Of a DNA stretch of 64,000 nt, positions 1 through 64,000 are shown in pieces. Every line of letters starts with the position of its first letter. Within the stretch, counting starts at the first letter, position 1. Both the position numbers and the translations under genes were made by a program. Where the stretch lies: NCBI GenBank assembly GCA_000091205.1, contig AP006497.2. One strand, given 5' to 3'. Under the pieces are notes generated by a model. It saw nothing but the letters and a program-made list of their open reading frames with translations, had not been told where the DNA came from and searched no databases. Source of the DNA: Cyanidioschyzon merolae (Eukaryota).

Positions 1-45
1 GAACCCATGGAACACGCACGCTCACGAACAAGGTTCAACGGTCGT

Positions 46-243
46 TCAGCGAAGTCGTCGTGCTTCGCGTTCGCTTTCGAGGAGCGTGAGGATGTCGCCC
101 TCGCGCACTGGACCCTTCACGTTGCGGATGATCGAACGATTCTGATCATCCAGAAACTCCACCCGAACTTGAATGACACCACCCCGGGACCCAGTTCGCC
201 CAAGAATCTGTTTCACTCTTGCAAGTTTTACCGGTTGATCCAT
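46..243 (-). CDS. RPS28: 40S ribosomal protein S28e (65 aa). The real start is the internal Met ([10 protein letters not shown]...) of the 108-aa ORF at 46..372.
   Basis: Translation [65 protein letters not shown] is near-identical to the conserved eukaryotic S28e sequence (…GRTGS.G..TQVRVEF…[30 protein letters not shown]). Confidence 0.9.
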
Positions 244-1249
244 CGCAAACACAAGCGAACTTGGATGCAAACGCAGGCACACAGCGCTCAACAAGAAACA
301 ATGCGAAACAGCGCGTCCTGAATGCGACAGATGCGCACGCAGCGTCGTCGCTGCGGCGCGCCGCGATGTCACGCGCCTAGCCCGATGTGACGTTCGCGGT
401 GCGATGCGCCAAGCACCAGCGCACGCCGACGGGCGGCGGCGTAACCGCGGGATGCTTCACCTGCAGTATCCCTGGATGTGCGAATTCGGCGTGGAACTCG
501 GGGAAAGGAACCTCAAGTACCGCAGAGCACTGAAGACGCTGCGTCAAAATTCTGACGAGTAACGCATTGAGGACGAATCGGTCGCGTGATTTCCACAGTG
601 CCGAGCGCATTCGTGTCGTTCAATGGGGTGAACTTGGGGCATTCTTCCACATGGGTCCAGATGTTTATAGGGTGCAAGTAGTTAGCAAATAGGCCGTTGT
701 TCATGTACAGGCACTTTCGCAAAACGCCAGATTCAGAGGACGCTTGCGTATGGCCTTAGTAGCGAGACCCTGCGATGATGCTGGTGGCGAGTCGGGCGCT
801 GGTGCTTACTGCAGCACCAGATGCACAGCCCAGAAGTGTGTCGCGAGAAGGAACGGTCACGCGGTAACTGCCTCTGCTTTTTGGTTTCACACCTGCACTG
901 TCCACGTTTCTTTCTCTCTGTCCAACACTTGATGATCGCCATCATGGTTCAGAGCCCGTCGCATGGAAACTTCAGCGGGATGCAATTCCATGACAACGGA
1001 TGCGCTGGATTCGTGCTGAAGCCCACGCACGCTCAGCGATGTTGTTCTGTCTGGGAGGAAACGAGACGACGCTGGAACATCCACCATCGAAAAACTTGCC
1101 TACAGTCTGCTCCGCGTCAACAGAGTCGCTGGATGGACTGATCTGTGGCTCGTGCGCAGCGTCCTCACATCCGCTAAAAACAAGTGATGATCGCTCGTCT
1201 GGTTTTGGGCGGCAACTGCACCTTTAGTGGACTACTGTGCGACGTATCC

Positions 1250-1565
1250 ATCAAACTGCATGAAGCGAGAAGCCGACGCCCTCTGTGTGTGCTACGGCAA
1301 CGCCGTACTGTCTCCGTGCAGCGACCGCACCGGCGCTATAGACGACATTGCGGTCGCTTTTGGCAGGCACTAGGCACACACGATAGGACGTATGAAACGA
1401 CCAGAATATCCGAGAAGAAGTATAGGTCATGTAACTTGGAGGTAGCGGGTTTGATGGATACTTCACCGCGCACTGAAAAAACACAAAGAAACAGAAAGAA
1501 AAGAAAAAAGCGCATAATCGGAGAACGCTGGTCTATGGAAACGTTTTGTCAATGAAGAAAAGTCA
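1250..1565. repeat. Copy 1 of a roughly 300-bp dispersed repeat family; the second copy is at 12955-13250. It is A-rich internally and bounded by a 19-bp direct repeat (caaactgcatgaagcga...) at 1248 and 1560.
   Basis: Direct sequence comparison: 1385-1560 matches 13080-13250 at about 90% (gacgaccagaatatccgagaagaagtataggt...gcgcataatcggagaacgctgg.ctatggaaacgtt), and 1262-1280 matches 12968-12985 (gccgacgccctctgtg). Confidence 0.6.
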
Positions 1566-1752
1566 AACTGCATGAAGCGAAAAGGCGCCGCCGCCGCCGC
1601 TGCCGCCTGCTGCGCAACGAAACATCGCGCGACGTCCAAGTCCGATACAAGCTCTGCTGCTACACATCACGCCTGTAAACGTACTCGCCGCGAGTCGCGT
1701 CGTTCTTCTGTACTTTGTGAGAGCGCTTGGGAGCATGCCTGGTTGAGCACGA

Positions 1753-2370
1753 GTGCTCATGCGATACCTGCGATCAAGCGCATTGACTGCGCGACTGATC
1801 AAAGCCGGGTGTTTGCGTGAACCAGCGTGGATGTCGGCGCTCCGGGGTCTGGAGGCTGTACGCGCACAGCCCGTGCTTGATCCGGACGCTCGGGTTCCGA
1901 AGCCTGGAACCCGGACGCGTACGGCGAATGACCACACTTCACGGGTATCGCTGCTGCAACGACTGCGCCGCCGACTTGCGGAACGTCACCCCGAGTGGCT
2001 ACTCCACGTTGTGGTTGACCTCAATGCACCAACGAGAGCAGAGCGCGACGTGATCGAAAAGTTTGTTCGTATGCAGGCGGAGCTCATTCAGAGGGAGCAG
2101 TTGTCCGAAGAGGAAGCTTATGAACGCACGCTGGCCGTGCTACGCAGCGAACTACCGCGGACGTCGCAGCTGGCGGCGCTGGTTGAACAGCAGCAGACCG
2201 CGTCAAAGAGTGTCGGGTTGTCTCAGGTTATGGTGGCCGCACCGTCGCTTTCCGTTGCTAGTCCCGAGCGCCCACTCCAGGATCCAGAGGCCGTTTTTCT
2301 GGCAAGTCTCCAGGATGCACAACGTGATCGCTGGTTATTCGAGCAGTTTAGTAGACGTTTAACGAGTTAG
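1753..2370 (+). CDS. Hypothetical protein (205 aa), R/A-rich at the N-terminus.
   Basis: Open reading frame with protein-like composition in its C-terminal two thirds. No motif recognised. Confidence 0.35.
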   Translation: MLMRYLRSSALTARLIKAGCLREPAWMSALRGLEAVRAQPVLDPDARVPKPGTRTRTANDHTSRVSLLQRLRRRLAERHPEWLLHVVVDLNAPTRAERDVIEKFVRMQAELIQREQLSEEEAYERTLAVLRSELPRTSQLAALVEQQQTASKSVGLSQVMVAAPSLSVASPERPLQDPEAVFLASLQDAQRDRWLFEQFSRRLTS

Positions 2371-4239
2371 AGACGAGGTTTCCGCGTGAACACTGCGAAC
2401 GAGTCTGTCGATGTGAACGAGCAAGATCTACTGGGCAAGCGTTCGCGGAACAGCGTTGGGGCGTTATTGTGTTCCGTGCTGGTCACGCGCGAGCATCCCA
2501 GAAACTGAGCGTGCATCAGTAGGCGGCACGCCTCTGTGTCAAAGGCGTCGCACACACACACACACACAAGTACGCACGATATGAATTTCAGCGGTGCTTG
2601 GTATCGTTGCACAGGATACCGCCGGCATTCGCTTTCCAAGGCGGGCTCCTCATACCATGTATCGATATCATGGCTCCTCCGCAAAACACGGATGATCGCC
2701 AACAGCAACGAAAACGGTTAGACAAGTCTGATGGAATCCGTGAGACAGCATTGGTGTAGCGAGCTTCGTTCAAGGGGTGCGCTATCGCATACTTCGTCGA
2801 AACAGATCGATATGATGCGCTGGCGCTCAGCGAGGCAGTATGCACCAAGAAACAAGGGAGAGACGCTGACGACCATACGTCTTTGATCGTGTGTGCGAGG
2901 TAAATTACGAACAGGCACGGGCTTGTAGAACGGGTTCATCGCTGGCGAGCTCTCGTCGAGCATGCGTCTCATGTACGTGATACCGACATAAACAGCAAGA
3001 GACACGACATTCTTGCGGTGAGCATTTCTGAGTACAGTGTAAAGAGGCCATGGGCGCAGTTAGAGAGGAAGCATCCTCGACAGATCGCCGATGGTACCGG
3101 TTGGTGTCATATATGCGCATATGTTTCGTAAATGACCCGCTTGCAAGCGAGCTCGCTTCTTTCGTATGAACTTCGAAGCCTGTTGGTCATTCAGGGTGGC
3201 GCTGAAACCCGCTCCATCTCCCGAGACATGTTTCTGGGGTGCAGCATCATTCACATGAAAAGAGGATCATCGAATCTACCGCGAGCACCGTCACGGGCGC
3301 TCCGACAGTTTCGTGCTGTGCTAAGCGACTGCAGGTGCTCCACTGGTGCAACTTGCCCCAGTGTCTGCTGACCGCATCTCATCCCCGAAACCCGACATAC
3401 ACCAGCTTTACCAGTGCATCATCGACAGATGTAACCAATCGTGCGCGTAACACGCAACACCAATGCCCGTATAAACATCAGAAGACCTCCGGTAGGAGAC
3501 CTCGAATCTGATGCCTCAAATATGATCCGTAAACCAAAAAATATCGCCGGATCATGAAGCGTCCATTGATACCTACTCAGTGGCGCTGCCCAGCTTTTTC
3601 GGACCGGCCGCCTGCAATCGGTCTCAGTTTACCCAAACACATTTCGAGCTTGAGAGGCTGCCGTGCGATTCTAGATCGCTTCAGTTCCTCGGGCATCGTC
3701 TTGATCAGCACAAGTCTCATGATGTTGACGGCCGGTGTTGGAGTATCGGCTCACAAACTCCGTGCGTTTCTTGCCGCTGGCGGATCGCATCGATGTACGG
3801 GTTGCTAGTACTCGTGCCGTCTCTGCCACTGCAGTCTCGTCATCGTCCTGTCGAGCAAACACCTTTTCCCGCCGATCTCCTCTCTTCTTCTTGTTCTTCG
3901 TGACTTGCTCTTCTTCACTCGATATTCGACGACGAGACGATTTTTTCGTTGTTTTCCGGTACCCGGCGATGCCAACCCTCTAGGATCCTTGACTTCCATG
4001 TCCATGCCTTGCCATGAGTTCTTTATTTCTTCAAATGAACGCACTTGGAACACGTCTGCTATAAACCGCGAAAAACCTCTTCATTTCCAGTCGCCTCGGT
4101 ATGAACCAAAATGAACTCGAAAGACTCGGCAGGGCACCCGTCTGTGCCAGGGTGTTCGGCCAGATTTTGCCGCCCCGCGGATCAAGTCGCTACCCAGAGA
4201 CGCCACTGTTCTTGTCCCAACTTCGTCTGAGAAGGGGTC

Positions 4240-4863
4240 GTGCGCCAACACAGTGTTTCGAATCAGACGTATATGGACTTGAGCAGCCCGCAGGAGACCT
4301 TGCGTCCTCGCTATAACGCGGTAGCGTGGTCGGTGTTGCTGGTGCGGCGTCCAAGAACGCTGTTGGCGACGGCTGGTCAAGCTGCGCTGCGCCCAGCGCT
4401 GATGGTTCGTGGATTCAACGTCAGGGTCGGGATCGTGTTGCATCAGCTACCTGATGCACCGATCCGTGCTAGAAATTACCTATACTGTCTTTCTGAGAAA
4501 CAACCGGACTCTAAAAAGCCGACGGACCGGAGCCGGCGGGACGCTTCGCAACCAGTGCCCAGAGACCAGTCCGTTGAGCAACGCCTCGCACGAGAAGCCA
4601 CTCAGCACGGGCACGGATCAGAGGAGGAAGCGCCTGTCTTTGATGAGACTGCCGCACGGGCTGCTGAGATTCTGGAACTTTTGGAAGGTCTGCGCGCATT
4701 CCGGCAACGAATTATTGATGATGCGCAAGCCATGGCGAAGCAGATCAGAACCCCGAAGGAGCAAGTTGATGCGAGTTTAGCGAAACATCCCGATATCGCT
4801 AAGATTGATGCGAGCATCCGCCGACTGGAAGCGGAGCTGAAGGCGATCAGCGATAACGTGTGA
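4240..4863 (+). CDS. Hypothetical protein with a C-terminal coiled-coil-like segment. The real start is possibly downstream of 4240.
   Basis: Long ORF. The C-terminal 90 aa show heptad-like E/K/A/L composition. No family recognised. Confidence 0.3.
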   Translation: MRQHSVSNQTYMDLSSPQETLRPRYNAVAWSVLLVRRPRTLLATAGQAALRPALMVRGFNVRVGIVLHQLPDAPIRARNYLYCLSEKQPDSKKPTDRSRRDASQPVPRDQSVEQRLAREATQHGHGSEEEAPVFDETAARAAEILELLEGLRAFRQRIIDDAQAMAKQIRTPKEQVDASLAKHPDIAKIDASIRRLEAELKAISDNV

Positions 4864-5149
4864 GTTGCGGATCTCGGGCAGAGGCGCTCCGATACGTGGC
4901 CATATGCCACGTCAGTAGGAGTAAGAAAGCGTGAAGCACCTTCCGGCTGGCTGATCGAACGCAGCCGCCGTGCCACTCGCAAGCCGGTGATGGTGCATGG
5001 AATTCCCGTCAGATTCTGAAGCGACTAGCTATGAAGACGAGGTATATAGGTGGCAGCCAACGCAATGCTAGGATTTGCAACGATAACGGCTCAGCTTCGG
5101 GCCTGTTTGAGACGGAATGGAGCTAGCCGCTGCATTGTACAATTTTTTC

Positions 5150-6430
5150 TCAGCAAAGGAGCTCCGCCATGACGCGCTCTTCATCCGCTGGCGATGCAAC
5201 GATTCGACAGAAACCGATTCCTTCACCAGGTGACGGATTTTCCCATTTGCCTGCAAACGACGTCACCACTTTCACCACATCGTTCTCGGTGCTTTCAAAA
5301 AGAGTCGGGTGATTGGGTCCCCGCAAAAGCACTCTCCGTATGCATTCATCCAGTGGAACCGGGAAAACGAGAACGCCTACGGGGTAGGCATTCGCTTGCG
5401 CTGCAATCGCTATCCAGACCGCTCGTTGTGCGCTATCCACGTTGCACCGGTCGACAATGACGTGGCGAGGAGGATCAGACGTGAGCGCCTCCTGCATCAT
5501 GCGCTCACACTCCTGCCGAGATCCGAGATCATCCTGGCTGACTCGTACCCAGTTTTCACCTCCGTGTTTTAACACGAGTTTCGCGAATGTCGACTTTCCC
5601 GATCCAGGAATGCCACAGAGTAGGACTACGCGGGACCGATGCGCTCTCCCCGAGCTCTGGAGTTGCTCCTCCGAGGACCTGTATTGAAACTCGGAACTGG
5701 CTGCTGTCACCTCGGTCAGCGGCGCAGCCACACCCCAGCGTTGATCAGCTTCGCGGGTGCGCCCGATGTCGCAGTCGTGACCAGCAGTGTCGTCGGTGTT
5801 GCTCGGCGAACACGCAGTCGATGATAGGCAGCTCACGTGCAGCTCTCCACGCTCCTTACTGGCCAGAACCGACTGTTGCGGGCGCAACCGCTCCAGGTCC
5901 GAAGTGCCGTCTGTTCGCGAAAGCAGTGGCGCTCGGACAGCGCTCCGGATCGAAACGAAAAGCCTCTGTAAACGGTGTACCAACTGTACCGTTTGGCGAG
6001 CTGGGTTGTTCCCTGAGGCAGTGCTGGTCCGCATATCGCCAGAAAACAATGTCTGGCGTAGAGGGTGCTCGCTCAGAGCCAGCGTCACTTTGCAGTGTCG
6101 CCGCGCAGCGGGCTCCCTGCTCTTGCAGCAAAGTCGTCGAGCACACGTGTTTGCCGGCGTCGGTCGCTGCTGAACCAGAACCAAAGTTGGACCCACGAAA
6201 AGTCGAGTTCCAAGCTTCCTCTTGAGCATGGTCCTCAGCGACACCGCGATAGCCAGCCAGCTGCACAGTGCATAGTTTTCGGACAGTGCTGCGGCCAGAA
6301 GCTGCCGTTCAGTAGGGTTTACGCTGCGCGAACGGCGCTGCGGGAAGTTTGGGCGTTTTGCGCGCACATCGAATCCCAGGCGCTGGCCGCGCTGCTCCCC
6401 AGACCTGCTACGGTACAACAGGGGATTCAC
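5150..6430 (-). CDS. P-loop NTPase / polynucleotide-kinase-like (AAA_33-type) protein. The kinase domain is encoded at about 5150-5630. The N-terminal roughly 260 aa of the maximal ORF are low-complexity, so the true start is uncertain.
   Basis: Walker A motif VVLLCGIPGSGKSTFAKLV, followed by RHVIVDRCN (Walker B-like D) and a compact 160-aa kinase fold. Confidence 0.5.
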   Translation of the reverse strand: MNPLLYRSRSGEQRGQRLGFDVRAKRPNFPQRRSRSVNPTERQLLAAALSENYALCSWLAIAVSLRTMLKRKLGTRLFVGPTLVLVQQRPTPANTCARRLCCKSREPAARRHCKVTLALSEHPLRQTLFSGDMRTSTASGNNPARQTVQLVHRLQRLFVSIRSAVRAPLLSRTDGTSDLERLRPQQSVLASKERGELHVSCLSSTACSPSNTDDTAGHDCDIGRTREADQRWGVAAPLTEVTAASSEFQYRSSEEQLQSSGRAHRSRVVLLCGIPGSGKSTFAKLVLKHGGENWVRVSQDDLGSRQECERMMQEALTSDPPRHVIVDRCNVDSAQRAVWIAIAAQANAYPVGVLVFPVPLDECIRRVLLRGPNHPTLFESTENDVVKVVTSFAGKWENPSPGEGIGFCRIVASPADEERVMAELLC

Positions 6431-6543
6431 CGGCGTTGTCGGTGCTTATGTACTCATCTGGGGTGGCGTCCGACCAGTGGGGCTTGACTGAAATGATATA
6501 TGTTGGAGTATGTTTTGTGTGGAGCGTGCATCTGGGGATACAG

Positions 6544-6937
6544 CACGCGCATGATGCGTGCGTGCTTGGCACCGAACGCAGTAGCCACGACGACTCCTAC
6601 AGAGCGCCTCCTCTGGGTCGTTGAGGGCGTCAGATTCCATGCCACACTTGAGACTGGCAGTGCCCATACACGCACTGGAGCTGAGCGTTGTCATAAATCG
6701 GGACCTGGGGCTGCGAAACAATCGCTCTCAATGGTATTGCTGGCGTGCAACGAATGGACAGCGGGCACCACAACGCAAGTGCCCGCGGAATGCGGTGCGC
6801 TGGATGATTTCCTTGCATCTGTATGCAAGGATGCGCGCTCTGCTTCTTGTGCTGGTGCTGCTGCTTTGGGGAATTTGTGCACGTGCGTCATCCACGCTGA
6901 TGGTTGCTTTTCGAATGGTGACTACTGAGGCGCATTC
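6544..6937. repeat. Left arm of a roughly 395-bp inverted repeat pair; the partner is 12303-12698.
   Basis: The reverse complement of 12303-12698 aligns to 6544-6937 at about 96% identity. Mirror-image ORFs (6621..6992 + and 12288..12677 -, MRASDSMPHLRLAVPIHALELSVVINRD...) confirm it. Confidence 0.9.
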
Positions 6938-7709
6938 GCGAACATACATACTGATCTTTACCGAGCAGCAAGCGCGAAGCAGTCGCATGTAAGCGATTGT
7001 TGCGACAATCAGCTACCCGCATGCGTAAAGCTCTACCATTGCCAACGATGCTCTCTACTGAAACCGCATCATCCTCGGAAGGCACGTATCACCGATGCGC
7101 TATTATCATTGGACGCAAGCCGCCGAATCATCGTGCCGTTCGGCAGCGCGTGCACCACCAAACGATCAAAAAGCGCAGGTTACACCTGCACCCGTTCGCC
7201 TGCACCGCAGTATCTCGTTCAAGCAGTCGCACGATGATGGGGCTATTGCGCCAATCTGGAAACCGCACCGCCGTCCACCGACAATCCCGCGAACACCCGT
7301 GTCCTTTCCTACCTAACAAAATGTTAACGTACACCGGGGGATTCCGATTGGGCGCCAGCTAGCAGCGCTCTATGTAGCAAACACACGTCCACGTGTCGAT
7401 CGCGCGTGCACCGGAATCCCGCCTCTGCCAGCAGCTGTGCGCTGCGGTGATCGCGGATTCGCGCCAACGACGCCAAGCGCTGCTGCTGGTGCTCTCGGTG
7501 CCCGTAATCCGTTGTTGCGCTCAGACGATATGCGCGCGCGCGCACGCTGGCGGGGGCACTGGCTGCGATCCGCGAACGTACGTTGCCGTAGCGCTGCATT
7601 TTTCGTTGAGGCTGTGCTTGCTCGTAGGTCGAGAAGCGGCCCGGTTGCGGCCGCAAACAAGTTCGAGTCCAAACGGGACCCGCAACAACACGAACAAGTG
7701 TTTTGGTGA

Positions 7710-8573
7710 ATGTTCCTCTTTGCTAGCACGTTTGTGTGTCAGCGAGCCTGGCCGCGAGCGCGCTTTCGGAACGCCCCGTGTCGGCGCGTGACGTTGGACG
7801 CTAGGGGTGACTCAGTGAGTGCAGGTGCCGAACAGCCGACGCGTCGTCCTGAGGCGCCCGCGAAAAGGCGTGGGAGTCGCTTTCTCATCAAGGTCCGAAA
7901 GTCTGTGCGCACCACACGCAAGCACGGTAGCGTCATTCCAGCTGATGTTTGGTTACCACCCGAACTAACAAGTGACGTTTTGCCTTGCGGCGACAGCAAA
8001 CTCTTGGATAATGAGGCGCACTTACCGGCGCTGGTGCTCAACGCGGACTATAGACCCCTTTCGTACCTGCCACTGTCGTTGTGGTCCTGGCAAGAAGCAA
8101 TAAAGGCGTCGCTTTCGGGTCGCGTTCGTGTTGTTGCCGAGTACGATAAAATTATTCGTGCACCGTCGATGAGCATGCGGTTGCCTGCTGTGGTGTGCCT
8201 CAAGCGCTTTCAGCAGAGCACGGTCTCTCGGGCAGCTTTCACACGTTTTAACGTCTTCCTTCGGGACTCGTTCCAGTGCCAGTATTGTGGTACGAGCGGG
8301 CCTATCACAGATCTGACGTTTGATCACGTCGTGCCGCGTTCGCGCGGTGGCAAGACGTGCTGGCGCAATGTCGTCACCTGCTGCACGGCCTGCAATCGAC
8401 GCAAAGGCGGCAAACTGCCCCACGAAATACCAAATATGACGTTGCAACGTCAACCTTATGTACCGCTATACTGTGAATTGCAGGAAGTGGCCCGTAAGTT
8501 TCCCCCGCGATTCTTGCATGAGACCTGGGCAGACTACCTGTTCTGGGATGTGCCCCTGCAACGAGACGAATGA
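7710..8573 (+). CDS. HNH endonuclease of the bacterial / plastid-type small HNH family, with a roughly 100-aa N-terminal extension (putative organelle-targeting presequence).
   Basis: C-terminal HNH motif FDHVVPRSRGGKTCWRNVVTCCTACNRRKGGK. The upstream LVLNADYRPLSYLPLSLWSWQEAIKASLSGRVRVVAEYDK matches the conserved N-region of the roughly 170-aa bacterial HNH family (LN..Y.PL…W.RA…..GKA.V.E). Confidence 0.8.
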   Translation: MFLFASTFVCQRAWPRARFRNAPCRRVTLDARGDSVSAGAEQPTRRPEAPAKRRGSRFLIKVRKSVRTTRKHGSVIPADVWLPPELTSDVLPCGDSKLLDNEAHLPALVLNADYRPLSYLPLSLWSWQEAIKASLSGRVRVVAEYDKIIRAPSMSMRLPAVVCLKRFQQSTVSRAAFTRFNVFLRDSFQCQYCGTSGPITDLTFDHVVPRSRGGKTCWRNVVTCCTACNRRKGGKLPHEIPNMTLQRQPYVPLYCELQEVARKFPPRFLHETWADYLFWDVPLQRDE

Positions 8574-10893
8574 TGGAGGTTTGGGGTACGAACGTGACTT
8601 GGAAGTGCCCCGCCCCGCGGTTGCGTATCTCGAACGTTTGCCTGTCTGGGGCAAGCCTCGTTAGAATGCAGCACTTCAGTGCGAAGTGAGTATACGAGCT
8701 GCAAGAGCTGTCGACCAATCCACGGAGCGCGCGCTTCGTGGAACCATCTGATTCAGAGGATCCCGGGCAGAGCCATGATCTCTAGGCTTTCGAAGGCGTA
8801 TCGCTGCTTTTGCCGGCATTGGCGCTGTTCGTGGTCCAGATGTATTGGAAGCGAGTCCGACCGAACGCTATGCGCTGTCGAGAGAAACGACTGATTCAGC
8901 GTGTTATTTACTTTGCGATGGAGACGAATCCGCAGGCCACGATCGAGCCCTTTGCGAACAGTGCTTATTTCTGGTCGATCTGTAGATGTGCAGAATGGAG
9001 GTGTCAGGTGCATGGAATGCGCGTCACGATACAACGCGGATCTTGTGGCACGACATGGCATTGCACAGCTGGTACCGAGGAAGCTTCGTCAGAAACCAAC
9101 AGGGAGCTATTCTTTCCGTGTGGAATCGTGAGAAGCGTGCAATCGCTATGGGTTGCCATCCGTCGTGTATTTCAACGCAGCGAGGCCGTTTCATCTAGCG
9201 TGAATTCTAAAATGTGCAGTATCTGCTCATCGGTCAACTGCAGTACACTCGTGTCCGAATGAAGTGGAACCTGTCCACTTGCCTACGACAGGCGCACGCT
9301 CTCAAGTCTGGACAGCTCCCACTGCCATGAACACTGGTCTTTGCGGGCTTTTTATACAACTGATTCTTTTTTCTTCTTGACATCTTCGGCTCTAAACTCG
9401 CCTGGCTCTCCTGCCCGACCAGCTCCATCGTCCGCAATTCAAAGGATTTTGGCGGAGGCGTTCAATTCTCGTGTTCACCGCTTCTGCACGTGATTCACAA
9501 GCACCACGCGTAAGCGGAAAACTTGCGATCTACGCTTCGCTTGTTGCTTTCAATATCTTTTTGTCAGGTTTTGCGCGCCCTTCGCAGCGCTGACGCGTCA
9601 CAATTGGTAACGGTTCCCGAATGCGTCGGCCGCTCCTCGCTCTTCGGTAGACGCCCTGTGGCGCGCTAACGCTCGCTTGATCGCTTGTTTCATGCCCTTG
9701 ACAGGTACAGAAAGGAGGTCTCCGCTGCTTTGCTGTGTTTTGGCTCCTAGTCCGAGCCATGCGAACAACCCCTCGACTGGGAGACGCCCTCGGAGAATAC
9801 TCTGTTCGCTACAGGCGCAAGCGCACGCTGTTCCATTTGATGGAGGAATCGTTGAAAGCGATATTGTCCGGGATGGAAGAAGCACCCGAAAAGGAATTCT
9901 AGGCTCGAGAACACGTCGAGAAATGTTGATCCATCTCCGGCTCCTTGTTTCCAAAATGCTGACGCTTGCTCTATCGGAAGCCGTCGCTTTATGGACAGAG
10001 GTCCATGTCCAAGACACGTGTCCGTGCAAAAACCAGGATGCCGATGCCTTTCGAGGCATATCTCGTGATAGGCTTCGAGCTGGTGTCGCATGCATTTTGC
10101 CGATGGCCTCTAAGAGAGGGGCAATTTGTTTCTTGAGCGGAATCGATTCTTTGAAGTGAAAAGATCGTTGAATTCGCAGCGTGAACCTGTGAACAAGCAA
10201 TCAACGGATGACGTCGAGGTGTTTCCCTTTTCAAGTCAGCGGTGCGAATTCCAACGGCCACGATTTGTCCTGGAACAGAGAGATCGAAATCTTGAAAAAT
10301 GTGAAATTTGAGCATGCTACACGTACAAAAAGGAGAAGCGTGGAAGCCTGCACATGTTAATTGGATGAAGATATCCACTTTTTTAAGAGCTCTTGTTTCA
10401 TTGTGTCGCGAATCATTTCGATTCCGGCGACGTAACGAATTCCAGCAGCAAAGGATCGAAGGAATCGCTGCGAAAAGACTACCAAGAATAACAAACCCCG
10501 TATGCAACCGAACGTTCTTTCTACTGTTCTGCGACCACCAAAGCTCCACGTCTAGAACATCTTCTGAAAAACAATCACAACGCAGGAACAAAGCGACTGC
10601 TTCAGTGTTCCGTGTTTATCCGACACAACTCCAGCGGACGGAAATCTGTCCCTATCCGAGAACAGCGAATAGTTGCAACGCAGGCATGCCCTGCACCCGA
10701 TCGCATCAGGTAAACGGCCTTCTTCGATTGAGACAACGTTTCTCCGCACCGGGGATTCCCGATTTATCCATCCCACAGAGCAGGCAAACCATGGAGATCA
10801 CGTATTCGGTGAAAGCGTTGTCACCAGGTCTCCTCTGGTTGCGTTCAGCGCGATTGCATGCCCATGGACGTTGCCATACGACGCATCGGTCGC

Positions 10894-11733
10894 CTAGGCA
10901 TTGGGCACTTTGACTGGCGATAGACCCATCTGTTCAAAGCGGCCGCTCTGCTCCCAGGCATGAACGCCGCCCTCAATTTCCTCGAGCACACGAGCGGCCG
11001 TCTCCGAGGAAGCTCGGAATCCCTCGAGGAGTTGCTGGAGCCGCGGACGGTTCCGGAACACCGGACGATGATGCCACTTGGGCATGATCGCAGCGTACAT
11101 CGCCAGTGTGGGCGCCAAAGCGATATCTGCGAGGGTCACCATTTGCGTTTCGACGGCATGACGTCTGGTATTGTCCTCAGTGAGCATGGTCTCGAGTGTA
11201 TCGAGATGTAGCTCGATTTGCGAGAGCCCATGCTCTCGCTCCGCAGGTGTATTTGTAGGCCGATACAGCACCGCCTGATTCGTCGTGAGGTACAGATCGT
11301 GCACTCGTACATAGAGACGCGCGCGAGCTCTTTTCTCTGGAGTCTGCGGCCGGTATCGCTCCCCGAGTCCGTATTTGTCGAGGAGATACTCGACGATGAC
11401 GTCACTTTCCCAGATGCTCTCTCCCGTGGGCAGCACTAACGCAGGGAACTTGCCATACTTGTGCACTCTCTGTCGATATTCCGAAGTTTTCAGGTATGAA
11501 CCTGGAGGTTCAATTTTTATGTCCAGGTTGTTATCGTAGATGATATACCGAACGCGAGCAGAAAAGTTCGACACGGGAACCGAGAAAAGCGTAGCAGTCT
11601 GGTTGCTTGTCGTGTCGTTCATCAGCACGCACAAGGTTCCCTTGTTGATAAAGTGACGCCGTTGGGCTCGCGGAAATATTGCTTGGATAGGCGTATGCTT
11701 AGGTCGAACAGGCAGAGCGTGAATGAAAGCCAT
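10894..11733 (-). CDS. Glutathione S-transferase-like protein, with a thioredoxin-like N-domain and a helical C-domain. The real start may be the internal Met near 11628.
   Basis: GST N-domain signature …KFPALVLPTGESIWESDVIVEYLLDKYG (cis-Pro, ES..I..YL) and a helical C-domain (LAPTLAMYAAIMPKWHHRPVF…). Confidence 0.65.
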   Translation of the reverse strand: MAFIHALPVRPKHTPIQAIFPRAQRRHFINKGTLCVLMNDTTSNQTATLFSVPVSNFSARVRYIIYDNNLDIKIEPPGSYLKTSEYRQRVHKYGKFPALVLPTGESIWESDVIVEYLLDKYGLGERYRPQTPEKRARARLYVRVHDLYLTTNQAVLYRPTNTPAEREHGLSQIELHLDTLETMLTEDNTRRHAVETQMVTLADIALAPTLAMYAAIMPKWHHRPVFRNRPRLQQLLEGFRASSETAARVLEEIEGGVHAWEQSGRFEQMGLSPVKVPNA

Positions 11734-11903
11734 CGGTTGTTGCGTAGGCCCCAGAAATACAGCGCGCTCTCTACGTGCCTCTGGGCGGGTCTAAGCGAAA
11801 GGACACAATAGTAATTGACAACTCTGGCTGCAAGCGATGCGATGCAGAGGCCACCGGGCGGCGGCTGCGGAGGCGTCCGGTGCTCGATGGAGCGATTCGC
11901 GAG

Positions 11904-11904
11904 G

Positions 11905-11964
<60 letters not shown>

Positions 11965-11966
11965 CT
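11904..11966. repeat. (GCCT)n / (CCTG)n tetranucleotide microsatellite of about 15.5 units, 170-270 bp upstream of the GST-like gene start.
   Basis: Perfect gcctgcctgcct… run seen directly in the sequence. Confidence 0.95.
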
Positions 11967-12302
11967 TCTCGCTACTGCTGAACAGCGTTTCGCGCCACGT
12001 GTGGTGGATGAGCTTAGGCGCTGCTCGATCAATGTTTACGCCAAGAGCTACCCGCATTGCTCTGTGGCTTGCAAACCCGGATGCTGGCCGACCGCATGGG
12101 TCCAGTACGTGCTGCTGCCAGATGAAGATCGAAGAACGAGTAGTTTTGGTGTTTAGGGTTCTCGGAATGGAGGCTCATTCCTGGTAGCGTTCATTAGAGA
12201 TTCGCAAAAGAAGCCGCCGATGATTTCAGGGCTGGGTTGAGCGTCTTTTGCGCGCTAGATGACAGGCGTATGCAGAGGTATCCACCATCAAGCACCCTTC
12301 GG

Positions 12303-12698
12303 GACCTCAGTAGTCACCATTCGAAAAGCAACCATCAGCGTGGATGACGCAAGTGCACATATTCCCCGAAGCAGCAGCACCAGCACAAGCAGCAGAGCGC
12401 GCATCCTTGCATACAGATGCAAGAGAATCATCCAGCGCACCGCATTCCGCGGGCACTTGCGTTGTGGTGCCCGCTGTCCATTCGTTGCACGCCAGCAATA
12501 CCATTGAGAGCGATTGTTTCGCAGCCCCAGGTCCCGATTTATGACAACGCTCAGCTCCAGTGCGTGTATGGGCACTGCCAGTCTCAAGTGTGGCATGGAA
12601 TCTGACGCCCTCAACGACCCAGAGGAGGCGCTCTGTAGGAGTCGTCGTCGCCACTGCGTTCGGTGCCAAGCACGCACGCATCATGCGCGTGCGCGTAC
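12303..12698. repeat. Right arm of the inverted repeat pair (partner 6544-6937).
   Basis: See the left arm; the reverse complement aligns at about 96% identity. Confidence 0.9.
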
Positions 12699-12954
12699 CT
12701 TCTAGGCACAAGGTCCAGCGAATCGGATGCGCACACGGGTCCAGTGCGCTCTCTGCGCCTACCCACTGTGGTGGGTGTCAAGCACAAACCCGCATTGCCA
12801 ACCGACAACGCATTCCATGCATGATCACGAAGGAGAGAGGCCGCTCCCAGGATTCATCCTAACAGCCAAGTTTCTCCAGCGTGTCGTGCAGCGAAGGCAA
12901 GCCTGCATCCGCAGACTGTCTGAGCACAAACTGACGACGAGACCCGATTCTACG

Positions 12955-13250
12955 TCGTGTAAACCACGCTTCGAGCCGACGCCCTCTGTGGTATAGAAAA
13001 GCTATTCTAGCTCTATGAACTATCTGCTCCAGCGGTTCAGGCGCAAAGGCGGATGATTAGGGTAGGTACTAGACACACCCGATAGGGCATATGAGACGAC
13101 CAGAATATCCGAGAAGAAGTATAGGTAATGTAACTTGGGAGTAGGAGGTTGATGGATACTTCACCTCGCACTGAAAAACCCAAAAAGAAAAGAAAAATGC
13201 GCATAATCGGAGAACGCTGGCCTATGGAAACGTTTCGTCAATGAAAAAAA
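12955..13250. repeat. Copy 2 of the roughly 300-bp dispersed repeat family (copy 1 at 1250-1565), in the same orientation, about 260 bp outside the right IR arm.
   Basis: Alignment to 1262-1560; the ends are well conserved and the middle is diverged. Confidence 0.6.
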
Positions 13251-13429
13251 ATGTGCATGCGCGCCGTCGCCGCGTCGCTGCGTGCGTGCCCCGTCATCGA
13301 TGCCGTGCACGCGGTAGCGCTGAACGCTCTAGCGAGCGAGGCAGCAGCGTCTTCATTCCTTCTTTGTGACAGAGGCACCGCGCTACCTTCATACGTCTTG
13401 ATCTGGTTACCTCACAACGTGCATAGCGT

Positions 13430-14287
13430 TTGAAACTGCACTCGTATCCTACTTACAAAGGACGTGGCGGCGTGAGAGGAAAAGCAGTGGCACGGACGCG
13501 ATCCCGCGAGATGGATACCACCGCCAGCTACCACGTGTTGCTGGTGTTGCTCTCCGTTGAGACTTTTCTCTTCTTTGCAGTTATTGCACAGACAGCAGTG
13601 CAGGAGCCGCTCGCACACGGGAAAATCGCCCGCTTTTTTGGCCTTGCTTTTCTGTCAGAGTCGGTTGCGGGCCTCGCACTTGCAGTTACGCCACTGCTGC
13701 GCGGAAGCGTGTTCCTGCTGGACCTTTTTGCGCTGATCGCTGTTGTGGCGATATGGGCGGGCGCCGCTGTTGCAATCATTGGTGCGGCACACGTTGTTTT
13801 TCCAGAGGATGCGAGACGGGAAGTTCGGGTAGCTCTGGTCGTGCTGTTTGCGTTTGTGTTCGCGTTCGGAACCGCGCGTCTCTATGTCGCAGTAAGTGCC
13901 GCGACACCGGCTTTGCCCCTCTGGTCCACAGACTCGCTGCGGGTGTCTGTTGCGGTTAGCCAGGGCGCTATGGCCAGCGTGGGTGCTGCTTGTGTCCTGC
14001 GAGCGCTGGCTCGACCGAAAATACGGGGCCGGAACGGGGCTTCAGTTTTGCTCCTGGGAACCTTGGTTTGCCTTGTAGGTTCAGTGATTTGGACATGGCT
14101 GTTAGGCAAATGCGAGTTGTCGCAGACGTTGGACAAGGAAGATGTACGGTGTCCGCTTCCACCGGTGTTCGATCACAACGCTCTTTACTGTCTGTTTCTT
14201 ATTGCAGGCAATATTCTGAGTGCAGAAGGCGTCCTGCGTCTTATGGCTGTCGGGGACGGCGCGTTGAACTATGCAGAGATTCCCTGA
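13430..14287 (+). CDS. Hypothetical multi-pass membrane protein with about 6-7 predicted TM helices. The start is possibly the internal Met (MDTTASYHVLL).
   Basis: Successive hydrophobic 20-aa stretches (LLVLLSVETFLFFAVIA, LFALIAVVAIWAGAAVAIIGA, VALVVLFAFVFAFGTARLYVAV, VLLLGTLVCLVGSVIWTWLLG). No family recognised. Confidence 0.45.
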   Translation: MKLHSYPTYKGRGGVRGKAVARTRSREMDTTASYHVLLVLLSVETFLFFAVIAQTAVQEPLAHGKIARFFGLAFLSESVAGLALAVTPLLRGSVFLLDLFALIAVVAIWAGAAVAIIGAAHVVFPEDARREVRVALVVLFAFVFAFGTARLYVAVSAATPALPLWSTDSLRVSVAVSQGAMASVGAACVLRALARPKIRGRNGASVLLLGTLVCLVGSVIWTWLLGKCELSQTLDKEDVRCPLPPVFDHNALYCLFLIAGNILSAEGVLRLMAVGDGALNYAEIP

Positions 14288-14856
14288 AGGGCATTGCACT
14301 CCGTTCGCCCTCCGGTGATCCTAAGTCGACTGCTTACCGGTTCCATTGAGCGACAGGGTACATCAGCGAACGATAAAAAATGCATCGTGCCCGTGAGTCG
14401 CGCGCTAAAGACGCTTGGAAACTGCGTCGTACATTGTCGCCCAATGGGCAGCTGCTTGGTTTCGACGCTTGACCGACAATTGGAACCGTACCGCGCTGCG
14501 GGCGTGCATGTGGGTACCTGTTTGTGCGGGCCTTGCGTTCGTCTGGAGACAGGCATGCCGAACATGAAACCAGCCTGTTAGCAGGCTACCGTGTGGAGTC
14601 GCTATCGGACTCGCTGCGATTCCCGGACACAACGCGGCCCGTGTTCTTTTTCGCTGCGAATGCGAGGAATAACACAACCGCTTTGAGGCATCGCAAAACC
14701 AGGCTAGGAGAGTCAAAAGCTACTGACTACCGTCCAGGACGCAGTAAACACTCTCTAGTACTCTTTCTGGTAGAACTAGGGCAGATCGCTGCCTAGTTCA
14801 TTAGCCGCCATTAAGAGGCGCTCGGTATGTTCCCCGGGGAGGCGTGCGGGGTAACC

Positions 14857-15637
14857 CGATGACGAAAGCGAATTTTTCCATGATGAAACAAGTACCGGAA
14901 GGAATGCGCAGTTTGCATATACTGTCGAGACATACCGATCGATCTACGCTCCCCTTGTGCAGAGCGATGACCCAAGCTCCTCTGCAGGATATCGCTGGGT
15001 CCACAGCACGCCGTGCTCAAGATGCTTTTCTTTGCAAGCACTGGAGACAGGAGTCTCTGGAGGCACGTCCCGTGAGCGGTTTCGTTCGGCTGTGGACTGC
15101 CGTTTCTTCCACAGCGACAAAGGGATGAGGATTTGTGTCTCGAACCGGATCGATTGCTTGCTGACGTTCCAGGTCCAGGGAGTATGCGGCGCGCGCTCCT
15201 GAACACGTCCTCAAGCCACGTCGTCGAGTTTTGGTCTCTCGTCTATCCAGCGGCGTGCACGACCGCGCCCTCGACTTGCCCTGAACTCGAAAGATCCACA
15301 GCATGAAACATGTGTGATTTGCGCACAGTACACGTCATGACATGGGAAGCGTGGCGGCGTGTCCGTATGAACTGCATCACGATAGCGGTTGGTTAGGATT
15401 CCTTGCTCCAGCGTGTCGAGAATCAGCGTGCCTGCTGTAGCATACCGAGAATCCGGCGGCAAAGAGACGATGGAGCCAGTCCGAAAAGGCATCGAAGCAC
15501 CCTAAATTTACGTATGAACCCGAAAGCCCATCTTGCAGCACTGAGCGTGTCGAGTCTATATACCTACAACATTGGACGGGAGCAAAACAATCGAGTCGCA
15601 GAAACAGTGAGGAGTAGAGCGCTCCACCGTCTTCTGA
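14857..15637. repeat. Copy A of a roughly 780-bp direct repeat pair (copy B at 22193-22967).
   Basis: Nucleotide identity is about 97-98% over the full length. Identical overlapping ORFs appear in several frames in both copies (for example MFRSARRILPGPGTSASNRSGSRH…). Confidence 0.9.
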
Positions 15638-15805
15638 CACGAGAGTTGTTCGCGTTCGCAAGCCCTGCAACGGCGGGTTCTCAGCCAGAACCGGCGGTGG
15701 ATCTTGCTCTTCTGCCATAGCGTACTCGTTCAAGTGACAAAAACACGTGCCAGTTGCGTGCGTTTCTCTGTCGCTTCTTGACAGCGGTGCTTACACCCTG
15801 GACTT

Positions 15806-17194
15806 TTGCTCTGCTTCGTGTTACTCGTGGGTACGGAAAACCAGGGCTGTAACAAGAACGCATTTCCCTACGACCTGTCTGTGTTGGGGAAGCTGCTGGG
15901 CGAGGACGCTGCAGCACCCGGTTCAACGCAGGTGAGCGCTCTCGTCTTGACGCCTTGGAGCATGCAACCAGGCACCGAAGATGATCCGCTTCCGTACTCT
16001 GAAGCAGTAGTTGAGCCACTTACTCTAGAGTATGAAGCTCCAGAGCACGACACTATGCTGGGAAACGGAGAAGCGGCGCGAGCGGGCAGTGCGGGAACCC
16101 CAAGCCGCCCAGCGCATCCCGAGGATGCAGTCAGTTTTCGTTTTGATCCCAAAGTTTGGGAGCAGGTGCACCTGAAGGATGAGAGCAACTTGATTTTTTA
16201 CGAGGGCGGCCTCGACGACGAAAACGACGGCACAGCTGGAGGTTTCGACGAGATTCAGGAGCAGTTTCGGGAATCCGAGGAAATACAGGCCTCTGGGGCG
16301 CATACTCAGTCAAACTCGGCGGAGCACAGTTGTATGAGCGCGCCGTTCTACTTCTTATGGGGTATAATGCTACGCATTCTCCAACCTTATTTCGAAATCG
16401 ATAGTAGCGATGTGATGCTCCGCTTGAGCCGCTCATTCGTACCTATTCGACCACTGCTCGCCGGCGAGCATCACCAGATGAATATGGTATTGCGCCTGCA
16501 CAAAATATGGACCAGGATTCGCCAGTTTTCTCAGGCGCGTTCGCCGGAAACCGCTGAAACTAATGCGACTATCGACAGTGATATCAGCGACGACGAGTGG
16601 ACCTACTCGAGGAGAGCGGACTTGTATGGGCCGTTCTGGATCGCGACCACCTTGATCCTGTTACTCTCGCTGAGCGGGACAGTTTCTCACCTGCTTCATC
16701 GTGCCTCGGTGCATGCTGTACAGACAGCAAAGGCGTCTACAGCTGTGAAACCGGTTTGGAAGACCTCTGAGATTATCCGCCTAACCGTTTCAGCAGCGAT
16801 TATCTATGGATACGAGCTTCTGGCCGCCACTGTGCTTTGGGCGCTGCGGCTTGTTTATCGTTCGCAGGGCCAAGTACCGCCCTGGACTACCATGTTGTGC
16901 GTTGTAGGGTATGCTCAGGGCCCGCTGGTACCGGCGTCATTGCTTGCGCTGTTTCCCTATCAGTTCTTTCAGTTTGTTGTTATGGTTGTTGCTTTTGCCC
17001 TTAGCGTGGGTTTTTTGGCGCGCAACCTGCTAATTGAGCCACTGGCCGGCGCCGATACTAGTCTGGATGCTGGTGAAGCCACGATTACGGAACCTATCTG
17101 GTTGTTGAAGCAGCGTGCACTCGTGCCGGCGCTTGTAGCTGGCTTGCTCCAGATCGGCTTTGCGATCTGGTGCGTACTCTTCATCATTCTGTAA
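15806..17194 (+). CDS. Yip1-domain family membrane protein, with an acidic cytosolic N-region and a C-terminal 5-TM bundle.
   Basis: DLYGPFWIATTLILL motif (the DLYGP hallmark of the Yip1/YIF1 family), a GY motif (VVGYAQGP), and five C-terminal hydrophobic helices. Confidence 0.55.
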   Translation: MLCFVLLVGTENQGCNKNAFPYDLSVLGKLLGEDAAAPGSTQVSALVLTPWSMQPGTEDDPLPYSEAVVEPLTLEYEAPEHDTMLGNGEAARAGSAGTPSRPAHPEDAVSFRFDPKVWEQVHLKDESNLIFYEGGLDDENDGTAGGFDEIQEQFRESEEIQASGAHTQSNSAEHSCMSAPFYFLWGIMLRILQPYFEIDSSDVMLRLSRSFVPIRPLLAGEHHQMNMVLRLHKIWTRIRQFSQARSPETAETNATIDSDISDDEWTYSRRADLYGPFWIATTLILLLSLSGTVSHLLHRASVHAVQTAKASTAVKPVWKTSEIIRLTVSAAIIYGYELLAATVLWALRLVYRSQGQVPPWTTMLCVVGYAQGPLVPASLLALFPYQFFQFVVMVVAFALSVGFLARNLLIEPLAGADTSLDAGEATITEPIWLLKQRALVPALVAGLLQIGFAIWCVLFIIL

Positions 17195-17633
17195 ATGGGA
17201 AAACGCTGAAAACCATATCGGAATCCGAGTATGTGACGAAAAGCGGTGTTTGAACGGGTCCGGAGACGATTCAGGAAGCAAGCAATGCAATGCATTTGGA
17301 TGCTAATGATATCTATGTTTTGACATCGTTGGCCTTCATGCACGCACTAGAATTCCGGTGCGAGGAAGCGGCTCGGGGTCCGTTCTCACTGCAGCTGCAG
17401 TGTCGATTGGATCGAGTCCTTCCGTACAAACAGAAGCGACTCATGGCTGCTGGAGAATGCACTGGTCCTCTGAGCGCGGGCGACACCGGCCCCCAGAAGA
17501 AACAACAACAGAAGACAGAGATGACAGGGAATAGCTCCATTAGCTTTTCTAGATTAGAGACAAAACGTATGGAGTGCCTTGCCGCCGTTGTCTTAGAACG
17601 CTGTTCCGCAGGGGCGTCGGCATCGACAGCCTA

Positions 17634-17825
17634 CGGCGTCTTCGATGCCCCTTGCAGACCAAGAATGCGTGACCGCCCGCTGGTATAGGGCGCTGTAGCA
17701 ACTACTTGGAGCGTCTTCGATGCCCCTTGCAGACCAAGAATGCGTGACCGCCCGCTGGTATAGGGCGCTGTAGCAACTGCTTGGAGCGTCTTCGATGCCC
17801 CTTGCAGACCAAGAATGCGTGACCA
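17634..17825. repeat. 75-bp minisatellite of about 2.6 tandem copies, roughly 470 bp upstream of the PMS1 start.
   Basis: Unit ggagcgtcttcgatgccccttgcagaccaagaatgcgtgaccgcccgctggtatagggcgctgtagcaact(a/g)cttg repeated head-to-tail. The 75-bp period also shows as repeated 25-aa blocks in the ORF track. Confidence 0.9.
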
Positions 17826-18294
17826 CATAACGACGGTGGCCATAGTAGCTGGCGACCGGGCGCCAGTGACAAGTAGACTCGAGGAGTTTTCATGAACAAG
17901 CGTCTTGTTCCGGGGACTGCTGCTTCCTATCCCCCATATACATCCGTATTCCGAAAGAAGCTTCCCATTGGTTTTCGATCACCAAACGCATCTATACATC
18001 TATCAAGTCTAGTATGGGACTGTCCCATCGCGCGTCATGAGCATCGGACATTGCGACTTCATCCTGTGTGGTAGAGCGTGAGCGCCAGAGACACAATGTC
18101 CAGATTTGTGCGCTTTCAAAAAACGCAGCGTTTCGTACCCGGACAACGACCACACCACCAGGAGCGTTTCTCGACCAGTGAGTCGAGCGCCTGCACAAAC
18201 TGGGTTACTCTTCGTCTTTGGAAACAAGAGCAATATGTTTTCTGTATCCTAATGGCGTCGAACGCCCTGTCAACGGCTGCTTTCTTATACCTTC

Positions 18295-20787
18295 ATGCTC
18301 CAGACGCTACCGCCTGAAGTGGTGCGCCACCTCACCAGCGCTCCCGTGGTAACAAGTCTAGCCAGTGTTACCAAGGAACTGGTTGAAAATGCACTGGATG
18401 CAGAGGCAACCCAAATCAGTGTCTTTCTCTCTGGATATGGCCTGGAGTTCATCGAAGTAAGCGACGATGGCTGCGGAATCGCCAAACAGGACCTTGAGCA
18501 GCTCGCGCAACTCCACACAACCTCAAAGCTTCGAGCTTTCGCGGAACTATCGAGCATATCTACGTACGGGTTTCGCGGCCAGGCTCTAGCATCACTGGCT
18601 ATGACGGGTCGACTGGAGATTTCATCACGACCGCGAGATCGGGACGCCTCGGCGGTACCTGGCGTCGCTTTTCGTGCTAGGTACCAGGCTGGTAGGCGCA
18701 TCTCTGACCTGGAGCCCGAGGCGCGTCCCTATGGTACGACGGTGCGCGTATATGAACTCTTTGCATCCATGCCCGTTCGTAGACGGGAGGCAGAGTCTCA
18801 GAAAAAACGAGAACTTCAAAAGGCAATTCAAATCCTGCAGACGTATGCGTTAGCGGCGCCCACGGTGCGCTTTTCGGTTCAGTGGACGCCGAAAGGTCGC
18901 GAACGTCCAACGCTCTGCCTAGCCACACAGGGCAAATGCACGCTCCGTTCGTGCTTCAGCCTGTTGTACGGTGCGGAACAGCTCACGAAGCTGGTGGACC
19001 TCGCGGTAATTGTAAAGTGGCCCACACCGCTGCCCGGTGCCTGCACAGAACCTGAACTCCACATGCGGGGCCTCCTGAGCCGATGTTACCCAGCAGCAGG
19101 GCGCTCTGCCCCAGATCGACAGATGTTGCTACTGCAGGCAAAGCGGCCGGTGCAGTGGACCAGAATGCGCCGAATGTTGGACTCGGAGTTTCGCCAACGA
19201 ACGTGCACTTCGCTCTACCCTGTTTACGTGTTGGCCATCGACCTGCCACCAGATACCTTCGACGTCAATGCGAGTCCCGACAAAACCGAGGTCCTCATTC
19301 ACGACGATGCAGCGGTGGTTGCCTCGGTTCGGGAGGCATTGCGTACATCATGGACACAGGTGGCTGACGTCCGCACCAGGGCCCCATTCTCGGTGCAGAC
19401 TGGAAAGTGCGCCGATGCGCGAGCGAAAGCCCCCGACGATCATCTGCGAGCTGCTCAACTAGCGAATCAGCTGGAATGGTCTGTCACCACAGAACAGAAG
19501 CGAGACACTAGTCAGAGGCTTGTCACAGATGCGAGACCCGCATGCGTCAAGGAAAGTGCTACATCGACGCTCGCTGCGTCGGAAACGACGCTGTCGTCGT
19601 CAGGGATGAGCGCGGGAGTTTGCGTCGCCTCGAGAGCTGAAGTAGAGGCTGCGTCCTTCATCGTCGACCATGTGAAGCCGCACACAACCGAACAGCCATT
19701 CCGTGAATCCCTGCAAGCATCCTCGGCGGCGGTTGCGGCGACGACGGGAGCCCATGAACAATGGGAAACAGCTGAGCCACTTGCTCAGCGATGGACGCAT
19801 CACAACGCTGAGGCTGCCTCTAGCGGAACGGAGTCCTCGGGCACGATTCATAGAAGCGCGGATACGATCCTGAGTGGTGTGAGCGGTGTCAACAGCCACG
19901 AGCACGATCGTGTAGTCGCTCGCGCGTCTGGTGCGTCCATGGAGCGCTGGCTCGCAGTCCACGTCGTAATCGATCCTTTCCAGTGGACGTCATCTGCGAA
20001 TATCTCTCGCAGCTCAGGTTGCGCCCGCGATGCCGACTTGCCGCATGTGGAGCCTATCATTCGTGCCCGTGTTGGTGAGCGTTTGCAATTGGCGTGCCTC
20101 TTGGAAGCCAGTACTCCGAATACGACGGAGGATTGCGTCACAGAATCAAGCACTGAGGCAGACCGGGAACTAGAACAGCGATTTCACAAGCATTGGTTCG
20201 AAGAGATGCGTATCATCGGTCAGTTCAACTGCGGTTTCATCCTCGCAACCTATGGTTCCGACCTTTTCATCATCGATCAGCACGCGGCTGACGAAAAGTA
20301 CATCTATGAGTCATTGGCGAGGGCATTGCGTCCGCGTACACAGAGCATGCTCCAGCCACTTTCGATACCCGCTTCGGCCTCGGAAGAGCTCACGCTCTGG
20401 GAACAGCGCGAAAACCTGGCAGCGCTTGGGTTCGAGCTCGAGTTTCGGTGGAGTGCGCCTCCCACGGAGCGTGTCTGGATGTTGGGAGCTCCCACGGTAT
20501 GTCAGACGGTGCTGGAAGCAACCGACTTGCTAGAGATTGCGCATCAAGCACCGCTCACTGGTCGGGTTGCCGACCTGCTGCGTGCCAGTCGAGTGAAGTT
20601 GCTGCTTGCGACTCGCGCTTGTCGTCGAGCAGTGATGATCGGGATGCCGCTGGATCGTACCCACATGCAGAGTATTGTTGCTCGTTTGGCGACGCTGGAG
20701 CAGCCGTGGAACTGCCCACACGGACGACCGACAATGCGTCATTTAGTACGGGTCTCCGAAATCGGGTTCCGCAGGGCGGTCACCTGA
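18295..20787 (+). CDS. PMS1: DNA mismatch repair protein of the PMS1/PMS2 class (eukaryotic MutL homolog carrying the endonuclease motif), 830 aa, single exon.
   Basis: GHKL ATPase motifs KELVENALDAEAT, EVSDDGCGI and TYGFRGQALASL. A long disordered linker. A C-terminal dimerisation/endonuclease domain with FIIDQHAADEKYIYESL (DQHA(X)2E(X)4E). Confidence 0.9.
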   Translation: MLQTLPPEVVRHLTSAPVVTSLASVTKELVENALDAEATQISVFLSGYGLEFIEVSDDGCGIAKQDLEQLAQLHTTSKLRAFAELSSISTYGFRGQALASLAMTGRLEISSRPRDRDASAVPGVAFRARYQAGRRISDLEPEARPYGTTVRVYELFASMPVRRREAESQKKRELQKAIQILQTYALAAPTVRFSVQWTPKGRERPTLCLATQGKCTLRSCFSLLYGAEQLTKLVDLAVIVKWPTPLPGACTEPELHMRGLLSRCYPAAGRSAPDRQMLLLQAKRPVQWTRMRRMLDSEFRQRTCTSLYPVYVLAIDLPPDTFDVNASPDKTEVLIHDDAAVVASVREALRTSWTQVADVRTRAPFSVQTGKCADARAKAPDDHLRAAQLANQLEWSVTTEQKRDTSQRLVTDARPACVKESATSTLAASETTLSSSGMSAGVCVASRAEVEAASFIVDHVKPHTTEQPFRESLQASSAAVAATTGAHEQWETAEPLAQRWTHHNAEAASSGTESSGTIHRSADTILSGVSGVNSHEHDRVVARASGASMERWLAVHVVIDPFQWTSSANISRSSGCARDADLPHVEPIIRARVGERLQLACLLEASTPNTTEDCVTESSTEADRELEQRFHKHWFEEMRIIGQFNCGFILATYGSDLFIIDQHAADEKYIYESLARALRPRTQSMLQPLSIPASASEELTLWEQRENLAALGFELEFRWSAPPTERVWMLGAPTVCQTVLEATDLLEIAHQAPLTGRVADLLRASRVKLLLATRACRRAVMIGMPLDRTHMQSIVARLATLEQPWNCPHGRPTMRHLVRVSEIGFRRAVT

Positions 20788-20856
20788 TACCTGGGCAATG
20801 CAGATAGATCGTTTGCAGACGATGTATACGGTATGCATGAAGTAACCCGACTTTAG

Positions 20857-21195
20857 ATGCACTCCAGACGAGTGCTGGTTGTATTGGGTCTGCGTGCGAA
20901 TGCAGTGCGGGTTACGAAGGTAGAATCCTTTATGTTTTGTCGTGAAGATTTTCGCCGGCTCGTCTCGCGATGCGTAAAGTTTATGTCAAGAGAAGGGGAC
21001 GAGCCTCATCGAAATGAGGCGCGAACTACTTCTACTTCTACTGATGCTGCTGCTGCTGGTGGTGGCGGTGGCGGCGGTGGCGGTGCTAGGTGCATTGCAT
21101 TCCGGGCCAGATATCGCTATTTAGAACCCGAGTTTCCGTCCTGGAAACTATGCGACAAGATCTCTGAAGACCATGATGAGTGCTCTGTGCATTGA
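20857..21195 (+). CDS. Small ORF with a poly-Ala/poly-Gly tract encoded by (GCT)5(GGY)9. Doubtful as a gene.
   Basis: The ORF sits just downstream of PMS1. It is low-complexity and no family was recognised. Confidence 0.15.
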   Translation: MHSRRVLVVLGLRANAVRVTKVESFMFCREDFRRLVSRCVKFMSREGDEPHRNEARTTSTSTDAAAAGGGGGGGGGARCIAFRARYRYLEPEFPSWKLCDKISEDHDECSVH

Positions 21196-22192
21196 CGCAA
21201 GCCAGAGTACGTTCCACGGATGTCAAGGAGGATTGTTCGACCTCAAAACAAACCGTGCTCTGCGCTTTGAACGGAGCACGCTGCAGTGGGTTGCACGGGT
21301 ACATGAAATCAATGTTGGACCTGAAGCAAAATGTTCTTTCGTGCCTGTAATCCAATTCACCCGGTACGAGCGGAATAAGGCGTCTGGGTCTCAGCCGTCG
21401 TAGAAAGGCAGACAGCAAGCTCGATAACCTCGTCGCAGTGCAGACTATGTATGCGCTTACTTCACAAAATATTTAGCGTCACAGACAAGTCATGCTTTTG
21501 TGCCAAAATCGTAGGAAAAAGTTCGATTGCGTTTCCTAAAGAACCAATTCGAGTATCACGAAACAGGTTTATCCAACGCATCCTCACAATCGTGGCAGAA
21601 TGAAGTGAAACGATTTCAACCAGCCTATTCTGGCGTTCAAATGAGTGGTTGAGTATATCCGGCTGTTACCAAAACTGGTCTTTGCGCGCTCGTTCGGTAA
21701 TGTCTTTCGTATACCTTCGGCAAGCTTCTGCGCTGGGTGTGCAGGTCTCCTGTGTCATTCGAGCTTCGGTTTCAGTAGTGGATGGATATTGATGGCAACG
21801 GTAGTGGTACGATGCCGCAATTTCGAGTTGCTGTCGAGGCATTTCATGCACAGAAGGTAGTTGCGATCAACGTTTTGCTCGCCATGATCATCTTCATTGC
21901 AGACAGCTTCGGTGGGCGCTTTGTACCGCTGACGCATGCCTGTGATAAGGTGCCCCCATATGTCCATCGTGCCTCCGTTCCCGATAGCCGCCCTGGGTCG
22001 CGTCAAGGCCAGCATCATCGCTCAGGAACCGTCCTCGAAGCGTACAGAAGGTGTCAGTGGATACCCGCTCCCGTTTCCGCGCCCGTTGCCGTGCCCTACA
22101 ACCATGTGCTTCTTCTGGGGGATCCACTCCTCGAGTACGCTCTCCACTGCACACGAAAGCGCATGATGTGCTTTGCAGTTGTGGATTTGCAG

Positions 22193-22967
22193 AAAGCGAA
22201 TTTTTCCATGATGAAACAAGTACCGGAAGGAATGCGCAGTTTGCATATACTGTCGAGACATACCGATCGATCTACGCTCCGCTTGTGCAGAGTGATGACC
22301 CAAGCTCCTCTGCAGGATATCGCTGGGTCCACAGCACGCCGTGCTCAAGATGCTTTTCGTTGCAAGCACTGGAGACAGGAGTCTCTGGAGGCACGTCCCG
22401 TGAGCGGTTTCGTTCGGCTGTGGACTGCCGTTTCTTCCACAGCGACAAAGGGATGAGGTTTTGTGTCTCGAACCGGATCGATTGCTTGCTGACGTTCCAG
22501 GTCCAGGGAGTATGCGGCGCGCGCTCCTGAACACGTCCTCAAGCCACGTCGTCGAGTTTTGGTCTCTCGTCTATCCAGCGGCGTGCACGACCGCGCCCTC
22601 GACTTGCCCTGAACTCGAAAGATCCACAGCATGAAACATGTGTGATTTGCGCACAGTACACGTCATGACATGGGAAGCGTGGCGGCGTGTCCGTATGAAC
22701 TGCATCACGATAGCGGTTGGTTAGGATTCCTTGCTCCAGCGTGTCGAGAATCAGCGTGCCTGCTGTCGCATACCGAGAATCCGGCGGCAAAGAGACGATG
22801 GAGCCAGTCCGAAAAGGCATCGAAGCACCCTAAATTTACGTATGAACCCGAAAGCCCATCTTGCAGCACTGAGCGTGTCGAGTCTATATACCTACAACAT
22901 TGGACGGGAGCAAAACAATCGAAACGCAGAAACAGTGAGGAGTAGAGCGCTCCACCGTCTTCTGACG
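22193..22967. repeat. Copy B of the roughly 780-bp direct repeat pair (copy A at 14857-15637).
   Basis: See copy A. Confidence 0.9.
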
Positions 22968-23252
22968 CAGGCGTGTCGCGCAGCCACCGTCGCAGGCGCT
23001 TCGAGTGCAGCAACAACTTGTTGTCTCTGAGCCGAGTTATCGGGCAGTTTCCACAAGCGCTGCTTTCTTCGTAGTGACTCTTTGCAGTCTGTCATCAGAT
23101 ACCTGGTTGACTCCGCAACGAGTAAGCCTACGACACAGCAGTAGTCGACTAAAGTGCACGAGCGCTCTGGTCCAGTGAGACGGTTCGTGAACCAGCCGAA
23201 GGTTGACGTCAGATAAACGCAGATTCCAGAAACGAGAGCCCCACAGGTCGTT

Positions 23253-25406
23253 GTGCTCAGCTCTGTGCTCGACATAGCAGCTGCAGTTTTTGCAATGTTT
23301 GATACGGAAAACGGCATCGTCTATACCATTGAAGAAGCCGATCCTGAACAGCTTTCGTCAACGATAGAACAGGAGAGCGATGCCTCATCAGCTAGTGAAC
23401 TCTCCTTCGCTGCAGAGTTTTTCGACTGGACAGGTCCGGAGGCGCTAGTAGAGAACGCTGCCTCTCGTCGAAGATCGGAGTCTGAACAAGCACGCGTTGA
23501 CCGGGACCCACGCCACGAAACTCCTGAACACAGAGCTAATCACCACGTCACCGATTCTGGTGAAGGCACCAAGCCTGACAGCAACGGCACCGATGCGCAT
23601 ACGGCGCTCGCTACTCATGATCGTCTGAAACCGCTTGAGAAACGCGTTCATGCTGCTAGCGCTACAAAGCATTCCAGCCCAGAGGCGAAAGTTGATACCG
23701 TCCGACAAAGCGAGTCTTGGGCGGCGCTTGCGCTCTCGCCTCGCATGCTACGGGTCGTCGAGTCGCTGGGCTGGATGCAACCAACTCCTATTCAGGCCCA
23801 AGCGATACCGGTTGCACTCGCTGGACGAGATGTGCTCGGATCTGCTGTAACGGGCTCCGGGAAGACGGCAGCCTTCCTGATCCCCATTATCGAGCGTCTG
23901 TATCGGGCGCAGCGTGCCGATGGCGTACGCTTCGCCGCTGATGCCTCACAGACTGCAGCTATACGCGTTCTTATCGTCTTACCGACTCGTGAACTCGCAG
24001 TCCAGTGTCATGCGGTGCTTGAGGCAATTTGCGATCGTACGGCGAGGGAAAGTGCACGCCGGATGAAGCAGGGCGTCGCAAAGTTCGTTGGCACGCCCGA
24101 GCAGACGCGCCTTCGCTCCGTGCTCCTAGTCGGTGGACTAGCGCTGAAACCGCAGGAACTCGCGCTGCGCCATGTTCCAGATATCATCATTGGTACCCCG
24201 GGGAGAATCATTGATCACGCTCGAAACGCTCCAAACTTCACTCTCGATGACGTTGAAATCCTGGTACTCGATGAAGCAGATCGATTGCTGCAGATGGGCT
24301 TCATGGATGAACTGCGAGAGGTGGTTCGACTATGCGCGGCGAGTGCGCCCTATCGACAGACGATGCTGTTCAGCGCGACACTGGACGCTGGTGTTGAGGA
24401 ACTGGCTCGTTTCGCGCTCGCGCCGGATCGAGTTGTAACGGTTCGCGTGGATGCTACGTTTGATCTCGTTGGAACGCTTGTCCAAGAGTTCGTGAAACTG
24501 CAAATGCCCGAAGTTCTCGTGGAGCCGGCACAAGATACGCGCGATACCCTGACGCACGCCGAGCAAGTTGTGCAGACTGAGCGCGCCGCGTTATTGCTGG
24601 CGCTCTGTTCCCGCAGCTTCACCCGCCGAGTCATTGTTTTTTTCGCCCGCAAAAGGACTGCACATCTCTTCAAAATTATCTTTGATCTCGTCGGACTACG
24701 TGCCGCGGAGTTGCACGGGAACCTAACCCAGGCGCAGCGCCTTGATGCATTGGAGGCCTTTCGCACCTGCACCAATGCAGATTTTCTGCTCTGCACCGAT
24801 CTCGCAGCGCGGGGCCTCGATATCCACGGGGTAGAAACGGTGTTGAATTATGAGTTGCCGAAAGATATTCGGGAATACGTCCACCGGGTGGGCCGCACTG
24901 CACGCGCGGGTAAGCATGGTCGGGCAGTCTCGATATTCCAACAGACAGACCGGAAGGAGCGTCATCTGCTGCGACGCTTGCGGGAGCAGGCTCGACGATA
25001 TCGGGTAGATGCTCTCCGGGGAGATGCACCTGTACCCGCTCCTGTTCTCCTTGAACGTCGAATACCTGCAACGGTGATCCGGGAGTGGCGTGATCGGCTG
25101 CATTCCCTCCTGGATAGCGTTCGAGAGAAACTGCGACAGGAACGGGAGCATCGGGAGCTCGAACGTGCTGAACGGCTCGAGCGAAAAGCGCATAATCTTC
25201 TCATCCATGAGCAGGAGATATATGCACGACCGCCGCGAACTTGGTTCCAGAGCAAGGCCGAACGAAAACGTGCGCAGATGGTTGATCAGGAACCTGCCTC
25301 GAAGGAGCGTTCTGAACGTTCTAATTCTCACAAACACGATAAGGTGCGGAAGCGCAAGCTGGTAACAGCGACAAATCGAGGTGCGCACAACCGGAGTAGG
25401 ATGTGA
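23253..25406 (+). CDS. DEAD-box ATP-dependent RNA helicase of the Drs1/DDX27-like class, with a basic C-terminal tail. 717 aa, single exon.
   Basis: Motifs: Q-motif region, I AVTGSGKTAAF, Ia PTRELAVQ, II VLDEADRLL, III SAT, and VI HRVGRTARAG. The K/R-rich C-terminus is typical of nucleolar DDX27/Drs1. Confidence 0.9.
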   Translation: MLSSVLDIAAAVFAMFDTENGIVYTIEEADPEQLSSTIEQESDASSASELSFAAEFFDWTGPEALVENAASRRRSESEQARVDRDPRHETPEHRANHHVTDSGEGTKPDSNGTDAHTALATHDRLKPLEKRVHAASATKHSSPEAKVDTVRQSESWAALALSPRMLRVVESLGWMQPTPIQAQAIPVALAGRDVLGSAVTGSGKTAAFLIPIIERLYRAQRADGVRFAADASQTAAIRVLIVLPTRELAVQCHAVLEAICDRTARESARRMKQGVAKFVGTPEQTRLRSVLLVGGLALKPQELALRHVPDIIIGTPGRIIDHARNAPNFTLDDVEILVLDEADRLLQMGFMDELREVVRLCAASAPYRQTMLFSATLDAGVEELARFALAPDRVVTVRVDATFDLVGTLVQEFVKLQMPEVLVEPAQDTRDTLTHAEQVVQTERAALLLALCSRSFTRRVIVFFARKRTAHLFKIIFDLVGLRAAELHGNLTQAQRLDALEAFRTCTNADFLLCTDLAARGLDIHGVETVLNYELPKDIREYVHRVGRTARAGKHGRAVSIFQQTDRKERHLLRRLREQARRYRVDALRGDAPVPAPVLLERRIPATVIREWRDRLHSLLDSVREKLRQEREHRELERAERLERKAHNLLIHEQEIYARPPRTWFQSKAERKRAQMVDQEPASKERSERSNSHKHDKVRKRKLVTATNRGAHNRSRM

Positions 25407-25674
25407 ACGGGTGCGGTGGTGGTATCCACGGCTTTGTACTCAGTCGCATGGTTGTGTCGATTCTGTTTAAGCAGCTTTGGCAAAAGCCAAAACGAGCGTG
25501 TTCATCGTTCAACCACGATTTCTTAGCCCGCAGCGACTGAAAGCAACTGGGCGCGCTTTAGGTTTCCGCGGCAGCGACGGGCGAGTCGCTTCACGACGCT
25601 TCGTTCAGTTGCAAGTCGAGCATCCTGTGGTCTGTGCACCTGGGATAGACTAACGCCGTGGAGGATGCGGAACC

Positions 25675-26714
25675 ACGCTGCAGCTGGTAAAAAGAGGTAC
25701 CTCCAAAGACGCTGATACTCTCCGCTAATCGAGCTACAAGACATGCTCTGCAAAGAAGAGCTAGGAAGGGCTCTTGCAGTATGCTGCAGCTGGTAAAACG
25801 AGGTACCTCCAAAGACGCTGATACTCTCCACTAATCGAGCTACCTAGACATGCTCTGCAAAGAAGAGCTAGGAAGGGCTCTTGCAGTATGCTGCAGCTGG
25901 TAAAACGAGGAACCTCCAAAGACGCTGATACTCTCCGCCAATCGAGCTACCAAGACATGCTCTGCAAAGAAGAGCTAGGAAGGGCTCTTGCAGTATGCTG
26001 CAGCTGGTAAAACGAGATACCTCCAAAGACGCTGATACTCTCCACTAATCGAGCTACCTAGACATGCTCTGCAAAGAAGAGCTAGGAAGGGCTCTTGCAG
26101 TATGCTGCAGCTGGTAAAACGAGGAACCTCCAAAGACGCTGATACTCTCCGCCAATCGAGCTACCAAGACATGCTCTGCAAAGAAGAGCTAGGAAGGGCT
26201 CTTGCAGTATGCTGCAGATGGTAAAACGAGATACCTCCAAAGACGCTGATACTCTCCACTAATCGAGCTACCTAGACATGCTCTGCAAAGAAGAGCTAGG
26301 AAGGGCTCTTGCAGTATGCTGCAGATGGTAAAACGAGATACCTCCAAAGACGCTGATACTCTCCACTAATCGAGCTACCTAGACATGCTCTGCAAAGAAG
26401 AGCTAGGAAGGGCTCTTGCAGTATGCTGCAGATGGTAAAACGAGATACCTCCAAAGACGCTGATACTCTCCACTAATCGAGCTACCTAGACATGCTCTGC
26501 AAAGAAGAGCTAGGAAGGGCTCTTGCAGTATGCTGCAGATGGTAAAACGAGATACCTCCAAAGACGCTGATACTCTCCACTAATCGAGCTACCTAGACAT
26601 GCTCTGCAAAGAAGAGCTAGGAAGGGCTCTTGCAGTATGCTGCAGCTGGTAAAACGAGGTACCTCCAAAGACGCTGATACTCTCCGCTAATCGAGCTACC
26701 TAGACATGCTCTGT
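25675..26714. repeat. Tandem satellite with a 106-107-bp unit in about 10 copies, showing higher-order alternation of two unit subtypes. It lies in the intergenic region between the DEAD-box and acyl-CoA synthetase-like genes.
   Basis: The unit cagctggtaaaacgag(g/a)(t/a)acctccaaagacgctgatactctcc(g/a)c(t/c)aatcgagctac(c)(t/a)agacatgctctgcaaagaagagctaggaagggctcttgcagtatgctg recurs head-to-tail. Variant positions alternate in copies 3-6 and are homogenised in copies 7-10. Confidence 0.95.
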
Positions 26715-26806
26715 AGCGATGATCCAGCTGGCGCCCCTACACCTAACTGTATCCCCAGCTGTGGAGCGGAGCACCGCTCGAGCGACACCAACCTGGAACT
26801 CGCCGC

Positions 26807-29800
26807 ATGCACCTGCCAGCGCATCCCGTGAACAACTTTTATCGGATTCTAGCGCCTGGAGTGCGAACCGACACGTCCTGCTCCAGCCGAACACTTTCGA
26901 GGAGAGGTTTTGCGTTGATGGACGCTGATTTTCCCGAATGGGAAGCTCCAGCGGTCAGCCTCTTCGATTGTTTGCTCCAGGGGTGTCACGAGAACCCGAA
27001 CGGTCGTTGTGTACGCTGCGAGAACAGCGTCGGGTGTCCTGTCGCCTCCGTTTCTTCGGACGGCTGGCTGGCCTACGCACAAGTCAGAGCGTACGTGGAT
27101 CGCCTTATCGCATACCTGCAGAGCGAGCCATTGAAACTGACTCCAGGGAAACGCGTTGCCGTTTATAGCGTGTTTCGGTGGGAGGTCTCGATCGTTCTTA
27201 GCGCGGCGAGCTTTCTGCAACTGCCCGTCGTGCTCATCGACGCACACGAAGACGTCTCCTTTGCTCGTGCGCTACTCAATAACCAATGTGTTTCACTTCT
27301 GTTTCTTGGTCAGGAACAGAACTGCGAGGAACTCCAGAGCTATGCAGGTAGGTGTCTGCTTTTGGGAGCGGCGGCTCTAGACCTGCCGTCGCAGCCGCCG
27401 ACACTATTCTCGGTACTGCAGGTCGACACTGCCCCGGAGGTCGTGACATCTGGGCAACCTCGTCGAAAAGACTCCGTCGCGCTGATCATGCCAACCGCGG
27501 GCATGACAGGTCCACGACGAGTCATCTGCGTAACCGAAGAACAGCTAGCCCAAGCCGCACATGCGCTAGCCCCGTTGCTTCAGTATACATCGTCGGATGT
27601 AGTCTGTTTTCTGACATACTCCATATTTCATCCATTTTTTATTGTACATATCCTGCTGTTATTCCGAGCTGGCGGTGCCTTTGGAGCCGAACTCCAGACA
27701 CTCGACAATATACGAAAAATGCGTACAACCGTGCTTGTTGGCCCAGGTGCTATACTATCCACATTCTATGAGCTTCTCCGCAAAGAGGGTGAAAAGCTTC
27801 GCGGACTTGCGCGTCGCATCTTTGCGCTGCTCGTGGAGCAACCTCCATTGAATCAATGGGACCCAAAAGCGGCGCTGAAGAGCACGCGAACAGGCATCGC
27901 GCGCTCGGTGATGCGCAGCATCCGCGACCTCTTCGTGCCCCAGTATCGCCTGACGGTCAGCGGCATCTCGCGACTCGCCGAGGACACACGACTCTGTCTG
28001 GAGCGGCTCCTTCTGGAACCTGTACTCGATGTATACGGGCCATCGGAGTGGGCTGGCGTGTGTCTTGCTCGAACGCGCAAACGAGAGCATGACGAATGGT
28101 TCTGTATCCTGAGCAGTCCCTTCAACCGTCTGGGCCGTCTCTCGACACTCATGCGTCAGGGCGAACATACGGCGTACGGCGAGCTGCACCTCCATATCAA
28201 CGGAAAATGGACAGCGACGGGGGATCTCTTTCGTTTCATCATGAACCGGGGTCCAAGTGACCCTGAAGCACCGCAATGGCGAGCGCTCGCATTTGTGGAT
28301 AGGATCTCGAAGATCGTGCTTTGTGCAGAGCACGGTGCGAACGAGTTGGATACCTCTTTGGTGGAGCCAATTGAGCTTTCTCCACATGAGAAACAACCGC
28401 CGTTTCTCTCACTGAGTCTCATGGAACGGGCATCACAGCGCAGTGCCTTTGTTCGACAGTGCTGGATCTCGTTTGAGGCACCACAGCGTCTCATGGTTCT
28501 TCTGGTTCCCGTCCGCGACATGGTATGGAAATGGCTACGAATGCGACAATCCGCGAATGGCACTGCACTCGTGCCGTCCAGAGACGCGCTTTCGGTCGAG
28601 CCGATGCGAGATGTCTGCAACGACGCCCTGTTCCAGGAGGCTGTTGTGTGCGACCTGCGGCGCGTGCTCGTCAACTGTCGTGCCATCAGAGACGAATGGT
28701 TTGATGCGCTCTCCTGGGAAATCTATTTTGAGCCACAACTCGATGCGGGCTGCTTCGATTTGGGCTTCACTCCGCGCAACCGCCTCTTAACACCGTCGTT
28801 CGAATTGAGAACGAAATCACTTCGTGCCTATTATGGGAAAGAGCTTGGTATTCCGGTGCCGAGGGCCTCGCTGGAGCGCGGTGCGTTACTCGCAGAGCAG
28901 CTTGATGAGGAGGGCAGGCTCTCGGAATCCTCGAATAGCGACGAATTCGAATCAGACATAGGCGACGAGCCGGAGACTGCAACCGCTTCGAGTCTACAGC
29001 GATGGCTTTTGACGCTCTGGTCGGCTTTGCGCGCTGACCTCGTCGATCCTGTTTTGAATGCTGATGAAGAATGCATCGAGCATCGCTCGTTTTGGGGACG
29101 CATATTTCACCGTCAGCTAGTCACGTCCGATTCCGCCGAAAGGGCAACTACGCGAAGCACGCGAGAGACCTCAGCTGGTGAAGCTGCATCCACCAGCATA
29201 CCTCGCACAGACCCCGATCCAGATGGTGCTTCAAAAGGCCCAGCACCCGCTCAGGAGATAGGCTGGATCGCACGTTTCTGGCGATCAGCGGGCGATCCTG
29301 GTCTCAGCGAGCGTCCCCCGGTGCATTTGCCACGCTTCGCGAGCCTCGATGCTGACCTGCCCGATGGTGCTTGTTTGCCGCTGTTGCATTCGACGCGAAA
29401 TACTGGTCGACGACAAAGACAAAAGGCGCACGATGGACGGCTACGTAGCCGTGATGGTGGTGCAGCTTCAGGGCACTCGCGATGGCGCCTCGGTCGATTG
29501 TGGAACACGTTGGTCCATGAATCGCCAGATCACGACTGTGTGGATGCTGGTGCTGCTACACAAGTTGATCGTGGAGCGGGCGACGGGGCGGATATGGTGG
29601 GAGGCCTCACGGCATCGGGCGCCTCAGAAGCTGCAGCGCAGATGCCTCGATGGCGGCGCTGGTTGCACGTCCCGAGAGTCACAGCGTCAGGCGTGTGCGG
29701 TGCTCCCCAAATGAACGAGCACATGAGAACGATTCGGAAAGGGCGTAAGCGGAACCGCTATGATCACCACTCTGCCGAGTCGCTTTCCATATCTGATTCT

Positions 29801-30085
29801 GAGATAGCACGGCGATTTCAGCGCCCGTGGCGGAAGTTTCCTGTACAGTTCCATGCAGCGGCTGCCGGTCGCATTCGGCAATGGTGGACGGGCCGCGACT
29901 CCAGTGACCGGCACGTGAACGCGAGCGTCACTAGCATTCGAGAGCACAGTGATGATCACTGCATCGCAAGTGCTTCAAATGCCACTGAGCAAGGAGTTTG
30001 TACAGAGACGAGTTCGAATGTGAGCGCGGTAGATTCGCTTTCAGAGAACTACCAGGGATCCATGCGTATTCAAGGTCTTCCATGA
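26807..30085 (+). CDS. Adenylate-forming enzyme of the ANL superfamily (long-chain acyl-CoA synthetase-like), with a roughly 450-aa low-complexity C-terminal extension. The real start may be at 26919 (MDADFPEW).
   Basis: Degenerate ANL motifs: A3 IMPTAGMTGPRRV (compare T[SG]GTTG.PK), A5 VYGPSEWAG (YG.TE), A7 NGKWTATGDLF (GW..TGD), and an A8-like FVDRISKIVLCAEHGANEL. Confidence 0.6.
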   Translation: MHLPAHPVNNFYRILAPGVRTDTSCSSRTLSRRGFALMDADFPEWEAPAVSLFDCLLQGCHENPNGRCVRCENSVGCPVASVSSDGWLAYAQVRAYVDRLIAYLQSEPLKLTPGKRVAVYSVFRWEVSIVLSAASFLQLPVVLIDAHEDVSFARALLNNQCVSLLFLGQEQNCEELQSYAGRCLLLGAAALDLPSQPPTLFSVLQVDTAPEVVTSGQPRRKDSVALIMPTAGMTGPRRVICVTEEQLAQAAHALAPLLQYTSSDVVCFLTYSIFHPFFIVHILLLFRAGGAFGAELQTLDNIRKMRTTVLVGPGAILSTFYELLRKEGEKLRGLARRIFALLVEQPPLNQWDPKAALKSTRTGIARSVMRSIRDLFVPQYRLTVSGISRLAEDTRLCLERLLLEPVLDVYGPSEWAGVCLARTRKREHDEWFCILSSPFNRLGRLSTLMRQGEHTAYGELHLHINGKWTATGDLFRFIMNRGPSDPEAPQWRALAFVDRISKIVLCAEHGANELDTSLVEPIELSPHEKQPPFLSLSLMERASQRSAFVRQCWISFEAPQRLMVLLVPVRDMVWKWLRMRQSANGTALVPSRDALSVEPMRDVCNDALFQEAVVCDLRRVLVNCRAIRDEWFDALSWEIYFEPQLDAGCFDLGFTPRNRLLTPSFELRTKSLRAYYGKELGIPVPRASLERGALLAEQLDEEGRLSESSNSDEFESDIGDEPETATASSLQRWLLTLWSALRADLVDPVLNADEECIEHRSFWGRIFHRQLVTSDSAERATTRSTRETSAGEAASTSIPRTDPDPDGASKGPAPAQEIGWIARFWRSAGDPGLSERPPVHLPRFASLDADLPDGACLPLLHSTRNTGRRQRQKAHDGRLRSRDGGAASGHSRWRLGRLWNTLVHESPDHDCVDAGAATQVDRGAGDGADMVGGLTASGASEAAAQMPRWRRWLHVPRVTASGVCGAPQMNEHMRTIRKGRKRNRYDHHSAESLSISDSEIARRFQRPWRKFPVQFHAAAAGRIRQWWTGRDSSDRHVNASVTSIREHSDDHCIASASNATEQGVCTETSSNVSAVDSLSENYQGSMRIQGLP

Positions 30086-33000
30086 AGAATCGCGTTGACA
30101 GAGAGGCATGGAGGCAGACAGTGGTGCATTTCGCTATGGCAGCCGATCCTAGTGCATCCAGATTCTGGGCACGGTTTGCAAAGGGACCTACTTGGGCGAC
30201 AAGTCGGGTAGATGCCATTATTCATCTTTCGCATGGTTGCGAGTATTGCATTCCAGACGGTCTTTATGATCGTATGAAACGAAATGTTAATGTGACGGTG
30301 GCAAAATCTCATGGCGTCCTACAGTGTACGCAGAGCAGTGCTTTTGGATACACATGTGTGAGCGCGCTCCCTTTTTTGTTGTTGTTTTTCGAGTAGGTAT
30401 TCAACAAAATGGGTGTATCCATAATATTCGAGAGACGTGGCCGGAACACGTGAAGCTACCCCTTGAAGCTTGTGGAAAATGGATTCACTTGCTCTAGAAA
30501 GTTTTGTCTAGGCTTAATAGGTGGGTGAACCATGTCTCTTTCAGGTCTGGTTGCGAGCGTCATGGACCTAAACAGACCATGTCAAACATAATTCACGCAA
30601 TTGGCCCCTGGTCAGTACGTATCACTCCCGATATTCTCTACGACCTATGACAAAACGCCACAGGATGTGAGGTTCACACAAGGATCATACTTATAATCAT
30701 GCATAGACACAGATGGAGGGAACAAAGCATGCCTTGATGTGCGATTCGTGCATATTGAACAATACACGATCGATTCGGGAGTGAAATGCGAACGCCTGAT
30801 ACAAGAGCGAAAAGCGTTCGTCTCAGTTGATGAGAATGTCCTCACGCGAAATGATAGATATGGATATGGGGATCGAATGGATGACAAAGCGCTGTTCCTA
30901 AGGAAGAGACAAGCCAGCATAATGACATCTTCGGTAATAGCGACGACTTAGCCGTGTGAAGGCCTACAAGACGCGTCAAACGGAAGATATCGCTCAACAC
31001 CAGAACCGTCGTTGAAGCAGTTCTTGCCTGCATTGTCCCGTATTCGGCGGTCATGCTCCTGCTCAGCGCGACTTCCCGTTGTTCCAAAGCGGTCGAGGTG
31101 TACGCAGCTGACGTTGGTTTTGCGATACTGCACTTGCGAACATCTCCTCCCTGGTTCCGTTCAATCGACGGCGTATGCTGTCTTGTCGAACACCATCTCT
31201 ACGACGGCGTATACGTAGACGAGTCATTCGCATCTGGAACATCAAAGTTCTTCGAGGAGTCGTACGCGACCTTCACCAGTCCTGAACGGGCCTGTTGCTC
31301 CTCTGCACATGCGTAGGAGCGGACGGAGCGGCGCGCTTCGGTACGTGAGCGTGCTCGCGACAGCAAAGGCCTAAACCGTACATGAGGAATTGTGTTCACT
31401 GATGCATCGAAGAGAAGGGCACCATTGCCAACGTCTACTCAGGTCGTCTGATTTCCGTTGACTCAATGGGCTTGGAGTGGAGCGCCCACGCCTACGCAAA
31501 CCTGAAAACTCACGGAGAAGGCGAAGCGGTAGAAGGGGAAGAATGTCACCTCACAAGCAACAGTCAGTTGCTTTCGAAAACAGCACAAGGAGAGATCGGA
31601 AGGAAAACTGGTTGTTGCGGGGAGGTCACTCTGGACGCAGTGTCAACGCCTCGCTATGACGACACGTCAACGGGGAGGATCCTCCAAAAAACGAGTTTCG
31701 GGACGCCATGAAGTCTCTCGAAGCTTTCCTCATCTTGATGCGCATCGTCAAACACTTGTGCTTAGGCGAACCGGACGCACGATTTCGGTCTCCCGTACAC
31801 TTCTTGGGATTTGCTCTATCCATCCGGCATGCGGCAACACAACTGATACCCAGGCCAGAAGATGCAACACCGCCTGATTGTAGGATAAGAACGTTGAAAA
31901 CGCGCTCTCGAGGATAGCTTGCGGCGTCGCCGTGCCACCTCGGCGATGAGCGCGTCTACGACGCGTTTGCGGAAACTTGTGAAACTAACCTCCGCATCCA
32001 TTTGTGGATCGGTCTGGAGCACTTGAGAAAGTATATCTTGTCGGTGTTGGGCGGTCGTATTCTCGGAGCATCGGTCGAGAACGCGGGAACCTATGCAAGG
32101 AAGGAATCCTTAGAATGTCGATTGCGGCAGATGACGTGCTGACGTTGGCGGCCGATGCTATCGATGCGCTTGTGCGTTCCAAAGAGGTGTCGCAACGAGC
32201 GCGTTGATCGCTGCAGATCATCGAAGTTCATTGGGTCGCTCACGGCCTCGCAGCGGCGGACATCGTACCCCACGCTAGATGAACCGCGATGCATCTTGCG
32301 CTATGACAATATCGAGAAGCGAACTCCCCCGAGCCAGGCGGACTTTCTTTCCGAATGCGAGCGCCCGAGCCGCTTCCACCGGCAATGACATGTGGTACCC
32401 GAACGGGAGCTAGAGGCCGAGTATATCATCGTTGACGCATGGATAGCGTATGGTCTCCTTAATGGGCTATGGCTGGTCTCTGCGACCAACATTGCAGCAT
32501 TCGAACAGCTTCGCGAAGAGCATCGGCCGCGCTTGTTCAAGATTTCCCGTTTACCGGAAAGAGAGACACAGAAGCATACATAGACGAGTGAGAGCAGCAG
32601 ACGATCCTTCTGCATGTGCTATGTTAGACTCAGTGCTGAGTCGAATAACGGGGCTCGTTTTCAAATGCTCCAGGTAGCTTTTACAGACACTGCGTGGCGG
32701 GCGTAGATTCCTGGTTGATGGGCGTCGTGGCGGTCGCAGTACCGCCAGACCAAGGTGACAGAGCCAAGAGACCCGTACGCAAAGCAAGTGAAGCTGCCCG
32801 ACTTGCCCAGTGCCCAGGATCGTCGAGTCGGGCATGATATACGCCCGGGTGCATACGAACGAGCGGCATGACTGCTTCATGGACCATGGCAACGCCCTGA
32901 GCATCGTATCGCGCAGAAGGAAATGCTTTGTACACTACGGTATGTGCGCTAATGAGCGTCCACACGGCTGTTGTGGACGATTTCTGGCCTCGGTACATAA

Positions 33001-33299
33001 GCCATCACGGAGATCGCCAACGTTTATTGATGGACGAATGCGAGAAGCGTACGTCTGCGAGCTTGTTCCATGAACAGGGAAGGTAGATGACCGATTACGC
33101 GCGTCATTTAGCGGCGGTGGGAGCCCCTGCCGCAGGACGCGTTGTCGAGCGAAATAGCTACGCTCCTCCTCTCTCGAACAGAGTGTACAGCGGGTGCAGG
33201 AATCGATTCTATAAGATTTCTGTCGATGCTTTCAGGATGACATTCGCGCGTCACGAGCACATGTGCTCGCTCCAAAACGTTTAGAAGCGGGAAGCGAAT

Positions 33300-33750
33300 C
33301 AGAGACGGACGCACGACATGGTGCCTCGCGTACGGACGGCATATTAGGTAGCGAGGCAATCGAAGGGAAACGACTTGCGGGGGTGTGATTCCACCAGCAA
33401 GCGTTCGCGCAAGCACTCGCTGCACCGTCACTTGAGCGTCTCGGTGAGCACTGGGAAATCTGTAGGAGTTCAGGAGTGTCCAGCGGCTTGGAGTTGTGCG
33501 AGCGTTAACGGAATCAATTTGTACACAGTGCATGGGTATTGTAGTGAATCGCAGGGGGCCTCGCGATGAAAACGATCATTAGTCACGAACGTGCGCATTG
33601 GACTCTCGCATGGTGCAACGCAAGGAAATGGTGCGGTTCAGCGATCCACTGAGACTGGAACGCCCTGCATACACACCAGAAATGGTTTACATTGCCATGC
33701 GGTAAACGACAATGGTGTTCCGTTGATTGCTATTTTTCTGAGTGCAAGTC
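33300..33750. repeat. Copy 1 of a roughly 450-bp direct repeat pair (copy 2 at 38931-39381).
   Basis: About 98-99% nucleotide identity. Identical ORFs in both copies (MR(G/W)CDSTSKRSRKHSLHRHLSVSV…; MRIGLSHGATQGNGAVQRSTETG…). Confidence 0.9.
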
Positions 33751-33893
33751 TGAAAATTAGCAAGTACCTTAGATCTGTACCAGGATGTCACCTTTTATTA
33801 GAATGCATGTGGCGAAGAAGGCAGCGCAACAGATTGAACGCTGCACTGCTGAATTGCGTTTCCTCCTCAAAACTGATCGAGTCCTTCGAAGCT

Positions 33894-34145
33894 CACCCAG
33901 CATCGGCATGATAGTTTTCAATCTCGACCGAGCATGTGCAATTGAATCGGGAACTGAGCCTCGCCTGGAATGGATTTGCGGCTGTACAGGATCTCGAATG
34001 CGGGAAAGGGCTTCGAAGCTCACCCAGCATCGGCATGATAGTTTTCAATCTCGACCGAGCATGTGCAATTGAATCGGGAACTGAGCCTCGCCTGGAATGG
34101 ATTTGCGGCTATACAGGATCTTGAATGCGGGAATAGAGATACTGA
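33894..34145. repeat. Tandem duplication, 2 x 126 bp, immediately downstream of repeat copy 1.
   Basis: cttcgaagctcacccagcatcggcatgatagttttcaatctcgaccgagcatgtgcaattgaatcgggaactgagcctcgcctggaatggatttgcggct(g/a)tacaggatct(c/t)gaatgcggga is repeated twice with 2-3 mismatches. Confidence 0.9.
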
Positions 34146-35181
34146 TCTAAAGCGCTGTGCAACAGAGTGTGCGCAGTCGCAAGGGGCTCCCCGCTTTCGT
34201 ATCATATAATCGGGGCTGCAGCGCGGCGCACAAAGAACGCTGTTTCGATCGTGGCTAGTGCGGGTGTTTCGCGCCCGCCGGTTACAGGTGTAGGGACAAG
34301 TACAAGGTCAGTCGACAGCTCGATACTAGCTCGCGAGCACGTATTTGAGCTACTGCTCTTTGCGGCCGAAACGAGAAAACTTGCATGCACAGCGATCCCT
34401 CGTCCTACAACCTGGCTGGCTCGGAGCGCCACACTCGATCTCTGCAAATGAATACGGTGTCGCTGCTCAGAGAGTTCCACAAAAGTAATGCTCCACGTGC
34501 AGCGATAGGCGCGCATGGCGTTGCGCGAACATAACCAAGATGCTTCGCGAGACGGGATACGCAGGCACCTACTTGCACACTCTGGCAACGTTCCGACACG
34601 TATCCCCGCTCGGAAAAGACCCCGTCGCGCCGCATCATCCCGAGTACGCGTCTGCGTGGAGAGAAGCCTATCTCTGCCCGCAGCCGATACCGCGATATCG
34701 AGAGAGCTGAGTCCTGAGCATGCAGCGTTCGAGTCCAAGCTACACAGCATCACGCCCATAGGAAACGCGATAAGCATTGTTGTGACGAAACGTTGGCCAT
34801 GCGAATTGTCTTGATTCGGCATGCACACAATCCATGCAGCCGGACCTTGACCTATCGAGTGCAATCGATGCGCGTACCAAGCGTTCGCTAGTGCACAATC
34901 GTCATCAGCGTCTTGAGATGCAGCCTCTGGGCTACGAAAATCCCAAGATGTTTTCGCATCGCCTACCAGCGATGCATCTGCAGAGCCCCGACTATGCACA
35001 CGCACACACCGGATCGAGTGCGTGCGTGCGCGCGTAAAATTCTCCCGCGATCACCGCAGGACACGCATCGCTGGCGGGGCGCCACTTTTTCCCTCCGATG
35101 CGTTTCCCGCGGAGACGGATAGCATCGCCCTACCGCTCCATTCATATCTAATTAACTCATGTATTCTTTCTGCTTTAGCCT

Positions 35182-35967
35182 ATGGCCTGTAGAATAAACG
35201 CGGAGAAGGACTTCGAGGCAGAGCCCGAGTCTTCCACGAGCGGTACAGGTAGCCGGGCGGAGCGCAACCGCGTTTTGCCTGAAAGAGCAGGCAGAGCAGC
35301 AGAGTCCATCGTATCCTGGGGTCCTGAAGTGTACGACGCTGCCGCTGCTTTGTCGCAGTTGCGCGAGAACACGCACTGCGGGCCGCCAACACAAACGAAG
35401 CGTCGTGGACGGCCAAAGAGAACTTTCCGTTCTCCGACACCTTTCGGGCCTACCGGACCGAACCGCCGCTGGAAGCGATTCGAGGCAGGTCCAGGGCTGC
35501 GTTTAGAACTGACGCGGACGGAACTCGAAAATAACGCGTCCACGCAAGTGGAGTGCCCTCAGCCGAGCTGTGGTCGTGTCTTTGGATCGCGGCAGGCGTT
35601 GGCCGCACACTTGCGGCATTTTCCATCTCATCGTTCTTTCTATAACGAAAACGTAGGTCATCGGTATGGTAACTCTCGCGTACGTATTCGCTACATCGCA
35701 GCAGAGGAGTCGCACCAGGCTGCTTGCGGATCGGAGATGGCGCCTTCTTCGGCGCCCTTGGCGACTGCCCGAATGGAGGTCCCAGTGGATCACGCATCCA
35801 GGGATCAGGCTGAGTCGAGGGAGCGTTTCGCCAAACGAAACCTTGTTGGCGGTCGTGTGCTGGGCAATCTCACCAATATCGCTGCCCAGATCAATGAACA
35901 AGGCGTTTCTGTGTGTGACGATGTGGCACGAACTCCGGGCGCCTTGGAATCGAAGCGCGTGTCGTAA
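35182..35967 (+). CDS. C2H2 zinc-finger protein with an AT-hook (putative DNA-binding regulatory protein).
   Basis: Single C2H2 finger VECPQPSCGRVFGSRQALAAHLRHFPSH. AT-hook KRRGRPKR. The rest is low complexity. Confidence 0.45.
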   Translation: MACRINAEKDFEAEPESSTSGTGSRAERNRVLPERAGRAAESIVSWGPEVYDAAAALSQLRENTHCGPPTQTKRRGRPKRTFRSPTPFGPTGPNRRWKRFEAGPGLRLELTRTELENNASTQVECPQPSCGRVFGSRQALAAHLRHFPSHRSFYNENVGHRYGNSRVRIRYIAAEESHQAACGSEMAPSSAPLATARMEVPVDHASRDQAESRERFAKRNLVGGRVLGNLTNIAAQINEQGVSVCDDVARTPGALESKRVS

Positions 35968-36875
35968 GCCAGCTGGCACCGAAGACTCCGCAAGCCTACT
36001 TTCGCCTTCCAGGTGCGCGACTGGTGCGGTTACCAGAGGCGCACAGAAAGCGCCATCGAGTCGCACCAGCGTCACGGGGTCGTATACGTTTGCTGCTGCA
36101 ACCGCCCTGCTGTTGTTTCCTCCTGTTCATGATTGGTGCCAACGCTCCGATTCTTTCTGCGAAATGGTGACGGCAACGTAGCAATCACGCAGACAGCGCA
36201 ACCAGAACATGCGAATCACTGGATATCGTCTGGTTTGCCACACATCGCGAACCCATCTCTCAAATATGGTACCTGCACATGCTCCGGGTTCGAGTGCAGG
36301 CCACAGCGGTGCGCGTCTCTCAGAAATGGCATCGGCAGGAGCTTCCAGTTCGAGTGTAAGGCGCACCTCCTTGAACGCCGTGCAACGCGATGGTGCGATT
36401 CCTGATTGTCGGCGAGCTCGCAGGCTGCACGACCGGGGCATCGAGTGGATCATCCGAATAGAGGGAGCGCGTTGACGACCTCAGCGCCGAATGCATCCGC
36501 AAGAGATACGACTTTCGCATCCTTTACGCAGATCGTCTAAAGCAAGATTGATGATGGACACAAGCTCGACGAAGCGCCTTTGCTAGTGCGTGTGCATGAT
36601 CGCGAGGCATTCTGATACCGCAGTTTTCGAGGCCAGCCACGCCGCCCTTTTGCTGCGAAATACCCGCTCCATACGAGCGTCACTCGCTGTATCTCAATCG
36701 ACGACGTTGAAGCGATTGTGCAGACAGGAAAACATGAGGTTCTTAGGCAGGGTCAAAGCGGTTCTGGGCTCCAAGCTATGCGCAAACGCTGCCTTTGCCA
36801 AAAGGCCAAGCAGCTTGCATTCAGAATTCGAGGTGAGGCTCCGACGGAGGCTCAGCACGTCGGCAGTCTGTAACC

Positions 36876-38360
36876 CTAACGATTCATTTCGCTGGCGGGA
36901 GCGTCGTCCGAGACGGCCTGCAAACGGTAAATTAATTGAGCATGCGCAGCGATCAGGGATTCCCCTCTGGAGCCGAACACACAGCTCCCCATCTGATGAC
37001 GTAAGCGAGGAACCACAACAGATGCCACCCTAAGAGCGTCTTCCAGACGGTACACGTGGATTACACCGGCATCCGTTGCAACGCATACCAGGCCGGGATC
37101 AACGGCAGTCCCGATGTGGTCCTCATCGAGCGCGACATCGATAGCGCCGCATCCTCCTCCGCTGCCGCGCAGTCCAATGACCCTCTCGCCCCGCCCGGAC
37201 TGATTCCAGATATCTGTACCCTTCTCATAATCAAGGTAGCGTAACGAATCAGATGTTTTCACGACGAGACCGCGCGGGCCACAGCGCACGACTTCGACAG
37301 TACTCGCAACTGCTGCAAGGAGGCGACCACCGTCGAGTTCAGCCAGTCGACCCTGCAACACTTTGCTTTCCGCACCGGGTGCCTCGGCCGGCCCCGTCCA
37401 AGTGCTCTCCTCAAATCTGAGTTGCCACACTCGGATTTCGGACGGCTTCGTACGCGCTACGAAAAGCGCATCCTCCGGAGAGAGCGCGAGCGCTGTCGGC
37501 CGTTCCAGATGGACTCGCCCGATGAGCTGCACATGACGATGACCGCCCAGAAGCTGCCATACACAAACCCCATTCCCTGAGGCAGATGCGAAGACACCCT
37601 CGCGGCTGGGGTGGGCGCCCACCGCGCGAATGCCGAGTGCATCAGCAACCGCATGCAGATCGACTGCGGTACAGGCCTCTGCTGCGGAGAGCGGTTTTCC
37701 AGCTTCATGCGATATGATGAGGATTTCCGAGGCTTCCGCGATGCTGAGAACCCGCAGCCGACCAGAACGGCAGCCGATGACGACCAGCGTCTCCAGGGTT
37801 GCTTTGCCTCGTTCACTTGCTGGCACCCATCGCTCTAGCCAGGAGCGCTGCTCCCTCGTCGTGACCGGCAGTACGAAACAGCAACAGGTGAACTCGTCTC
37901 CATCCGAAGACCGAAAGGCAACACACAAGTCCAAGTTCGGACCCAGGTGCTCGTTATCATAAACAAAGCAATACTCGGAAGAAAGAGAGGCGATTAAGTT
38001 GTGTGCAGTTGCTTGCACTGTGTTGCGCTCGAGTGCGCGAATATCTTCGTTGTGCGGTTCACGAATGATTCGCTTAAGCTCCAGTTTCTTCAAGTTCGTT
38101 TCCCATACTGACATGAAGCGGAAAGTCCAAACGTCCTTAACTGACTTGTGCGCTACCCAGGTGAGTACGCACCAAAAGCGGTAGAAAAAAGATACGGAGA
38201 GAGCGCGGGCACGGGAGACGCGCGCCTTCCCGCGCCCTGGCCAGCACGACAGCTGCGCCATCGAATGTGTCGCAGCTGCGGATACGGGCTGGTGTGCGCT
38301 CGCAACCACTCGACGCAGTATCGACCATAGTGGATTCTCGGGGAAAAGCCTGATTTTCAA
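36876..38360 (-). CDS. WD40 / beta-propeller repeat protein, function unknown. The real start is probably an internal Met (MSVWETNLKK…).
   Basis: Recurrent WD-like blades ending …GVIHVYRL, …NGVCVWQL, …SEIRVWQL, …RLRVLSI, at intervals of about 40 aa. Confidence 0.5.
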   Translation of the reverse strand: MKIRLFPENPLWSILRRVVASAHQPVSAAATHSMAQLSCWPGRGKARVSRARALSVSFFYRFWCVLTWVAHKSVKDVWTFRFMSVWETNLKKLELKRIIREPHNEDIRALERNTVQATAHNLIASLSSEYCFVYDNEHLGPNLDLCVAFRSSDGDEFTCCCFVLPVTTREQRSWLERWVPASERGKATLETLVVIGCRSGRLRVLSIAEASEILIISHEAGKPLSAAEACTAVDLHAVADALGIRAVGAHPSREGVFASASGNGVCVWQLLGGHRHVQLIGRVHLERPTALALSPEDALFVARTKPSEIRVWQLRFEESTWTGPAEAPGAESKVLQGRLAELDGGRLLAAVASTVEVVRCGPRGLVVKTSDSLRYLDYEKGTDIWNQSGRGERVIGLRGSGGGCGAIDVALDEDHIGTAVDPGLVCVATDAGVIHVYRLEDALRVASVVVPRLRHQMGSCVFGSRGESLIAAHAQLIYRLQAVSDDAPASEMNR

Positions 38361-38930
38361 TTAGACGTATGCGCGATGGTTGGTTGAAGCTCCATTCCAT
38401 GTTTGAAATGATGCATGCTTGCCTAGAAGACGATATTCGGTGCGCACTGGGGATATCTGGTTTGTCCCGACGATCCAATACGAAATATATCCATCGTTAG
38501 GCAGTGGCGGCGTCGTGCACTTGGACCTCCACGGTGCACGCCGCTCGTATCATGACAGTAAGGCAACGATGCCTGTATGTGGATGTGTGCTGGATACGGA
38601 ACGTCAGGAACGTGGGCCTGCGCGAGAACGTGGCAAGGCCATCCAGAGGGCACAGACAGCGTCGAACGGGCCCGTGAATCGGAATCGTGGGGTATCGGAG
38701 AGCGCCGCACTGGGGCAGCGGATAACCGTCGTATTCGTAAGGCGGATGTGGTCAGGGGCATTCCCCAGTTACCATGCGCTAAGTATTCGATGGTCCAGGT
38801 GAGGCCTTCGAACGATCTCGCTATTGATTGGGCTGTCTGTGGGCGGCCTATACAGAAGGTTTGTCGAATCAGGAAATCGTGTACGTGTGACCGTTGACAC
38901 ATCGGGAGTGAACCAGATTTCTCCGTAAAA

Positions 38931-39381
38931 CCCAGAGACGGACGCACGACATGGTGCCTCGCGTACGGACGGCATATTAGGTAGCGAGGCAATCGAAGGG
39001 AAACGACTTGCGGTGGTGTGATTCCACCAGCAAGCGTTCGCGCAAGCACTCGCTGCACCGTCACTTGAGCGTCTCGGTGAGCACTGGGAAATCTGTAGGA
39101 GTTCAGGAGTGTCCAGCAGCTTGGAGTTGTGCGAGCGTTAACGGAATCAATTTGTACACAGTGCATGGGTATTGTAGTGAATCGCAGGGGGCCTCGCGAT
39201 GAAAACGATCATTAGTCACGAACGTGCGCATTGGACTCTCGCATGGTGCAACGCAAGGAAATGGTGCGGTTCAGCGATCCACTGAGACTGGAACGCCCTG
39301 CATACACACCAGAAATGGTTTACATTGCCATGCGGTAAACGACAATGGTGTTCCGTTGATTGCTATTTTTCTGAGTACAAG
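38931..39381. repeat. Copy 2 of the roughly 450-bp direct repeat pair (copy 1 at 33300-33750).
   Basis: See copy 1. Confidence 0.9.
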
Positions 39382-39493
39382 TTTACCAACCCCAGTACGA
39401 TGGAGCGCGTGACACAGCTTTCCGGTACGCATACCTGGTATTCCAACAACCCAGTGGACGTGCAAACACGAGCACAACCCCTTTGAACTGAAG

Positions 39494-40435
39494 TTGAAGG
39501 AAAGGTACATCGTGCAACGCTTTCCCAGTCCGGGATCATCGCGTTCATCTGTGCGACGCGGTGCTCTGGGATCGATTCGCATTCCGCGTGGAGCTTTGGT
39601 GCATGGAAACCGAATGTTTGTTGGAACGGGTACCGCAAGGTTTTTCGCCACAAAAGCCCAAAAGGCAGCAAATGCAGGACAGCAGCACGGCCGTTTTACT
39701 GGCTATGACCACGTCGTGCTCGTGAACCGAGTGAATGCGCCGCGACGACCTCGCGGTAACACGCGAAACGCTTCCAGTGCCTTGCGCATTCAGCAGCCTC
39801 TATCACTTTCAGCGAACTTGTTCCGGAACGAAAAGAAAAATGATTGGCCACGCTGTTTCCCGCAGGTGCTCTGTGGGCTTCTAGTGGCGTTGCAGCTCCA
39901 GTCGAGCGATTGCACGGTGTTCGCGAGCGCGAACCCCACCGAGAACGCTGGTACGGCACCGCTCGAAGCAGAGCCATACCTGAAACAAGGGCGACCCGTC
40001 CCAGCGACGACTGAGCCACTGACTCTGGGTCATGCCGCGGATGTTGAGCACCGCGTCACGCGCGACGCTACAGGCACCCTGATTCCCCTCGACATTGTGC
40101 AGCTGCGGGCACCGCGCGACGTTCGCTCGCCGCCAGTTCGGTCACGAGATGCCGTGCTTGTCCGGTACGTCGCGTTCCTTGAAGATGGAACTGTGATCGA
40201 AGACAAGAGAAACGGCAAAACTCCGGTTTTCTTCCGGGCGGGCACTGCAACCCTGCCGGCGGCTGTCGACTTGGGGGTGGAGGGTATGCGGGTCGGCGAG
40301 CAGCGACGTGTTCGCGTCCGAGCGGTGGACAACTTTCACGGAGTGAATCTGCGGCTAGGCGCTGCTGCTGTGGTACCACGTGAGAGTACCCTTTATTATG
40401 ACATAGAGCTGGTCGGGATCAATCCGTATTCGTAA
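39494..40435 (+). CDS. FKBP-type peptidyl-prolyl isomerase-domain protein (divergent), with an RG-rich N-terminal region.
   Basis: The C-terminal domain VLVRYVAFLEDGTVIEDKRNGKTPVFFRAGTATLPAAVDLGVEGMRVGEQRRVRV…LYYDIELVGI aligns with the FKBP12 fold (V.Y.G.LEDG..FDSS…PF.F.LG…VI.G…GV..M.VGE…L.I…LVFDVEL). Confidence 0.5.
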   Translation: MKERYIVQRFPSPGSSRSSVRRGALGSIRIPRGALVHGNRMFVGTGTARFFATKAQKAANAGQQHGRFTGYDHVVLVNRVNAPRRPRGNTRNASSALRIQQPLSLSANLFRNEKKNDWPRCFPQVLCGLLVALQLQSSDCTVFASANPTENAGTAPLEAEPYLKQGRPVPATTEPLTLGHAADVEHRVTRDATGTLIPLDIVQLRAPRDVRSPPVRSRDAVLVRYVAFLEDGTVIEDKRNGKTPVFFRAGTATLPAAVDLGVEGMRVGEQRRVRVRAVDNFHGVNLRLGAAAVVPRESTLYYDIELVGINPYS

Positions 40436-42179
40436 GCGGTAGATCCGGATCACGCGGGGCATCACATGGACGATTTCAGTTCGCGCTTCATGGGTATGAT
40501 CAAAAAAACTGGTGTGTGCACCTCTGCCCTGAATGATCGTAGTGCTTGCTGACGACCCAGGACGTGTTATTTGCACAAGCAATCGAGAATAGCTGCCAAT
40601 GACGCGTAACAAAACTGACCGAGCTGAAACCGTGACGAAATGTCGACGACTAGGTACCCGCGAGATGGAGTTCGGCCACGAGTCGTTGGCGCTCGTGCTT
40701 ATCACCGTGTACGCAACGACGACGCCAAAGTCAGCGTGAAATGGAACGGGTGTACACGCTCACGTTTGAGTCTCTTCCCATCGTTATCAATGCCAGCGTT
40801 TGCGCGCTTTTTCTGTGACTGTTTCCTTTTCATCTGTGCGAATACGGGTATTCTATAGGCCGGCTTCTGTTCTCGCTCCAGCGCCATTTTCAACGGTTGA
40901 GGGATGTTGATGGCAGCGTTAAAGTCGCGATTCCGTAGCTTGCTCCTGTTATCGAAGCGATTCATGCGTAAGCAAAAGTCACGAACAAAGCTTCACTTGT
41001 CGTTCTCATCTCCGTTGCGTCCAGCCTCGATACGCTTTTCGTGGCGCTGACACATGCTTGTTACGGGGGTGCTCCTGGGCGTCCGCCGCACTTGATCCTC
41101 CGAGAATCGCCCTGGGGCGCGTTCAGGTGTGCGTCATCGCGCTTTACATACCCTGGACGGATACAGAGGTGTCTCCCCGGTTCCATCATCCGTTTCCGCG
41201 TCCAGTTTATTACCCTACGATCACGACTTTCGTACGAGCGATCCGCTCGTCGAGTATCCTGCTCGCTGCGCGCGTACACTGTTCTTTTCGATAGAGAATT
41301 TGTGAAACACGGTGTTGCCCGTAATGGCACGAGAATCGGAAGGGACATAACGGCTGGAGAACGAGTCGTAGCATGTCCTTACGTCAACGCTGGCTTTGCC
41401 AAAACCGGTGATCGATGTTCCGCTGGAACCAATCGCTGCGAAGTCGCAAGTCCGAGTCCAAGACTCTATTCCATAATATAGAAGAGACGGCAGTCTCTAT
41501 GAACATGTCCCGTGGGCGGTAAAATGAGGATCTAGTGTTCGGTTCCGTCGATCTCCATGCGAAAATTTTTCTTTCCGATGGAGACGATTATCTAACATGG
41601 CAAGTTCAAGGAGCGCTTCGCTTGCGCCTATGAAGCGTTACTCAACGAACCATGCCGACGCTTTTTAGGCGGCGATCTAGCGACGCGAACTTTCTGCGCC
41701 CACGCGTTACTCTGAAACAGGAAGATCGAAAGCTTCAAAAAGACTAGAGTAGAGAAGCAGGATACATGTCAGCAAACTCGAAAAGCGGAGACGTGTGTAT
41801 ACGAATTGGAAGGCGATCTCGGTTGCTTTTACGAACCCAAGTGCGAGGGCGTCGTGAATCATCTTGACTTCAGCTACGAAATGCATCCCAGCGACAGAGA
41901 GTTGATGAACCCATTCTGAAAAGAGGACCGAGAACCCCAAATCTACATATGAATCTTTCAGCCCCGATCTCTACCCGAGAAATGTTGATGCTGTACATGT
42001 ACAAAAAAAAGAATCGAAAGACCGAACATGCAGGATAGGAACGACTCGTCCAGGGTTCCATTTTTAAGCGAAACGGACCTCGGCGCAAAAGCAAAAGCTT
42101 CCAACCAGTACAGATTTGAAACTTATCGACCAGCTCTCCGCTCTGGCCGACCGCCTCCCTCTCTCTCACCAGAACAGCA

Positions 42180-44414
42180 TCACGCGGTAAATGCTTGTAC
42201 CCATAATGCGTTCCACTGAGCGAGTGCGGACAGCCAGTCGTGACGGATGCTCGGCTGGTCGACCTCATGATCATTCGCTGCGGCGCCGTGCCTGCTGGCA
42301 TCATCCATGCGAGACTCTGGTGCGACACATGCGGAGGCCTCGCTCGAGGACTCAGTCACTGAAGCGCTTGTATGAACATCAGTCGACATCCATAAGCAGG
42401 TATCGAACAACGCGTACGTGATCTCATGTCCAGGGGATACGTTTCGAGCCGCACACTGCGGCAAGATGTGTTGAATGACGATTTCGAGCAGCTGGCGACG
42501 TAAGCACGCTGGCAAGTCCGTCGAGGAAAACATGCGGCTTGCTCGCTGCAGCATCTCCAAAATTTGTTCATCAGAGAGGAATATTCCGCGAAGTTTGCAT
42601 AGGATAAGCTCGTAAAACTGAGCATAGTCCGGCAAAAACGCAAGCGCTGCTAAAATTTGCCGCCGCTGTTGACCCACGGAAGCAGGAGCCGGGCGATCCT
42701 GCAGCGCAGCCTCAAACGCGTCCAATAAACTCTGCTTCTGTGCAAGAAACCACATCATGTCCGGCAACCGCACGGAATCACCGATTTCCAGGCGGCGCAT
42801 CTGTGCAGTGCAACATCGCAAAGCCTTTTCTTTTTGCCCCAGAAGGACCCATTCGTAGAAGGCAGCAGGCCATATTGCGTTTGCTTCCAGCAGGCGCGCA
42901 CGAGCAGCGTGCAGCGCATCGCCCAAGGCCTCGCGCTCTAAAGTGGCGACTCCCGCACGGTGCATCATGCGTATTGCTTCGGCCTCGAACAGCCGTTGCT
43001 CCCGAAGAGAATGCAGACTGGATGGGATCAAGGCCAAAAGCATTCCTGACACGGCATTGGCCGCGGCAAACGACGTCCGGTAACGTAGAGTCATGCGCCA
43101 ATAGTCGGTAAATTCAGTGCGCTCCATGAGTGTGTCAGCGTATCGCTGCATAAGCGGGCCTGCGATGGACGTCATACCGCTCGGAGGAGAACATGTGTCC
43201 GCCATGTGAACGGCGTGCCAGATCCCAAAGGGAAAAAGTGTCAGTGCCACTATGGCTTCTTCAAAGTGGCCCATAGCTATCGCGTTGGATATCCAGTACA
43301 GCACTGCAGCGGGTTCCAGACTGCCTTCTCGTATCGTATCGAGGTACTCGGCAGGGGACGCGAGCGGAAACCTCAGACAAGCGCTTTTCGCTGCTTTCGA
43401 GGAGAGCGCTGCGAATGAGCGCTCGTCCTCATAGCTTCCGCGTCCGTACAACACATGGGCTATGAAATCATCCGCCCAGTTCCTTACAACGTCTAGGGAA
43501 AATTCCTCCTCACCACTGAGGCATTTTAGGAGTTGATTCGCCTCATGGAGCCCGTCTATGTTGCGTCCATTAGCTCCTAGCTGTGAAAGCGTCTCTGCGG
43601 CAACAGCGCACGCTTCCTGCCATTGTCTCCAGTTCGGGGCAGTGAGTGTTTCGGGAGCCTCGTGCAGCGCTGCCGCCACCAGCTCAAGAACCGATGTCGC
43701 GTCTAGCAGTTGTGTGTCGCCACCCGCTCGATCGTTCCTGCTTTTGGACAGCGCAGCGCCCAGCAGCTCCAGCGCAGCAGAAGGTCGACCCTGGGCGCAG
43801 GCGCGATGAACGGCCCGCCAGTCCAGGGTGCCGGAGCGTTCAGAAGGTGCGCTTTCCGGGTGCTCGGGTTCTGCGGTACTCACGCCAGCATACCACTGGT
43901 GCAGACACTCGTCGATGGACAAAACATTTTCAAGCGGCTCGTCGCAAAAAAGCAGCGCCTGGGCAAGCCGCCAAATGCCCCCGAGCGCGGGTAAACTCGC
44001 CAGCACCCGCGCCTCTTCTGAACTGCCACAGTCGCTCGCTTCAAGACCGTGTGCCGAAGTTGACTGCGCACTCACCTGCTCTACCAGGTCGACATAGGAT
44101 TTCCAGGCAACATGGCGCTCACGCGAGCTTCGCACACCAGGCTGATCGCGAAAGCAGCGCCATATTGCATAACCACCACAAACGAGCTGTGCTGTGGGCG
44201 TTAAAGAGCCGTTCTGGAACACTTGCATGACCCGATCGGGACGCCTCGTCCACCAGTCGAGTGCAGGGACGCTGCCTGCCACTTCCAGTGCGATCAAGTT
44301 CCGAACCCAGAGATAGACTCTGGGTACACGTGGAGAACGGAGCTGGTGCAGGCCCTGAAGGATGCATTCTTCTCTAGCTGCAGTGCGCCGGTGCGCGAGC
44401 GCAGGTCCGAACAT
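42180..44414 (-). CDS. Alpha-solenoid protein, probably a nucleoporin of the Nup85/Nup75 class. 744 aa, single exon.
   Basis: Segments resembling human NUP85: LLKCLSGEEEFSLDVVRNWADDFIAHVLYG versus [33 protein letters not shown], and TAPNWRQWQEAC versus ELKWQHWHEEC. Helical-repeat composition throughout. The family call is from memory, not a search. Confidence 0.5.
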   Translation of the reverse strand: MFGPALAHRRTAAREECILQGLHQLRSPRVPRVYLWVRNLIALEVAGSVPALDWWTRRPDRVMQVFQNGSLTPTAQLVCGGYAIWRCFRDQPGVRSSRERHVAWKSYVDLVEQVSAQSTSAHGLEASDCGSSEEARVLASLPALGGIWRLAQALLFCDEPLENVLSIDECLHQWYAGVSTAEPEHPESAPSERSGTLDWRAVHRACAQGRPSAALELLGAALSKSRNDRAGGDTQLLDATSVLELVAAALHEAPETLTAPNWRQWQEACAVAAETLSQLGANGRNIDGLHEANQLLKCLSGEEEFSLDVVRNWADDFIAHVLYGRGSYEDERSFAALSSKAAKSACLRFPLASPAEYLDTIREGSLEPAAVLYWISNAIAMGHFEEAIVALTLFPFGIWHAVHMADTCSPPSGMTSIAGPLMQRYADTLMERTEFTDYWRMTLRYRTSFAAANAVSGMLLALIPSSLHSLREQRLFEAEAIRMMHRAGVATLEREALGDALHAARARLLEANAIWPAAFYEWVLLGQKEKALRCCTAQMRRLEIGDSVRLPDMMWFLAQKQSLLDAFEAALQDRPAPASVGQQRRQILAALAFLPDYAQFYELILCKLRGIFLSDEQILEMLQRASRMFSSTDLPACLRRQLLEIVIQHILPQCAARNVSPGHEITYALFDTCLWMSTDVHTSASVTESSSEASACVAPESRMDDASRHGAAANDHEVDQPSIRHDWLSALAQWNALWVQAFTA

Positions 44415-44642
44415 TCCACTGGGGGCTCGCTTTCACAGCCCGACGTTCACGACTGTTGGCTTGCACTGCGTCTAACCGACACGAGCAGCAGCAAGCCTGC
44501 CTTTTATTTCTCAGTGTGACACTTTAACATACGATAAAAGGGTGCTCGCTTCAAATCAATTGAAGCTATCACGGGCCGGTTGCGCAGAGGAAGCACAGGC
44601 TACTGGTGAGGAAGAGGCCTCCGGTTTCCAGCGAAGCTACCC

Positions 44643-46469
44643 ATGCGACCGAGACTGCTCTTCTTGTCGTCGCTACCCCAGCGCTACTGGGGCAGGTTCA
44701 CCAACCCAAGTTTCTGTCTGCACGAAGCGAGCGTTCGATCGTTGCGCAGACACGGCGGTAAGCAGGGTCACTCGCCGAGCTTGGAGCTGCTTGCCTCGGA
44801 CGCGGCCCCTGAGCACTCGGCGAAGGTTCAGGCCGCAACGGCGTCCTCGGCGGCTGCGTCGCCAGCACCGAAGAATGCTCGGGGCCGCCAAAACCCCAAT
44901 ATCGCTAGCCCCGAGTCGGGTGCAACTGCAAACAACCTTCGCGTACTGCGGAGCGCCCGCCTCGAGAAAGTTCACGCCATGCGTCAGGCTGGAGTCGAGC
45001 CCTACGCGTACCGTTTCGAGGTGAGCCACTCGACACAGGATCTTCACCAGTTGTTTGGGGACGTCGAACCAGGCACGATCCGGGATGATGTTCATGTTTC
45101 GATCGCAGGCCGCATCATGAATCGTCGCATCTTTGGGAAACTGGCCTTTTTCACACTCCAGGACTCGAGCGGTACGATCCAGCTTTATTTGGACAAACAA
45201 CGCATCACCGAGCACATGCAAAATCGAATACCTGAATCTTTTTCGCGGTTGAAACAGTGGATCGACGCAGGTGATATCATTGGGGTCACTGGCTCGATCC
45301 GAAGAACTGAAAAAGGCGAACTTTCTGTCTACGTTAAGGAATGGACGATGCTTACCAAGTCCCTGCGTCCTTTACCGGACAAGTGGCACGGCCTCACGGA
45401 CATTGAGAAGCGCTATCGCCAACGCCACATGGATCTCATCGTGAACCCCGCTGTACGTGATGTGTTCCGCAAGCGGGCTCAGATCACTGCCGCGATTCGA
45501 CGCTTTCTCGATACGCACGGCTTTTTGGAAATCGAGACACCTGCGCTGCACCAACAGGCTGGTGGAGCCGAGGCACGTCCCTTCGTGACGCATCACAATG
45601 CCCTGGACATGGATTTGTATCTGCGAATCGCCACGGAACTGCATCTAAAGCGACTGGTGGTGGGCGGCTTCGATCGCGTCTACGAAATGGGCCGCATCTT
45701 TCGAAACGAGGGCATTAGTACGCGGCATAATCCCGAGTTTACCAGTATTGAGATTTATCAGGCGTATGCGGACTATGGGGATATGATGCGTCTCATGGAG
45801 GATCTGGTGGTGCAGGTCCTGCGGGATGTGCATCAGGGTGTGTTGCAGGTTCGCTATCAAGATACAGAGTTGGACTTTAGTCCACCGTGGCGGCGCGTTT
45901 CCCTCTTTCAGATGCTTCAGGAGCGCACCGGAATGGACTGGCGCTCCACTGCTTTGAGTCTGGAGGAGGCGCGAGCGCTCGCTCACAAGCACGGCTGCCC
46001 GGCTGGCGATGCACGTAGTATAGCCGAAGTCGCGGTAGCGGTGTTTGAATCGCTTTGCGAGTCGGATCTCGTGCAACCGACGTTTGTTGTCGACCATCCG
46101 AGGGAGACGAGTCCGCTTGCGAAGCCGCACCGCTCCGAATCGGGCCTTGTGGAGCGTTTTGAAGTTTATTGCGCGGGTCGAGAGCTCGCGAACGCGTTCT
46201 CGGAACTGACGGATCCTGTGGATCAACGGGAGCGTTTCGTAGAGCAGTCTGCCCGTAAAGCGGCCGGGGACCTTGAAGCGTGCGACGTTGACGAGTCGTT
46301 TCTGGCGGCCCTGGAGACTGGTATGCCGCCAACAGGAGGTCTCGGAATCGGAATCGACCGTCTCGTGATGCTGTTGACGAATGCGCCCAGTATTCGGGAT
46401 GTCATCGCTTTTCCGCTGCTGCGGCCGACGTTGGAGTACCCGAACGACGGGTCAGATGATGCAGAATAG
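44643..46469 (+). CDS. KRS: Lysyl-tRNA synthetase, class II, of the bacterial/organellar LysS type, with a roughly 140-aa S/A/R-rich N-terminal presequence.
   Basis: Near-identity to the LysS core: [67 protein letters not shown] (motif 2 region), [16 protein letters not shown] (motif 3), and an N-terminal OB-fold anticodon-binding domain. Confidence 0.9.
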
Positions 46470-47623
46470 CGGTGTTTGGAATGAGAATGGCAGCTCGTGA
46501 CCGGGCCTGATCGAAATGCTGTTAGAGATGCTTGATCTTTTGTATGGCAGGGGATATGCTCGTTAGATACGGCGAGCGTTGACTATCCGCGACTGCGTGC
46601 TTCATGTGCTGGAAAAACCACATCCTGATGACGCACTGTTGCTGCACAAGCAATGGCAATGCTGAAAAACACCAGGGAGAATCGGATGAACTTACACCAT
46701 TTAGTATGTCCTTGGATCGACTCATTTGTATTCCGTCGAGTTCAGGTGTAGCAACGACGATCAAGAGGGCGCAGCAGGGGTCGTCATGCTTTGGGGCAAG
46801 TGCACCGGCCACGTTGGTGAGCGTCGACTTGCACGGAAACCATGTTCGCCTCGATTGACTCCAGCTGCTTGTACAGAGGCGAGCCATACCCGGATTACCA
46901 CTGGCAGGCACGGAATTATTGGGAGACGAGAGCGCGTACGTGTCGGTGTGTTTTTGTGGGGCTACAGATGCGATGCCTCAAGACGAAGAACGCTGGTCTT
47001 CGGCGCCGGACATGCGGAAATGCATTCTGTCACAACATTACCGTGAAAAGTGGTGTGTTCATGTGCATGGGCGTGCGTGACCTCCCAGACGAATTCGGAC
47101 GCTACTGAATGAGTATACTATTGGGAAGCGTGGTGGACAAATGGATCGTCGGCTTATTGCCATCAAAGCTGGCATCTTCGTGTGTGAATCATTTAGATGA
47201 GTTCGAAAGCAACTGAATGTGTACATTGGCAGGGATCGCAAGTGCCTTGCTCGCGAGCATCGCAAAAACCGCAAACGTACCAGCGTCCACAGACGACGCA
47301 CGCTGACCGAGGTATGTCATCGGATGGATACGCTTGATGCTGATGCTGCCGGATAGCAAACACCATGCTCAGCAAGCGCGTTGGCCCTCAGCATGTCGGA
47401 CAAGGGCTTGCGTTCCATAGGAAACATTCCATGCTCCGTTGGGGCCCAGCCCTGCGGGACGAATTCCATGGGTCAAATCTTCGACAAGGCAAGGTCTACC
47501 AGTTACAAGACATGTAGTAGTCTTTTACCGCGAGTCGTCGGTGCTTGTTCGCGACTCGAGTACTTCAAGTTCCCAAAGAATTCTTGTCATGCTGCCACGA
47601 AACACGCGTTCCGCACCCACATG

Positions 47624-49204
47624 CTATGTCCGTGGCTTGCGTAGCGTTCGGAGGTAGCTGCGCAGCATGTTCAGTACCGTGAATACCATTCGTAGCATAT
47701 GCAGAAACCATAGACGCATTCGGTATCTAATCAGCCGGCTGAGGCCAATGATGCCCATGGTGGAGGTCGCACGGCCCCCAGCCTCTGCAGGGTCGACGAA
47801 TGCAGCGCGATCGCTGGTACGCTCCGTTGGAGACGCCCCCCATGCGACCGTGTTTTCGTCCATAGATATTTCTGGGCAGCTCAGATTTTCCAGGTCCTCG
47901 GCAGAGATTTCCACATCTGCTGTAGTTGCTCCGTCTTCGGATTCGCTTTTGCCGGGACGCCAGCCACGGCGGATGGCGTAAAGAATGTCTAACCTTTGTC
48001 GCCCTAGTTCAACCGAGGTCACTTTTGCAGGTTCCGAGGGAGCGCGTTTCGTCGTCGACTGGCCTGTTGGGACGCGAAAGACATCCGATATCCTGCGAGG
48101 CCTGCCCAGCGGTCGACGCGGCATCCTTTCCAGAGTCCCAGGCTCTTGAGCGTGCGCATTCGCAAGCTCGTCTCGGGTTGGCTCGTGTTCGGTGCTCTCT
48201 TTCGCGTCGGAATCGGTCGCCATGCTCCCGAGTGTTTGATGCTCAATAGCAGAGGCGTGCTCTGATTCGGTTTCATCATGCGGCATTGCTTCGAGCGAAT
48301 GATTCGAGTCATCGGGCGCGAGCTCTGTCTCCGAGGCAGCTTCGGCGGCAGTAGACGGTCCATTCAGCACAACGTCTGAATCAGCCAGTCCATCCACGGG
48401 CTGCACCAGATCTTGATCACGCTCTGTGTTCGTTTCGTCAAAAGGATGAGTAAGTACTAGATCTGCTGTTTTTTCTGCCGAGGTTCCATCCGTGTGTGCG
48501 TTCGTTTCCTCTTGCGCTAATGAATTGCCTGTGATCTCCTCCAGACAGCGCTGCATCGGCGCAGTTGCACCATCAAAAAGAGTACCCATTCCGAAAGGCT
48601 CGTCTGGTAGCGCTGATGAAGATAAAAGAGGCGATTCCTTCATCCTATCACTGTTCAAGTCATCGACAATGCCTTCCGGCGCTTTCGAGTTCGAGGGCTC
48701 TTTCTTATGCAGCAACCGTGCCTCTTCGGCTCCAGGAACCGTTGCCTCCGTTCGGGGTGAAGCTTTTGCCTGGTGTTCCTCACAACGCAGCGGTGTCGCA
48801 CCACGTATAATCTCCGATCGGCCGGCTCGTGAGCTCTCTCCACCGACACGTACAGAGTGATCAATAGGTACCTCTTCCCGCGCTTGCGCCGCGGGATAAG
48901 ATGTCTGGTCTGCAGTGCGGAGATGATCACTTTCCGTATGGCAAGACTGGGTCGCCGCAGATTTGCTTGAATACTTCCGCCGCCTCCCGAGGTCGTTTAT
49001 CTTTACCTGAAACCAAAAGCGCCGTTGGTGGAGAGCGTCCATAAGCAAGCGCGCAGACGGCGCCTTGCCGCCATAGAGGTGTCGCTCCATGCAGCTTCTG
49101 TCCAACCCATAGTGGACACGACAAGTGGGTTTCTCCAGACCGCGACTACGGTGATACGCAGCATGCATACCCGAAGGCGTTGTGTAACAAAACATAGGCC
49201 TCAT
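47624..49204 (-). CDS. Hypothetical acidic (D/E/S-rich) protein, 526 aa.
   Basis: An uninterrupted 1.58-kb ORF, unlikely by chance at this GC content. No motif recognised. Confidence 0.4.
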   Translation of the reverse strand: MRPMFCYTTPSGMHAAYHRSRGLEKPTCRVHYGLDRSCMERHLYGGKAPSARLLMDALHQRRFWFQVKINDLGRRRKYSSKSAATQSCHTESDHLRTADQTSYPAAQAREEVPIDHSVRVGGESSRAGRSEIIRGATPLRCEEHQAKASPRTEATVPGAEEARLLHKKEPSNSKAPEGIVDDLNSDRMKESPLLSSSALPDEPFGMGTLFDGATAPMQRCLEEITGNSLAQEETNAHTDGTSAEKTADLVLTHPFDETNTERDQDLVQPVDGLADSDVVLNGPSTAAEAASETELAPDDSNHSLEAMPHDETESEHASAIEHQTLGSMATDSDAKESTEHEPTRDELANAHAQEPGTLERMPRRPLGRPRRISDVFRVPTGQSTTKRAPSEPAKVTSVELGRQRLDILYAIRRGWRPGKSESEDGATTADVEISAEDLENLSCPEISMDENTVAWGASPTERTSDRAAFVDPAEAGGRATSTMGIIGLSRLIRYRMRLWFLHMLRMVFTVLNMLRSYLRTLRKPRT

Positions 49205-51649
49205 TATTTAAGAATGATGACTCGAGCTCTGAGAAGAGCGGAACGCTATCGCCGAAAACCGGGAAAGCCATCCATGCAGCGGGATCGCGAGGTCGAGTGA
49301 GTCGCTCCCGGGCCGCTCGCAGCGCCCCCGCCAATTTCGTGGTCGCAATCGGAGTTTCGATTTTCGGGAAATTGACGGCTGCTGCTCGGCTGGAGAACCG
49401 GTGGTGAGTCAGTTCTTGTAGGCGTGGAGAATTCCGGAACACCTGTACCAGAATACCCCTTTCGTTTCAGTATATTTCTGTCATAGAGAATCAACGAAAA
49501 AATGTATCATGCAGGTTGGGGGAAGCTTGCGGACAAAAGGGATGATGTCGCTGCTGCCTTGTGACAAACGGCCTTGCTTCTGCCCGCTAGTCATTCCAAG
49601 GCCAGCACGTGGATGAACCGCTCTTGTTCTAGTCCTAACACGGAACGTTGTCCACGTAAATCAGAAATCAAACGCTATGTACACGATTGTCTACGTGCTA
49701 CTCTAGTCCACTGGAAAGTTTCCCCGTTGAATGCTATCAAACGAGGTACTGGATTTCAAGTTTCAGTATCGTTGATACGAACGATGATAAATAAATAGGC
49801 TTGGGAAAAGAATGAAGCACGGTTCTATGGGAAACCGTTGCGCATTGAAAACCATGCTCTCGGTTTCGCACTGAAACATGCACGCTTATTATGAAAGCGA
49901 CGGATGTTCACGTCACTCCATGAGACTGCAATCGGGAGCATTGTCAGATCCATGCATATGTGCACTGAACAAATGGGCAACTGCTGTCCATAAAGAACAT
50001 ACAAGCGTGTATGACGAGAACATCAGTCGAAATGGCGATTCGGTTGTGTATTCGGTAGCCTGTTCAACGCGCTGGAAGCAAAAGTCACCAATTCGCGGTG
50101 TCGTTGGGTTGTGGTAGCCACTATGACGGTGGGCGCAGTACAGCGCGCAAAGGCTGCCATCCCGCCCCCTTGGCAAGCGCGTATGGTGTGCACAGGGTTC
50201 GATGCTATACGAGTCCCACGGATATGTTCAGGACCGAATACACGTGCGAGGGTCACAGATGCGCGCTGAACCAGGCGGAGAAACAGTATTCAAGCAGAGA
50301 CAGACGCACAAGGTGGTGTGCGGTAAGCTGATCGATTGTCGGCTACCAGGGCAATAATTGGTGAGAGTCTTGCTGTGGTGCACGTGCGCCAGCGATGGTG
50401 TGCCGAAGCGTTTCCTGTTCCGTACCCTAAACGGCTCGATAAACAGCAAGGAATGTCTTGTGCTCCTGGAAAGACCGGCGGATTAACTTCGAGAGAAGGT
50501 TCGGAGACATCGTTTGGTAGTTGGTATGGGTATGATAATGAAACGCTGAAGACTTGTGATACAAAAAAATCAGTGGCCAGAGAGACGGCATTGGAGTCTC
50601 GGATGGAGCAAGGCAACGACATGATACAGATCAACAATCGAGCCAGTCTACAGCGTTGCGTATAGGTGGATAGGGAACGGTTTTCTTGAGCAAGTGGTCA
50701 TCGACGCTGGCGCTCTGTTATTTGACATTATCGTATAAATCGATTCGATGAGTTAAACAAATTCATCTTGGGTACGGGAATCAGCCTGCAGATATCAAGG
50801 AGACAATCGAGTCACTGCGCGCACTTCAACGCTCGGGAAACTCGAGAATTACCTCTATTCCGTGCAGAGAGGTTCAGTAAATTCAGCAATTTTCTGGATG
50901 TCACTTATCCCGGAGACTGGATTTTGCTGGGGCGCCTCCTGCCGGCGATGGCGCGCACTCATGCTTTTTCGCATCCAGAGGAAAAGTACGCTCCAAGAAG
51001 ACCAGGAGGTCGAGGCAAACAGTTTTCGCTGCACCGCGACCTGCGAAGCAAATTTCATCACTTGCGTCATCCAGTAGGCACACGAGACCCAGTCCAGATG
51101 CGATGCACGCAACAGTGGCGAATTTCCGCGTTTCGCTACGTGCTTCCCCCAGGAACACCAGTTCTCATAGAAGGTTGCTATCGTTTTTGCGGGAGATCAC
51201 CATGAGCTGACCTCCGGTTCTCAGCGACTTTCGGACCCATTCATACCAGTCCTATCGCACTGATGAACTAGCGTCGACGTTTTGCGGATATCGCTAGAAC
51301 GCATGCGTCCATGTTTCTTGCATCGTACTTGCTCGGACACGGACACCAAGGCTAGATTCACTGACATGGCGGCCTCCCAGAGTTTTCTCACGTGTCCATG
51401 CATTTGAAAGAGACGTGATCGGAATCCCGCTGCCCCAACGTAGTATCCATTGAATCTGAAAACTTTATGAAGTAGCCTTTGCAGATCGCTGGTGCATCGT
51501 ATCTGATTCATTGTTTGTAGCAAACAAAAGCGTCATGTCTCTAACGTTTGCTAACACGTATAGGGGGAAGAACGGCATGGCTAGAGTTATTTGTGTACCA
51601 CGTGCAAGGCTACCTGCAATATATCCATGGAGCCCCTGCTGCGACGAAC

Positions 51650-51905
51650 TTATGAGGAAAGGCGGGCCGCTCTTCTGCGAACAGGTGAGCTGAAACGATC
51701 AACTCTTTTGCGAACAGATGAGCTGAAACGATCCGCTCTTTTGCGAACAGGTGAGCTGAAACGATCCGCTCGAGCGTTCCCTGGCGATTTACCCCGCCGC
51801 CGCTTGCCGCCCTGCGCACGCATTCCCCCCATTTCCCCCCATTTCCCCCCATTTCCTCAGTGCGCACGCATTCCCCCCGGCGCACGCATGCCGCCATGCG
51901 CACGC
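51650..51905. repeat. Cluster of short tandem repeats 180-430 bp upstream of the TRRAP start: a 36-bp unit x3, (CCCCCCATTT)x3, and (GCGCACGCATNC)x4.
   Basis: Direct reading: ttttgcgaacag(g/a)tgagctgaaacgatc(c/a)(g/a)ctc x3; cccccatttc x3; gcgcacgcattcccc / gcgcacgcatgccgcc / gcgcacgcatgcag. Confidence 0.9.
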
Positions 51906-52082
51906 ATGCAGTGAGACACGTAGGAGCGGTGCTCGTAACCTGCGCACGTACACCAACAGCTTCTGCTTCATAGTTCAGTTGCATTTGTTTCAGCCTCCTC
52001 AGCGGCACTTTTTCAGGCACGAGAGCCGTATCGCTGAGGGCAAGTCGAACTGGTGCTGCAGGTGAGGCTCTAGCCTGAACAG

Positions 52083-55000
52083 ATGCCGTCGTCCCCGACA
52101 CCGGGGGAGCTGCGCGCTCGACTGGAGGATCCTCAGCTCACCTCTGCAGAGCGTCTCAAGTTGCTTATCGAATTACGGGAAAACATTGAGTGGTTTCAAT
52201 CTACAGATTACCAGCAGTTTCTGGACCAATTAATCCCGTGCTTTGAGCAGATTCTCACAACGTTAACGAGACCGCAACTTGAAGAGAATGCTGAACAGGC
52301 TCTGCGACGAACCGTTCTCGAGGTGCTGAGTCGTTTGCCGCACGGGGAGGCGTTGCGGCCGCACGCACGACGACTCCTGCAAATGTGCCAGTATGTGCTC
52401 GACGTTGATGATGCGGAGCCGAACGCGGTTCTGGCGCTGCAGATCATGTTTGAGTGCCACAAAGCGTACCGTCCGCAACTTGCAGCGGCGATACCACCCT
52501 TTTTGGACTTTGTTTTGCGCATTTACGGCGTTTTTGAGTGGCGTGAATCAGATGATGATTCCCTGGTTGCTGAAGACACCGGACAACAGGATACATACCT
52601 TGAGCCGGGTTTGGAACAGGATGGCAGCGTCGAGGCAGCGTCGCGCAACCGACCGACGAATGTGCGGTATGCCCCGGCCTTGCGCTCTTATCGGACGGTT
52701 CGCGAATGCCCTCCGTTGTTTATGTATTTGTCGCAACACTATCCTGCTCTGATCGAGCCGCGACTCGATGAGCTTCTCGCAGTGATGGTGCGCGCTATCG
52801 AGATCCAGGTACCGCCGACGTCACCGGCTCGAGCTCTGCCGATCTACCACGACTTCATTACAGCGCAGATGAAAACCGTATCGTTTATTTCGTTCTTGCT
52901 GCGGCAGTTTGAGTCGCGAATGCTGCAGTACGCGGAGCGCGTTCCGCGCTCCGTCGTGAATCTACTACTCAACTGCCCAGACAGTGCGGTCTCGATTCGG
53001 AAGGAGCTGCTTATTGCCAGTCGGCATTTGTTAGCAACTGAGTTTCGCAGGGGTTTTTTCCTGCAAACAGACCTCCTTCTGGATGAGAAAGTCCTCATTG
53101 GAACCAGTCGAGCTGCTTACGAGACGTTGCGACCTCTGGCCTACTCGTTCCTCGCAGAGTTAGTTCATTTTGTGCGTTTAGAAGTGACGCTACCTCAACT
53201 GAGTCGCATCATTTATCTCTTTTCGACGAACGTTCACGATGCATCCCTTAGTTTCTCTATGCAAGCAACATCCATTCGTTTGTTGCTCAATCTCATTGAG
53301 GGTATCATGCACCGTCGCGAAGACCTCAACACCCGCGGACGCCAGCTTCTAGAACGTATTTTCGAAACGATTGTAACCAAGCTGATGGAAGTCGCCGAGG
53401 TGGTGCCGTCGTTGCTCGTGAGCACCGGCGCCGCCGACGGCAATGACGCCGAGGATAAGGCGAATGGGTCTGCGTCGAGCCAGCGCGCCTCTTCACCCAT
53501 ACCTGAGCCTTCTGCGAGCACAGAGACAGGTGCGATGCGCCCATCTGCAGTCCCGGATGAAAAGTCTCAAGAGGAGCGTTCCAAAGAGGTGCAGGAGTGC
53601 CGCCAACTCGTTAGAACCCTCGTTCTAGGTCTGAAGACCATTGTATGGAGCATGAGCAACGCTTTCGGAGACTCACGCACCCGGGGTCTGACTGAATGGG
53701 AATGCATTCTTGTCAGCCGGATGCTGCCGGCAGCGCGAACCTGTTTCCAGCTCTACAAATTCGGAGAGCCGGCGGAACAAAAAGAGATTTTGGACCAATT
53801 CGCTCAGGTGTTCACGGTAATGACTCCGCGCAACTTTCAAGACATCATCGGTGGACGCCTGCCCCAGCTGCTGGCGTTCATGGTCGAGCACCAGACTGCG
53901 CTCTCCATCCCGCAACATTTTTTGGCGAATACGAGCACCTCACGGTTCTTTGCGGATATCCTGATCACTTTTCTGACGGAGCATTTGGAGCAGGTGGTAA
54001 GCGACGATGCTGCGCGAGCGTCGGTGCTGTTGCGGTTATTCAAAATCATGTTCGCTTCGGTAACCCTATTCGCCGATAATGAGCCGGTGCTGAAGCCTCA
54101 CCTCGGTACCATCGTTCGAAGGTGCCTGGAGCTCGCTGCCACTGCAGAGAATCCTACGAATGCACTGCAGGTGCTTCGGGCACTCTTCAAGTCTCTTGCA
54201 GGGGGTCGCTTTGAGCTGCTTTATCGCGAATTCGTACCTATGCTCTATTACCTGCTTCATAGCCTGGAACGACTCATGCAAGGGCCTCTAGGCGAATCGC
54301 ATGGTCTCCTGCTCATCGAGCTGTGCCTAACTGCACCGGCTCGCCCATCCACTATTTTCCCGTACTTGCGTATGCACATGCGACCATTGGTGCGCGGCCT
54401 AGATTCCGAATCGGAGCTAACTTCCTTAAGTTTCCGAACGTTTGAATTTTGGATCGATACGCTCCACCCCGAGGTACTTGAGCGATTGATGCAGGCGGTG
54501 CAACCAGAACTGGAACGAGCGCTCTGGCGATACTTGTCGCCGACAAGCCCATTTTCAGCACAAGCAGTGCGCATTCTAGGCAAGCTGGGTGGTTTGAATC
54601 GCAAGACACCTCGAGAACTGACACCCTTGCCATGGCAGCAGCCTGTTCAAGCCATACATGCCGCGTTGGCCTGGTGTGATCGCGCCGAGCCGCTCACGGT
54701 AGCGCTCGATGAAGTGATCAATGCTGCAGTCGACGCAGTGCTATTCCAGGCCTCGTACAAAGTCGCCGCATACACTCTCTTGCAGCAGGTGATGATTGCC
54801 GCGCTCTCCAGCGCGTTGCCGCCACAGATCAAAGGGTGCCCTGCGGACCTCTTGCCCGCAAGCGTGTACACGATGACGAGTGCTTTCCCCCGGTTGCAGG
54901 TGTCCAAGACGATTTACACCAGAATGCTTACCGCGCTGTTCTTTGCCAGCGGTGATGACGCTCTGCAGCAGACTCGAAACGCTGTGGAATTTGCGCGACA

Positions 55001-58000
55001 ACTCTGTGATTATTTTTGTCGCATATGGATGGCACCTGTTCTTATGGAGAAAAGCACGTTGTCGGCACTCGAAGCAGCAGCGCTTAATGCCCATCGCACT
55101 CCCCCGGAAAACATCACCGAATGGACTCGATTTCCAGCCGCAGTGACCATCGACTGTTTCCTGGATGCACTGGTGGAGGCTGCTGTGCTTCAGCAAAAGA
55201 CCCTCGATCTGGCTGCTGCAGCGAAGGATCTTAACCTGTTCGCGCTGAGCCGCTGTGTCGAATTATTCAAAGGTGACTTTAGAGGCCCGCAACGCCCTGT
55301 GGTACCTGCGAGCGACGCAGCCGAGGTCGCGGCGCCTGACTCGAAACCGCTGACAGCTGCAGCCAAAGGTGCCCGCGCGACGGAGGCACCGAGTGCTGAG
55401 ACAGCGGCAACCACTGCAGTAGACGCTCCCGAGCACGAAAGCGTAGACCGTCTGCGCGACGACCACCGAGGCGCAGATACAGCGACTTGCGTGGACGAAG
55501 AGATCGCGCCACCGCTGCATAGTGTCGCGGGGGCCTCGCGCCTGACCGAGCAACTTGCGCTGCTGGTAGAGCGCATCTCCCATTTGGGTTATCGGGAGCG
55601 ATGGCAGGATCGCCTCAGCTGTGCAATGCTGCTGGCCGGCATCATCGAGCAACTGCCAACGGTGGTATTCCTGGATCGCTCTTATTGTCTTTACGAAGCG
55701 CGACTTGTTCGGGTTCTGCTGCAGGTTCTCAAAGGCTGCGCGCAAGAGGGCATGGCCAGCCGCAAACCTGCCCCACTAGTTCGACAGACATTGGAGACCC
55801 TACTGCGGCGTTGCCACGAGCCCACTAGTCCCGCGTGGGCGCTCGAGGACGTCACGTCGTCGACAATCCCGGAGACCGATCGACCCAGCAAGACCAATGC
55901 ATCGACACCTCGTGCGCGCTGTGGAGATGTGGTCGCCTGCCTTGTCTTTGATTTGGCCTCAGAGCACCAAGCTGTGCGCGAGACTGTGCACGCGTCGCTG
56001 GCACAACTGCTGCGCTACGGCGTTGGCCAGAACATGGCCGAGGTGCTCGCGCTGGCCCAGACACAGATCCTGCGGCCGTTACTCTCTCGTCGTGTTCGCA
56101 CGCTGCACTATTCCAGTCAGGTTGGGCATGTGGATTGTCTGCATTACTGCCTCGAAAACGGCATTATCCGGCCTTTCATTGATCAAGAGACGTCGCTGTT
56201 GCGCACCTCGTTGGTTGCAGCGATGGAGATATTTGAGGATCCGATTAATACGAGGCTCGGAGAAGCGGATGCGCTCATGCTGAACCGCCTGCTCGAAAAT
56301 CGTTTCGTCGACCAGGAGACCATCACGGCTATTGTGATGCTGCGGGAGAAGGTGCTGCAATTTTTGGCGCTTTGTCTGCGGCAGATCGACCAATTGGTAC
56401 ACACGCCGAACGAGGATATACGCTCGCTGTACGCACGCCTCGTTGCTTGTTTCTTCCGCGGTGTCGAGAGTCGGCATGAGGCCGTCACCAGGGCGGCGAA
56501 GCATGGACTGCGCGTTTTCACAGAACGTTCGCGTCAACTGCCCCGTGGGATTCTGTCGAGTAATCTGCGCCCGATTCTCCAAAATCTCTCCGACACGAAC
56601 AAGCTCTCGCTGCCGTATGCGCAGACGTTGGCAAATGTGCTGGAAGTGCTCTCAAACTGGTTCAATGTGCAACTCGGAGAGCGACTCGTGGAGCATTTGA
56701 TGAACTTGCGCGCTGGAAACCCACGCAATCCGTCGTTGCTAGCAGCGCGCATCATTGACTTGTTCCATCTATTGCCACCGGCTGCTTCGCGCTTTCTCGA
56801 TCGGCTCATCGCCATTGTGCTGTCCTTCGAGGATGAAATGGGGCCAGCGGATACCGGAGCTGGTCATCACGGTCTGCAAAGTCGCTGGGCAGGCTCCATG
56901 TCGCCGTATCGTGCTCCACTGTTGCGTTACCTGGAGAAGCACGCCAATCTGGCGATTGGCTACTTTTTAGAACGCATTCGCTTTGCGAACTACGCCTTGT
57001 TGTTTCAGTCATTGCTGCGAGCGCACAATGCGGAAAACCTGCGTCGCGAACTGGCGAACGACGTTTCGCGCTTTATTGCGGCAACCTTTGATCGTGGTCA
57101 TCTGTTGCAGGGTCTGCTCATTGTGGATGCACTCGAATCGTTCCAAGCAGGCTGGATCGCCACCCAGCGCCCAATATACAACATCGCCTTGCAGATCTGG
57201 CAGTCGGCAGAGCGACTGGAGCGCCTCCGCCGCGAGGAGACGCTCCCCGTTGACCAGCTGGCCGAGTCGTCACTGTTGGCACACGTGATCCTAGCGTACT
57301 GTGCTGTACACCATGGCGAAGTCGACGGTCTGTATGCGTTGCTCTCGATATTCTCTTTACGCACATTACGCGACTTTAGTTTCGTTCGACGCTTTCTTAC
57401 CGAGACGGTAGCCCAAAGCTATCCTATTCTGTATCGCAAGAAGATTGTGGAGCGATTTCTGGAGCGTTACCTGGATCCTGAGCTTTCGGACGAAGTGAAA
57501 ATGTATGCGCTGCTCTATCTCGTGATTCCAATTTTGCGACAGGCGTTTCGTGCCGGTGAAGGGCTCGCGATTCTCGATGCCGTGACGCTCGAGGTGCTGG
57601 TGAAGCGTCTCTTCACGAGCACACCACCAGCATCGGAAGCGCTAACAGACGCCAGTGCGGATGGCGGCGGCGGCGGCGATACGGCGCCAATGCTCGCGTC
57701 TCCTGCGGAGAGCGACGTGCTTGGAGAAGCGCTGCTGCAACTTTCGACGCTGCTGATTGAGGAGATGCCCATCGAGCTGGTGCAATATCGCCGCGAAATC
57801 ATCCGCTTTGGATGGAATTATCTGAAGCGAGATGATTCGATCGCCAAGCCGTGGGCATTCCTCAATGTGGCACGCTTCTTTGAGGCCTACCAAGCCCCGG
57901 AAAAGATTGTGCTGCAGGTTTTTGTGGCGCTTCTGCGAGCAAGTCAAAGCGAACAGCGCGCACTCGTACGCCAGGCGCTTCGTATTGTGACGAGCATCTT

Positions 58001-61000
58001 GCCATCACGTCTTCCCGCGACGCTGGGTAAGGCGCGCCATGCGCCCTGGATTCGTTTCACCAAGAAGATCTTAGTGGAAGAGAGTTATTCAGCGCTGCAC
58101 TTGGCGCATATTTGGTCGTTAGTCATTGATAAGCAGGAGCTTTTCTTTCCAGGCTACGCGTCGCTGATGCCGCACATGGTGAACTCGTTGCCGCGTCTGG
58201 TCTCGGGCAGCGTTTCAGCTCGAGAGCACCGACGCCTTGCGTTGGAACTTGCGGGTCTCGTGGTCGCGTGGCAGCAGCGCTTGCTGCAAGTCGGGAACAA
58301 CGCCTCCATTTCATCTAACGCACCATCAGAAAATGGGGAAAGCGCAAACGCTAGTCCGCAGACGGGCTCAGCGCCGATGGCATCGCCAGATGTCGCTCGC
58401 CGTCTGGAGGATCTCTCCGCAGTTACCGAAGTGGTGCTGCAGTTTCTGATTCGCCTGCCGTTCCTGGTTTCGGAGCCAGGAGAGCACACAGAGCTTTTCA
58501 CGCGAGCGCGATCGCTACTCGTCAAAGCGCAACGCGTTTGGAACCACCTGGGCAGTGAGCGCTCACCGATTGCTCAAATGTCCTGTCTCGACAAGCTGCT
58601 GGATAATCTGGCGGCTACGGCTGCTGCGTCGCCAACGACAGCCACGGGGCAAACATCGGCTAGCGGTACAAATACCGCCGCGATGCCTGGCGCGCCGGCA
58701 CCCGCGCAGAGCCACAGTACGACGAGCACTATCTCGACATCGACAACGAGCGCAGGCGCGGCGAGCGCTGCACATCATCGCACAGCGAATGCCGGTACCG
58801 CGTCTGCGACTGTAGCACCGCCGAATAACCCGCGAGATGCGCCAGCGAGCCGAGCACGGGAAGCACTCGCGCGTTCCCGACGTCTCGTGCTGGAGCACAT
58901 CGTGGAGCTGTGCGAGTTGTTTCTCGATTGGCAGGGCATTCGCTGGATTCTCGCGAACAGTAACTCACTGCGCAAACTCGTGCGTCCGGTGCTCGCAGCG
59001 GGCATGCTACCGCTTGCCTACCGATTCGCACTGCTGTTGTGCAAACTCTGGCTCCAGATAGGGGACGCCCTGCGTACACCCGAGTCAACAGAGGATCAGA
59101 GAGCAAATCTGGAAACGGTGCGACGAGACTTGGAACAAGCGCTGTTCGAGGCACTCGATATCCATTCGGACACGGCGACGTTGCATCGCTCGTTGCTCCT
59201 GGCCCAGACGCTTGATCCAGAACGTTTCACGACGAAGCATGTGGAGCTGATTGTGCGCATTTTGCAAATCCTCATGCGAGAGTGCCTCGCAGGTATCCAG
59301 ACAAATCGTCGCATGGTGCTGATACCGGCACCAGCGTCCGGGGACCGACCCCAAGCATCTTCGAGCCGAGCGCAACTCGGCACTTCAGCCGGGCGTTCGT
59401 CGCATCCGCCTGAAGCTTCTGTTACTGGTTCTGGTACCGGAGCTTCCTGGCCAGCCGCTACAGGTACGGTTACGAAGACTGGTACTTTTTCGACCATGAC
59501 GCGTCTCGCACAGGTTGCAGGTGAATCAGCACCGTTAGGGTCTGTAGCGGACCCAACCGCCAGTGTCAAAGAGACCAAGTCCGCGCATGTGGCATCCGGC
59601 GATGAGCACTTGCCAGCCAAGGGCGGGTTCGAGTATCCAGGGGTCGCGAACCCGCTCCTTGTGTGTCTGGAGATTCTTGAGCGGCTCTTCCATGGTCTCG
59701 CGGATTATCGCCGGTCGTTTTTGCAGATGCTCTGGGTGCTCTTGGACAAGTGCTGTTACAGCGAGGTACTGATGCACGTGGTGCGCGTCCTGAGTCAGTG
59801 GATTCTCATGGATGCCGATGATCCTGGCGCATTCCTTCAGCCCAAAGAGAAAGTGCATTTTCTTGTGAAAATGACCGTGTTTGAACGTATTACCGGTGCG
59901 GAGGCGCACCTGGAAGCTTTCCTGCCGCTCGTACTGCGCCTCTTGGCGGAACCGTGCCATGCACTGCCTCGAGACTGGCTACCTCGACTCGAACGGCCGT
60001 TTATGATCGGATTGCGCGCGAGTAATCCGCAATTGCGTCAAGCGTTCTTCCAGCTTTTGGATGAATCCATCATTCGTAACCCAGTGGATCGACTCTACTA
60101 CATTTTTGAGTATCAGAGCTGGGAATCGCTTGCCGACTCGTTGTGGATTCGACAGGCAACCGCCTTGCTTCTGGCACTGGTGCAAGTCCCCGGCTCACGG
60201 ATTGAACTGACCCCGGACTGCGTTCGCCTTGGCTGTGTATCGTATCGTAGCGGCACCGCTGCGGATGACGCCATGACCTGGGAGGTCTCGCGGCCGGGCG
60301 CTGACGCTCCTACTGACGCTGCTGATGCCCCCCGTGAGACATTGACAAAGGGCGCTCAACGATCACCTACGGACGATGCGTATGTAGAAGCGTTTGCCGG
60401 TGCCTGGACGGCGCTCGACGGGCACGTCGATACAAATGCATTCTTCGAGGCGCTCCATGAACTCTTGCATCACGATGTGAGTACGCTACAAAGTCTCTGG
60501 ACCCAGCTGTTCGGAGCGGTGTGGTCGCTCCTGAGCGATCGCGAAGAACGCCTGGCCATGCAAGACGCACTGATCGCACTGCTCTGTCGCGATTATCTGC
60601 TGACACAGTGCAGGTGGCGAGTCAATGTCGTGCAGATCATTCTGGATGCGGCGACCAAGTGCGCACCGCAAGTTGTGATTCCGCCTCAGCTCGCATTGCA
60701 TCTTGCGACGCACTGGAACGCCTGGCATATTGCACTGACCTATTTGGAGCGACGTTCGCGCTCGTCGACTTTGGGTGTGGCGCGGCATTCGGATTTCGTG
60801 TTCGATTCGCTGCCTGATGGTCATGAATTTGCTGGGATTCTGGACGCGAAGGCAGAGCTCTATCGGCAGCTGAACGAGTACGATCTGTACATTGGCCTAT
60901 GGAAGCGGCGCGCGATGGACTCGCGAACGCTCTTGGCGCTGTCTCTGGAGCAACAAGGCCACTTGCCGGCAGCTCAGAACCTCTACTATGATGCGATGAC

Positions 61001-64000
61001 GAATACAGAGAGCCGAGTTGCTGTCACCGAGGCCGAAGCCGCACTCTGGGAAGATCGATGGCTGCACTGCGCCGAAGAATTGAACCAGTGGGATGCACTC
61101 ACCGAGTTTTCGCGCACAGTGATGCACCCAACGCTTCTACACGAAGCACTGTGGCGGTTGCCGGACTGGGCGGCGCTCAAAGAGCTGCTCATGAAGATGC
61201 CGCCCGAGGATAGTCCACGCCTCAAGATTCTCCAGTCGTTTGTGCAGTTACAGGAGAATCGACTGGATCAGGTGGAGCCTTTCATCTCTTCGGGAATTCG
61301 ACGCGCCCTCGAGGAGTGGCAAGGCCTCCCCGAGAACTCCAGTATTACGGCTTTTGAGCCATCGCTGGTGCTTTTCCAGCAATTTGTCGAGCTGAGTGAG
61401 AGTGCCTCGATTCTACAGGAGCTTAATAACGCGCTCCAGAACCCGACGCTGCTGGAGACGCACGCGGAGAACATTCGACTGGTGCTGGCGATGTGGCGCG
61501 ATCGTCAGGCCAATCACTGGGATCGGCTCAGCGATTGGAATCGCTTGATCTGCTGGCGTAATCACGTGCTGACTGCGGTAGTGCATACGCTGCAGGGGTT
61601 GCGTAATCGCTCGCGGGTGGATATCCCACAGCCGCTACTCTGCATGGGAATCAACGAGACTGCCTGGAATGTGAACTGCTACGCGCGAGCGGCGCGGAAA
61701 CAGCGTTTGTCTGAAGTGTGTATGCAGGCCCTGCAACGCATGTATCCTTACTCGACAATGGATGTGCAGGATTTTTTCATGAAGACCAAGGAACAGGCCA
61801 AGGCACATTTGCTGTTGCCTTCGAATGATGACGTCGCCCTGCGCGCCGGCCTCGTTCAACTACAACATACGAATCGGGAGTATTTCAATACACGCCAAAA
61901 GGCATACCTCAGTGCCTTGGAGGGCGAGTTCTACCACCGATTGGGCGAGTTTGGGGCAGCGAATCAGGCGTTTGCGTCCAGCGTCCGTGAATACGGCGAG
62001 CACGGCGGCGTCTGGCTCCGTTGGGCCCGCTACTGCGATCAACGTGGTCGTTTGGCGAGCGCCGTTCACTGCTACCTGCAAGGCATTCGCTTTGGATCTA
62101 GACAAGCGCGCGAGCATCTCGTGTCTGTGTTCCGCATCGTTTTTGCACTGGACGGGGCGTCGTCGAATGCCGTCGCTGACTCGAGTAGCCTCGAGGCGAT
62201 GCAGACAGAGCAGGCAGCAGCGACGACGACGACGACGACGACGACGACCGGCACGGCAGACGCTGCTGCTCCCGCCTCGCCGCTTACAACGACATCGGCG
62301 CCTGTTGCCGTGTCGTCGAGCAGCGCGGCGGTGTCTGCGGGCGCTTCCGCTGAGGTGCACGCCTCACAGACGCCTTCGGAGGGTCTCGGCGAGTCGCGCA
62401 CCGACGCCTGTGATGTGTGTGAATCCTTCGTCGGGGTACTCCCGGTCTGGATCTGGGTACCCTGGAGCCACGAGCTCATTTCGTTATTGTCCTTGGGACG
62501 CGAGCTCAAATTGTTGCGGCATATTTTGCTCCGCGTTGCCGGCTACTATCCAGAGGCACTCTTTTTCCAACTGCGGACGTTCATCGAGGAGCGACGGCTG
62601 CTCGATCGCCCTACCCGGATGCTCTGTCCGCGGGTGGATCAGATCCAACTTCCAGTGATGCATCCGCTGCGTTCCCAAGTCGCCAGCGGGATACCTCCCT
62701 CGAGCAGCAGCAGTAGCAGCACATCGAGCGCGAAGAGGAACGACCCCACAACAATAACCGCAGCAGCTGCAGCTGCTGCTACTACTGCCGGTGCGGATCG
62801 GTCCCGCAAACCGGAGTCGACGACGACGACGACGACGACGACGCTCTCTGCTGCCGGAAATGAACCATCGAGCGTTGCTGCTTCAGCCGGGAACACTGCC
62901 GGGAACAGCGCCCAAAAAGATGCGGAAAACGCAAGTGCCAGCGGTGCGAACGCGGCTTCAACGGGAGCGACGCCCGCACCAAACCAGCCACGCGGCTCAG
63001 GCACGAGTGCGCTCCCGAGTGTCGAGCAGAATATTCTCAGCATGTTGCAGTTGCCACTCGGAGATACACCATTCGAAATCGCCGACACTGTGCTGGCGTT
63101 CATGGTGAAGCAACACCCCCAGCTTCTCGTTGAGTTGGAGACCATTGCTCGTGAACTTAGTTTGCGCATGAAACCAAGCGCTGAAGAACAGGTGCTGCAC
63201 GTGCTGAATGCACTGCTGCATCGATGCTGGAGCCTGCCACCGCTGATGCATCGTGAGGTGAGCTCGGGCATGCGCAGCGCCCTCGAGGAGGTCAGCAAGA
63301 TGTGTTTCGGGACCGGGTTGGCCGCGGACGAGTTCCACGTACCACCGACGTTGGCAGATCTCCGTGAGGCCTTTGAGGCAGAACTTGCACCGCAGACCGC
63401 CAAAAACTTTCCAAAAACGATAGAGCCGTTTGTTGCTCTGCTGAGAAAGTGGCGGGGAATCTTCAGCCGGCGCGTTCAAGCCATGCCTGAAACGCTGCGC
63501 CTAGAGCGAGTCTCCCGCAAATTGGTCGACGTTCGTGATTCCCAGCTGCACGTGTTCGGTCAACTCATTCAACTGGCCCAGGAGGATGGCGAGCCTCTGC
63601 CCGATCTCCTGGTCCATATCCAGAGTTTTAGCGTCGACGTGCAAGTTGTCCACCATTGTGGGAGTTCCGCACGCGGCATCGCGGTAACCGGATCCGACGG
63701 CCGTCAGTACCGGTTCCTCGTGGAGACAGCACTTGGGGCGTCGCTCCAACGCAGTGAAGATCGCGTTGGACACGTTTGTCGCTTCATGAACGCACTCTTC
63801 CAACGGGACAGCGAAGCTCGCCGTCGTCGGTTGGTAGCTCTGGTGCCGTTCTCGCTGCCGCTGAGTCCGCAGGCACGACTCGTTGCGTATCAGGAAAACA
63901 CCCTGCGCATCCAGCACGCGTTGCAGGCATTCTGTGAGTGTCACGGATTTGACATGGATGATACGCTGGTGGCTTTCCGCGATACCTGTGCACTGCGATT
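52083..64000 (+). CDS. TRRAP: Tra1/TRRAP-type PIKK-family transcription-associated protein (HEAT/FAT scaffold with the start of the kinase-like domain). Partial: at least 3972 codons in one exon, and the ORF continues past the 3' end of the window.
   Basis: The N-terminus …LKLLIELRENIEWFQSTDYQQFLDQLIPCFEQILT… matches the conserved TRRAP/Tra1 N-terminal helices. I checked frame 0 open at 52083-53400 and 63000-64000. The C-terminal region …VQVVHHCGSSARGIAVTGSDGRQYRFLVE… matches the PIKK pseudo-kinase entry (Tra1 …RRLTIRGHDGS.HPFLVQ). No stop before 64000. Confidence 0.9.
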   Translation, partial: MPSSPTPGELRARLEDPQLTSAERLKLLIELRENIEWFQSTDYQQFLDQLIPCFEQILTTLTRPQLEENAEQALRRTVLEVLSRLPHGEALRPHARRLLQMCQYVLDVDDAEPNAVLALQIMFECHKAYRPQLAAAIPPFLDFVLRIYGVFEWRESDDDSLVAEDTGQQDTYLEPGLEQDGSVEAASRNRPTNVRYAPALRSYRTVRECPPLFMYLSQHYPALIEPRLDELLAVMVRAIEIQVPPTSPARALPIYHDFITAQMKTVSFISFLLRQFESRMLQYAERVPRSVVNLLLNCPDSAVSIRKELLIASRHLLATEFRRGFFLQTDLLLDEKVLIGTSRAAYETLRPLAYSFLAELVHFVRLEVTLPQLSRIIYLFSTNVHDASLSFSMQATSIRLLLNLIEGIMHRREDLNTRGRQLLERIFETIVTKLMEVAEVVPSLLVSTGAADGNDAEDKANGSASSQRASSPIPEPSASTETGAMRPSAVPDEKSQEERSKEVQECRQLVRTLVLGLKTIVWSMSNAFGDSRTRGLTEWECILVSRMLPAARTCFQLYKFGEPAEQKEILDQFAQVFTVMTPRNFQDIIGGRLPQLLAFMVEHQTALSIPQHFLANTSTSRFFADILITFLTEHLEQVVSDDAARASVLLRLFKIMFASVTLFADNEPVLKPHLGTIVRRCLELAATAENPTNALQVLRALFKSLAGGRFELLYREFVPMLYYLLHSLERLMQGPLGESHGLLLIELCLTAPARPSTIFPYLRMHMRPLVRGLDSESELTSLSFRTFEFWIDTLHPEVLERLMQAVQPELERALWRYLSPTSPFSAQAVRILGKLGGLNRKTPRELTPLPWQQPVQAIHAALAWCDRAEPLTVALDEVINAAVDAVLFQASYKVAAYTLLQQVMIAALSSALPPQIKGCPADLLPASVYTMTSAFPRLQVSKTIYTRMLTALFFASGDDALQQTRNAVEFARQLCDYFCRIWMAPVLMEKSTLSALEAAALNAHRTPPENITEWTRFPAAVTIDCFLDALVEAAVLQQKTLDLAAAAKDLNLFALSRCVELFKGDFRGPQRPVVPASDAAEVAAPDSKPLTAAAKGARATEAPSAETAATTAVDAPEHESVDRLRDDHRGADTATCVDEEIAPPLHSVAGASRLTEQLALLVERISHLGYRERWQDRLSCAMLLAGIIEQLPTVVFLDRSYCLYEARLVRVLLQVLKGCAQEGMASRKPAPLVRQTLETLLRRCHEPTSPAWALEDVTSSTIPETDRPSKTNASTPRARCGDVVACLVFDLASEHQAVRETVHASLAQLLRYGVGQNMAEVLALAQTQILRPLLSRRVRTLHYSSQVGHVDCLHYCLENGIIRPFIDQETSLLRTSLVAAMEIFEDPINTRLGEADALMLNRLLENRFVDQETITAIVMLREKVLQFLALCLRQIDQLVHTPNEDIRSLYARLVACFFRGVESRHEAVTRAAKHGLRVFTERSRQLPRGILSSNLRPILQNLSDTNKLSLPYAQTLANVLEVLSNWFNVQLGERLVEHLMNLRAGNPRNPSLLAARIIDLFHLLPPAASRFLDRLIAIVLSFEDEMGPADTGAGHHGLQSRWAGSMSPYRAPLLRYLEKHANLAIGYFLERIRFANYALLFQSLLRAHNAENLRRELANDVSRFIAATFDRGHLLQGLLIVDALESFQAGWIATQRPIYNIALQIWQSAERLERLRREETLPVDQLAESSLLAHVILAYCAVHHGEVDGLYALLSIFSLRTLRDFSFVRRFLTETVAQSYPILYRKKIVERFLERYLDPELSDEVKMYALLYLVIPILRQAFRAGEGLAILDAVTLEVLVKRLFTSTPPASEALTDASADGGGGGDTAPMLASPAESDVLGEALLQLSTLLIEEMPIELVQYRREIIRFGWNYLKRDDSIAKPWAFLNVARFFEAYQAPEKIVLQVFVALLRASQSEQRALVRQALRIVTSILPSRLPATLGKARHAPWIRFTKKILVEESYSALHLAHIWSLVIDKQELFFPGYASLMPHMVNSLPRLVSGSVSAREHRRLALELAGLVVAWQQRLLQVGNNASISSNAPSENGESANASPQTGSAPMASPDVARRLEDLSAVTEVVLQFLIRLPFLVSEPGEHTELFTRARSLLVKAQRVWNHLGSERSPIAQMSCLDKLLDNLAATAAASPTTATGQTSASGTNTAAMPGAPAPAQSHSTTSTISTSTTSAGAASAAHHRTANAGTASATVAPPNNPRDAPASRAREALARSRRLVLEHIVELCELFLDWQGIRWILANSNSLRKLVRPVLAAGMLPLAYRFALLLCKLWLQIGDALRTPESTEDQRANLETVRRDLEQALFEALDIHSDTATLHRSLLLAQTLDPERFTTKHVELIVRILQILMRECLAGIQTNRRMVLIPAPASGDRPQASSSRAQLGTSAGRSSHPPEASVTGSGTGASWPAATGTVTKTGTFSTMTRLAQVAGESAPLGSVADPTASVKETKSAHVASGDEHLPAKGGFEYPGVANPLLVCLEILERLFHGLADYRRSFLQMLWVLLDKCCYSEVLMHVVRVLSQWILMDADDPGAFLQPKEKVHFLVKMTVFERITGAEAHLEAFLPLVLRLLAEPCHALPRDWLPRLERPFMIGLRASNPQLRQAFFQLLDESIIRNPVDRLYYIFEYQSWESLADSLWIRQATALLLALVQVPGSRIELTPDCVRLGCVSYRSGTAADDAMTWEVSRPGADAPTDAADAPRETLTKGAQRSPTDDAYVEAFAGAWTALDGHVDTNAFFEALHELLHHDVSTLQSLWTQLFGAVWSLLSDREERLAMQDALIALLCRDYLLTQCRWRVNVVQIILDAATKCAPQVVIPPQLALHLATHWNAWHIALTYLERRSRSSTLGVARHSDFVFDSLPDGHEFAGILDAKAELYRQLNEYDLYIGLWKRRAMDSRTLLALSLEQQGHLPAAQNLYYDAMTNTESRVAVTEAEAALWEDRWLHCAEELNQWDALTEFSRTVMHPTLLHEALWRLPDWAALKELLMKMPPEDSPRLKILQSFVQLQENRLDQVEPFISSGIRRALEEWQGLPENSSITAFEPSLVLFQQFVELSESASILQELNNALQNPTLLETHAENIRLVLAMWRDRQANHWDRLSDWNRLICWRNHVLTAVVHTLQGLRNRSRVDIPQPLLCMGINETAWNVNCYARAARKQRLSEVCMQALQRMYPYSTMDVQDFFMKTKEQAKAHLLLPSNDDVALRAGLVQLQHTNREYFNTRQKAYLSALEGEFYHRLGEFGAANQAFASSVREYGEHGGVWLRWARYCDQRGRLASAVHCYLQGIRFGSRQAREHLVSVFRIVFALDGASSNAVADSSSLEAMQTEQAAATTTTTTTTTGTADAAAPASPLTTTSAPVAVSSSSAAVSAGASAEVHASQTPSEGLGESRTDACDVCESFVGVLPVWIWVPWSHELISLLSLGRELKLLRHILLRVAGYYPEALFFQLRTFIEERRLLDRPTRMLCPRVDQIQLPVMHPLRSQVASGIPPSSSSSSSTSSAKRNDPTTITAAAAAAATTAGADRSRKPESTTTTTTTTLSAAGNEPSSVAASAGNTAGNSAQKDAENASASGANAASTGATPAPNQPRGSGTSALPSVEQNILSMLQLPLGDTPFEIADTVLAFMVKQHPQLLVELETIARELSLRMKPSAEEQVLHVLNALLHRCWSLPPLMHREVSSGMRSALEEVSKMCFGTGLAADEFHVPPTLADLREAFEAELAPQTAKNFPKTIEPFVALLRKWRGIFSRRVQAMPETLRLERVSRKLVDVRDSQLHVFGQLIQLAQEDGEPLPDLLVHIQSFSVDVQVVHHCGSSARGIAVTGSDGRQYRFLVETALGASLQRSEDRVGHVCRFMNALFQRDSEARRRRLVALVPFSLPLSPQARLVAYQENTLRIQHALQAFCECHGFDMDDTLVAFRDTCALR

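Follow-up and report, generated by a model that had tools for sequence, protein, structure and literature searches.

The window, a 64-kb stretch (64,000 nucleotides) analysed here at full length, belongs to the nuclear genome of a hot-spring red alga that is Cyanidioschyzon-like, intron-poor and of ~55% GC, with Cyanidiococcus yangmingshanensis as the nearest named relative. Three pairs of long, high-identity repeats lie in its first 40 kb, and self-alignment shows its last 24 kb to be free of such pairs. By BLAST self-alignment, the inverted pair (6543-6930, plus strand; 12305-12692, minus strand) is 388 bp long and 97.9% identical, with 5374 bp separating the arms. The larger direct pair (14864-15638 and 22192-22966, both plus) is 775 bp long and 99.1% identical with 6553 bp in between, and the smaller one (33300-33749 and 38933-39382, both plus) is 450 bp long and 99.3% identical with 5183 bp in between. 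The three bracketing pairs, which the original prediction had put at 395, 780 and 450 bp, are therefore real, and judged from the sequence, matches of such length and identity cannot have a chance origin.

Block A (6931-12304), between the inverted arms, contains an HNH-domain gene (7710-8573, plus) and a GST gene (10894-11733, minus), both assigned with Pfam, together with non-conserved ORFs. The left arm occupies the spacer between the HNH-domain gene and the divergent AAA_33 kinase-like gene to its left (5150-6430, minus), and the right arm occupies the spacer between the GST gene and a 258-aa gene (13511-14287, plus). Block B (15639-22191), within the 775-bp pair, carries Yip1 (15818-17194) and PMS1 of the MutL family (18295-20787), all in plus orientation. 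The first 775-bp copy begins 577 bp past the 258-aa gene and ends 180 bp ahead of the Yip1 start; the second begins 1405 bp past PMS1 and ends 329 bp ahead of the start of a DEAD-box helicase gene. Block C (33750-38932) holds a C2H2-like zinc-finger gene (35182-35967, plus), a 412-494-aa gene (36876-38360, minus) and a tandem repeat of two 127-bp units (33884-34133). The first 450-bp copy lies in a 5.1-kb ORF-poor spacer running from an AMP-binding gene to the zinc-finger gene, and the second ends 130 bp 5' of the start of an FKBP gene. A centromere or AT-rich island in the ORF-poor spacer was considered and rejected, the GC dip being modest (minimum 0.45, across ~600 bp). The statement that each block holds exactly two genes is true for genes conserved in Cyanidiococcus, and it simply reflects the local gene density of about one per 3 kb. 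A codon-usage coding score was too weak to tell ORFs apart. The 13 spacers of the window average 1779 bp. Gene starts lie 113-329 bp downstream of the repeat end for six of eight copies, the fourth pair described below included; the distance to a gene is 1.4 kb for the first 450-bp copy and 572-819 bp for the right inverted arm.

Every repeat edge is abrupt, with identity falling to the random level within 1 base. The direct repeats run GAAAGC..TCTGAC and CAGAGA..GCAAGT, with differing flanking bases, and junction microhomology of at most 2-4 nt does not discriminate between models. The sequence GCGCATGATG is found on the outer edge of the arm and close to copy 2 of the 775-bp repeat, at three independent sites only. 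Divergence between the copies of a pair is 0.7-2.1%, and RIP-like mutation bias was rejected as the mismatches are mixed transitions and transversions. Comparison among the families revealed neither cross-similarity nor a common core motif, and even a sensitive search recovered no further dispersed repeats in the 64-kb window. The pairs are, as had been claimed, mutually unrelated, local and alike in scale. The probability that all three lie <7.4 kb apart within 64 kb is ~0.01, the actual separations being 5.6-7.3 kb. Their description as private is borne out for the inverted arm, whose core 32-mer occurs in JGI metagenomes in the two known contexts only, and for the 450-bp repeat, for which a search of 1.84 billion representatives gave no more than two ORF contexts at E<=1e-30 and one additional relative at 41% identity. 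Viral contigs scanned for the 775-bp core gave no match.

Searches of the high-identity repeats turned up nothing functional. They were rejected as coding DNA, there being no Pfam domain in their ORFs and no protein-level conservation with Cyanidiococcus by tblastx. The longest overlapping ORF (247 aa) matches its paralogue, one weak relative and nothing else; lacking real homologues, it was treated as spurious. Known RNA genes were likewise rejected, since Rfam gave no match, whether at gathering scores or with the cut-off relaxed to E<=1, and ARAGORN no tRNA. No significant target-site duplication accompanies the high-identity pairs (the best match at the inverted pair, 5-6 nt, is within the null range), TG..CA ends are absent from the direct repeats, and Pfam searches found no reverse transcriptase (RT), integrase, protease or transposase domain. 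The blocks and their surroundings also lack any recombinase domain, and the HNH-domain protein is the sole nuclease-like product there.

A retroposon-like fourth pair

The fourth, weak direct pair aligns over 200 bp at 85.5% identity (1362-1561 and 13061-13250). It looks like a short retroposon-like element, different in kind from the three high-identity pairs, and it is older than they are. Copy 1 (1251-1580, plus) is ~295 bp long and A-rich at its 3' end, terminating ...AATGAAGAAAAG; an exact 18-bp duplication in direct orientation, TCAAACTGCATGAAGCGA, stands on either side of it, at 1251-1268 and 1563-1580. Copy 2 (13061-13250, plus) also has an A-rich end and lies 261 bp 5' of the 258-aa gene; no target-site duplication was recovered for it. 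Neither a tRNA (ARAGORN) nor an Rfam match was found in the pair. The length of ~300 bp, A-rich 3' end, 18-bp target duplication and diverged copies (85%) resemble those of SINE-like, LINE-mobilised retroposons; only these two copies of the element were seen in the 64-kb window. A fourth pair thus exists as predicted, but the proposed 300-bp size does not hold for the 200-bp match, the coordinates were ~100 bp off, and it is by coincidence that the pair encloses the first block.

Independent contigs and the Cyanidiococcus comparison

Contigs from >10 metagenomes confirm the pairs. Both inverted arms are read through by L011 and L012, both 775-bp copies by L011-L014 and both 450-bp copies by L020 and L021, in each case in the order of the window, and L034 also crosses the first 775-bp copy in the parental arrangement. 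As these independent contigs, which differ from the window by ~0.35-0.65%, repeat its order, the arrangement is no assembly artefact. A possible structural breakpoint near 13340 was rejected, the first 60 nt of L015 being a local copy of 13499-13560 and hence an assembly-end artefact. One contig (L009, identical to L038) connects the right flank, by way of the arm, with block A's left end, as an inverted isomer would, and both halves of the contig agree with one strain haplotype. It is possibly an inversion isomer, a short-read misjoin at a 388-bp inverted repeat looking identical; ~10 arm-crossing contigs have the window orientation, and a look-up with AAA_33 for the second junction of the isomer returned a parental contig only, while one with the GST protein of the window found no exact record. 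Contigs crossing the direct repeats contain no deletion or circle/tandem junctions, and no amplicon junctions occur at the repeats among ~40 metagenome contigs. Across strains, the 775-bp repeat has variants common to both paralogous positions and the inverted arms have mosaic haplotypes; copy-specific differences in these contigs are confined to near the repeat edge, and short-read assemblers can collapse repeat interiors, which confounds any sign of concerted evolution.

The gene order of the window is that of two outgroup genomes save for one 26-kb inversion. The HNH/GST, Yip1/PMS1 and zinc-finger/412-aa genes have unchanged neighbours, relative order and orientation in Cyanidiococcus: AAA_33 (minus), HNH (plus) and GST (minus) follow one another identically, the 257aa-Yip1-PMS1-DEAD neighbourhood is common to both, and the zinc-finger and 412-494-aa genes adjoin the AMP-binding gene there as well. 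In tblastx, the HNH and GST products are 83 and 78% identical in amino acids to those of the outgroup locus L039. No comparable long repeat pairs are present at the outgroup syntenic loci, including any inverted pair of the 388-bp type around the HNH-domain gene in L039. The enclosed genes are therefore residents rather than cargo, and the proposal of a gene-capturing element or cassette, for which there are also no transposon ends, target duplications, transposase or RT, is not supported.

The syntenic interval measures 44.6 kb in the window and 33.8 kb in Cyanidiococcus. Repeat-bearing spacers are longer than their counterparts (1530, 2507 and 5096 bp vs ~960, ~790 and ~1350 bp), and a nucleotide comparison of the repeats and spacers with the outgroup, meant to polarise the duplications, detected no homology. 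The left-arm spacer is of nearly equal length in the two (1279 and ~1265 bp), which hints that the left arm is the resident copy. For the 450-bp pair, a 116-aa metagenome ORF (P0255) is collinear with copy 1 to ~100 nt past the repeat edge, and its similarity to copy 2 ends exactly at the edge; this indicates that copy 1 is probably the older context and copy 2 the derived one. The inversion has its breakpoints in the spacers at 11734-13510 and 38115-39511, which hold three of the eight repeat copies (the right inverted arm, fourth-pair copy 2 and 450-bp copy 2) against 1.1 expected, a suggestive pattern that is not significant (P=0.085).

Origin of the repeat pairs

The high-identity pairs are probably non-mobile and the product of recent, short-range duplication of non-coding spacer DNA. 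In each, a single 0.4-0.8 kb intergenic piece would have given rise to one further copy, direct or inverted, in a different intergenic spacer 5-7 kb off, leaving the housekeeping genes between the two untouched. The copying would most likely have come about by template switching during repair or replication, a broken or stalled end using a nearby ectopic template (templated insertion of the SDSA or MMBIR type); such switching by its nature favours templates close by, in both orientations, and leaves sharp edges with no target-site duplication. The pairs share with known templated insertions (FoSTeS/MMBIR, SDSA with an ectopic template) the short range, both orientations, sharp junctions, missing target duplication and little or no microhomology. 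Those are usually seen de novo at complex rearrangement junctions, whereas here a mechanism is deduced for simple two-copy structures that are fixed in the sampled natural populations. We infer that the copies are neutral; their age is slightly above strain divergence and far below the Cyanidiococcus split. They would then form one component, beside minisatellites, of the known intergenic expansion of this lineage. Such an expansion of intergenic repeats in Cyanidioschyzon has been reported (Cho et al. 2023, PMC9812998), with mean intergenic lengths of 1889.8 bp in C. merolae vs 929.7 bp in Cyanidiococcus; this doubling fits young spacer duplication, and the window repeats the contrast locally. 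The earlier suggestion of a recurrent lineage-specific duplication process is, with the longer interval and this literature, a reasonable one. Among known systems, low-copy repeats and segmental duplications, as at human genomic-disorder loci subject to NAHR, come close: the copies here are two per pair, non-mobile, >95% identical, on one chromosome (the arm and the 450-bp repeat being those covered) and flank unique gene-bearing DNA, and the inverted pair has a candidate inversion isomer in one contig. However, low-copy repeats are usually at least 1 kb and often 10-400 kb long, and the present pairs of 388, 450 and 775 bp fall below that threshold and are gene-free, 5-7 kb apart and in a haploid algal genome of the 16-Mb class. 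Once formed, the pairs are passive substrates for homologous recombination, which can turn round the 5.4-kb block of the inverted pair and could remove or multiply those of the direct pairs.

Two features of the data could be read against neutral, independent events. The three copies at inversion breakpoints could tie the repeats to rearrangement, as scars left by templated insertion during breakpoint repair, notably of the 26-kb inversion, and P0255 does indicate that, of the two 450-bp copies, the one at the breakpoint is derived. This is nevertheless unlikely: apart from the non-significant enrichment, the 775-bp pair has no copy at a breakpoint, self-alignment finds no repeat linking the two breakpoints, and the inversion separates genera with 53-81% protein identity, an age that is not that of repeats 98-99% identical unless gene conversion has intervened. 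Staggered breaks, in the model developed for Drosophila, give rise to inverted duplications at inversion breakpoints, and here too an inverted pair flanks a segment near an evolutionary inversion; but the model predicts a block flipped relative to the ancestor, which block A is not when set against the outgroup, and the two ends of the 26-kb inversion do not both carry the repeats. The six copies near gene starts could instead mean that promoter modules were duplicated for a reason, that is, that the copies are selected cis-regulatory modules (promoter or 5' UTR) homogenised by gene conversion and coupling the expression of the downstream genes. The short distances to the starts of AAA_33, Yip1, the DEAD helicase, FKBP and the genes beside the fourth pair, the variants shared between positions and the mosaic arms all agree with such selection, yet it is improbable, as an insert of 0.4-0.8 kb necessarily comes close to a gene start in a spacer of 1-2.5 kb, the first 450-bp copy and the right arm are distant from theirs, collapsed repeat interiors can yield the same sharing, and no functional link between the downstream genes is obvious.

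It is quite improbable that the pairs are chance neighbours drawn from larger dispersed families. Such families could make up a quarter of the genome, 25.9% of C. merolae 10D having been called repeats by RepeatModeler/RepeatMasker with 2857 unclassified copies (PMC9812998 Supplementary Dataset 4), and the fourth pair does look retroposon-like; however, the arm core and the 450-bp repeat each occur in just two contexts, several assemblies pass straight across the repeats, and three unrelated two-copy families with such close spacing would be a rare coincidence. Recombination of the blocks as a function of the cell, which would invert, circularise or amplify them under stress as in Leishmania, is very unlikely. 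There, repeated sequences reportedly seed stochastic gene amplification (Ubeda and colleagues, 2014, PLoS Biology); the repeats are genome-wide, SIDER-derived families, and amplicons are observed. The likeness lies in gene blocks bracketed by direct and inverted pairs, from which recombination could produce circles or inverted duplications, and the possible inverted isomer, together with homologous recombination known to be efficient in C. merolae (PMC12874030), would also suit it. Each pair here is, on the contrary, unique (the arm and the 450-bp repeat having been checked), the inverted junction is seen in one contig that a misjoin would equally explain, the contigs that cross the direct repeats show only parental junctions, the blocks enclose unremarkable housekeeping genes and the rightmost 24 kb has no pairs. 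Block A is also unlike a site-specific invertible segment in having no recombinase, and its HNH-domain gene is conserved in L039, where the inverted pair is missing. Nothing suggests that block recombination is programmed, and the idea of programmed rearrangement or amplification units, with no recombinase, no deletion or circle junction and one possibly misassembled inverted contig, is not sustained. Transposon termini, finally, are barely conceivable, whether as LTRs at the direct pairs or as ends of a Pack-MULE or composite transposon with captured genes at the inverted one. The geometry fits, with 0.4-0.8 kb terminal repeats around 5-6.5 kb and direct repeats flanking 6.6 kb (775-bp pair) and 5.2 kb (450-bp pair) within the 1-15 kb of LTR retrotransposons, and 1930 'LTR elements' (12.7% of the genome) figure in the published RepeatModeler output for C. 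merolae (PMC9812998). Synteny of all three internal gene pairs in the outgroup contradicts this reading; gag/pol, TG..CA ends, 4-6 bp target duplications and absence from the orthologous site do not occur here, nor do transposase or target duplication at the inverted pair, and LTR retrotransposons were not found in the finished C. merolae genome (PMC1955436).

Significance for the Cyanidioschyzon genome

Cyanidioschyzon merolae is regarded as the 'simplest' photosynthetic eukaryote and serves as a chassis with transgene integration by homologous recombination. The locus itself, as it stands, is ordinary young duplicated spacer DNA. High-identity repeats of 0.4-0.8 kb a few kilobases apart are nonetheless natural substrates for inversion and deletion, a hazard for targeting constructs, and can mislead structural LTR finders. 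The published expansion was mostly classed as 'LTR elements' (PMC9812998), and the pairs described here satisfy the LTR geometry alone. It is possible, though doubtful, that recurrent, lineage-specific copy-paste over short distances, not transposition, roughly doubled the intergenic DNA of Cyanidioschyzon and that the 1930 'LTR elements' are largely such pairs around resident genes. If the pattern were genome-wide, it would explain the doubled spacers without active transposons and would reconcile those elements with the lack of LTR retrotransposons in the finished genome. Many gene blocks would then be poised for inversion, excision and amplification, given the very efficient homologous recombination of this alga.

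Repeat pairs and their content

BLAST self-alignment and a repeat search resolve four repeat pairs in the window. The inverted pair (6543-6930 and 12305-12692; 388 bp, 97.9% identity) encloses the HNH and GST genes, the direct 775-bp pair (14864-15638 and 22192-22966; 99.1% identity) the Yip1 and PMS1 genes, and the direct 450-bp pair (33300-33749 and 38933-39382; 99.3% identity) a zinc-finger gene and a 412-aa gene. A fourth, weaker pair is direct (1362-1561 and 13061-13250; 200 bp, 85.5% identity). Repeat edges are sharp, identity dropping to random within one base at every edge. A more sensitive search of the 64-kb window found minisatellites and no further dispersed repeats, and the families, compared with each other, have no sequence in common. 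The pairs named in the original prediction are real. Among metagenome contigs of many separate samples, both copies of the 775-bp pair are read through in the same order by L011-L014, those of the 450-bp pair by L020 and L021, and both inverted arms by L011 and L012; because independent contigs cross both copies in the same order, the pairs are not an assembly artefact. Some other metagenome assemblies stop inside the repeats, as is expected of two-copy repeats.

No recognisable content was detected in the repeats. No ORF overlapping them has a Pfam domain, Rfam gave no match in them even at E<=1, and neither protein-level conservation with the outgroup (Cyanidiococcus) nor nucleotide similarity to outgroup spacers was found. 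In the six high-identity copies, target-site duplications do not exceed chance and TG..CA ends are absent. The motif GCGCATGATG occurs at four sites (6547-6556, 12679-12688, 22159-22168 and 5495-5504; 0.54 expected). Two of them lie at the outer arm edges of the inverted pair, one per arm, inside the near-palindrome GCACGCGCATGATGCGTGCGTGC, and one lies 24 bp before the second 775-bp copy.

Two ORFs, one of 141 and one of 247 aa, begin in the 450-bp repeat and have their first 78 codons there. The 247-aa ORF is implausible in composition, and its only matches among 1.84 billion representative proteins are itself, its paralogue and P0255, a 116-aa metagenome ORF. P0255 is found on ~40 metagenome contigs and is 41-43% identical, gap-free, to the translation of 33198-33482 (minus strand), which runs between the first 450-bp copy and its flank. 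Its alignment to the copy-1 ORF covers 99 residues and runs ~100 nt beyond the repeat edge, and that to the copy-2 ORF ends precisely at the edge, so copy 1 probably lies in the older context and copy 2, beside FKBP, is probably the derived paste. P0255 would come either from the orthologous spacer of another species or from an old third paralogue; its gap-free conservation hints at some constraint.

The fourth pair differs in kind. Its first copy has an exact 18-bp direct duplication on both sides (1251-1268 and 1563-1580) and an A-rich end; the second also ends A-rich, and the copies are merely 85% alike. These features look like the signature of a short LINE-mobilised retroposon, and non-LTR elements are the sole retroelements reported in C. 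merolae (PMC1955436). The nesting of this pair around the HNH-GST block, once counted as part of the pattern, is a coincidence.

Gene order and the origin of the pairs

The window has ~55% GC. Its genes lie on both strands and lack introns; no tRNAs were found in it. Its Pfam hits are PMS1/MutL, a DEAD-box helicase, Yip1, Nup85, an AMP-binding enzyme (AMPb), FKBP, GST, an HNH-domain protein, an AAA_33 kinase-like protein and a plastid-type lysyl-tRNA synthetase (LysRS). Exact or 99% matches come from hot-spring metagenomes only, and among named relatives the red alga Cyanidiococcus yangmingshanensis is closest (PMS1 identity 53%). The window is probably nuclear DNA, from Cyanidioschyzon or something closely related to it. 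Gene order was compared with L031, the orthologous region of C. yangmingshanensis, and with L030, L032 and L039, which come from a Cyanidiococcus-like metagenome contig.

The outgroup order is RRP5(+), RPS28e(-), 247aa(+), 198aa(+), AAA_33(-), HNH(+), GST(-); 415aa(+), ZnF(-), AMPb(-), DEAD(-), PMS1(-), Yip1(-), 257aa(-); FKBP(+), Nup85(-), LysRS(+). From AAA_33 onwards the window reads AAA_33(-), arm, HNH(+), GST(-), arm; 258aa(+), 775-bp copy, Yip1(+), PMS1(+), 775-bp copy, DEAD(+), AMPb(+), 450-bp copy, ZnF(+), 412aa(-), 450-bp copy; FKBP(+), Nup85(-), LysRS(+). A single 26-kb inversion, from the 258-aa to the 412-aa gene, separates the window from both outgroup genomes, RRP5 to Tra1 being otherwise collinear; its breakpoints fall in the spacers at ~11734-13510 and ~38115-39511.

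All genes inside the repeat pairs keep their ancestral neighbours, and the outgroup loci have no comparable long repeat pairs, only tandem repeats and a ~170-bp dispersed family in L039. The proposal that the blocks are cargo of gene-capturing elements is therefore abandoned, and LTR retrotransposons and composite transposons are excluded on the same grounds. Nor did the inverted pair arise through inversion of the block that it encloses, which is oriented as in the outgroup. The pairs are most economically explained as recent, local duplications of spacer DNA that are not mobile. Each would record one copy-paste event into a nearby spacer, most likely with an ectopic site close by serving as template for a repair or replication intermediate. 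The short distances, the occurrence of both orientations, the clean edges and the lack of target-site duplications suggest this mechanism. Today the pairs would be passive recombination substrates.

Two features of placement keep rivals to passive duplication alive, neither statistically compelling. Copies might be positioned as promoter-proximal modules, six of the eight ending 113-329 bp upstream of a start codon, or they might be tied to the 26-kb inversion, three of the eight lying in its two breakpoint spacers (1.1 expected, P=0.085).

The nuclear HNH gene inside the inverted-repeat block (7710-8573, plus strand; 287 aa; HNH_5 E=2e-15) encodes a protein 83% identical in the outgroup; it is therefore a host gene under conservation and not a homing element. 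The minus-strand gene at 36876-38360 is called as 412, 494 or 508 aa depending on strain or contig, which suggests frame or start differences near the 5' end; its outgroup conservation is limited to ~36903-38129. The L039 family (1615-1785, 5636-5808, 9498-9578, 14410-14576 and 14714-14877) has 70-90% identity and no sequence relation to the window repeats; its copies, in either orientation, lie in spacers within the syntenic region.

Age and rearrangement in populations

Repeat copies differ from each other by 0.7-2.1% and the window from metagenome contigs, all of which carry the repeats, by ~0.35-0.65%; the duplications would therefore be somewhat older than the common ancestor of the population and far younger than the genus split. 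Repeat identity is explicable without gene conversion. Variant tables do contain alleles common to paralogous positions, with metagenome copy-specific differences confined to near the repeat edges, which is the pattern made by assembly collapse; the shared alleles are therefore not read as concerted evolution.

About ten contigs cross one or both inverted arms in the window orientation (L003-L006, L011, L012, L036, L042). One contig, L009 (= L038, JGI sample 3300027863), runs from the right flank (14952 down to 12693) through the arm into the left interior (6931 to 9875), as in a flipped isomer. Contigs of one strain match its two halves at 100% and 99.97% identity, so it is not an inter-strain chimera; it covers one of the two junctions, and a short-read assembler could misjoin through a 388-bp inverted repeat. 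Inversion polymorphism at the inverted pair is plausible but unproven. Contigs crossing the direct pairs are all parental, none having a deletion or a circle/tandem junction. The long pairs are invariant across the same-species metagenome contigs in which copy number varies for 75-bp (17636-17824) and 127-bp (33884-34133) units and a GCCT microsatellite (11904-11965). One contig, L026, departs from the window after an A-run/GA-run near 38210, and the 244 nt that follow (4786-5029) have no window match; the contig would be a chimera or else carry a structural variant.

Spacer expansion and repeat annotation

Over 13 spacers, the mean spacer length in the window is 1779 bp; published means are 1889.8 bp for C. 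merolae and 929.7 bp for Cyanidiococcus, and Cho et al. 2023 put the longer Cyanidioschyzon spacers down to 'repeat expansion' (PMC9812998). The syntenic RPS28e-LysRS interval measures 44.6 kb in the window, 1.32 times the outgroup's 33.8 kb. The expanded spacers are those with a repeat copy or a minisatellite, second copies adding 1.8 kb and tandem arrays 1.5 kb.

The spacer between the AMP-binding and zinc-finger genes (30086-35181) is 5.1 kb, against ~1.35 kb in the outgroup. It has no convincing ORF and no Pfam or Rfam match, and between 30.2 and 30.8 kb its GC falls to 0.45. A decayed gene could account for three minus-strand ORFs at 32301-32998, which overlap in different frames. A 107-bp minisatellite (x9.7, 97% matches; 25677-26713) occupies the greater part of the spacer that separates the DEAD-box helicase gene from the AMP-binding gene; in outgroup L030 an array with a 107-bp period (12121-12388) lies elsewhere. 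An interstitial run of TTCCCCCCAT (x3.4; 51823-51856) lies upstream of the Tra1-like gene, adjoined by 33-bp (x3.2) and 18-bp (x2.7) repeats. Its complement is a telomere-like unit that resembles AATGGGGGG, the telomere unit reported as unique to C. merolae (PMC1955436).

The locus adds a further case to a known class of feature. The pairs are the same in kind as low-copy repeats or segmental duplications, but small; they match LTR retrotransposons in geometry and fail on every other count. Supplementary Dataset 4 of Cho et al. (PMC9812998), an automated annotation, assigns 12.66% of C. merolae 10D to 1930 'LTR elements' and 25.9% to repeats in total; the finished-genome paper reports no LTR retrotransposons in C. 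merolae and transposable elements at 0.7% (PMC1955436). Direct-repeat pairs of the type in the window are what a structural LTR finder would be expected to report, and this possible confusion is the most interesting lead from the locus.

Follow-up and report, generated by a model that had tools for sequence, protein, structure and literature searches.

An inverted repeat on chromosome 15 of the red alga Cyanidioschyzon merolae encloses two genes, one for an HNH nuclease and one for a GST-like protein. Is the enclosed segment a mobile element that captured host genes, a switch that inverts by recombination, or a product of local genome rearrangement? We addressed this question in a stretch of 64,000 nucleotides (hereafter the window), the proteins of which match C. 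merolae 10D proteins exactly; a literature search returned nothing on this repeat.

The inverted repeat and the genes it encloses

As listed in Table 1, a repeat search and self-BLAST delimited two inverted arms of 388 nt each, 5374 nt apart. The arms agree at 380 of 388 positions (97.9%), and the eight mismatches (at 6583, 6586, 6810, 6811, 6845, 6867, 6875 and 6883) leave a longest perfect block of 223 nt (6587-6809). The edges are sharp, similarity being gone directly beyond both ends, and no other inverted repeat in the window reaches 80 nt. An earlier, sequence-only reading had placed the arms at 6544-6937 and 12303-12698 with ~96% identity; the repeat itself stands, but those coordinates overshoot the arms by a few bases, hence the lower identity. 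The rest of that description, in which the repeat surrounds two convergent genes, a spacer and a microsatellite, was confirmed by the repeat search and Pfam. Because both arms and both junctions were also recovered, at ~99.4% identity, in independent metagenome assemblies, the repeat is not an artefact of the reference assembly. Both arms are located in divergent intergenic regions. The core of the HNH protein resembles alphaproteobacterial HNH proteins of ~185 aa (~60% identity), to which an N-terminal extension of ~100 aa is added.

Table 1. Features in and around the segment, in window coordinates
Feature	Position	Strand	Remarks
Left flanking gene, AAA_33 / polynucleotide-kinase-like	5150..6229	-	~359 aa from first ATG
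Left arm	6543..6930	+	divergent intergenic region between kinase-like gene and HNH
HNH nuclease gene	7710..8573	+	BAM81423.1 / XP_005537459.1, 287 aa; Pfam HNH_5 2e-15, HNH 2e-13
HNH-GST spacer	8574-10893		2320 nt, gene-free (2.3 kb)
Spacer part, diverged copy of local interspersed repeat	8954..10415		by tblastx and blastn
GST-like gene	10894..11733	-	BAM81424.1 / XP_005537460.1, 279 aa; GST_N_3 6e-13
(GCCT)15 microsatellite	11904..11963		171-230 nt upstream of GST start codon
Right arm	12305..12692	-	between GST and gene X; inside left breakpoint interval of the C. merolae-specific ~26-kb inversion
Inverted block X-Yip1-PMS2-DEAD-AMP ligase-B-A	12693..38360		inverted in C. merolae relative to Cyanidiococcus-like lineages and Cyanidium
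Older dispersed repeat copy	12987..13250	+	begins 295 nt beyond right arm
Right flanking gene X	13511..14287	+	258 aa, without Pfam family; first gene of the inverted 26-kb block
450-nt direct repeat copy	38933..39382	+	twin 33300-33749, 99.3%; within breakpoint interval 38361-39493

Gene order in relatives and the origin of the arms

The locus was compared with those of two uncultured, Cyanidiococcus-like lineages (L023 and L024) and of Cyanidium caldarium (L025, GCA_026184775.1). The order and strands of S28e (-), kinase (-), HNH (+) and GST (-) are kept in all three, with HNH orthologues at the same position and GST orthologues convergent with them, and the kinase-like gene adjoins HNH in all relatives compared. 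An inverted repeat around the HNH-GST pair is absent from each of the three, although HNH and GST are present at the orthologous site. Searches with the arms and both intergenic regions (blastn at word size 7, and tblastx) found no arm-like sequence in L023-L025 or L032-L035, and in these relatives intergenic DNA has diverged too far to tell the original arm from its copy. Because the gene order is kept in relatives without arms, HNH and GST were not captured; the pair is ancestral at the site.

Comparison with the relatives also revealed a rearrangement directly beside the segment. In L023 and L025 the other strand carries A, B, AMP ligase, DEAD and PMS2, and in L032 and L033 FKBP, the 744-aa gene, LysRS and CMO045C are in opposite orientation with respect to X; these strand changes delimit an inversion of window positions ~12.7-38.4 kb. 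Its left breakpoint interval (11734-13510, GST to X, 1.78 kb) contains the right arm, and the other interval (38361-39493) contains a young local duplicate, the 450-nt repeat copy of Table 1. No inverted similarity was found between the two breakpoint intervals, and NAHR was rejected as the cause of the 26-kb inversion for this reason.

The position of the right arm in the left breakpoint interval leads us to read the repeat as a by-product of rearrangement. On balance, it is probably an inverted segmental duplication of the C. merolae lineage, in which 388 bp of apparently non-coding intergenic DNA came to lie around an ancient, conserved HNH-GST pair, and not a mobile element or a dedicated switch. 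It has the look of a common scar left by local genome rearrangement, and the segment might flip occasionally. When the ~26-kb block from X to A changed orientation in the C. merolae lineage, a nearby intergenic break may have received an inverted copy of one arm, which would make that arm repair "filler" at the breakpoint, a putative link to break repair.

Inverted duplications at inversion breakpoints, produced by staggered-break or replication template-switch repair, are described for Drosophila inversions. The C. merolae repeat resembles these in being a young inverted duplicate, missing in outgroups, with one copy at a breakpoint of an inversion that only C. merolae carries, and the second breakpoint interval likewise holds a young local duplicate. 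However, classical duplicates flank the inverted block, whereas the arms flank the adjacent HNH-GST segment, whose orientation towards the kinase gene is still the ancestral one, and the ends of the 26-kb block carry no inverted repeat. Because the arms bracket a segment that is not inverted, the classical staggered-break model does not fit directly. An origin as a rearrangement by-product is further weakened by the width of the 1.78-kb interval, within which the right arm could coincide with the breakpoint by chance (a rough estimate is ~1 in 10), and by the near-exact fit of the arm to an open reading frame (see below). If the segment is only a scar, it indicates that a compact, transposon-poor eukaryotic genome still gains small local duplications at rearrangement breakpoints, and the repeat dates the 26-kb inversion to the C. 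merolae lineage.

Orientation of the segment in natural populations

The sequence-only reading had proposed flip-flop inversion by homologous recombination between the arms. The repeat, 388 bp long and 98% identical, is indeed a credible substrate, and one metagenome contig carries a flipped junction; the case for actual inversion, however, rests on one of 19 short-read junctions. In the junction census, 14 contigs joined left flank, arm and HNH, four joined GST, arm and right flank, and a single one, L007 (JGI 3300027863), joined right flank, arm and HNH; 18 of the 19 are therefore in reference orientation, and neither a second flipped contig nor the reciprocal junction (left flank, arm and GST side) occurred among the 19 observations. 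Both halves of L007 agree with a single strain type from JGI 3300005573, one being 100% identical to L017 and the other differing from L008 at 1 position in 2943 nt, and many assemblies break exactly within the arms. At 6583/6586, 6810 and 6875, alleles found on the left arm in some contigs are found on the right arm in others, and L014, L015 and L038 each have two identical arms; short-read bubble popping could mimic this pattern. The SNPs of the arms gave no information on whether L007 is a true recombinant, the variants being mosaic among contigs and perhaps assembler consensus.

An invertible region, in which general homologous recombination flips the 5.4-kb segment and both isomers coexist in clones or wild populations, with or without regulatory consequences, is in our judgement possible but doubtful. 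It would account for the similarity of the arms, the single-strain character of the flipped contig, the assemblies that end in the arms and the variants common to left and right arms across strains, and the organism is proficient in homologous recombination, recombining homologous DNA efficiently and integrating transgenes by this route (PMC12874030). Against it stand the predominance of the reference orientation and the lack of the reciprocal junction in the census; moreover, because short-read graph assemblers misjoin at inverted repeats and pop SNP bubbles, the flipped contig and the shared variants could both be artefacts. Recombination-driven flipping of the segment is thus plausible but unproven, and the sole flipped contig could be a short-read misjoin.

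Mechanistically, the arms could pair through the general homologous recombination machinery of the cell, a non-crossover outcome exchanging variants between the arms by putative gene conversion and a crossover inverting the 5,374-bp segment. Inversion would disrupt neither gene, since each would move together with at least 570 nt of its upstream DNA, and for the same reason a regulatory effect is not expected. The earlier proposal that each promoter abuts an arm, so that inversion would swap upstream contexts, was accordingly overstated, as HNH keeps 780 nt and GST 572 nt of upstream DNA within the segment. In its fullest form, in which the arms were born at the 26-kb inversion breakpoint and evolve in concert, the segment flips naturally, L007 is a real isomer and both orientations segregate in hot-spring Cyanidioschyzon, this account is rather unlikely.

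Polymorphic or recurrent inversion between inverted segmental duplications is exemplified in nuclear genomes by the human FLNA-EMD segment, flanked by inverted repeats of ~11 kb. Here, too, a few host genes lie between inverted duplicates of high similarity, the segment could be flipped by general homologous recombination without gene disruption, and gene conversion is expected to pass variants from arm to arm. The C. merolae arms, however, are only 388 bp long, the segment measures 5.4 kb in a haploid unicellular red alga, and its orientation polymorphism rests on a single short-read contig. Isomers of plastid inverted repeats share the proposed mechanism, intramolecular homologous recombination that inverts the sequence between the repeats, but plastid repeats are 10-25 kb long and identical, in a multi-copy genome with equimolar isomers, whereas the C. 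merolae repeat is 388 bp, 98% identical and nuclear, with the reference orientation favoured 18:1 in assemblies.

In yeast 2-micron FLP/FRT and bacterial Hin/Gin/Fim systems, as here, a segment lies between inverted repeats, and its inversion would give genes new neighbours. Pfam and NCBIfam, however, gave only HNH, GST and the kinase-like gene, and no tyrosine or serine recombinase, in or beside the C. merolae segment; HNH is a nuclease domain shared with the alphaproteobacterial proteins, and the arms split no promoter. A dedicated recombinase switch was therefore rejected, and the likeness to FLP and phase variation that had been drawn from sequence is not supported.

If the flipped contig is real, the locus would offer wild Cyanidioschyzon populations as a simple natural test case, both for structural polymorphism and for homologous recombination within a chromosome. 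If the segment does flip, recombination, whether mitotic or meiotic, would have a natural reporter built into the genome of a red alga with debated sexuality. Either outcome leaves the understanding of how inversions arise unchanged.

Content of the arms and the spacer

Each arm might instead be one copy of a short functional unit, be it a 125-codon gene that escaped annotation, a non-coding RNA or a bidirectional promoter module that was duplicated, with the two copies kept alike by selection and concerted evolution, a reading to which we assign little probability. An open reading frame of 125 aa runs from ATGATG at 6551 to TGA at 6926-6928, such that the arm extends from 8 nt before its ATG to 2 nt past its stop; this near-exact fit, which is odd for random intergenic DNA, and the placement of both arms in divergent intergenic regions are what speak for a functional unit. 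However, phmmer found only the frame itself among 1.84 billion representatives, Pfam gave sub-threshold noise and no family, and its codon score (0.008) resembles that of intergenic DNA (best of six frames, -0.03 +/- 0.04) and not that of genes (0.128 +/- 0.083); on these grounds a protein gene was rejected. The eight differences between the arms fall on codon positions 1/2/3 as 2/2/4, and four or five of them alter the amino acid. The 10D annotation has no gene between the BAM81422-like kinase and HNH, the accessions being consecutive, and the arm is absent in relatives. A known RNA was likewise rejected, as an Rfam scan of 6000-13600, arms included, was empty and the window contains no tRNAs.

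A core 30-mer of the arm matched four JGI metagenome contigs in one metagenome scan, all from this locus, and no further copies of the arm were found in the window or in L049. As the sequence-only reading had observed, there is no target-site duplication: the outer flanks (...GGGGATACA before the left arm, GCGTACCTTCT... after the right) differ, and the inner flanks are unrelated too. A non-autonomous DNA transposon whose long terminal inverted repeats captured HNH and GST, also suggested from sequence, has only the geometry of inverted terminal repeats around a gene-bearing segment in its favour and was rejected as extremely improbable, given the conserved kinase-HNH-GST synteny in three arm-less lineages, the lack of a target-site duplication and of a transposase, the recovery of the arm core from this locus alone in the metagenome scan and the very few transposons of C. 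merolae (PMC1955436).

Neither the spacer nor its open reading frames, nor those of the arms, matched a family (Pfam for the spacer; Pfam and NCBIfam for the frames). Spacer length differs among lineages, from 2320 nt in C. merolae to ~720-760 nt in L023 and L024 and 169 nt in Cyanidium. The repeat-derived part of the C. merolae spacer is collinear with 21021-22715 and with a 775-nt repeat (14864-15638 = 22192-22966), and GC content drops to 0.43-0.49 at 10.0-10.6 kb. The older dispersed repeat beyond the right arm has a direct twin at 1288-1561 (73-86% identical), and the number of (GCCT) units varies among strains, with 5-8 units in metagenome contigs.

Inverted duplication around the HNH and GST genes

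The sole long inverted repeat of the window recovered by a repeat search and self-BLAST consists of two 388-nt arms, 5374 nt apart. It is intergenic sequence duplicated in inverted orientation next to an inversion breakpoint, young and confined to this lineage, and it encloses two conserved host genes; the finding is real but ordinary. In an ungapped comparison, the arms differed by 8 mismatches (6583, 6586, 6810, 6811, 6845, 6867, 6875, and 6883; 97.9% identity), and their similarity stopped sharply at either edge. Both arms are located in divergent intergenic regions. Repeat, ORF, and domain analyses bore out the sequence-only reading, which had described an inverted repeat, two convergent genes, a spacer, and a microsatellite; only its arm coordinates proved slightly too wide. 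As it had also reported, a comparison of the flanks of the arms revealed no target-site duplication. Because the same locus with both arms was present in many hot-spring metagenome contigs (JGI, ENA, and Logan; ∼99.4% identity), the repeat is real and older than the split of these strains. The C. merolae genome is finished, and the window comes from its chromosome 15 (PMC1955436); by exact-sequence look-up, five of seven window proteins were named C. merolae 10D proteins.

Features of the locus and of the adjoining inverted block (window coordinates)
Feature	Coordinates	Strand	Remarks
Left arm	6543-6930		Outer neighbour, kinase-like gene (first ATG ∼6229), 314 nt to ATG; inner neighbour, HNH, 780 nt to ATG
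Right arm	12305-12692		Outer neighbour, X, 819 nt to ATG; inner neighbour, GST, 572 nt to ATG
HNH-domain ORF	7710-8573	+	BAM81423.1, exact 10D match
GST ORF	10894-11733	-	BAM81424.1, exact 10D match; convergent with HNH
(GCCT)15 microsatellite	11904-11963		Between arms, upstream of GST
PMS2			BAM81427.1, exact 10D match
AMP ligase (CMO037C)	26807-30085		BAM81429.1, shorter member of the cluster of this ORF
LysRS			BAM81433.1, exact 10D match
CMO045C			BAM81434.1, exact 10D match
Left breakpoint interval	11734-13510		1.78 kb; contains right arm
Older dispersed repeat	12987-13250; twin 1288-1561		First copy also within left breakpoint interval
Other breakpoint interval	38361-39493		Contains copy of 450-nt direct repeat
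450-nt direct repeat	38933-39382; 33300-33749		99.3%; young intergenic duplicate

Origin of the arms and the neighbouring inversion

We compared the orthologous loci of three relatives, namely a 97-kb JGI contig (L023/L033), whose X protein (from the right flanking gene) is 74% identical (versus 76% for Cyanidiococcus yangmingshanensis), a Logan contig (L024), and Cyanidium caldarium (L025, GCA_026184775.1). The order and strands S28e(-), kinase-like(-), HNH(+), GST(-) were common to all three; the inverted repeat around the HNH-GST pair was absent from all three loci, and neither blastn nor tblastx revealed arm-like sequence in them. After GST, the relatives carry A(+), B(-), AMP ligase(-), DEAD helicase(-), PMS2(-), Yip1(-), and X(-), followed by FKBP(+), an ∼700-aa gene(-), and LysRS(+), whereas C. 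merolae carries X(+), Yip1, PMS2, DEAD, AMP ligase, B(+), and A(-), followed by FKBP(+), a 744-aa gene(-), and LysRS(+). This reversed gene order indicates that the block at ∼12.7-38.4 kb is inverted in C. merolae, i.e. an ∼26-kb inversion (12693-38360: X, Yip1, PMS2, DEAD helicase, AMP ligase, B, and A) specific to it versus Cyanidiococcus-like lineages and Cyanidium caldarium. Since Cyanidium has the other state as well, it is C. merolae that carries the derived arrangement. No inverted similarity was found between the two breakpoint intervals, so the 26-kb inversion is not explained by recombination between repeats. The arm would be a copy of nearby sequence inserted during repair of the left break; in the classical staggered-break model, however, duplicates surround the inverted block, and here they do not.

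The limits of the arm coincide almost exactly with a 125-codon ORF (ATGATG at 6551 to TGA at 6926-6928), as would be expected if the arm were a hidden functional unit. However, the ORF had no homologue but itself among 1.84 billion representative proteins and no Pfam family, Rfam gave zero matches across 6000-13600, the codon score was 0.008 (real genes, 0.128 ± 0.083; intergenic best of six frames, -0.03 ± 0.04), and the eight inter-arm differences were not concentrated at synonymous sites. For these reasons, we do not think the ORF a gene, consider a hidden functional unit very improbable, and treat the arm as non-coding. Further, the arms hold no annotated gene, since the genes on either side bear consecutive accessions. 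A 30-mer from the arm core matched four JGI metagenome contigs, every one from this locus, and no diverged arm copy was found elsewhere in the 64-kb window.

The proposal that the arms are TIRs of an element with captured host genes is rejected because the HNH-GST pair occupies the same place in the three arm-less relatives. The C-terminal two thirds of the HNH protein is ∼60% identical to ∼185-aa alphaproteobacterial HNH proteins, and there is an extra N-terminal ∼100 aa, which is consistent with a host gene that descends from bacteria and encodes a product possibly directed to an organelle. Nor is it a homing endonuclease inside a mobile element.

Orientation of the HNH-GST segment

The sequence-only reading had also suggested flip-flop inversion between the arms. 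Our junction census covered every retrieved contig that crosses an arm completely and reaches unique sequence at either end. The reference orientation was found in 14 distinct contigs for the junction of left flank, arm, and HNH side and in 4 for that of GST side, arm, and right flank. The flipped junction of right flank, arm, and HNH side occurred in a single contig (L007 = L029, JGI 3300027863) and the reciprocal one, left flank to GST side, in none in the census; about a dozen more contigs terminate inside the arms. The halves of L007 matched two contigs from JGI 3300005573, where the assembly is broken at the arms, with 100% identity (L017) and 1 mismatch in 2943 nt (L008). Both halves are therefore of one strain type, and L007 is no inter-strain chimera; a misjoin inside a single genome, made through the repeat, could still account for it.

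Variants at 6583/6586, 6810, and 6875 occur on either arm, depending on the contig, and three contigs spanning both arms show no difference between them. Such a mosaic would be expected from gene conversion and also from bubble-popping in short-read assemblers. C. merolae readily recombines homologous DNA (PMC12874030), so occasional inversion is mechanistically expected. Recombination-driven inversion of the segment is thus plausible but unproven, and we rate a real orientation polymorphism as doubtful. If the segment flipped, neither gene would be broken and HNH and GST would each keep at least 570 nt of their own upstream DNA, with only farther neighbours changing, which makes a regulatory switch unlikely. 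Pfam/NCBIfam domain searches found no recombinase in or beside the segment.

Spacer, interspersed repeats, and variant contigs

The HNH-GST spacing is 2320 nt here, 169 nt in Cyanidium, and ∼720-760 nt in L023 and L024. The 2320-nt stretch is without a recognisable gene, and its GC is as low as 0.43-0.49 near 10.0-10.6 kb. Because 8954-10415 is weakly collinear with 21021-22715 (35-40% at the amino-acid level and 66% nt over 161 nt; tblastx/blastn) and also collinear with a 775-nt repeat (14864-15638 = 22192-22966), the spacer is most simply read as an interspersed repeat copy that has diverged, possibly a member of the 253-copy family described in the C. merolae genome (PMC1955436). The 775-nt direct duplicate (99.1%) is itself young and intergenic, and its weak kinship to the spacer points to a family of interspersed repeats.

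Directly upstream of CMO037C, at 25632-26787, about ten 107-nt units (96-99% identical) form a tandem array. The ∼12.6 kb at 49205-61824 contain no ORF of at least 250 aa, resemble repeat-like stretches of L049 (JGI 3300050386, Ga0506592_000410) weakly and in scattered places by tblastx, and may be made of interspersed repeats. The copies of the older dispersed repeat (73-86% identical, no Rfam match) weakly match a 164-nt inverted pair in L023 (3690-3853 and 16789-16952; ∼70% over 57-61 nt), one copy of which is also directly beside S28e; judged from these matches, the two may represent a conserved small element.

In metagenome contigs, the (GCCT)n tract upstream of GST has 5-8 units, a length that the short-read assemblies may under-call; in 10D it has 15. 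A wild contig, L043 (JGI 3300050376), diverges from the reference left of window position 1680 (contig 1-1355), with a BTB-domain gene replacing the S28e side, and may represent a further structural variant close to the 1288-1561 copy of the dispersed repeat. Finally, L049 carries at 4341-5583 a 1243-nt segment (window 11775-10533; 99.5% identical) comprising the GST gene with 42 nt of upstream and 360 nt of downstream sequence. Its context differs and its junctions are sharp: one neighbour is the orthologue of the chromosome 20 gene CMT138C, the other a further diverged copy of an interspersed repeat. Either GST was inserted by duplication in a wild strain, or the contig is chimeric.

Follow-up and report, generated by a model that had tools for sequence, protein, structure and literature searches.

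Why should a gene for mismatch repair lie between two nearly identical direct repeats in Cyanidioschyzon merolae, a hot-spring red alga promoted as the simplest, fully finished eukaryote genome and as a gene-targeting model? The first-pass annotation of the window (the whole stretch analysed, 64,000 nucleotides of contig AP006497.2, assembly GCA_000091205.1) took the arrangement for a potential loop-out mutator switch, in which recombination between the repeats removes PMS1. The repeats themselves are real. Self-comparison with BLAST places them at 14864-15638 (R1) and 22192-22966 (R2), in direct orientation, with 775 bp aligned, 7 mismatches, no gaps and 99.1% identity; the earlier values were ~780 bp and ~98%, with edges off by a few bases. 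Both copies begin with GAAAGCG and end with TTCTGAC. Their edges are sharp, in that alignments of the outside flanks score at z about 0 relative to shuffles. The starts are 7,328 bp apart, with 6,553 bp of unique DNA in between.

This interior holds two genes, as had been claimed. The first is a Yip1-domain gene (15962-17194, plus strand, as are all oriented features given with coordinates below; Pfam PF04893, 1.6e-10), a divergent gene with orthologues found in cyanidiophytes only; its first ATG is at 15962 and the JGI call begins at a GTG at 15818. The second, a PMS1/PMS2-type MutL homologue (18295-20787), is an intact reading frame of 830 aa with the Pfam domains HATPase_c_3, DNA_mis_repair and MutL_C. 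It differs from C. merolae 10D BAM81427.1 at 2 residues, and the endonuclease motifs DQHAADEKYIYE and CPHGRP mark it as the endonuclease type. The unique flanks carry a 258-aa gene on the left (13511-14287; no Pfam match) and a DEAD-box helicase gene on the right (23295-25406; Pfam DEAD and Helicase_C), the latter with synteny in contigs L011 and L012.

One could suppose that the window was mis-joined, so that one copy of the repeat (R) or even the entire duplication is artificial, the more so as short-read assemblies of the locus often break within R. Counter to this, for each copy the junctions of R with unique flank on either side recur in many independent contigs that come from different samples. 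The whole structure, with the two copies and the two outer flanks in unchanged order, is spanned by four independent contigs (L001, L002, L015 and L016), and four more (L003, L014, L034 and L036) cross one copy and the unit and then enter the other copy. Every spanning contig, from several samples, has the intact arrangement. An assembly artefact is refuted for practical purposes, and we give it almost no probability. In a 28-mer scan of metagenome contigs, near-identical R was found at this locus only. A 93-aa ORF inside R occurs on 24 contigs, and all 10 places listed for it correspond to one of the two sites, that is, 258-aa gene, R and Yip1-like gene, or PMS1, element E2 (described below) and DEAD-box gene. 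Near-identical R has only these two contexts in the public contigs examined.

What kind of sequence is R? The description of the repeat as free of any recognisable coding or RNA signature held up, as checks with Pfam (all ORFs within R), Rfam and a tRNA search gave nothing, codon periodicity in R was absent and substitutions had no phase bias. Long terminal repeats have TG...CA termini with a 4-6 bp target-site duplication and enclose gag/pol. The suggestion that R might be an LTR or solo LTR is refuted: its termini are GA...AC, the flanks have no more than 3-4 ambiguous nt in common rather than a 4-6 bp duplication, and one of the supposed LTRs is just the 3' portion of a longer element. The interior is made up of host genes whose synteny is conserved, in the order found in the repeat-less Cyanidiococcus and L012 loci, and not of gag/pol. 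C. merolae has also been reported to be without LTR elements and to carry only non-LTR retrotransposons (PMC1955436).

The first-pass annotation overlooked that R belongs to a longer, older interspersed family (family E) with two further copies in the window. The full-length member E2 (21584-22966, ~1.38 kb) occupies the spacer between PMS1 and the DEAD-box helicase gene, and its 3' 775 bp are R2. The other two copies are old and diverged: E3 (9243-10628; ~56% identity to E2) lies between an HNH gene and a GST gene, and E4 (40736-42076; ~56% identical) between an FKBP gene and a Nup85-like gene. With nhmmer, E2 matches E3 at E=2.3e-85 and E4 at 1e-82, and the three can be aligned over ~1.37 kb (E about 1e-80, with context). 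R1 as a query matches 9854-10594 (E=4.6e-52) and 41314-42005 (E=7.4e-38). It covers family profile positions 692-1475 only, i.e. the 3' half; the 5' 608 bp are absent and no E homology was found 5' of R1. Conservation of the family stops at about 22970, no more than about 15 nt from where R ends. There is no reverse transcriptase ORF in the 64-kb window, and tblastx scores for family E are alike across all frames, with no frame-conserved ORF. Judged from these alignments, R makes up the final 775 bp, at the 3' end, of a non-coding interspersed element of ~1.4 kb, and R1, located in the spacer that separates the 258-aa gene from the Yip1-like gene, is a 5'-truncated copy of E2 (BLAST, nhmmer).

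Comparison with related loci is consistent with insertion into spacers. The gene order (a 257-aa gene, Yip1-like, PMS1, DEAD-box) is kept in the Cyanidiococcus and L012 loci, where the spacers are shorter by about element lengths and the flanking repeats are absent. Likewise, the FKBP to Nup85-like spacer that holds E4 measures 1,744 bp here and 312 bp in Cyanidiococcus.

All four E copies are 3' of a plus-strand gene and share its orientation. This regularity would suit a role for R as a functional module, retained as an upstream region that the Yip1-like and DEAD-box genes have in common via shared 3'-end/5'-leader sequence, and so would the near-equal distance from the end of R to the two ATGs (323 nt for Yip1, about 328-329 nt for DEAD). 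In addition, five independent ~1.9-kb contigs end at R position ~375 and several others begin at ~453, a pattern suggesting that transcripts both end and start within R, although where a contig ends need not be where a transcript does, and the types of sample have not been verified. Arguing against a module, the DNA separating R from the Yip1 ATG is unrelated to that separating R from the DEAD ATG, conservation along the family is flat, without conserved islands, and E3 and E4 each lie between convergent genes and thus cannot be promoters for a downstream gene. We consider such a role unlikely.

The close similarity of R1 and R2 calls for its own explanation. They differ by 0.9%, comparable to strain divergence in unique DNA (0.4-0.7%) and far below the ~44% by which the other family members have diverged. 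The same polymorphisms segregate in both paralogues, and alleles within 13-55 nt of the unique flanks are common to R1 and R2 across strains. Specifically, the A10/G13/A55 haplotype adjoins the R1 flank in contig L020 and the R2 flank in L034, both from the same sample; A10/G13 alone adjoins the R2 flank in L006, L026 and L030; and the G/A alternatives at position 732 and T/A at position 733 are each present in both contexts. Only flank-proximal sites were counted, as agreement of interior SNPs in short-read contigs may reflect repeat collapse. We interpret the shared flank-proximal alleles to indicate gene conversion between R1 and R2, a process that would account for their ~99% identity and that the first-pass annotation had offered as one of two explanations for it.

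Taken together, it is probable that R1 and R2 are 3' copies of family E, kept alike by conversion, and that no switch is involved. Family E, ~1.4 kb long and non-coding, would have colonised intergenic spacers of the Cyanidioschyzon lineage. R1, a 5'-truncated copy that stops at the natural 3' terminus of the element, would have been established two spacers 5' of E2 before the sampled strains diverged, perhaps as a retroposition-like copy or perhaps by local copying at the DNA level. Target-primed reverse transcription generates 5'-truncated copies that share a 3' end and have a poly(A) or simple-repeat tail and target-site duplications. R1 is like non-LTR retroposons that move in this way in that it shares the family 3' end and misses the 5' 608 bp, but unlike them it has neither an A-rich or simple-repeat tail nor a clear target-site duplication. 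Indeed, no poly(A) or A-rich tail was found on R1, E2, E3 or E4, and a search for target-site duplications gave only 3-4 nt of ambiguous junction identity, none of it convincing. Since the donor is only 7.3 kb off, local DNA-level copying or conversion fits R1 as well as retroposition does. At this distance, and in an alga with efficient homologous recombination, R1 and R2 probably exchange sequence repeatedly, and conversion would have held them at ~99% while other members decayed to ~56%. A crossover or single-strand annealing event that deleted the Yip1-like gene and PMS1 would be a rare, unselected and probably deleterious accident.

Could such deletions nevertheless be put to use? The underlying reaction, the loss of DNA between direct repeats, is established in C. 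merolae, where a URA marker between direct copies of the URA terminator is removed by homologous recombination and so recycled (Takemura et al. 2018/2019, reviewed in PMC8504449). The organism (or genus) and the reaction, in which recombination of direct repeats removes the cassette between them, are the same, and a pop-out between R1 and R2 appears mechanistically possible. However, marker recycling is engineered and selected with 5-FOA, whereas the R1-R2 interior comprises two conserved host genes and no product was observed. The idea that R1-R2 recombination is used or selected to delete PMS1, giving mismatch-repair-deficient mutator subpopulations, draws further on the direct orientation, length (775 bp) and 99% identity of the repeats, on the shared alleles as a sign that they interact by recombination, and on the intact, endonuclease-type PMS1. 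Yet no deletion junction (258-aa gene, R, DEAD-box gene) occurs among the matches listed for contigs with the left-flank gene (12 contigs) or with the R-internal ORF (24 contigs), an absence that is weak evidence in consensus assemblies, which would miss rare deletion or circle molecules. The spanning contigs are intact, and the lineage-conserved Yip1-like gene would be lost along with PMS1. Direct-repeat pop-out is one-way, and the change would be irreversible, as no origin or centromere is known for the excised circle. Moreover, three more comparable repeat pairs surround unrelated genes in the window, so that PMS1 is not singled out. The proposed mutator switch is therefore unsupported, and we regard it as very improbable.

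A reversible mutator switch is known from Streptococcus pyogenes, where SpyCIM1 and related islands reside in mutL (PMC4689407, PMC3430984). The likeness is conceptual: rearrangement at a MutL-family gene toggles mismatch repair. The islands have a site-specific integrase, excise and reintegrate with growth phase and replicate as episomes. The R1-R2 unit, in contrast, has no recombinase (Pfam detected no recombinase or integrase ORF inside or next to it), is not reversible, has not been seen to excise and would take a second host gene with it.

One contig could be taken to mean that the 7.3-kb unit exists as a natural extrachromosomal circle or as a tandem duplication, an amplification unit. 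This contig, L005 (7,270 bp), is circularly permuted, leading from the PMS1 side through E2/R to the Yip1 side, as a circle or tandem junction predicts. However, it ends in CTGAAAATC followed by A8, about 20 nt past the Yip1 stop, and the same 9 nt open the contig. The poly(A) end and the recurrence of these 9 nt at the start point to an origin in cDNA, with the poly(A) addition site of the Yip1-like gene about 20 nt past its stop. Two real transcripts fused through the R sequence common to them yield exactly L005, the first starting near 17206 and continuing through PMS1 into R2, the second starting in R1 and ending at the poly(A) site of the Yip1-like gene. In L005, the 3' SNPs of R are of the R1 type, and no PMS1-R-Yip1 junction was seen in DNA contigs. 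L005, the single circle-like contig, is best explained as an RNA assembly that became chimeric across the repeat, and we hold a natural circle or tandem unit to be highly unlikely.

In Leishmania, deletion and extrachromosomal amplification are brought about by low-copy intergenic repeats (repeat alignment groups), many of which descend from degenerate SIDER retroposons (Ubeda et al. 2014, PMC4028189). The resemblance lies in several features: those repeats too are intergenic and low-copy, lie a few kb from each other on one chromosome in direct or inverted orientation, measure 200-2,500 bp with at least 85% identity and come from degenerate interspersed elements. By the corresponding measure (low-copy, intergenic, same chromosome, at least 200 bp and at least 85% identity, after PMC4028189), the 64-kb window contains four pairs, at 14864/22192, 33298/38931, 6543/12692 (inverted) and 1265/12968. 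Deletion or circle junctions of the Leishmania type were absent from the contigs apart from the chimeric L005, consensus contigs having low power for rare molecules. Rearrangement in Leishmania is demonstrated by junction PCR and by amplicons that arise under selection, whereas here the contigs gave no rearrangement product; organism and element family are unrelated, and Cyanidioschyzon is not known to keep episomes. A Leishmania-like network of local, conversion-homogenised pairs, derived from decayed interspersed elements, may operate here, in which case stochastic 7.3-kb pop-out in hot-spring populations would produce viable hypermutators, null for PMS1 and the Yip1-like gene, that aid adaptation, but we think this very unlikely.

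Closer to home, C. merolae has an interspersed element with 253 copies of mean length 3.2 kb, transcribed and making up ~5% of the genome (Nozaki et al. 2007, PMC1955436). It and family E, compared by description only, are both dispersed, mostly intergenic, apparently transcribed and non-autonomous, in the same type of genome. They differ in that the 253-copy element (mean 3.2 kb) has a truncated ORF weakly similar to WSSV WSV486, whereas family E is ~1.4 kb long and has no frame-conserved ORF.

The observation is thus ordinary, with a modest twist: the locus offers a clean natural case, in a red alga, of dispersed repeat copies that undergo gene conversion with each other. The position of PMS1 and other conserved single-copy genes between recombining 775-bp repeats bears on strain stability, and the repeats matter when targeting constructs or PCR assays are designed for the locus. 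R breaks or collapses most metagenome and metatranscriptome contigs, which affects short-read assembly and SNP calling. A role as a switch would become important only with the discovery of deletion alleles, of which there were none among the contigs examined.

Two smaller features reported inside the unit were both seen. The 75-bp minisatellite (17636-17860) consists of two 99% copies and a third at 68%; its core occurs 1-3 times in other contigs, a count that short-read collapse may affect. The poly-Gly mini-ORF (20857-21195; 112 aa with a Gly9 run, no Pfam match) is probably not a gene. At the left edge of the unit, RNA-like contigs with the 258-aa gene extend to about 15240, inside R1.

Comparing the window with itself, we place two direct copies of a repeat, R, at 14864-15638 (R1) and 22192-22966 (R2); they align over 775 bp with 7 mismatches and 0 gaps (99.1% identity). 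Their edges are abrupt, and the DNA directly outside one copy shows no similarity to that outside the other (alignment z about 0 against shuffles). Between them lie an ORF with a Yip1 domain (PF04893), a 75-bp minisatellite (17636-17860), an 830-aa MutL homologue with HATPase_c_3, DNA_mis_repair and MutL_C domains, and a 112-aa ORF with a Gly9 run and no family match. The MutL homologue carries DQHAADEKYIYE and CPHGRP, endonuclease motifs characteristic of PMS1/PMS2. The self-comparison and domain matches thus confirm the first-pass annotation that direct repeats bracket a complete PMS1 and a Yip1-like gene, with small corrections to coordinates and identity only.

The PMS1 protein is 100% identical to one JGI/Logan protein, and its 90% cluster includes C. 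merolae 10D BAM81427.1/XP_005537463.1, which differs from the window protein at 2 residues; the best named relative beyond that JGI/Logan protein's cluster is from Cyanidiococcus yangmingshanensis (53%). Searches with the Yip1-like protein returned only cyanidiophyte orthologues, which place it in neither an essential (YIP1/YIF1) nor a non-essential orthogroup. A database look-up did not find the exact sequence of the window's DEAD-box protein. By its PMS1 matches the window belongs to a red alga of Cyanidioschyzon merolae type, and a trypanosomatid source, which GC content, same-strand genes and repeats had suggested, was rejected on these matches. GC content of the window is 55%, which agrees with such an alga. 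The 39-nt core of the minisatellite is present three times in the window and once or twice in other contigs, reflecting either copy-number polymorphism or short-read collapse; the minisatellite overlaps a JGI-called 132-aa ORF without a family match.

R is part of a larger family, E. An nhmmer search of the window with R1 returned diverged matches at 9854-10594 (E=4.6e-52) and 41314-42005 (E=7.4e-38). With flanking context included, homology among E2 (21584-22966, whose 3' part is R2), E3 (9243-10628) and E4 (40736-42076) spans ~1.37 kb (E about 1e-80), at ~56% pairwise identity. R1 aligns to positions 692-1475 of the family profile, its 3' half only; no family E homology was found upstream of 14864, and conservation dies away at about 22970, where R has its 3' end. 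Given this coverage and the end of conservation at the end of R, R1 is a copy of E2 that is truncated on its 5' side and retains the 3' terminus proper to the element. Outside R, no hidden older homology was found between the 5' side of R1 and the 5' part of E2, or between the downstream flanks (z about 0).

Family E looks non-coding. Its substitutions show no codon-phase bias, tblastx scores are alike whatever the frame or strand, the ORFs of all copies have no Pfam match, and the 224-aa ORF of E2 has no homologue beyond the window locus; these results rule out R as a protein-coding gene or pseudogene. A known RNA gene is likewise ruled out, as Rfam gave nothing on R at the gathering threshold or at E<=1 and ARAGORN predicted no tRNA in it. 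Conservation is flat along the element, the pattern expected under neutral decay. We also rejected R1 and R2 as an LTR pair, since the interior consists of host genes and the termini are not TG...CA. Nozaki et al. 2007 (PMC1955436) report that the retrotransposons of C. merolae are all of the non-LTR kind (26 copies), with LTR elements absent, and that a transcribed interspersed element of 3.2 kb is present in 253 copies.

Loci from Cyanidiococcus (L011) and two sister contigs (L012 and L013) keep the gene order 257aa-Yip1-PMS1-DEAD. In these three contigs no R or E was found by blastn, tblastx or nhmmer, and the flanking repeats are absent. The PMS1-DEAD spacer measures ~760-790 bp in the sister loci and 2,507 bp in the window, an excess of about the length of E2. 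Similarly, the spacer between the 257/258-aa gene and Yip1 is 962-1,106 bp in the sister loci and 1,530-1,674 bp in the window (excess roughly R1, 775 bp), and that between the FKBP and Nup85-like genes is 312 bp and 1,744 bp, respectively (excess explained by E4, 1,341 bp). By this comparison, the family E elements are insertions relative to the sister loci. Family E thus behaves like an interspersed element that was once mobile in the Cyanidioschyzon lineage.

The same comparison locates a synteny break between window positions 39494-46469 and Cyanidiococcus L011 positions 1-5174. In L011, a block of a class II tRNA synthetase (D/K/N type), Nup85-like and FKBP genes lies directly upstream of the 257-aa gene; in the window this block is inverted and lies ~25 kb downstream of the 258-aa gene. 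Each inferred breakpoint (12.2-13.3 kb and 38.9-39.5 kb) has repeat copies beside it.

R1 and R2 diverge by 0.9%, which is about what separates strains, and other family E members are ~44% diverged. In short-read contigs, the interiors of the two copies are near-identical within a strain and different between strains. We discounted this interior SNP agreement as evidence of conversion, as assembler repeat collapse yields the same pattern, and judged conversion solely on sites that can be phased to unique flanks by single reads or k-mers. An A10/G13/A55 haplotype (positions counted within R) is shared by two contigs of one sample: L020, where it adjoins the R1 flank, and L034, where it adjoins the R2 flank. 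A10/G13 adjoins the R2 flank in L006, L026 and L030, and T10/T13 is found elsewhere in both contexts. Towards the 3' end of R, both alleles at position 732 (G/A) and both at position 733 (T/A) are found beside either flank. Polymorphism common to paralogues is the signature of gene conversion. The alleles in common at flank-proximal sites thus indicate conversion between R1 and R2, which accounts for their low divergence relative to the rest of the family, and the earlier suggestion that the repeats are homogenised in this way fits these data. Probably, then, an old non-coding interspersed element gave rise to both members of the R pair, one full and one truncated, and gene conversion keeps them alike.

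A second direct pair (33298-33749 and 38931-39382; 450 bp, 99.3%, 5.6 kb apart) belongs to another ~1.4-kb non-coding family, G, with copies at 30343-30974, 33056-33756, 38897-39486 and 49432-50860. Older homology to the third copy at 49432-50860 surrounds its near-identical tract, and one partner has extra 5' family sequence, the other extra 3' family sequence. Such lopsided additions are expected from conversion between old copies, so this pair supports conversion, and its near-identical stretch resembles a conversion tract. Three ORFs lacking a Pfam match (34202-35005, 35182-35967 and 36876-38360) lie between the two partners, and several contigs end at the family G repeat. Just downstream of a family G copy, a 123-bp unit is duplicated in tandem (33884-34133, 98.4% identity).

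Database look-ups with PMS1, the 258-aa gene and a 93-aa ORF internal to R recovered about 30 contigs of the window locus, at 99.1-99.6% identity to it. Four (L001, L002, L015, L016) cover both R copies and both outer flanks, that is, the 258-aa gene (13511-14287) on the left and the DEAD-box helicase gene (23295-25406) on the right, in the order of the window. Another four (L003, L014, L034, L036) cover one R copy and the inner unit and run into the other copy; numerous shorter ones end within R. The R1-unit-R2 structure is real and fixed in every population sampled, and the intact arrangement is universal among the contigs examined. When JGI metagenome contigs were scanned with a 28-mer taken from R, 2 matched, both of the window locus, so the scan bears on this locus alone. 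The 93-aa ORF, identical in R1 and R2, is on record in 43 blocks; in the 24 longest contigs read, all ten places listed are 258aa-R-Yip1 or PMS1-E2-DEAD. Within the JGI contigs and 93-aa-ORF records searched, R at ~99% identity is a two-copy pair, not a high-copy element.

The first-pass annotation had further proposed that recombination between R1 and R2 could loop out PMS1 as a potential mutator switch. Its mechanism is chemically plausible, since direct-repeat pop-out by homologous recombination is established in C. merolae and used in URA marker recycling (PMC8504449). Among the places listed for contigs of the left-flank gene or of R, no 258aa-R-DEAD deletion junction was seen, and consensus contigs miss rare molecules. 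Pop-out would also remove the lineage-conserved Yip1-like gene and would be irreversible, no repeat feature is specific to PMS1, and all contigs examined have the intact arrangement. We therefore regard the switch as unsupported and very improbable.

One 7,270-bp contig, L005, reads from the PMS1 side through R to the Yip1 side, and its R carries 3' SNPs of R1 type. It ends ...CTGAAAATC followed by A8, about 20 nt past the Yip1 stop, and starts with the same 9 nt. This poly(A) end indicates a cDNA origin, and once it was found we dropped the contig as evidence of a circle. An assembler could join a transcript running from near 17206 through PMS1 into R2 with one running from R1 to the Yip1 poly(A) site; the layout of L005 is the exact product of joining two such R-containing transcripts, which argues for a chimeric RNA assembly.

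Five independent contigs of ~1.9 kb (L021-L025) share their limits, from about 13.33 kb to about 15.24 kb; they cover the 258-aa gene plus ~950 nt and end at R position ~375, and several further contigs start at 15316-15361. Together with poly(A)-tailed L005, these contig ends suggest that R is transcribed, and that one transcript may end, and another begin, within R. The sample types of the locus contigs (DNA or RNA) were inferred; the JGI sample IDs are absent from the Lemonade Creek study supplements. A general promoter role for family E is unlikely, since E3 and E4 sit between convergent genes. In L026, the contig with 10D-type PMS1, five T-to-A differences and a 2-bp deletion cluster at 7025-7050 (R2 positions ~358-380), near the point in R1 at which contigs of the 258-aa gene stop; the cluster may reflect either a genuinely divergent haplotype or an artefact close to the 3' end of an RNA.

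R1 and R2 are structurally like the low-copy intergenic repeat pairs of Leishmania, and four pairs in the window fall within the Leishmania repeat criteria of Ubeda et al. (PMC4028189). Unlike in Leishmania, no rearrangement product was seen at R1/R2. An inverted pair (6543-6930 and 12305-12692; 388 bp, 97.9%), with weaker similarity out to 6520-7013 and 12216-12717, brackets an HNH gene, E3 and a GST gene, is conserved in L016, and is a potential inversion substrate. An older direct pair (1265-1610 and 12968-13285) has ~86% identity over ~330 bp and lies 11.7 kb apart. Families E and G amount to about 8.2 kb (roughly 13%) of the 64-kb window; descriptions of this genome call it nearly repeat-free. 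A 107-bp tandem array (25677-26713; about 9.7 copies, 95-98% identity) separates the DEAD-box helicase and AMP-binding genes; it is shorter in short-read contigs, where assembly collapse may account for the difference. The HNH gene is a 287-aa ORF at 7710-8573 whose product has an HNH endonuclease domain (PF01844/PF14279); lying in nuclear DNA of a red alga, it may be prokaryote-derived (horizontally transferred) or a selfish gene.

Follow-up and report, generated by a model that had tools for sequence, protein, structure and literature searches.

A near-identical 450-bp direct repeat pair around two conserved genes of Cyanidioschyzon merolae, probably a recent local duplication in an old dispersed family of non-coding repeats

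Intergenic spacers of Cyanidioschyzon merolae were previously found to be about twice as long as those of Cyanidiococcus through repeat expansion, with repeat contents of 25.9% and 3.2%, respectively (Cho et al. 2023, PMC9812998). The interspersed elements described in C. merolae included 253 copies of a WSV486-like element, which averaged about 3.2 kb and had a truncated ORF with weak similarity to WSSV WSV486, together with 26 non-LTR elements, three of which had an intact RT ORF; interspersed elements were also reported to be transcribed (Nozaki et al. 2007, PMC1955436). RepeatMasker-based work assigned 12.7% of the genome to the LTR class. Two repeat families, A and B, were identified in the 64-kb window (the whole stretch of C. 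merolae DNA that was analysed), and they resembled the published repeat-expanded spacers (PMC9812998, PMC1955436) in being located in the same genome, non-coding, confined to spacers, 58–60% identical among old members, and missing from the orthologous, much shorter Cyanidiococcus spacers. Family B probably belongs to the spacer repeat expansion known from this earlier work on C. merolae; the published accounts were genome-wide statistics, however, and neither family B nor young neighbour-to-neighbour truncated copies were found described there. Compared (by description only) to the WSV486-like element, the detectable homology was limited to 0.69 kb in family B and 1.3 kb in family A, with no frame-consistent conservation.

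The window contained a pair of direct repeats, copy 1 (33300 to 33749, plus strand) and copy 2 (38933 to 39382, plus strand), which were identical at 447 of 450 positions (99.3%; three mismatches, no gaps; E = 0 in self-BLAST) and enclosed 5,183 bp of unique DNA (33750 to 38932). An earlier note on this DNA had placed these direct, about 99% identical copies at 33300–33750 and 38931–39381, and the pair was confirmed with copy 2 shifted by 1–2 nt. Copy 2 lay in the spacer between the divergent WD and FKBP genes; the first in-frame ATG of the FKBP ORF followed 232 bp downstream of it, and its boundaries were sharp, with homology absent past both of them. An independent 81-kb metagenome contig carried both copies in the same arrangement as the window, and metagenome contigs L012 and L019 spanned copy 2, the block, and copy 1; the repeat is therefore not an assembly artefact. 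Copy 2 was present in contigs L007, L008, L010, L011, L012, L013, L019, and L021, every natural haplotype recovered from metagenomes had both copies, and no allele with an empty copy 2 site was found.

Copy 1 had one change private to 10D (G at 33744), while copy 2 had two (T and A at the equivalents of 33381 and 33485, respectively). Since all three differences between the copies were 10D-private and the copies were identical at 450 of 450 positions in the 81-kb contig, the copies had no differences ancestrally, which makes the duplication young. In public metagenome contigs, a 22-mer scan detected the unit at no other locus, a search at the protein level with the longest frame of the unit returned only ORF calls from this very locus, and neither search found near-identical relatives or relatives of intermediate divergence; the pair was thus upheld as a duplication that is genuine, young, and local, as opposed to a chance pair of insertions by a recent high-copy element. 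The concern that the unit might merely be a randomly placed dispersed element applied to the family, which was old and dispersed, but not to the near-identical pair, which was local.

Copy 1 made up the right-hand 450 bp of B1 (33060 to 33749, plus strand), an old non-coding interspersed element with a length of at least 690 bp. Family B was defined from three copies in this one 64-kb window: B1, B2 (identical to copy 2), and B3 (50057 to 50744, plus strand), an old diverged member in the divergent spacer between a 526-aa gene (minus strand) and Tra1 (plus strand, ATG at 52083). B1 and the region 50057–50729 shared 58.6% identity over 683 columns, with a Smith-Waterman score of 91 against 13.4 ± 1.2 for shuffles; this homology reached 240 bp to the left of the young repeat and ended at most 15 bp from its right end. 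Copy 2 lacked the left 240 bp of B1 and had the right end in common with it, and it is therefore taken to be a young left-truncated daughter copy. No further members of either family were detected by nhmmer profiles in the window or in Cyanidiococcus-type loci, about 100 kb of orthologous Cyanidiococcus-type DNA, with its much shorter spacers, contained neither family, and the most conserved B1/B3 block had 0 matches in a scan of viral contigs.

Family A comprised the old members A1 (9288–10590), A3 (21649 to 22966, plus strand; 58–60% identical to A1 and A4), and A4 (40746–41964), together with the young left-truncated copy A2 (14864 to 15638, plus strand). A2 was 99.1% identical to the right 775 bp of A3 (22192–22966), which represented the source-like copy of the second young pair in the window; full-length A3 lay 7.3 kb away from A2 and had the same orientation, and A2 kept the right end of the family. 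This 775-bp pair repeated, in a second old family, the pattern of the 450-bp pair.

The repeat-internal ORFs quoted in the earlier note were present at 33591–33911 (plus strand) and 33108–33533 (minus strand), with the copy 2 version at 38423–39166 (minus strand), and as it had stated, they belonged to no recognizable family (no Pfam match). Homologues outside this locus were not found among 5.8 billion proteins, and tblastx matches between the old paralogues fell in all frames, with no frame-specific conservation; a protein-coding unit was rejected on these results. These ORFs are best read as spurious, because the flanks that they enter differ between the copies and the old paralogue keeps no reading frame. 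Rfam gave 0 matches at the gathering threshold in the whole window and 0 at E ≤ 1 in 32800–34300, no tRNA was present, and the fold z-scores were -0.5 and -1.5; a structured RNA or a known RNA family was rejected on these results. The element is accordingly regarded as non-coding, given no frame-specific conservation, Pfam domain, Rfam match, or fold signal. B1 and a tandem duplication (see below) were located in an unusually long gene-free spacer of 5.1 kb (30086 to 35181) extending from an AMP-binding gene to the C2H2 gene, the Cyanidiococcus orthologue of which was 0.8 kb in length; no Pfam domain was found in any of the six frames of 30086–34885. A centromere in this 5-kb gap was considered and dropped: the GC minimum was merely 0.45–0.49 over about 800 bp, and no positional centromere data were found.

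The DNA between the two copies harbored two genes: (i) a conserved gene for a 261-aa C2H2/AT-hook protein (35182 to 35967, plus strand), in which the AT-hook core RRGRPxR and the C2H2 finger were invariant across three species, and whose orthologues were 54–55% identical and adjoined the WD orthologue in two relatives; and (ii) CMO040C (36876 to 38114, minus strand), which encoded a putative beta-propeller protein of 412 aa identical to CYME_CMO040C at 412 of 412 positions and shared 57–58% identity with its orthologues in full-length alignment (58–60% in local BLASTP). Given the complete match to CYME_CMO040C, the window almost certainly belongs to chromosome 15 of C. merolae 10D. The earlier assignment of the first gene as C2H2/AT-hook stood, while that of the second as WD40 is plausible but unproven, the Pfam beta-propeller matches being weak (E 0.009–0.1, far below cut-offs) and the AlphaFold model unusable (pLDDT 36). 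An FKBP-type isomerase gene (39614 to 40435, plus strand; PF00254, E 6e-14; orthologue CCYA04G1190) lay outside the bracket, directly downstream of copy 2. Both enclosed genes were syntenic, their order and spacing being those found in Cyanidiococcus and in a second relative. The view of the region as a repeat-bracketed block forming one unit was not sustained: its contents were two ordinary conserved host genes in Cyanidiococcus gene order, and the repeat was a copy, truncated on the left, of an older dispersed non-coding element, so the bracketing of the two genes looks incidental. Copy 2 was also located in the breakpoint spacer of a seven-gene inversion; a causative role of the repeat in this inversion was unsupported, the inversion being present in all strains and the repeat having no matching inverted partner.

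The pair was suited to nonallelic homologous recombination (NAHR), being direct, 450 bp in length, and 99.3–100% identical. Direct-repeat pop-out by homologous recombination was shown experimentally in C. merolae (PMC8504449), and the pair is a substrate for such recombination, through which the 5.2-kb block could be deleted or duplicated. Like the low-copy repeat pairs known from NAHR, the two copies were direct, at least 99% identical, and 450 bp long around a unique 5.2-kb segment, but here the arrangement was fixed in all natural haplotypes seen, with no confirmed rearranged allele. One contig, L007, displayed a deletion-type junction in which the left flank of copy 1 was followed by a single repeat and the right flank of copy 2; it started only 278 bp before the repeat, ended in a 95-bp assembler-type terminal duplication, and matched in both flanks the haplotype of the 81-kb contig, whose two copies were identical. 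L007 is explained equally well by a real deletion and by an assembly shortcut, and the two cannot be told apart. No circle or tandem junction was present among 20 natural contigs. Loss of the conserved single-copy enclosed genes may be deleterious in a haploid cell.

We regard the 450-bp pair, with moderate confidence, as the product of a recent local duplication in an old dispersed non-coding family, and the bracket as its by-product, not a mobile or regulated cassette. B1, the old resident element of at least 690 bp, would have been the source, and its right-hand 450 bp would have been copied into the WD–FKBP spacer 5.6 kb downstream, without a change of orientation or loss of the element's own right end, not long before the natural strains sampled here split. 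Tentatively, the copying step may have been an end-anchored copy-and-paste event via a transcript or cDNA joined into a nearby break: (i) the transcript or cDNA of the element would stop at its natural 3′ end, (ii) incomplete copying would lead to 5′ truncation, and (iii) a break in the chromosome nearby would take up the truncated product by blunt joining. As in non-LTR retroposons and SINE-like copies, the daughter copy kept the 3′ end, lacked the 5′ part, and had no coding capacity of its own, and sharing of the 3′ end with variable 5′ truncation was found for B2 versus B1/B3 and for A2 versus A1/A3/A4. In contrast to such copies, there was no poly(A) or simple-repeat 3′ tail (the right ends were ...TTTTTCTGAGTGCAAGT in family B and ...CGTCTTCTGAC in family A) and no target-site duplication (TSD) above chance, the best candidates at individual repeat copies in a TSD scan being 4–5 nt with offsets and equally common at random sites; classical target-primed retroposition is thus not demonstrated. 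Also atypical of non-LTR retroposition was a copy only 5.6 kb from its source in the same orientation, with repetition in a second family; distances of 5.6 and 7.3 kb in two of two cases would not be predicted by genome-wide retroposition and would need a proximity bias.

Alternatively, both copies could be old members of family B (one full-length and one truncated) kept identical through repeated ectopic gene conversion, as members farther away diverged to about 59% identity. Such concerted evolution is unlikely here, although C. merolae is highly proficient in homologous recombination, both near-identical pairs were close and in direct orientation as for a distance-dependent process, and the tract limits coincided with those of shared homology. 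Because conversion needs flanking homology to resolve, family-level divergence would be expected in the outermost tens of bases, yet identity extended up to the first and last base and was then abruptly lost; moreover, there were no members of intermediate divergence, and A1 was only about 60% identical to A2 despite being just 4.2 kb away from it. A strain-specific A at 33465 was found not only in L010 and L011 (in copy 2) but in L007, which has the left flank of copy 1; it could represent the spread of a substitution to both copies, but the L007 allele is uninformative in this respect, as its repeat may stem from copy 2 reads.

It is also conceivable, if improbable, that DNA-level repair of a break in the WD–FKBP spacer drew on a nearby 450-bp piece of chromosomal DNA, by replication template switching or by end-joining capture of a fragment, the identity of the piece as a repeat being irrelevant. 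Both junctions were blunt, without microhomology or TSD, the 4-nt filler of the adjacent tandem duplication is typical of end joining and indicates that such repair operates at this locus, and a local source with the same orientation fits template switching. Template switching usually leaves microhomology, however, and none was seen; furthermore, in both young pairs the end of the copied segment and the right end of the old family were only between a few and 15 bp apart, a coincidence very unlikely for random breaks in two independent events.

The sequence features of known element classes were also compared with the pair. As in LTR retrotransposons and LARDs, about 5 kb was flanked by direct terminal repeats a few hundred bp in length, but all diagnostic features tested failed, including insertion polymorphism against relatives: (i) the unit began with CAGAGACGG and ended with GTGCAAGT, not the TG..CA of LTRs; (ii) by direct reading, GCGAAT to the left of 33300 did not match TTACCA to the right of 39382 as an outer TSD; (iii) no PBS-like or PPT-like sequence was found at 33750 or 38932; and (iv) no gag, RT, integrase, or other retroelement Pfam domain was found in the interior or the spacer. 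With an interior composed of syntenic host genes, an LTR retrotransposon (including LARD and TRIM) was rejected. That the bracketed 6.1-kb segment is itself mobile or excisable, whether as an LTR retrotransposon, a LARD-like element, or a loop-out cassette with the C2H2 and WD genes, is hardly credible: its superficial LTR–5.2 kb–LTR layout with 99.3% identical terminal repeats, the resemblance of the L007 junction to a deletion or excision product, and the genome-wide LTR-class label (see above) are set against the missing termini, TSD, PBS, PPT, and gag/RT/integrase remnants, the 20 natural contigs free of circle or tandem junctions, the equally good explanation of L007 by an assembly shortcut, and above all synteny, by which this reading is largely refuted. 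A TIR DNA transposon or MITE was rejected as well, there being no TSD and no terminal inverted repeats (the best terminal local alignment scored 5–6 of 50, and no inverted repeats of at least 40 nt were found). Helitrons have 5′ TC and 3′ CTRR ends and insert between A and T; the unit started with CA and ended with AAGT, with flanks C|...|T at copy 2 and T|...|C at copy 1, and this class was likewise rejected.

Taken alone, the 450-bp pair is a minor finding, one documented example of repeat-rich spacer build-up in a model 'minimal' eukaryote. Both very young pairs in the window were truncated end-anchored copies near their sources, which, if general, would suggest a local mechanism of spacer expansion. 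A doubtful generalization from this is that spacer growth in C. merolae is partly driven by proximity-biased, end-anchored copy-and-paste of non-coding repeats, on the same chromosome and in the same orientation, over a few kb, and without TSD, with a transcript or cDNA of the element entering a break; within the 64-kb window, the proposed signature was displayed by both young pairs, which are independent (B1 to B2, 5.6 kb; A3 to A2, 7.3 kb). If true genome-wide, repeats would be spreading by an unusual mode that acts in cis, direct-repeat brackets around genes would be continually made in a recombination-proficient haploid genome, and natural deletion or circle variants could exist, of which L007 might be one. 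At the practical level, the pair could recombine and delete two conserved genes, direct-repeat pop-out being in routine laboratory use in this species, and short-read assemblies break or take shortcuts on chromosome 15 near CMO040C, which is relevant to engineering and re-sequencing.

The tandem duplication beside copy 1 (33884 to 34133, plus strand; 2.0 copies with a period of 127 by TRF and BLAST) began 135 bp after copy 1 and was composed of two 123-bp units (33884–34006 and 34011–34133) joined by a 4-nt filler AGGG (34007–34010). Its two copies had been noted earlier, and that part held, while the dimensions given then (33894–34145, 2 × 126 bp, 145 bp after copy 1) were corrected to the above 123-plus-4 structure. 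An origin by replication slippage or unequal crossing-over was not borne out either, as the 4-nt filler points to end-joining repair, and the duplication was not fresh, since its units differed at 2 of 123 positions and it was common to several natural strains. Two-unit alleles were found in 10D, L012, L019, and L011, while the one-unit alleles of L009 and L020 were, in base-level comparison, exactly 127 bp shorter and lacked AGGG; judged from these sequences, the array points to a separate repair scar, probably of end-joining type, that segregates in nature.

The 450-bp direct repeat pair was composed of the right part of an old non-coding dispersed element (copy 1, 33300-33749) and a young, local, same-orientation, left-truncated, and right-end-anchored copy thereof (copy 2, 38933-39382). 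Comparison of the window with itself aligned the two copies over 450 bp with three mismatches and no gaps, across a unique segment of 5183 bp; the direct repeat that the earlier note had described as flanking this block was thus confirmed, and both the repeat and the adjacent tandem array existed as features, with the positions assigned to them accurate to within 1–10 nt. Sensitive self-comparison further disclosed a third, old copy: 33060-33734 (within the old element B1) and 50057-50729 (its old relative B3) aligned across 683 columns (58.6% identity), and the Smith-Waterman score was 91, compared to 13.4 ± 1.2 in shuffles. The B1/B3 homology began 240 bp before the left edge of the young repeat and stopped at most 15 bp from its right edge, so that copy 1 was the right-hand portion of the longer element B1. 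The flanks of copy 2 had nothing in common with B1 or B3 in sequence comparison, and copy 2 was a left-truncated copy retaining the right end of the element.

A parallel case was provided by a second repeat family, designated family A. The window self-comparison displayed a 775-bp direct pair with 99.1% identity (14864-15638 and 22192-22966), of which 22192-22966 was the right part of a ca. 1.3-kb old element A3 (21649-22966), while 14864-15638 (A2) was left-truncated, kept the right end of the family, and lay in the same orientation 7.3 kb from the other copy. Two old relatives of A3 were located in spacers at 9288-10590 and 40746-41964 (58–60% identity). The 775-bp pair was built like the 450-bp pair, and the two very young pairs in the window followed one pattern: truncated, end-anchored copies a few kilobases from their sources.

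Between old members of families A and B (the latter including B1 and B3), tblastx matches were spread over every frame of either strand, and neither family was therefore coding. No Pfam domain was detected in any of the six frames of spacer 30086-34885, no tRNA or Rfam family was present, and the 450-bp unit folded no better than shuffled sequence. The two open reading frames inside the repeat, noted earlier as having no recognizable family, indeed gave no Pfam match; their ends extended into differing flanks at copies 1 and 2, and the longest in-repeat frame matched nothing among ca. 5.8 billion proteins beyond frames called from its own locus. The layout resembled LTR–5 kb–LTR, but the pair was neither an LTR element nor the border of a cassette: the unit started with CAGAGACGG and ended with GTGCAAGT, the repeat copies examined had neither terminal inverted repeats nor a target-site duplication above chance, and the interior consisted of host genes with conserved synteny.

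Searching ca. 100 kb of Cyanidiococcus-type DNA with nhmmer recovered no member of family A or B, and the orthologous spacers measured ca. 0.8 kb there versus 2.3–5.1 kb in the window. These observations matched the published repeat expansion of spacers in C. merolae, to which a mean spacer of 1890 bp, compared to 930 bp in Cyanidiococcus, has been attributed, with RepeatMasker repeats making up 25.9% of 10D versus 3.2% of Cyanidiococcus (PMC9812998). The 450-bp pair was an instance of these published expanded spacers, which ranked with 5′-truncated retroposon copies and low-copy repeat pairs as its closest known counterparts. Repeats reported from the 10D genome include a transcribed interspersed element of ca. 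3.2 kb in 253 copies and 26 non-LTR retrotransposons, three with an intact reverse transcriptase frame (PMC1955436).

When public metagenome contigs were scanned with a 22-mer from the center of the unit, four contigs gave matches, in five stretches altogether, every one being this locus (99.2–99.6% identity); an 81-kb contig harbored both copies arranged as in 10D. Another 16 contigs with near-identical alleles of CMO040C, a gene inside the block (412-aa cluster members P0004 and P0005), were included, and two of them (L012 and L019) extended from copy 2 across the block to copy 1. Neither copy was missing from its site in any contig recovered, and the young copy was fixed in the sampled populations. 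The unit had four variable positions; the three at which the 10D copies disagreed reflected changes private to 10D, and the two copies of the 81-kb contig were identical (450/450). The ancestral copies were therefore identical, and the duplication shortly preceded the split of these strains, now 0.4–1.1% diverged.

As for the copying route, two old members may have exchanged sequence by gene conversion over the long term, given copies that were close together and in the same orientation in a recombination-proficient host, but this was disfavored by (i) identity that held up to the first and last base and then fell to nothing, (ii) the absence of members of intermediate divergence, and (iii) family A member A1, which lay just 4.2 kb from A2 and yet was ca. 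60% identical. Random DNA-level duplication was disfavored since the copied segment stopped at the family's own right end in both pairs. End-anchored copy-and-paste was therefore the favored route: most likely, a transcript or cDNA that terminated with the 3′ end of the element would be incompletely copied, and the copy would be joined bluntly into a nearby chromosome break. The pair would be alike in mechanism to 5′-truncated retroposon copies but did not show their tail and target-site duplication; these two absences, together with the unexplained proximity to the source, were the weak points of copy-and-paste.

Direct-repeat pop-out is in experimental use in C. merolae (PMC8504449), and homologous recombination between the 450-bp copies could therefore plausibly delete or duplicate the 5.2-kb block; the pair had the structure of low-copy repeat pairs that mediate non-allelic recombination. 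The metagenome contigs included one of deletion type, L007 (JGI24721J44947_10028629; 5623 nt), which passed from window 33022-33299 through one repeat copy into 39383-44185. Its junction was of the type expected from deletion of the block, with the C2H2/AT-hook and CMO040C genes missing, and both its flanks were of the haplotype of the 81-kb contig, a strain group with essentially identical copies; L007 began just 278 bp ahead of the repeat and ended in a 95-bp assembler-type terminal direct duplication. A real deletion allele and an assembly-graph shortcut explained L007 equally well; the metagenome contigs recovered contained no circle or tandem junction and no confirmed recombinant of the block. 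Odd ends were also observed in L020 (nt 1-244 matching neither the window nor any fetched locus, and the other end coinciding with the repeat boundary at 33300), L018 (nt 1-46 and 1646-1758, rearranged), and L027 (nt 1-60, rearranged), all probably chimeric contig ends.

The tandem array (33884-34133) began 135 bp beyond the right end of copy 1 and comprised two copies with a period of 127 bp. Two-unit alleles were found in 10D, L012, L019, and L011, while the one-unit alleles of L009 and L020 were exactly 127 bp shorter. The two-unit join (...gcgggaa-AGGG-cttcgaag...) combined 123 bp of duplicated sequence with the 4-nt filler AGGG (34007-34010), which one-unit alleles lacked; this filler indicated end-joining repair at the locus rather than clean forms of the slippage or unequal crossover previously proposed. 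The units differed at 2/123 positions in 10D and the duplication was common to several strains, so it was polymorphic and not especially recent, contrary to its description as fresh.

For the gene map, Cyanidiococcus yangmingshanensis genes were aligned to the window with tblastn and two Cyanidiococcus loci were compared with it, giving the left-to-right order S28e, h203, h220, AAA_33, HNH, GST, h285, Yip1, MutL, DEAD helicase, AMP-binding, C2H2/AT-hook, CMO040C, FKBP (39614-40435, +), Nup85-like, class II aaRS, h526, and Tra1. The bracketed C2H2/AT-hook gene (35182-35967, +) and CMO040C (36876-38114, −) were conserved neighbors in Cyanidiococcus and a second metagenomic relative. The C2H2/AT-hook assignment was upheld, with AT-hook core and finger invariant in three species; the "WD40" label of CMO040C came from weak Pfam propeller matches, its AlphaFold model being too poor for use (pLDDT 36). 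The 412-aa protein was identical (412/412) to CYME_CMO040C of 10D, which placed the window almost certainly on 10D chromosome 15, as judged for the number by the CMO prefix of the gene name. In the P0001 cluster, some metagenome gene calls for CMO040C were 508 aa long (P0010 and P0016), and the frame in the window reached 494 aa from an upstream TTG; this N-terminal extension was probably a gene-caller artifact because it was not conserved in Cyanidiococcus (415-aa orthologues). The seemingly ORF-free right end of the window, 52083-64000, was one open frame spanning at least 3975 codons (MPSSPTPGELRARLEDPQL...), which started with an ATG at 52083 and ran off the window, hence its absence from ORF lists; its position matched Tra1 in the Cyanidiococcus locus, which pointed to a Tra1/TRRAP-type kinase orthologue.

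Seven genes (h285, Yip1, MutL, DEAD, AMP-binding, C2H2, and CMO040C; 13430-38114) were inverted relative to C. yangmingshanensis; the inversion was a simple one, flanked by GST and FKBP, with breakpoint spacers 11622-13430 and 38114-39614. The second metagenomic relative supported this comparison on the GST|WD side, and every natural C. merolae-type contig spanning the inversion carried it. Copy 2 was located in the right breakpoint spacer. The left one contained one arm of a 388-bp inverted pair (6543-6930/12692-12305, 97.9%) bracketing HNH and GST, whose relative orientation was nevertheless as in Cyanidiococcus, and one copy (12974-13300) of a direct spacer repeat of intermediate divergence (partner 1271-1620; 74% over ca. 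350 bp, core 86% over 200 bp). The 775-bp young pair bracketed Yip1 and MutL. Self-comparison also displayed several further tandem arrays: (i) 25677-26713 in the DEAD helicase|AMP-binding spacer (107-bp unit, ca. 9.7 copies, 96–98% identity), within which contig L009 terminated; (ii) 17636-17824 in the Yip1|MutL spacer (75-bp unit × 2.5); and (iii) 51667-51771 upstream of Tra1 (ca. 33-bp unit × 3).
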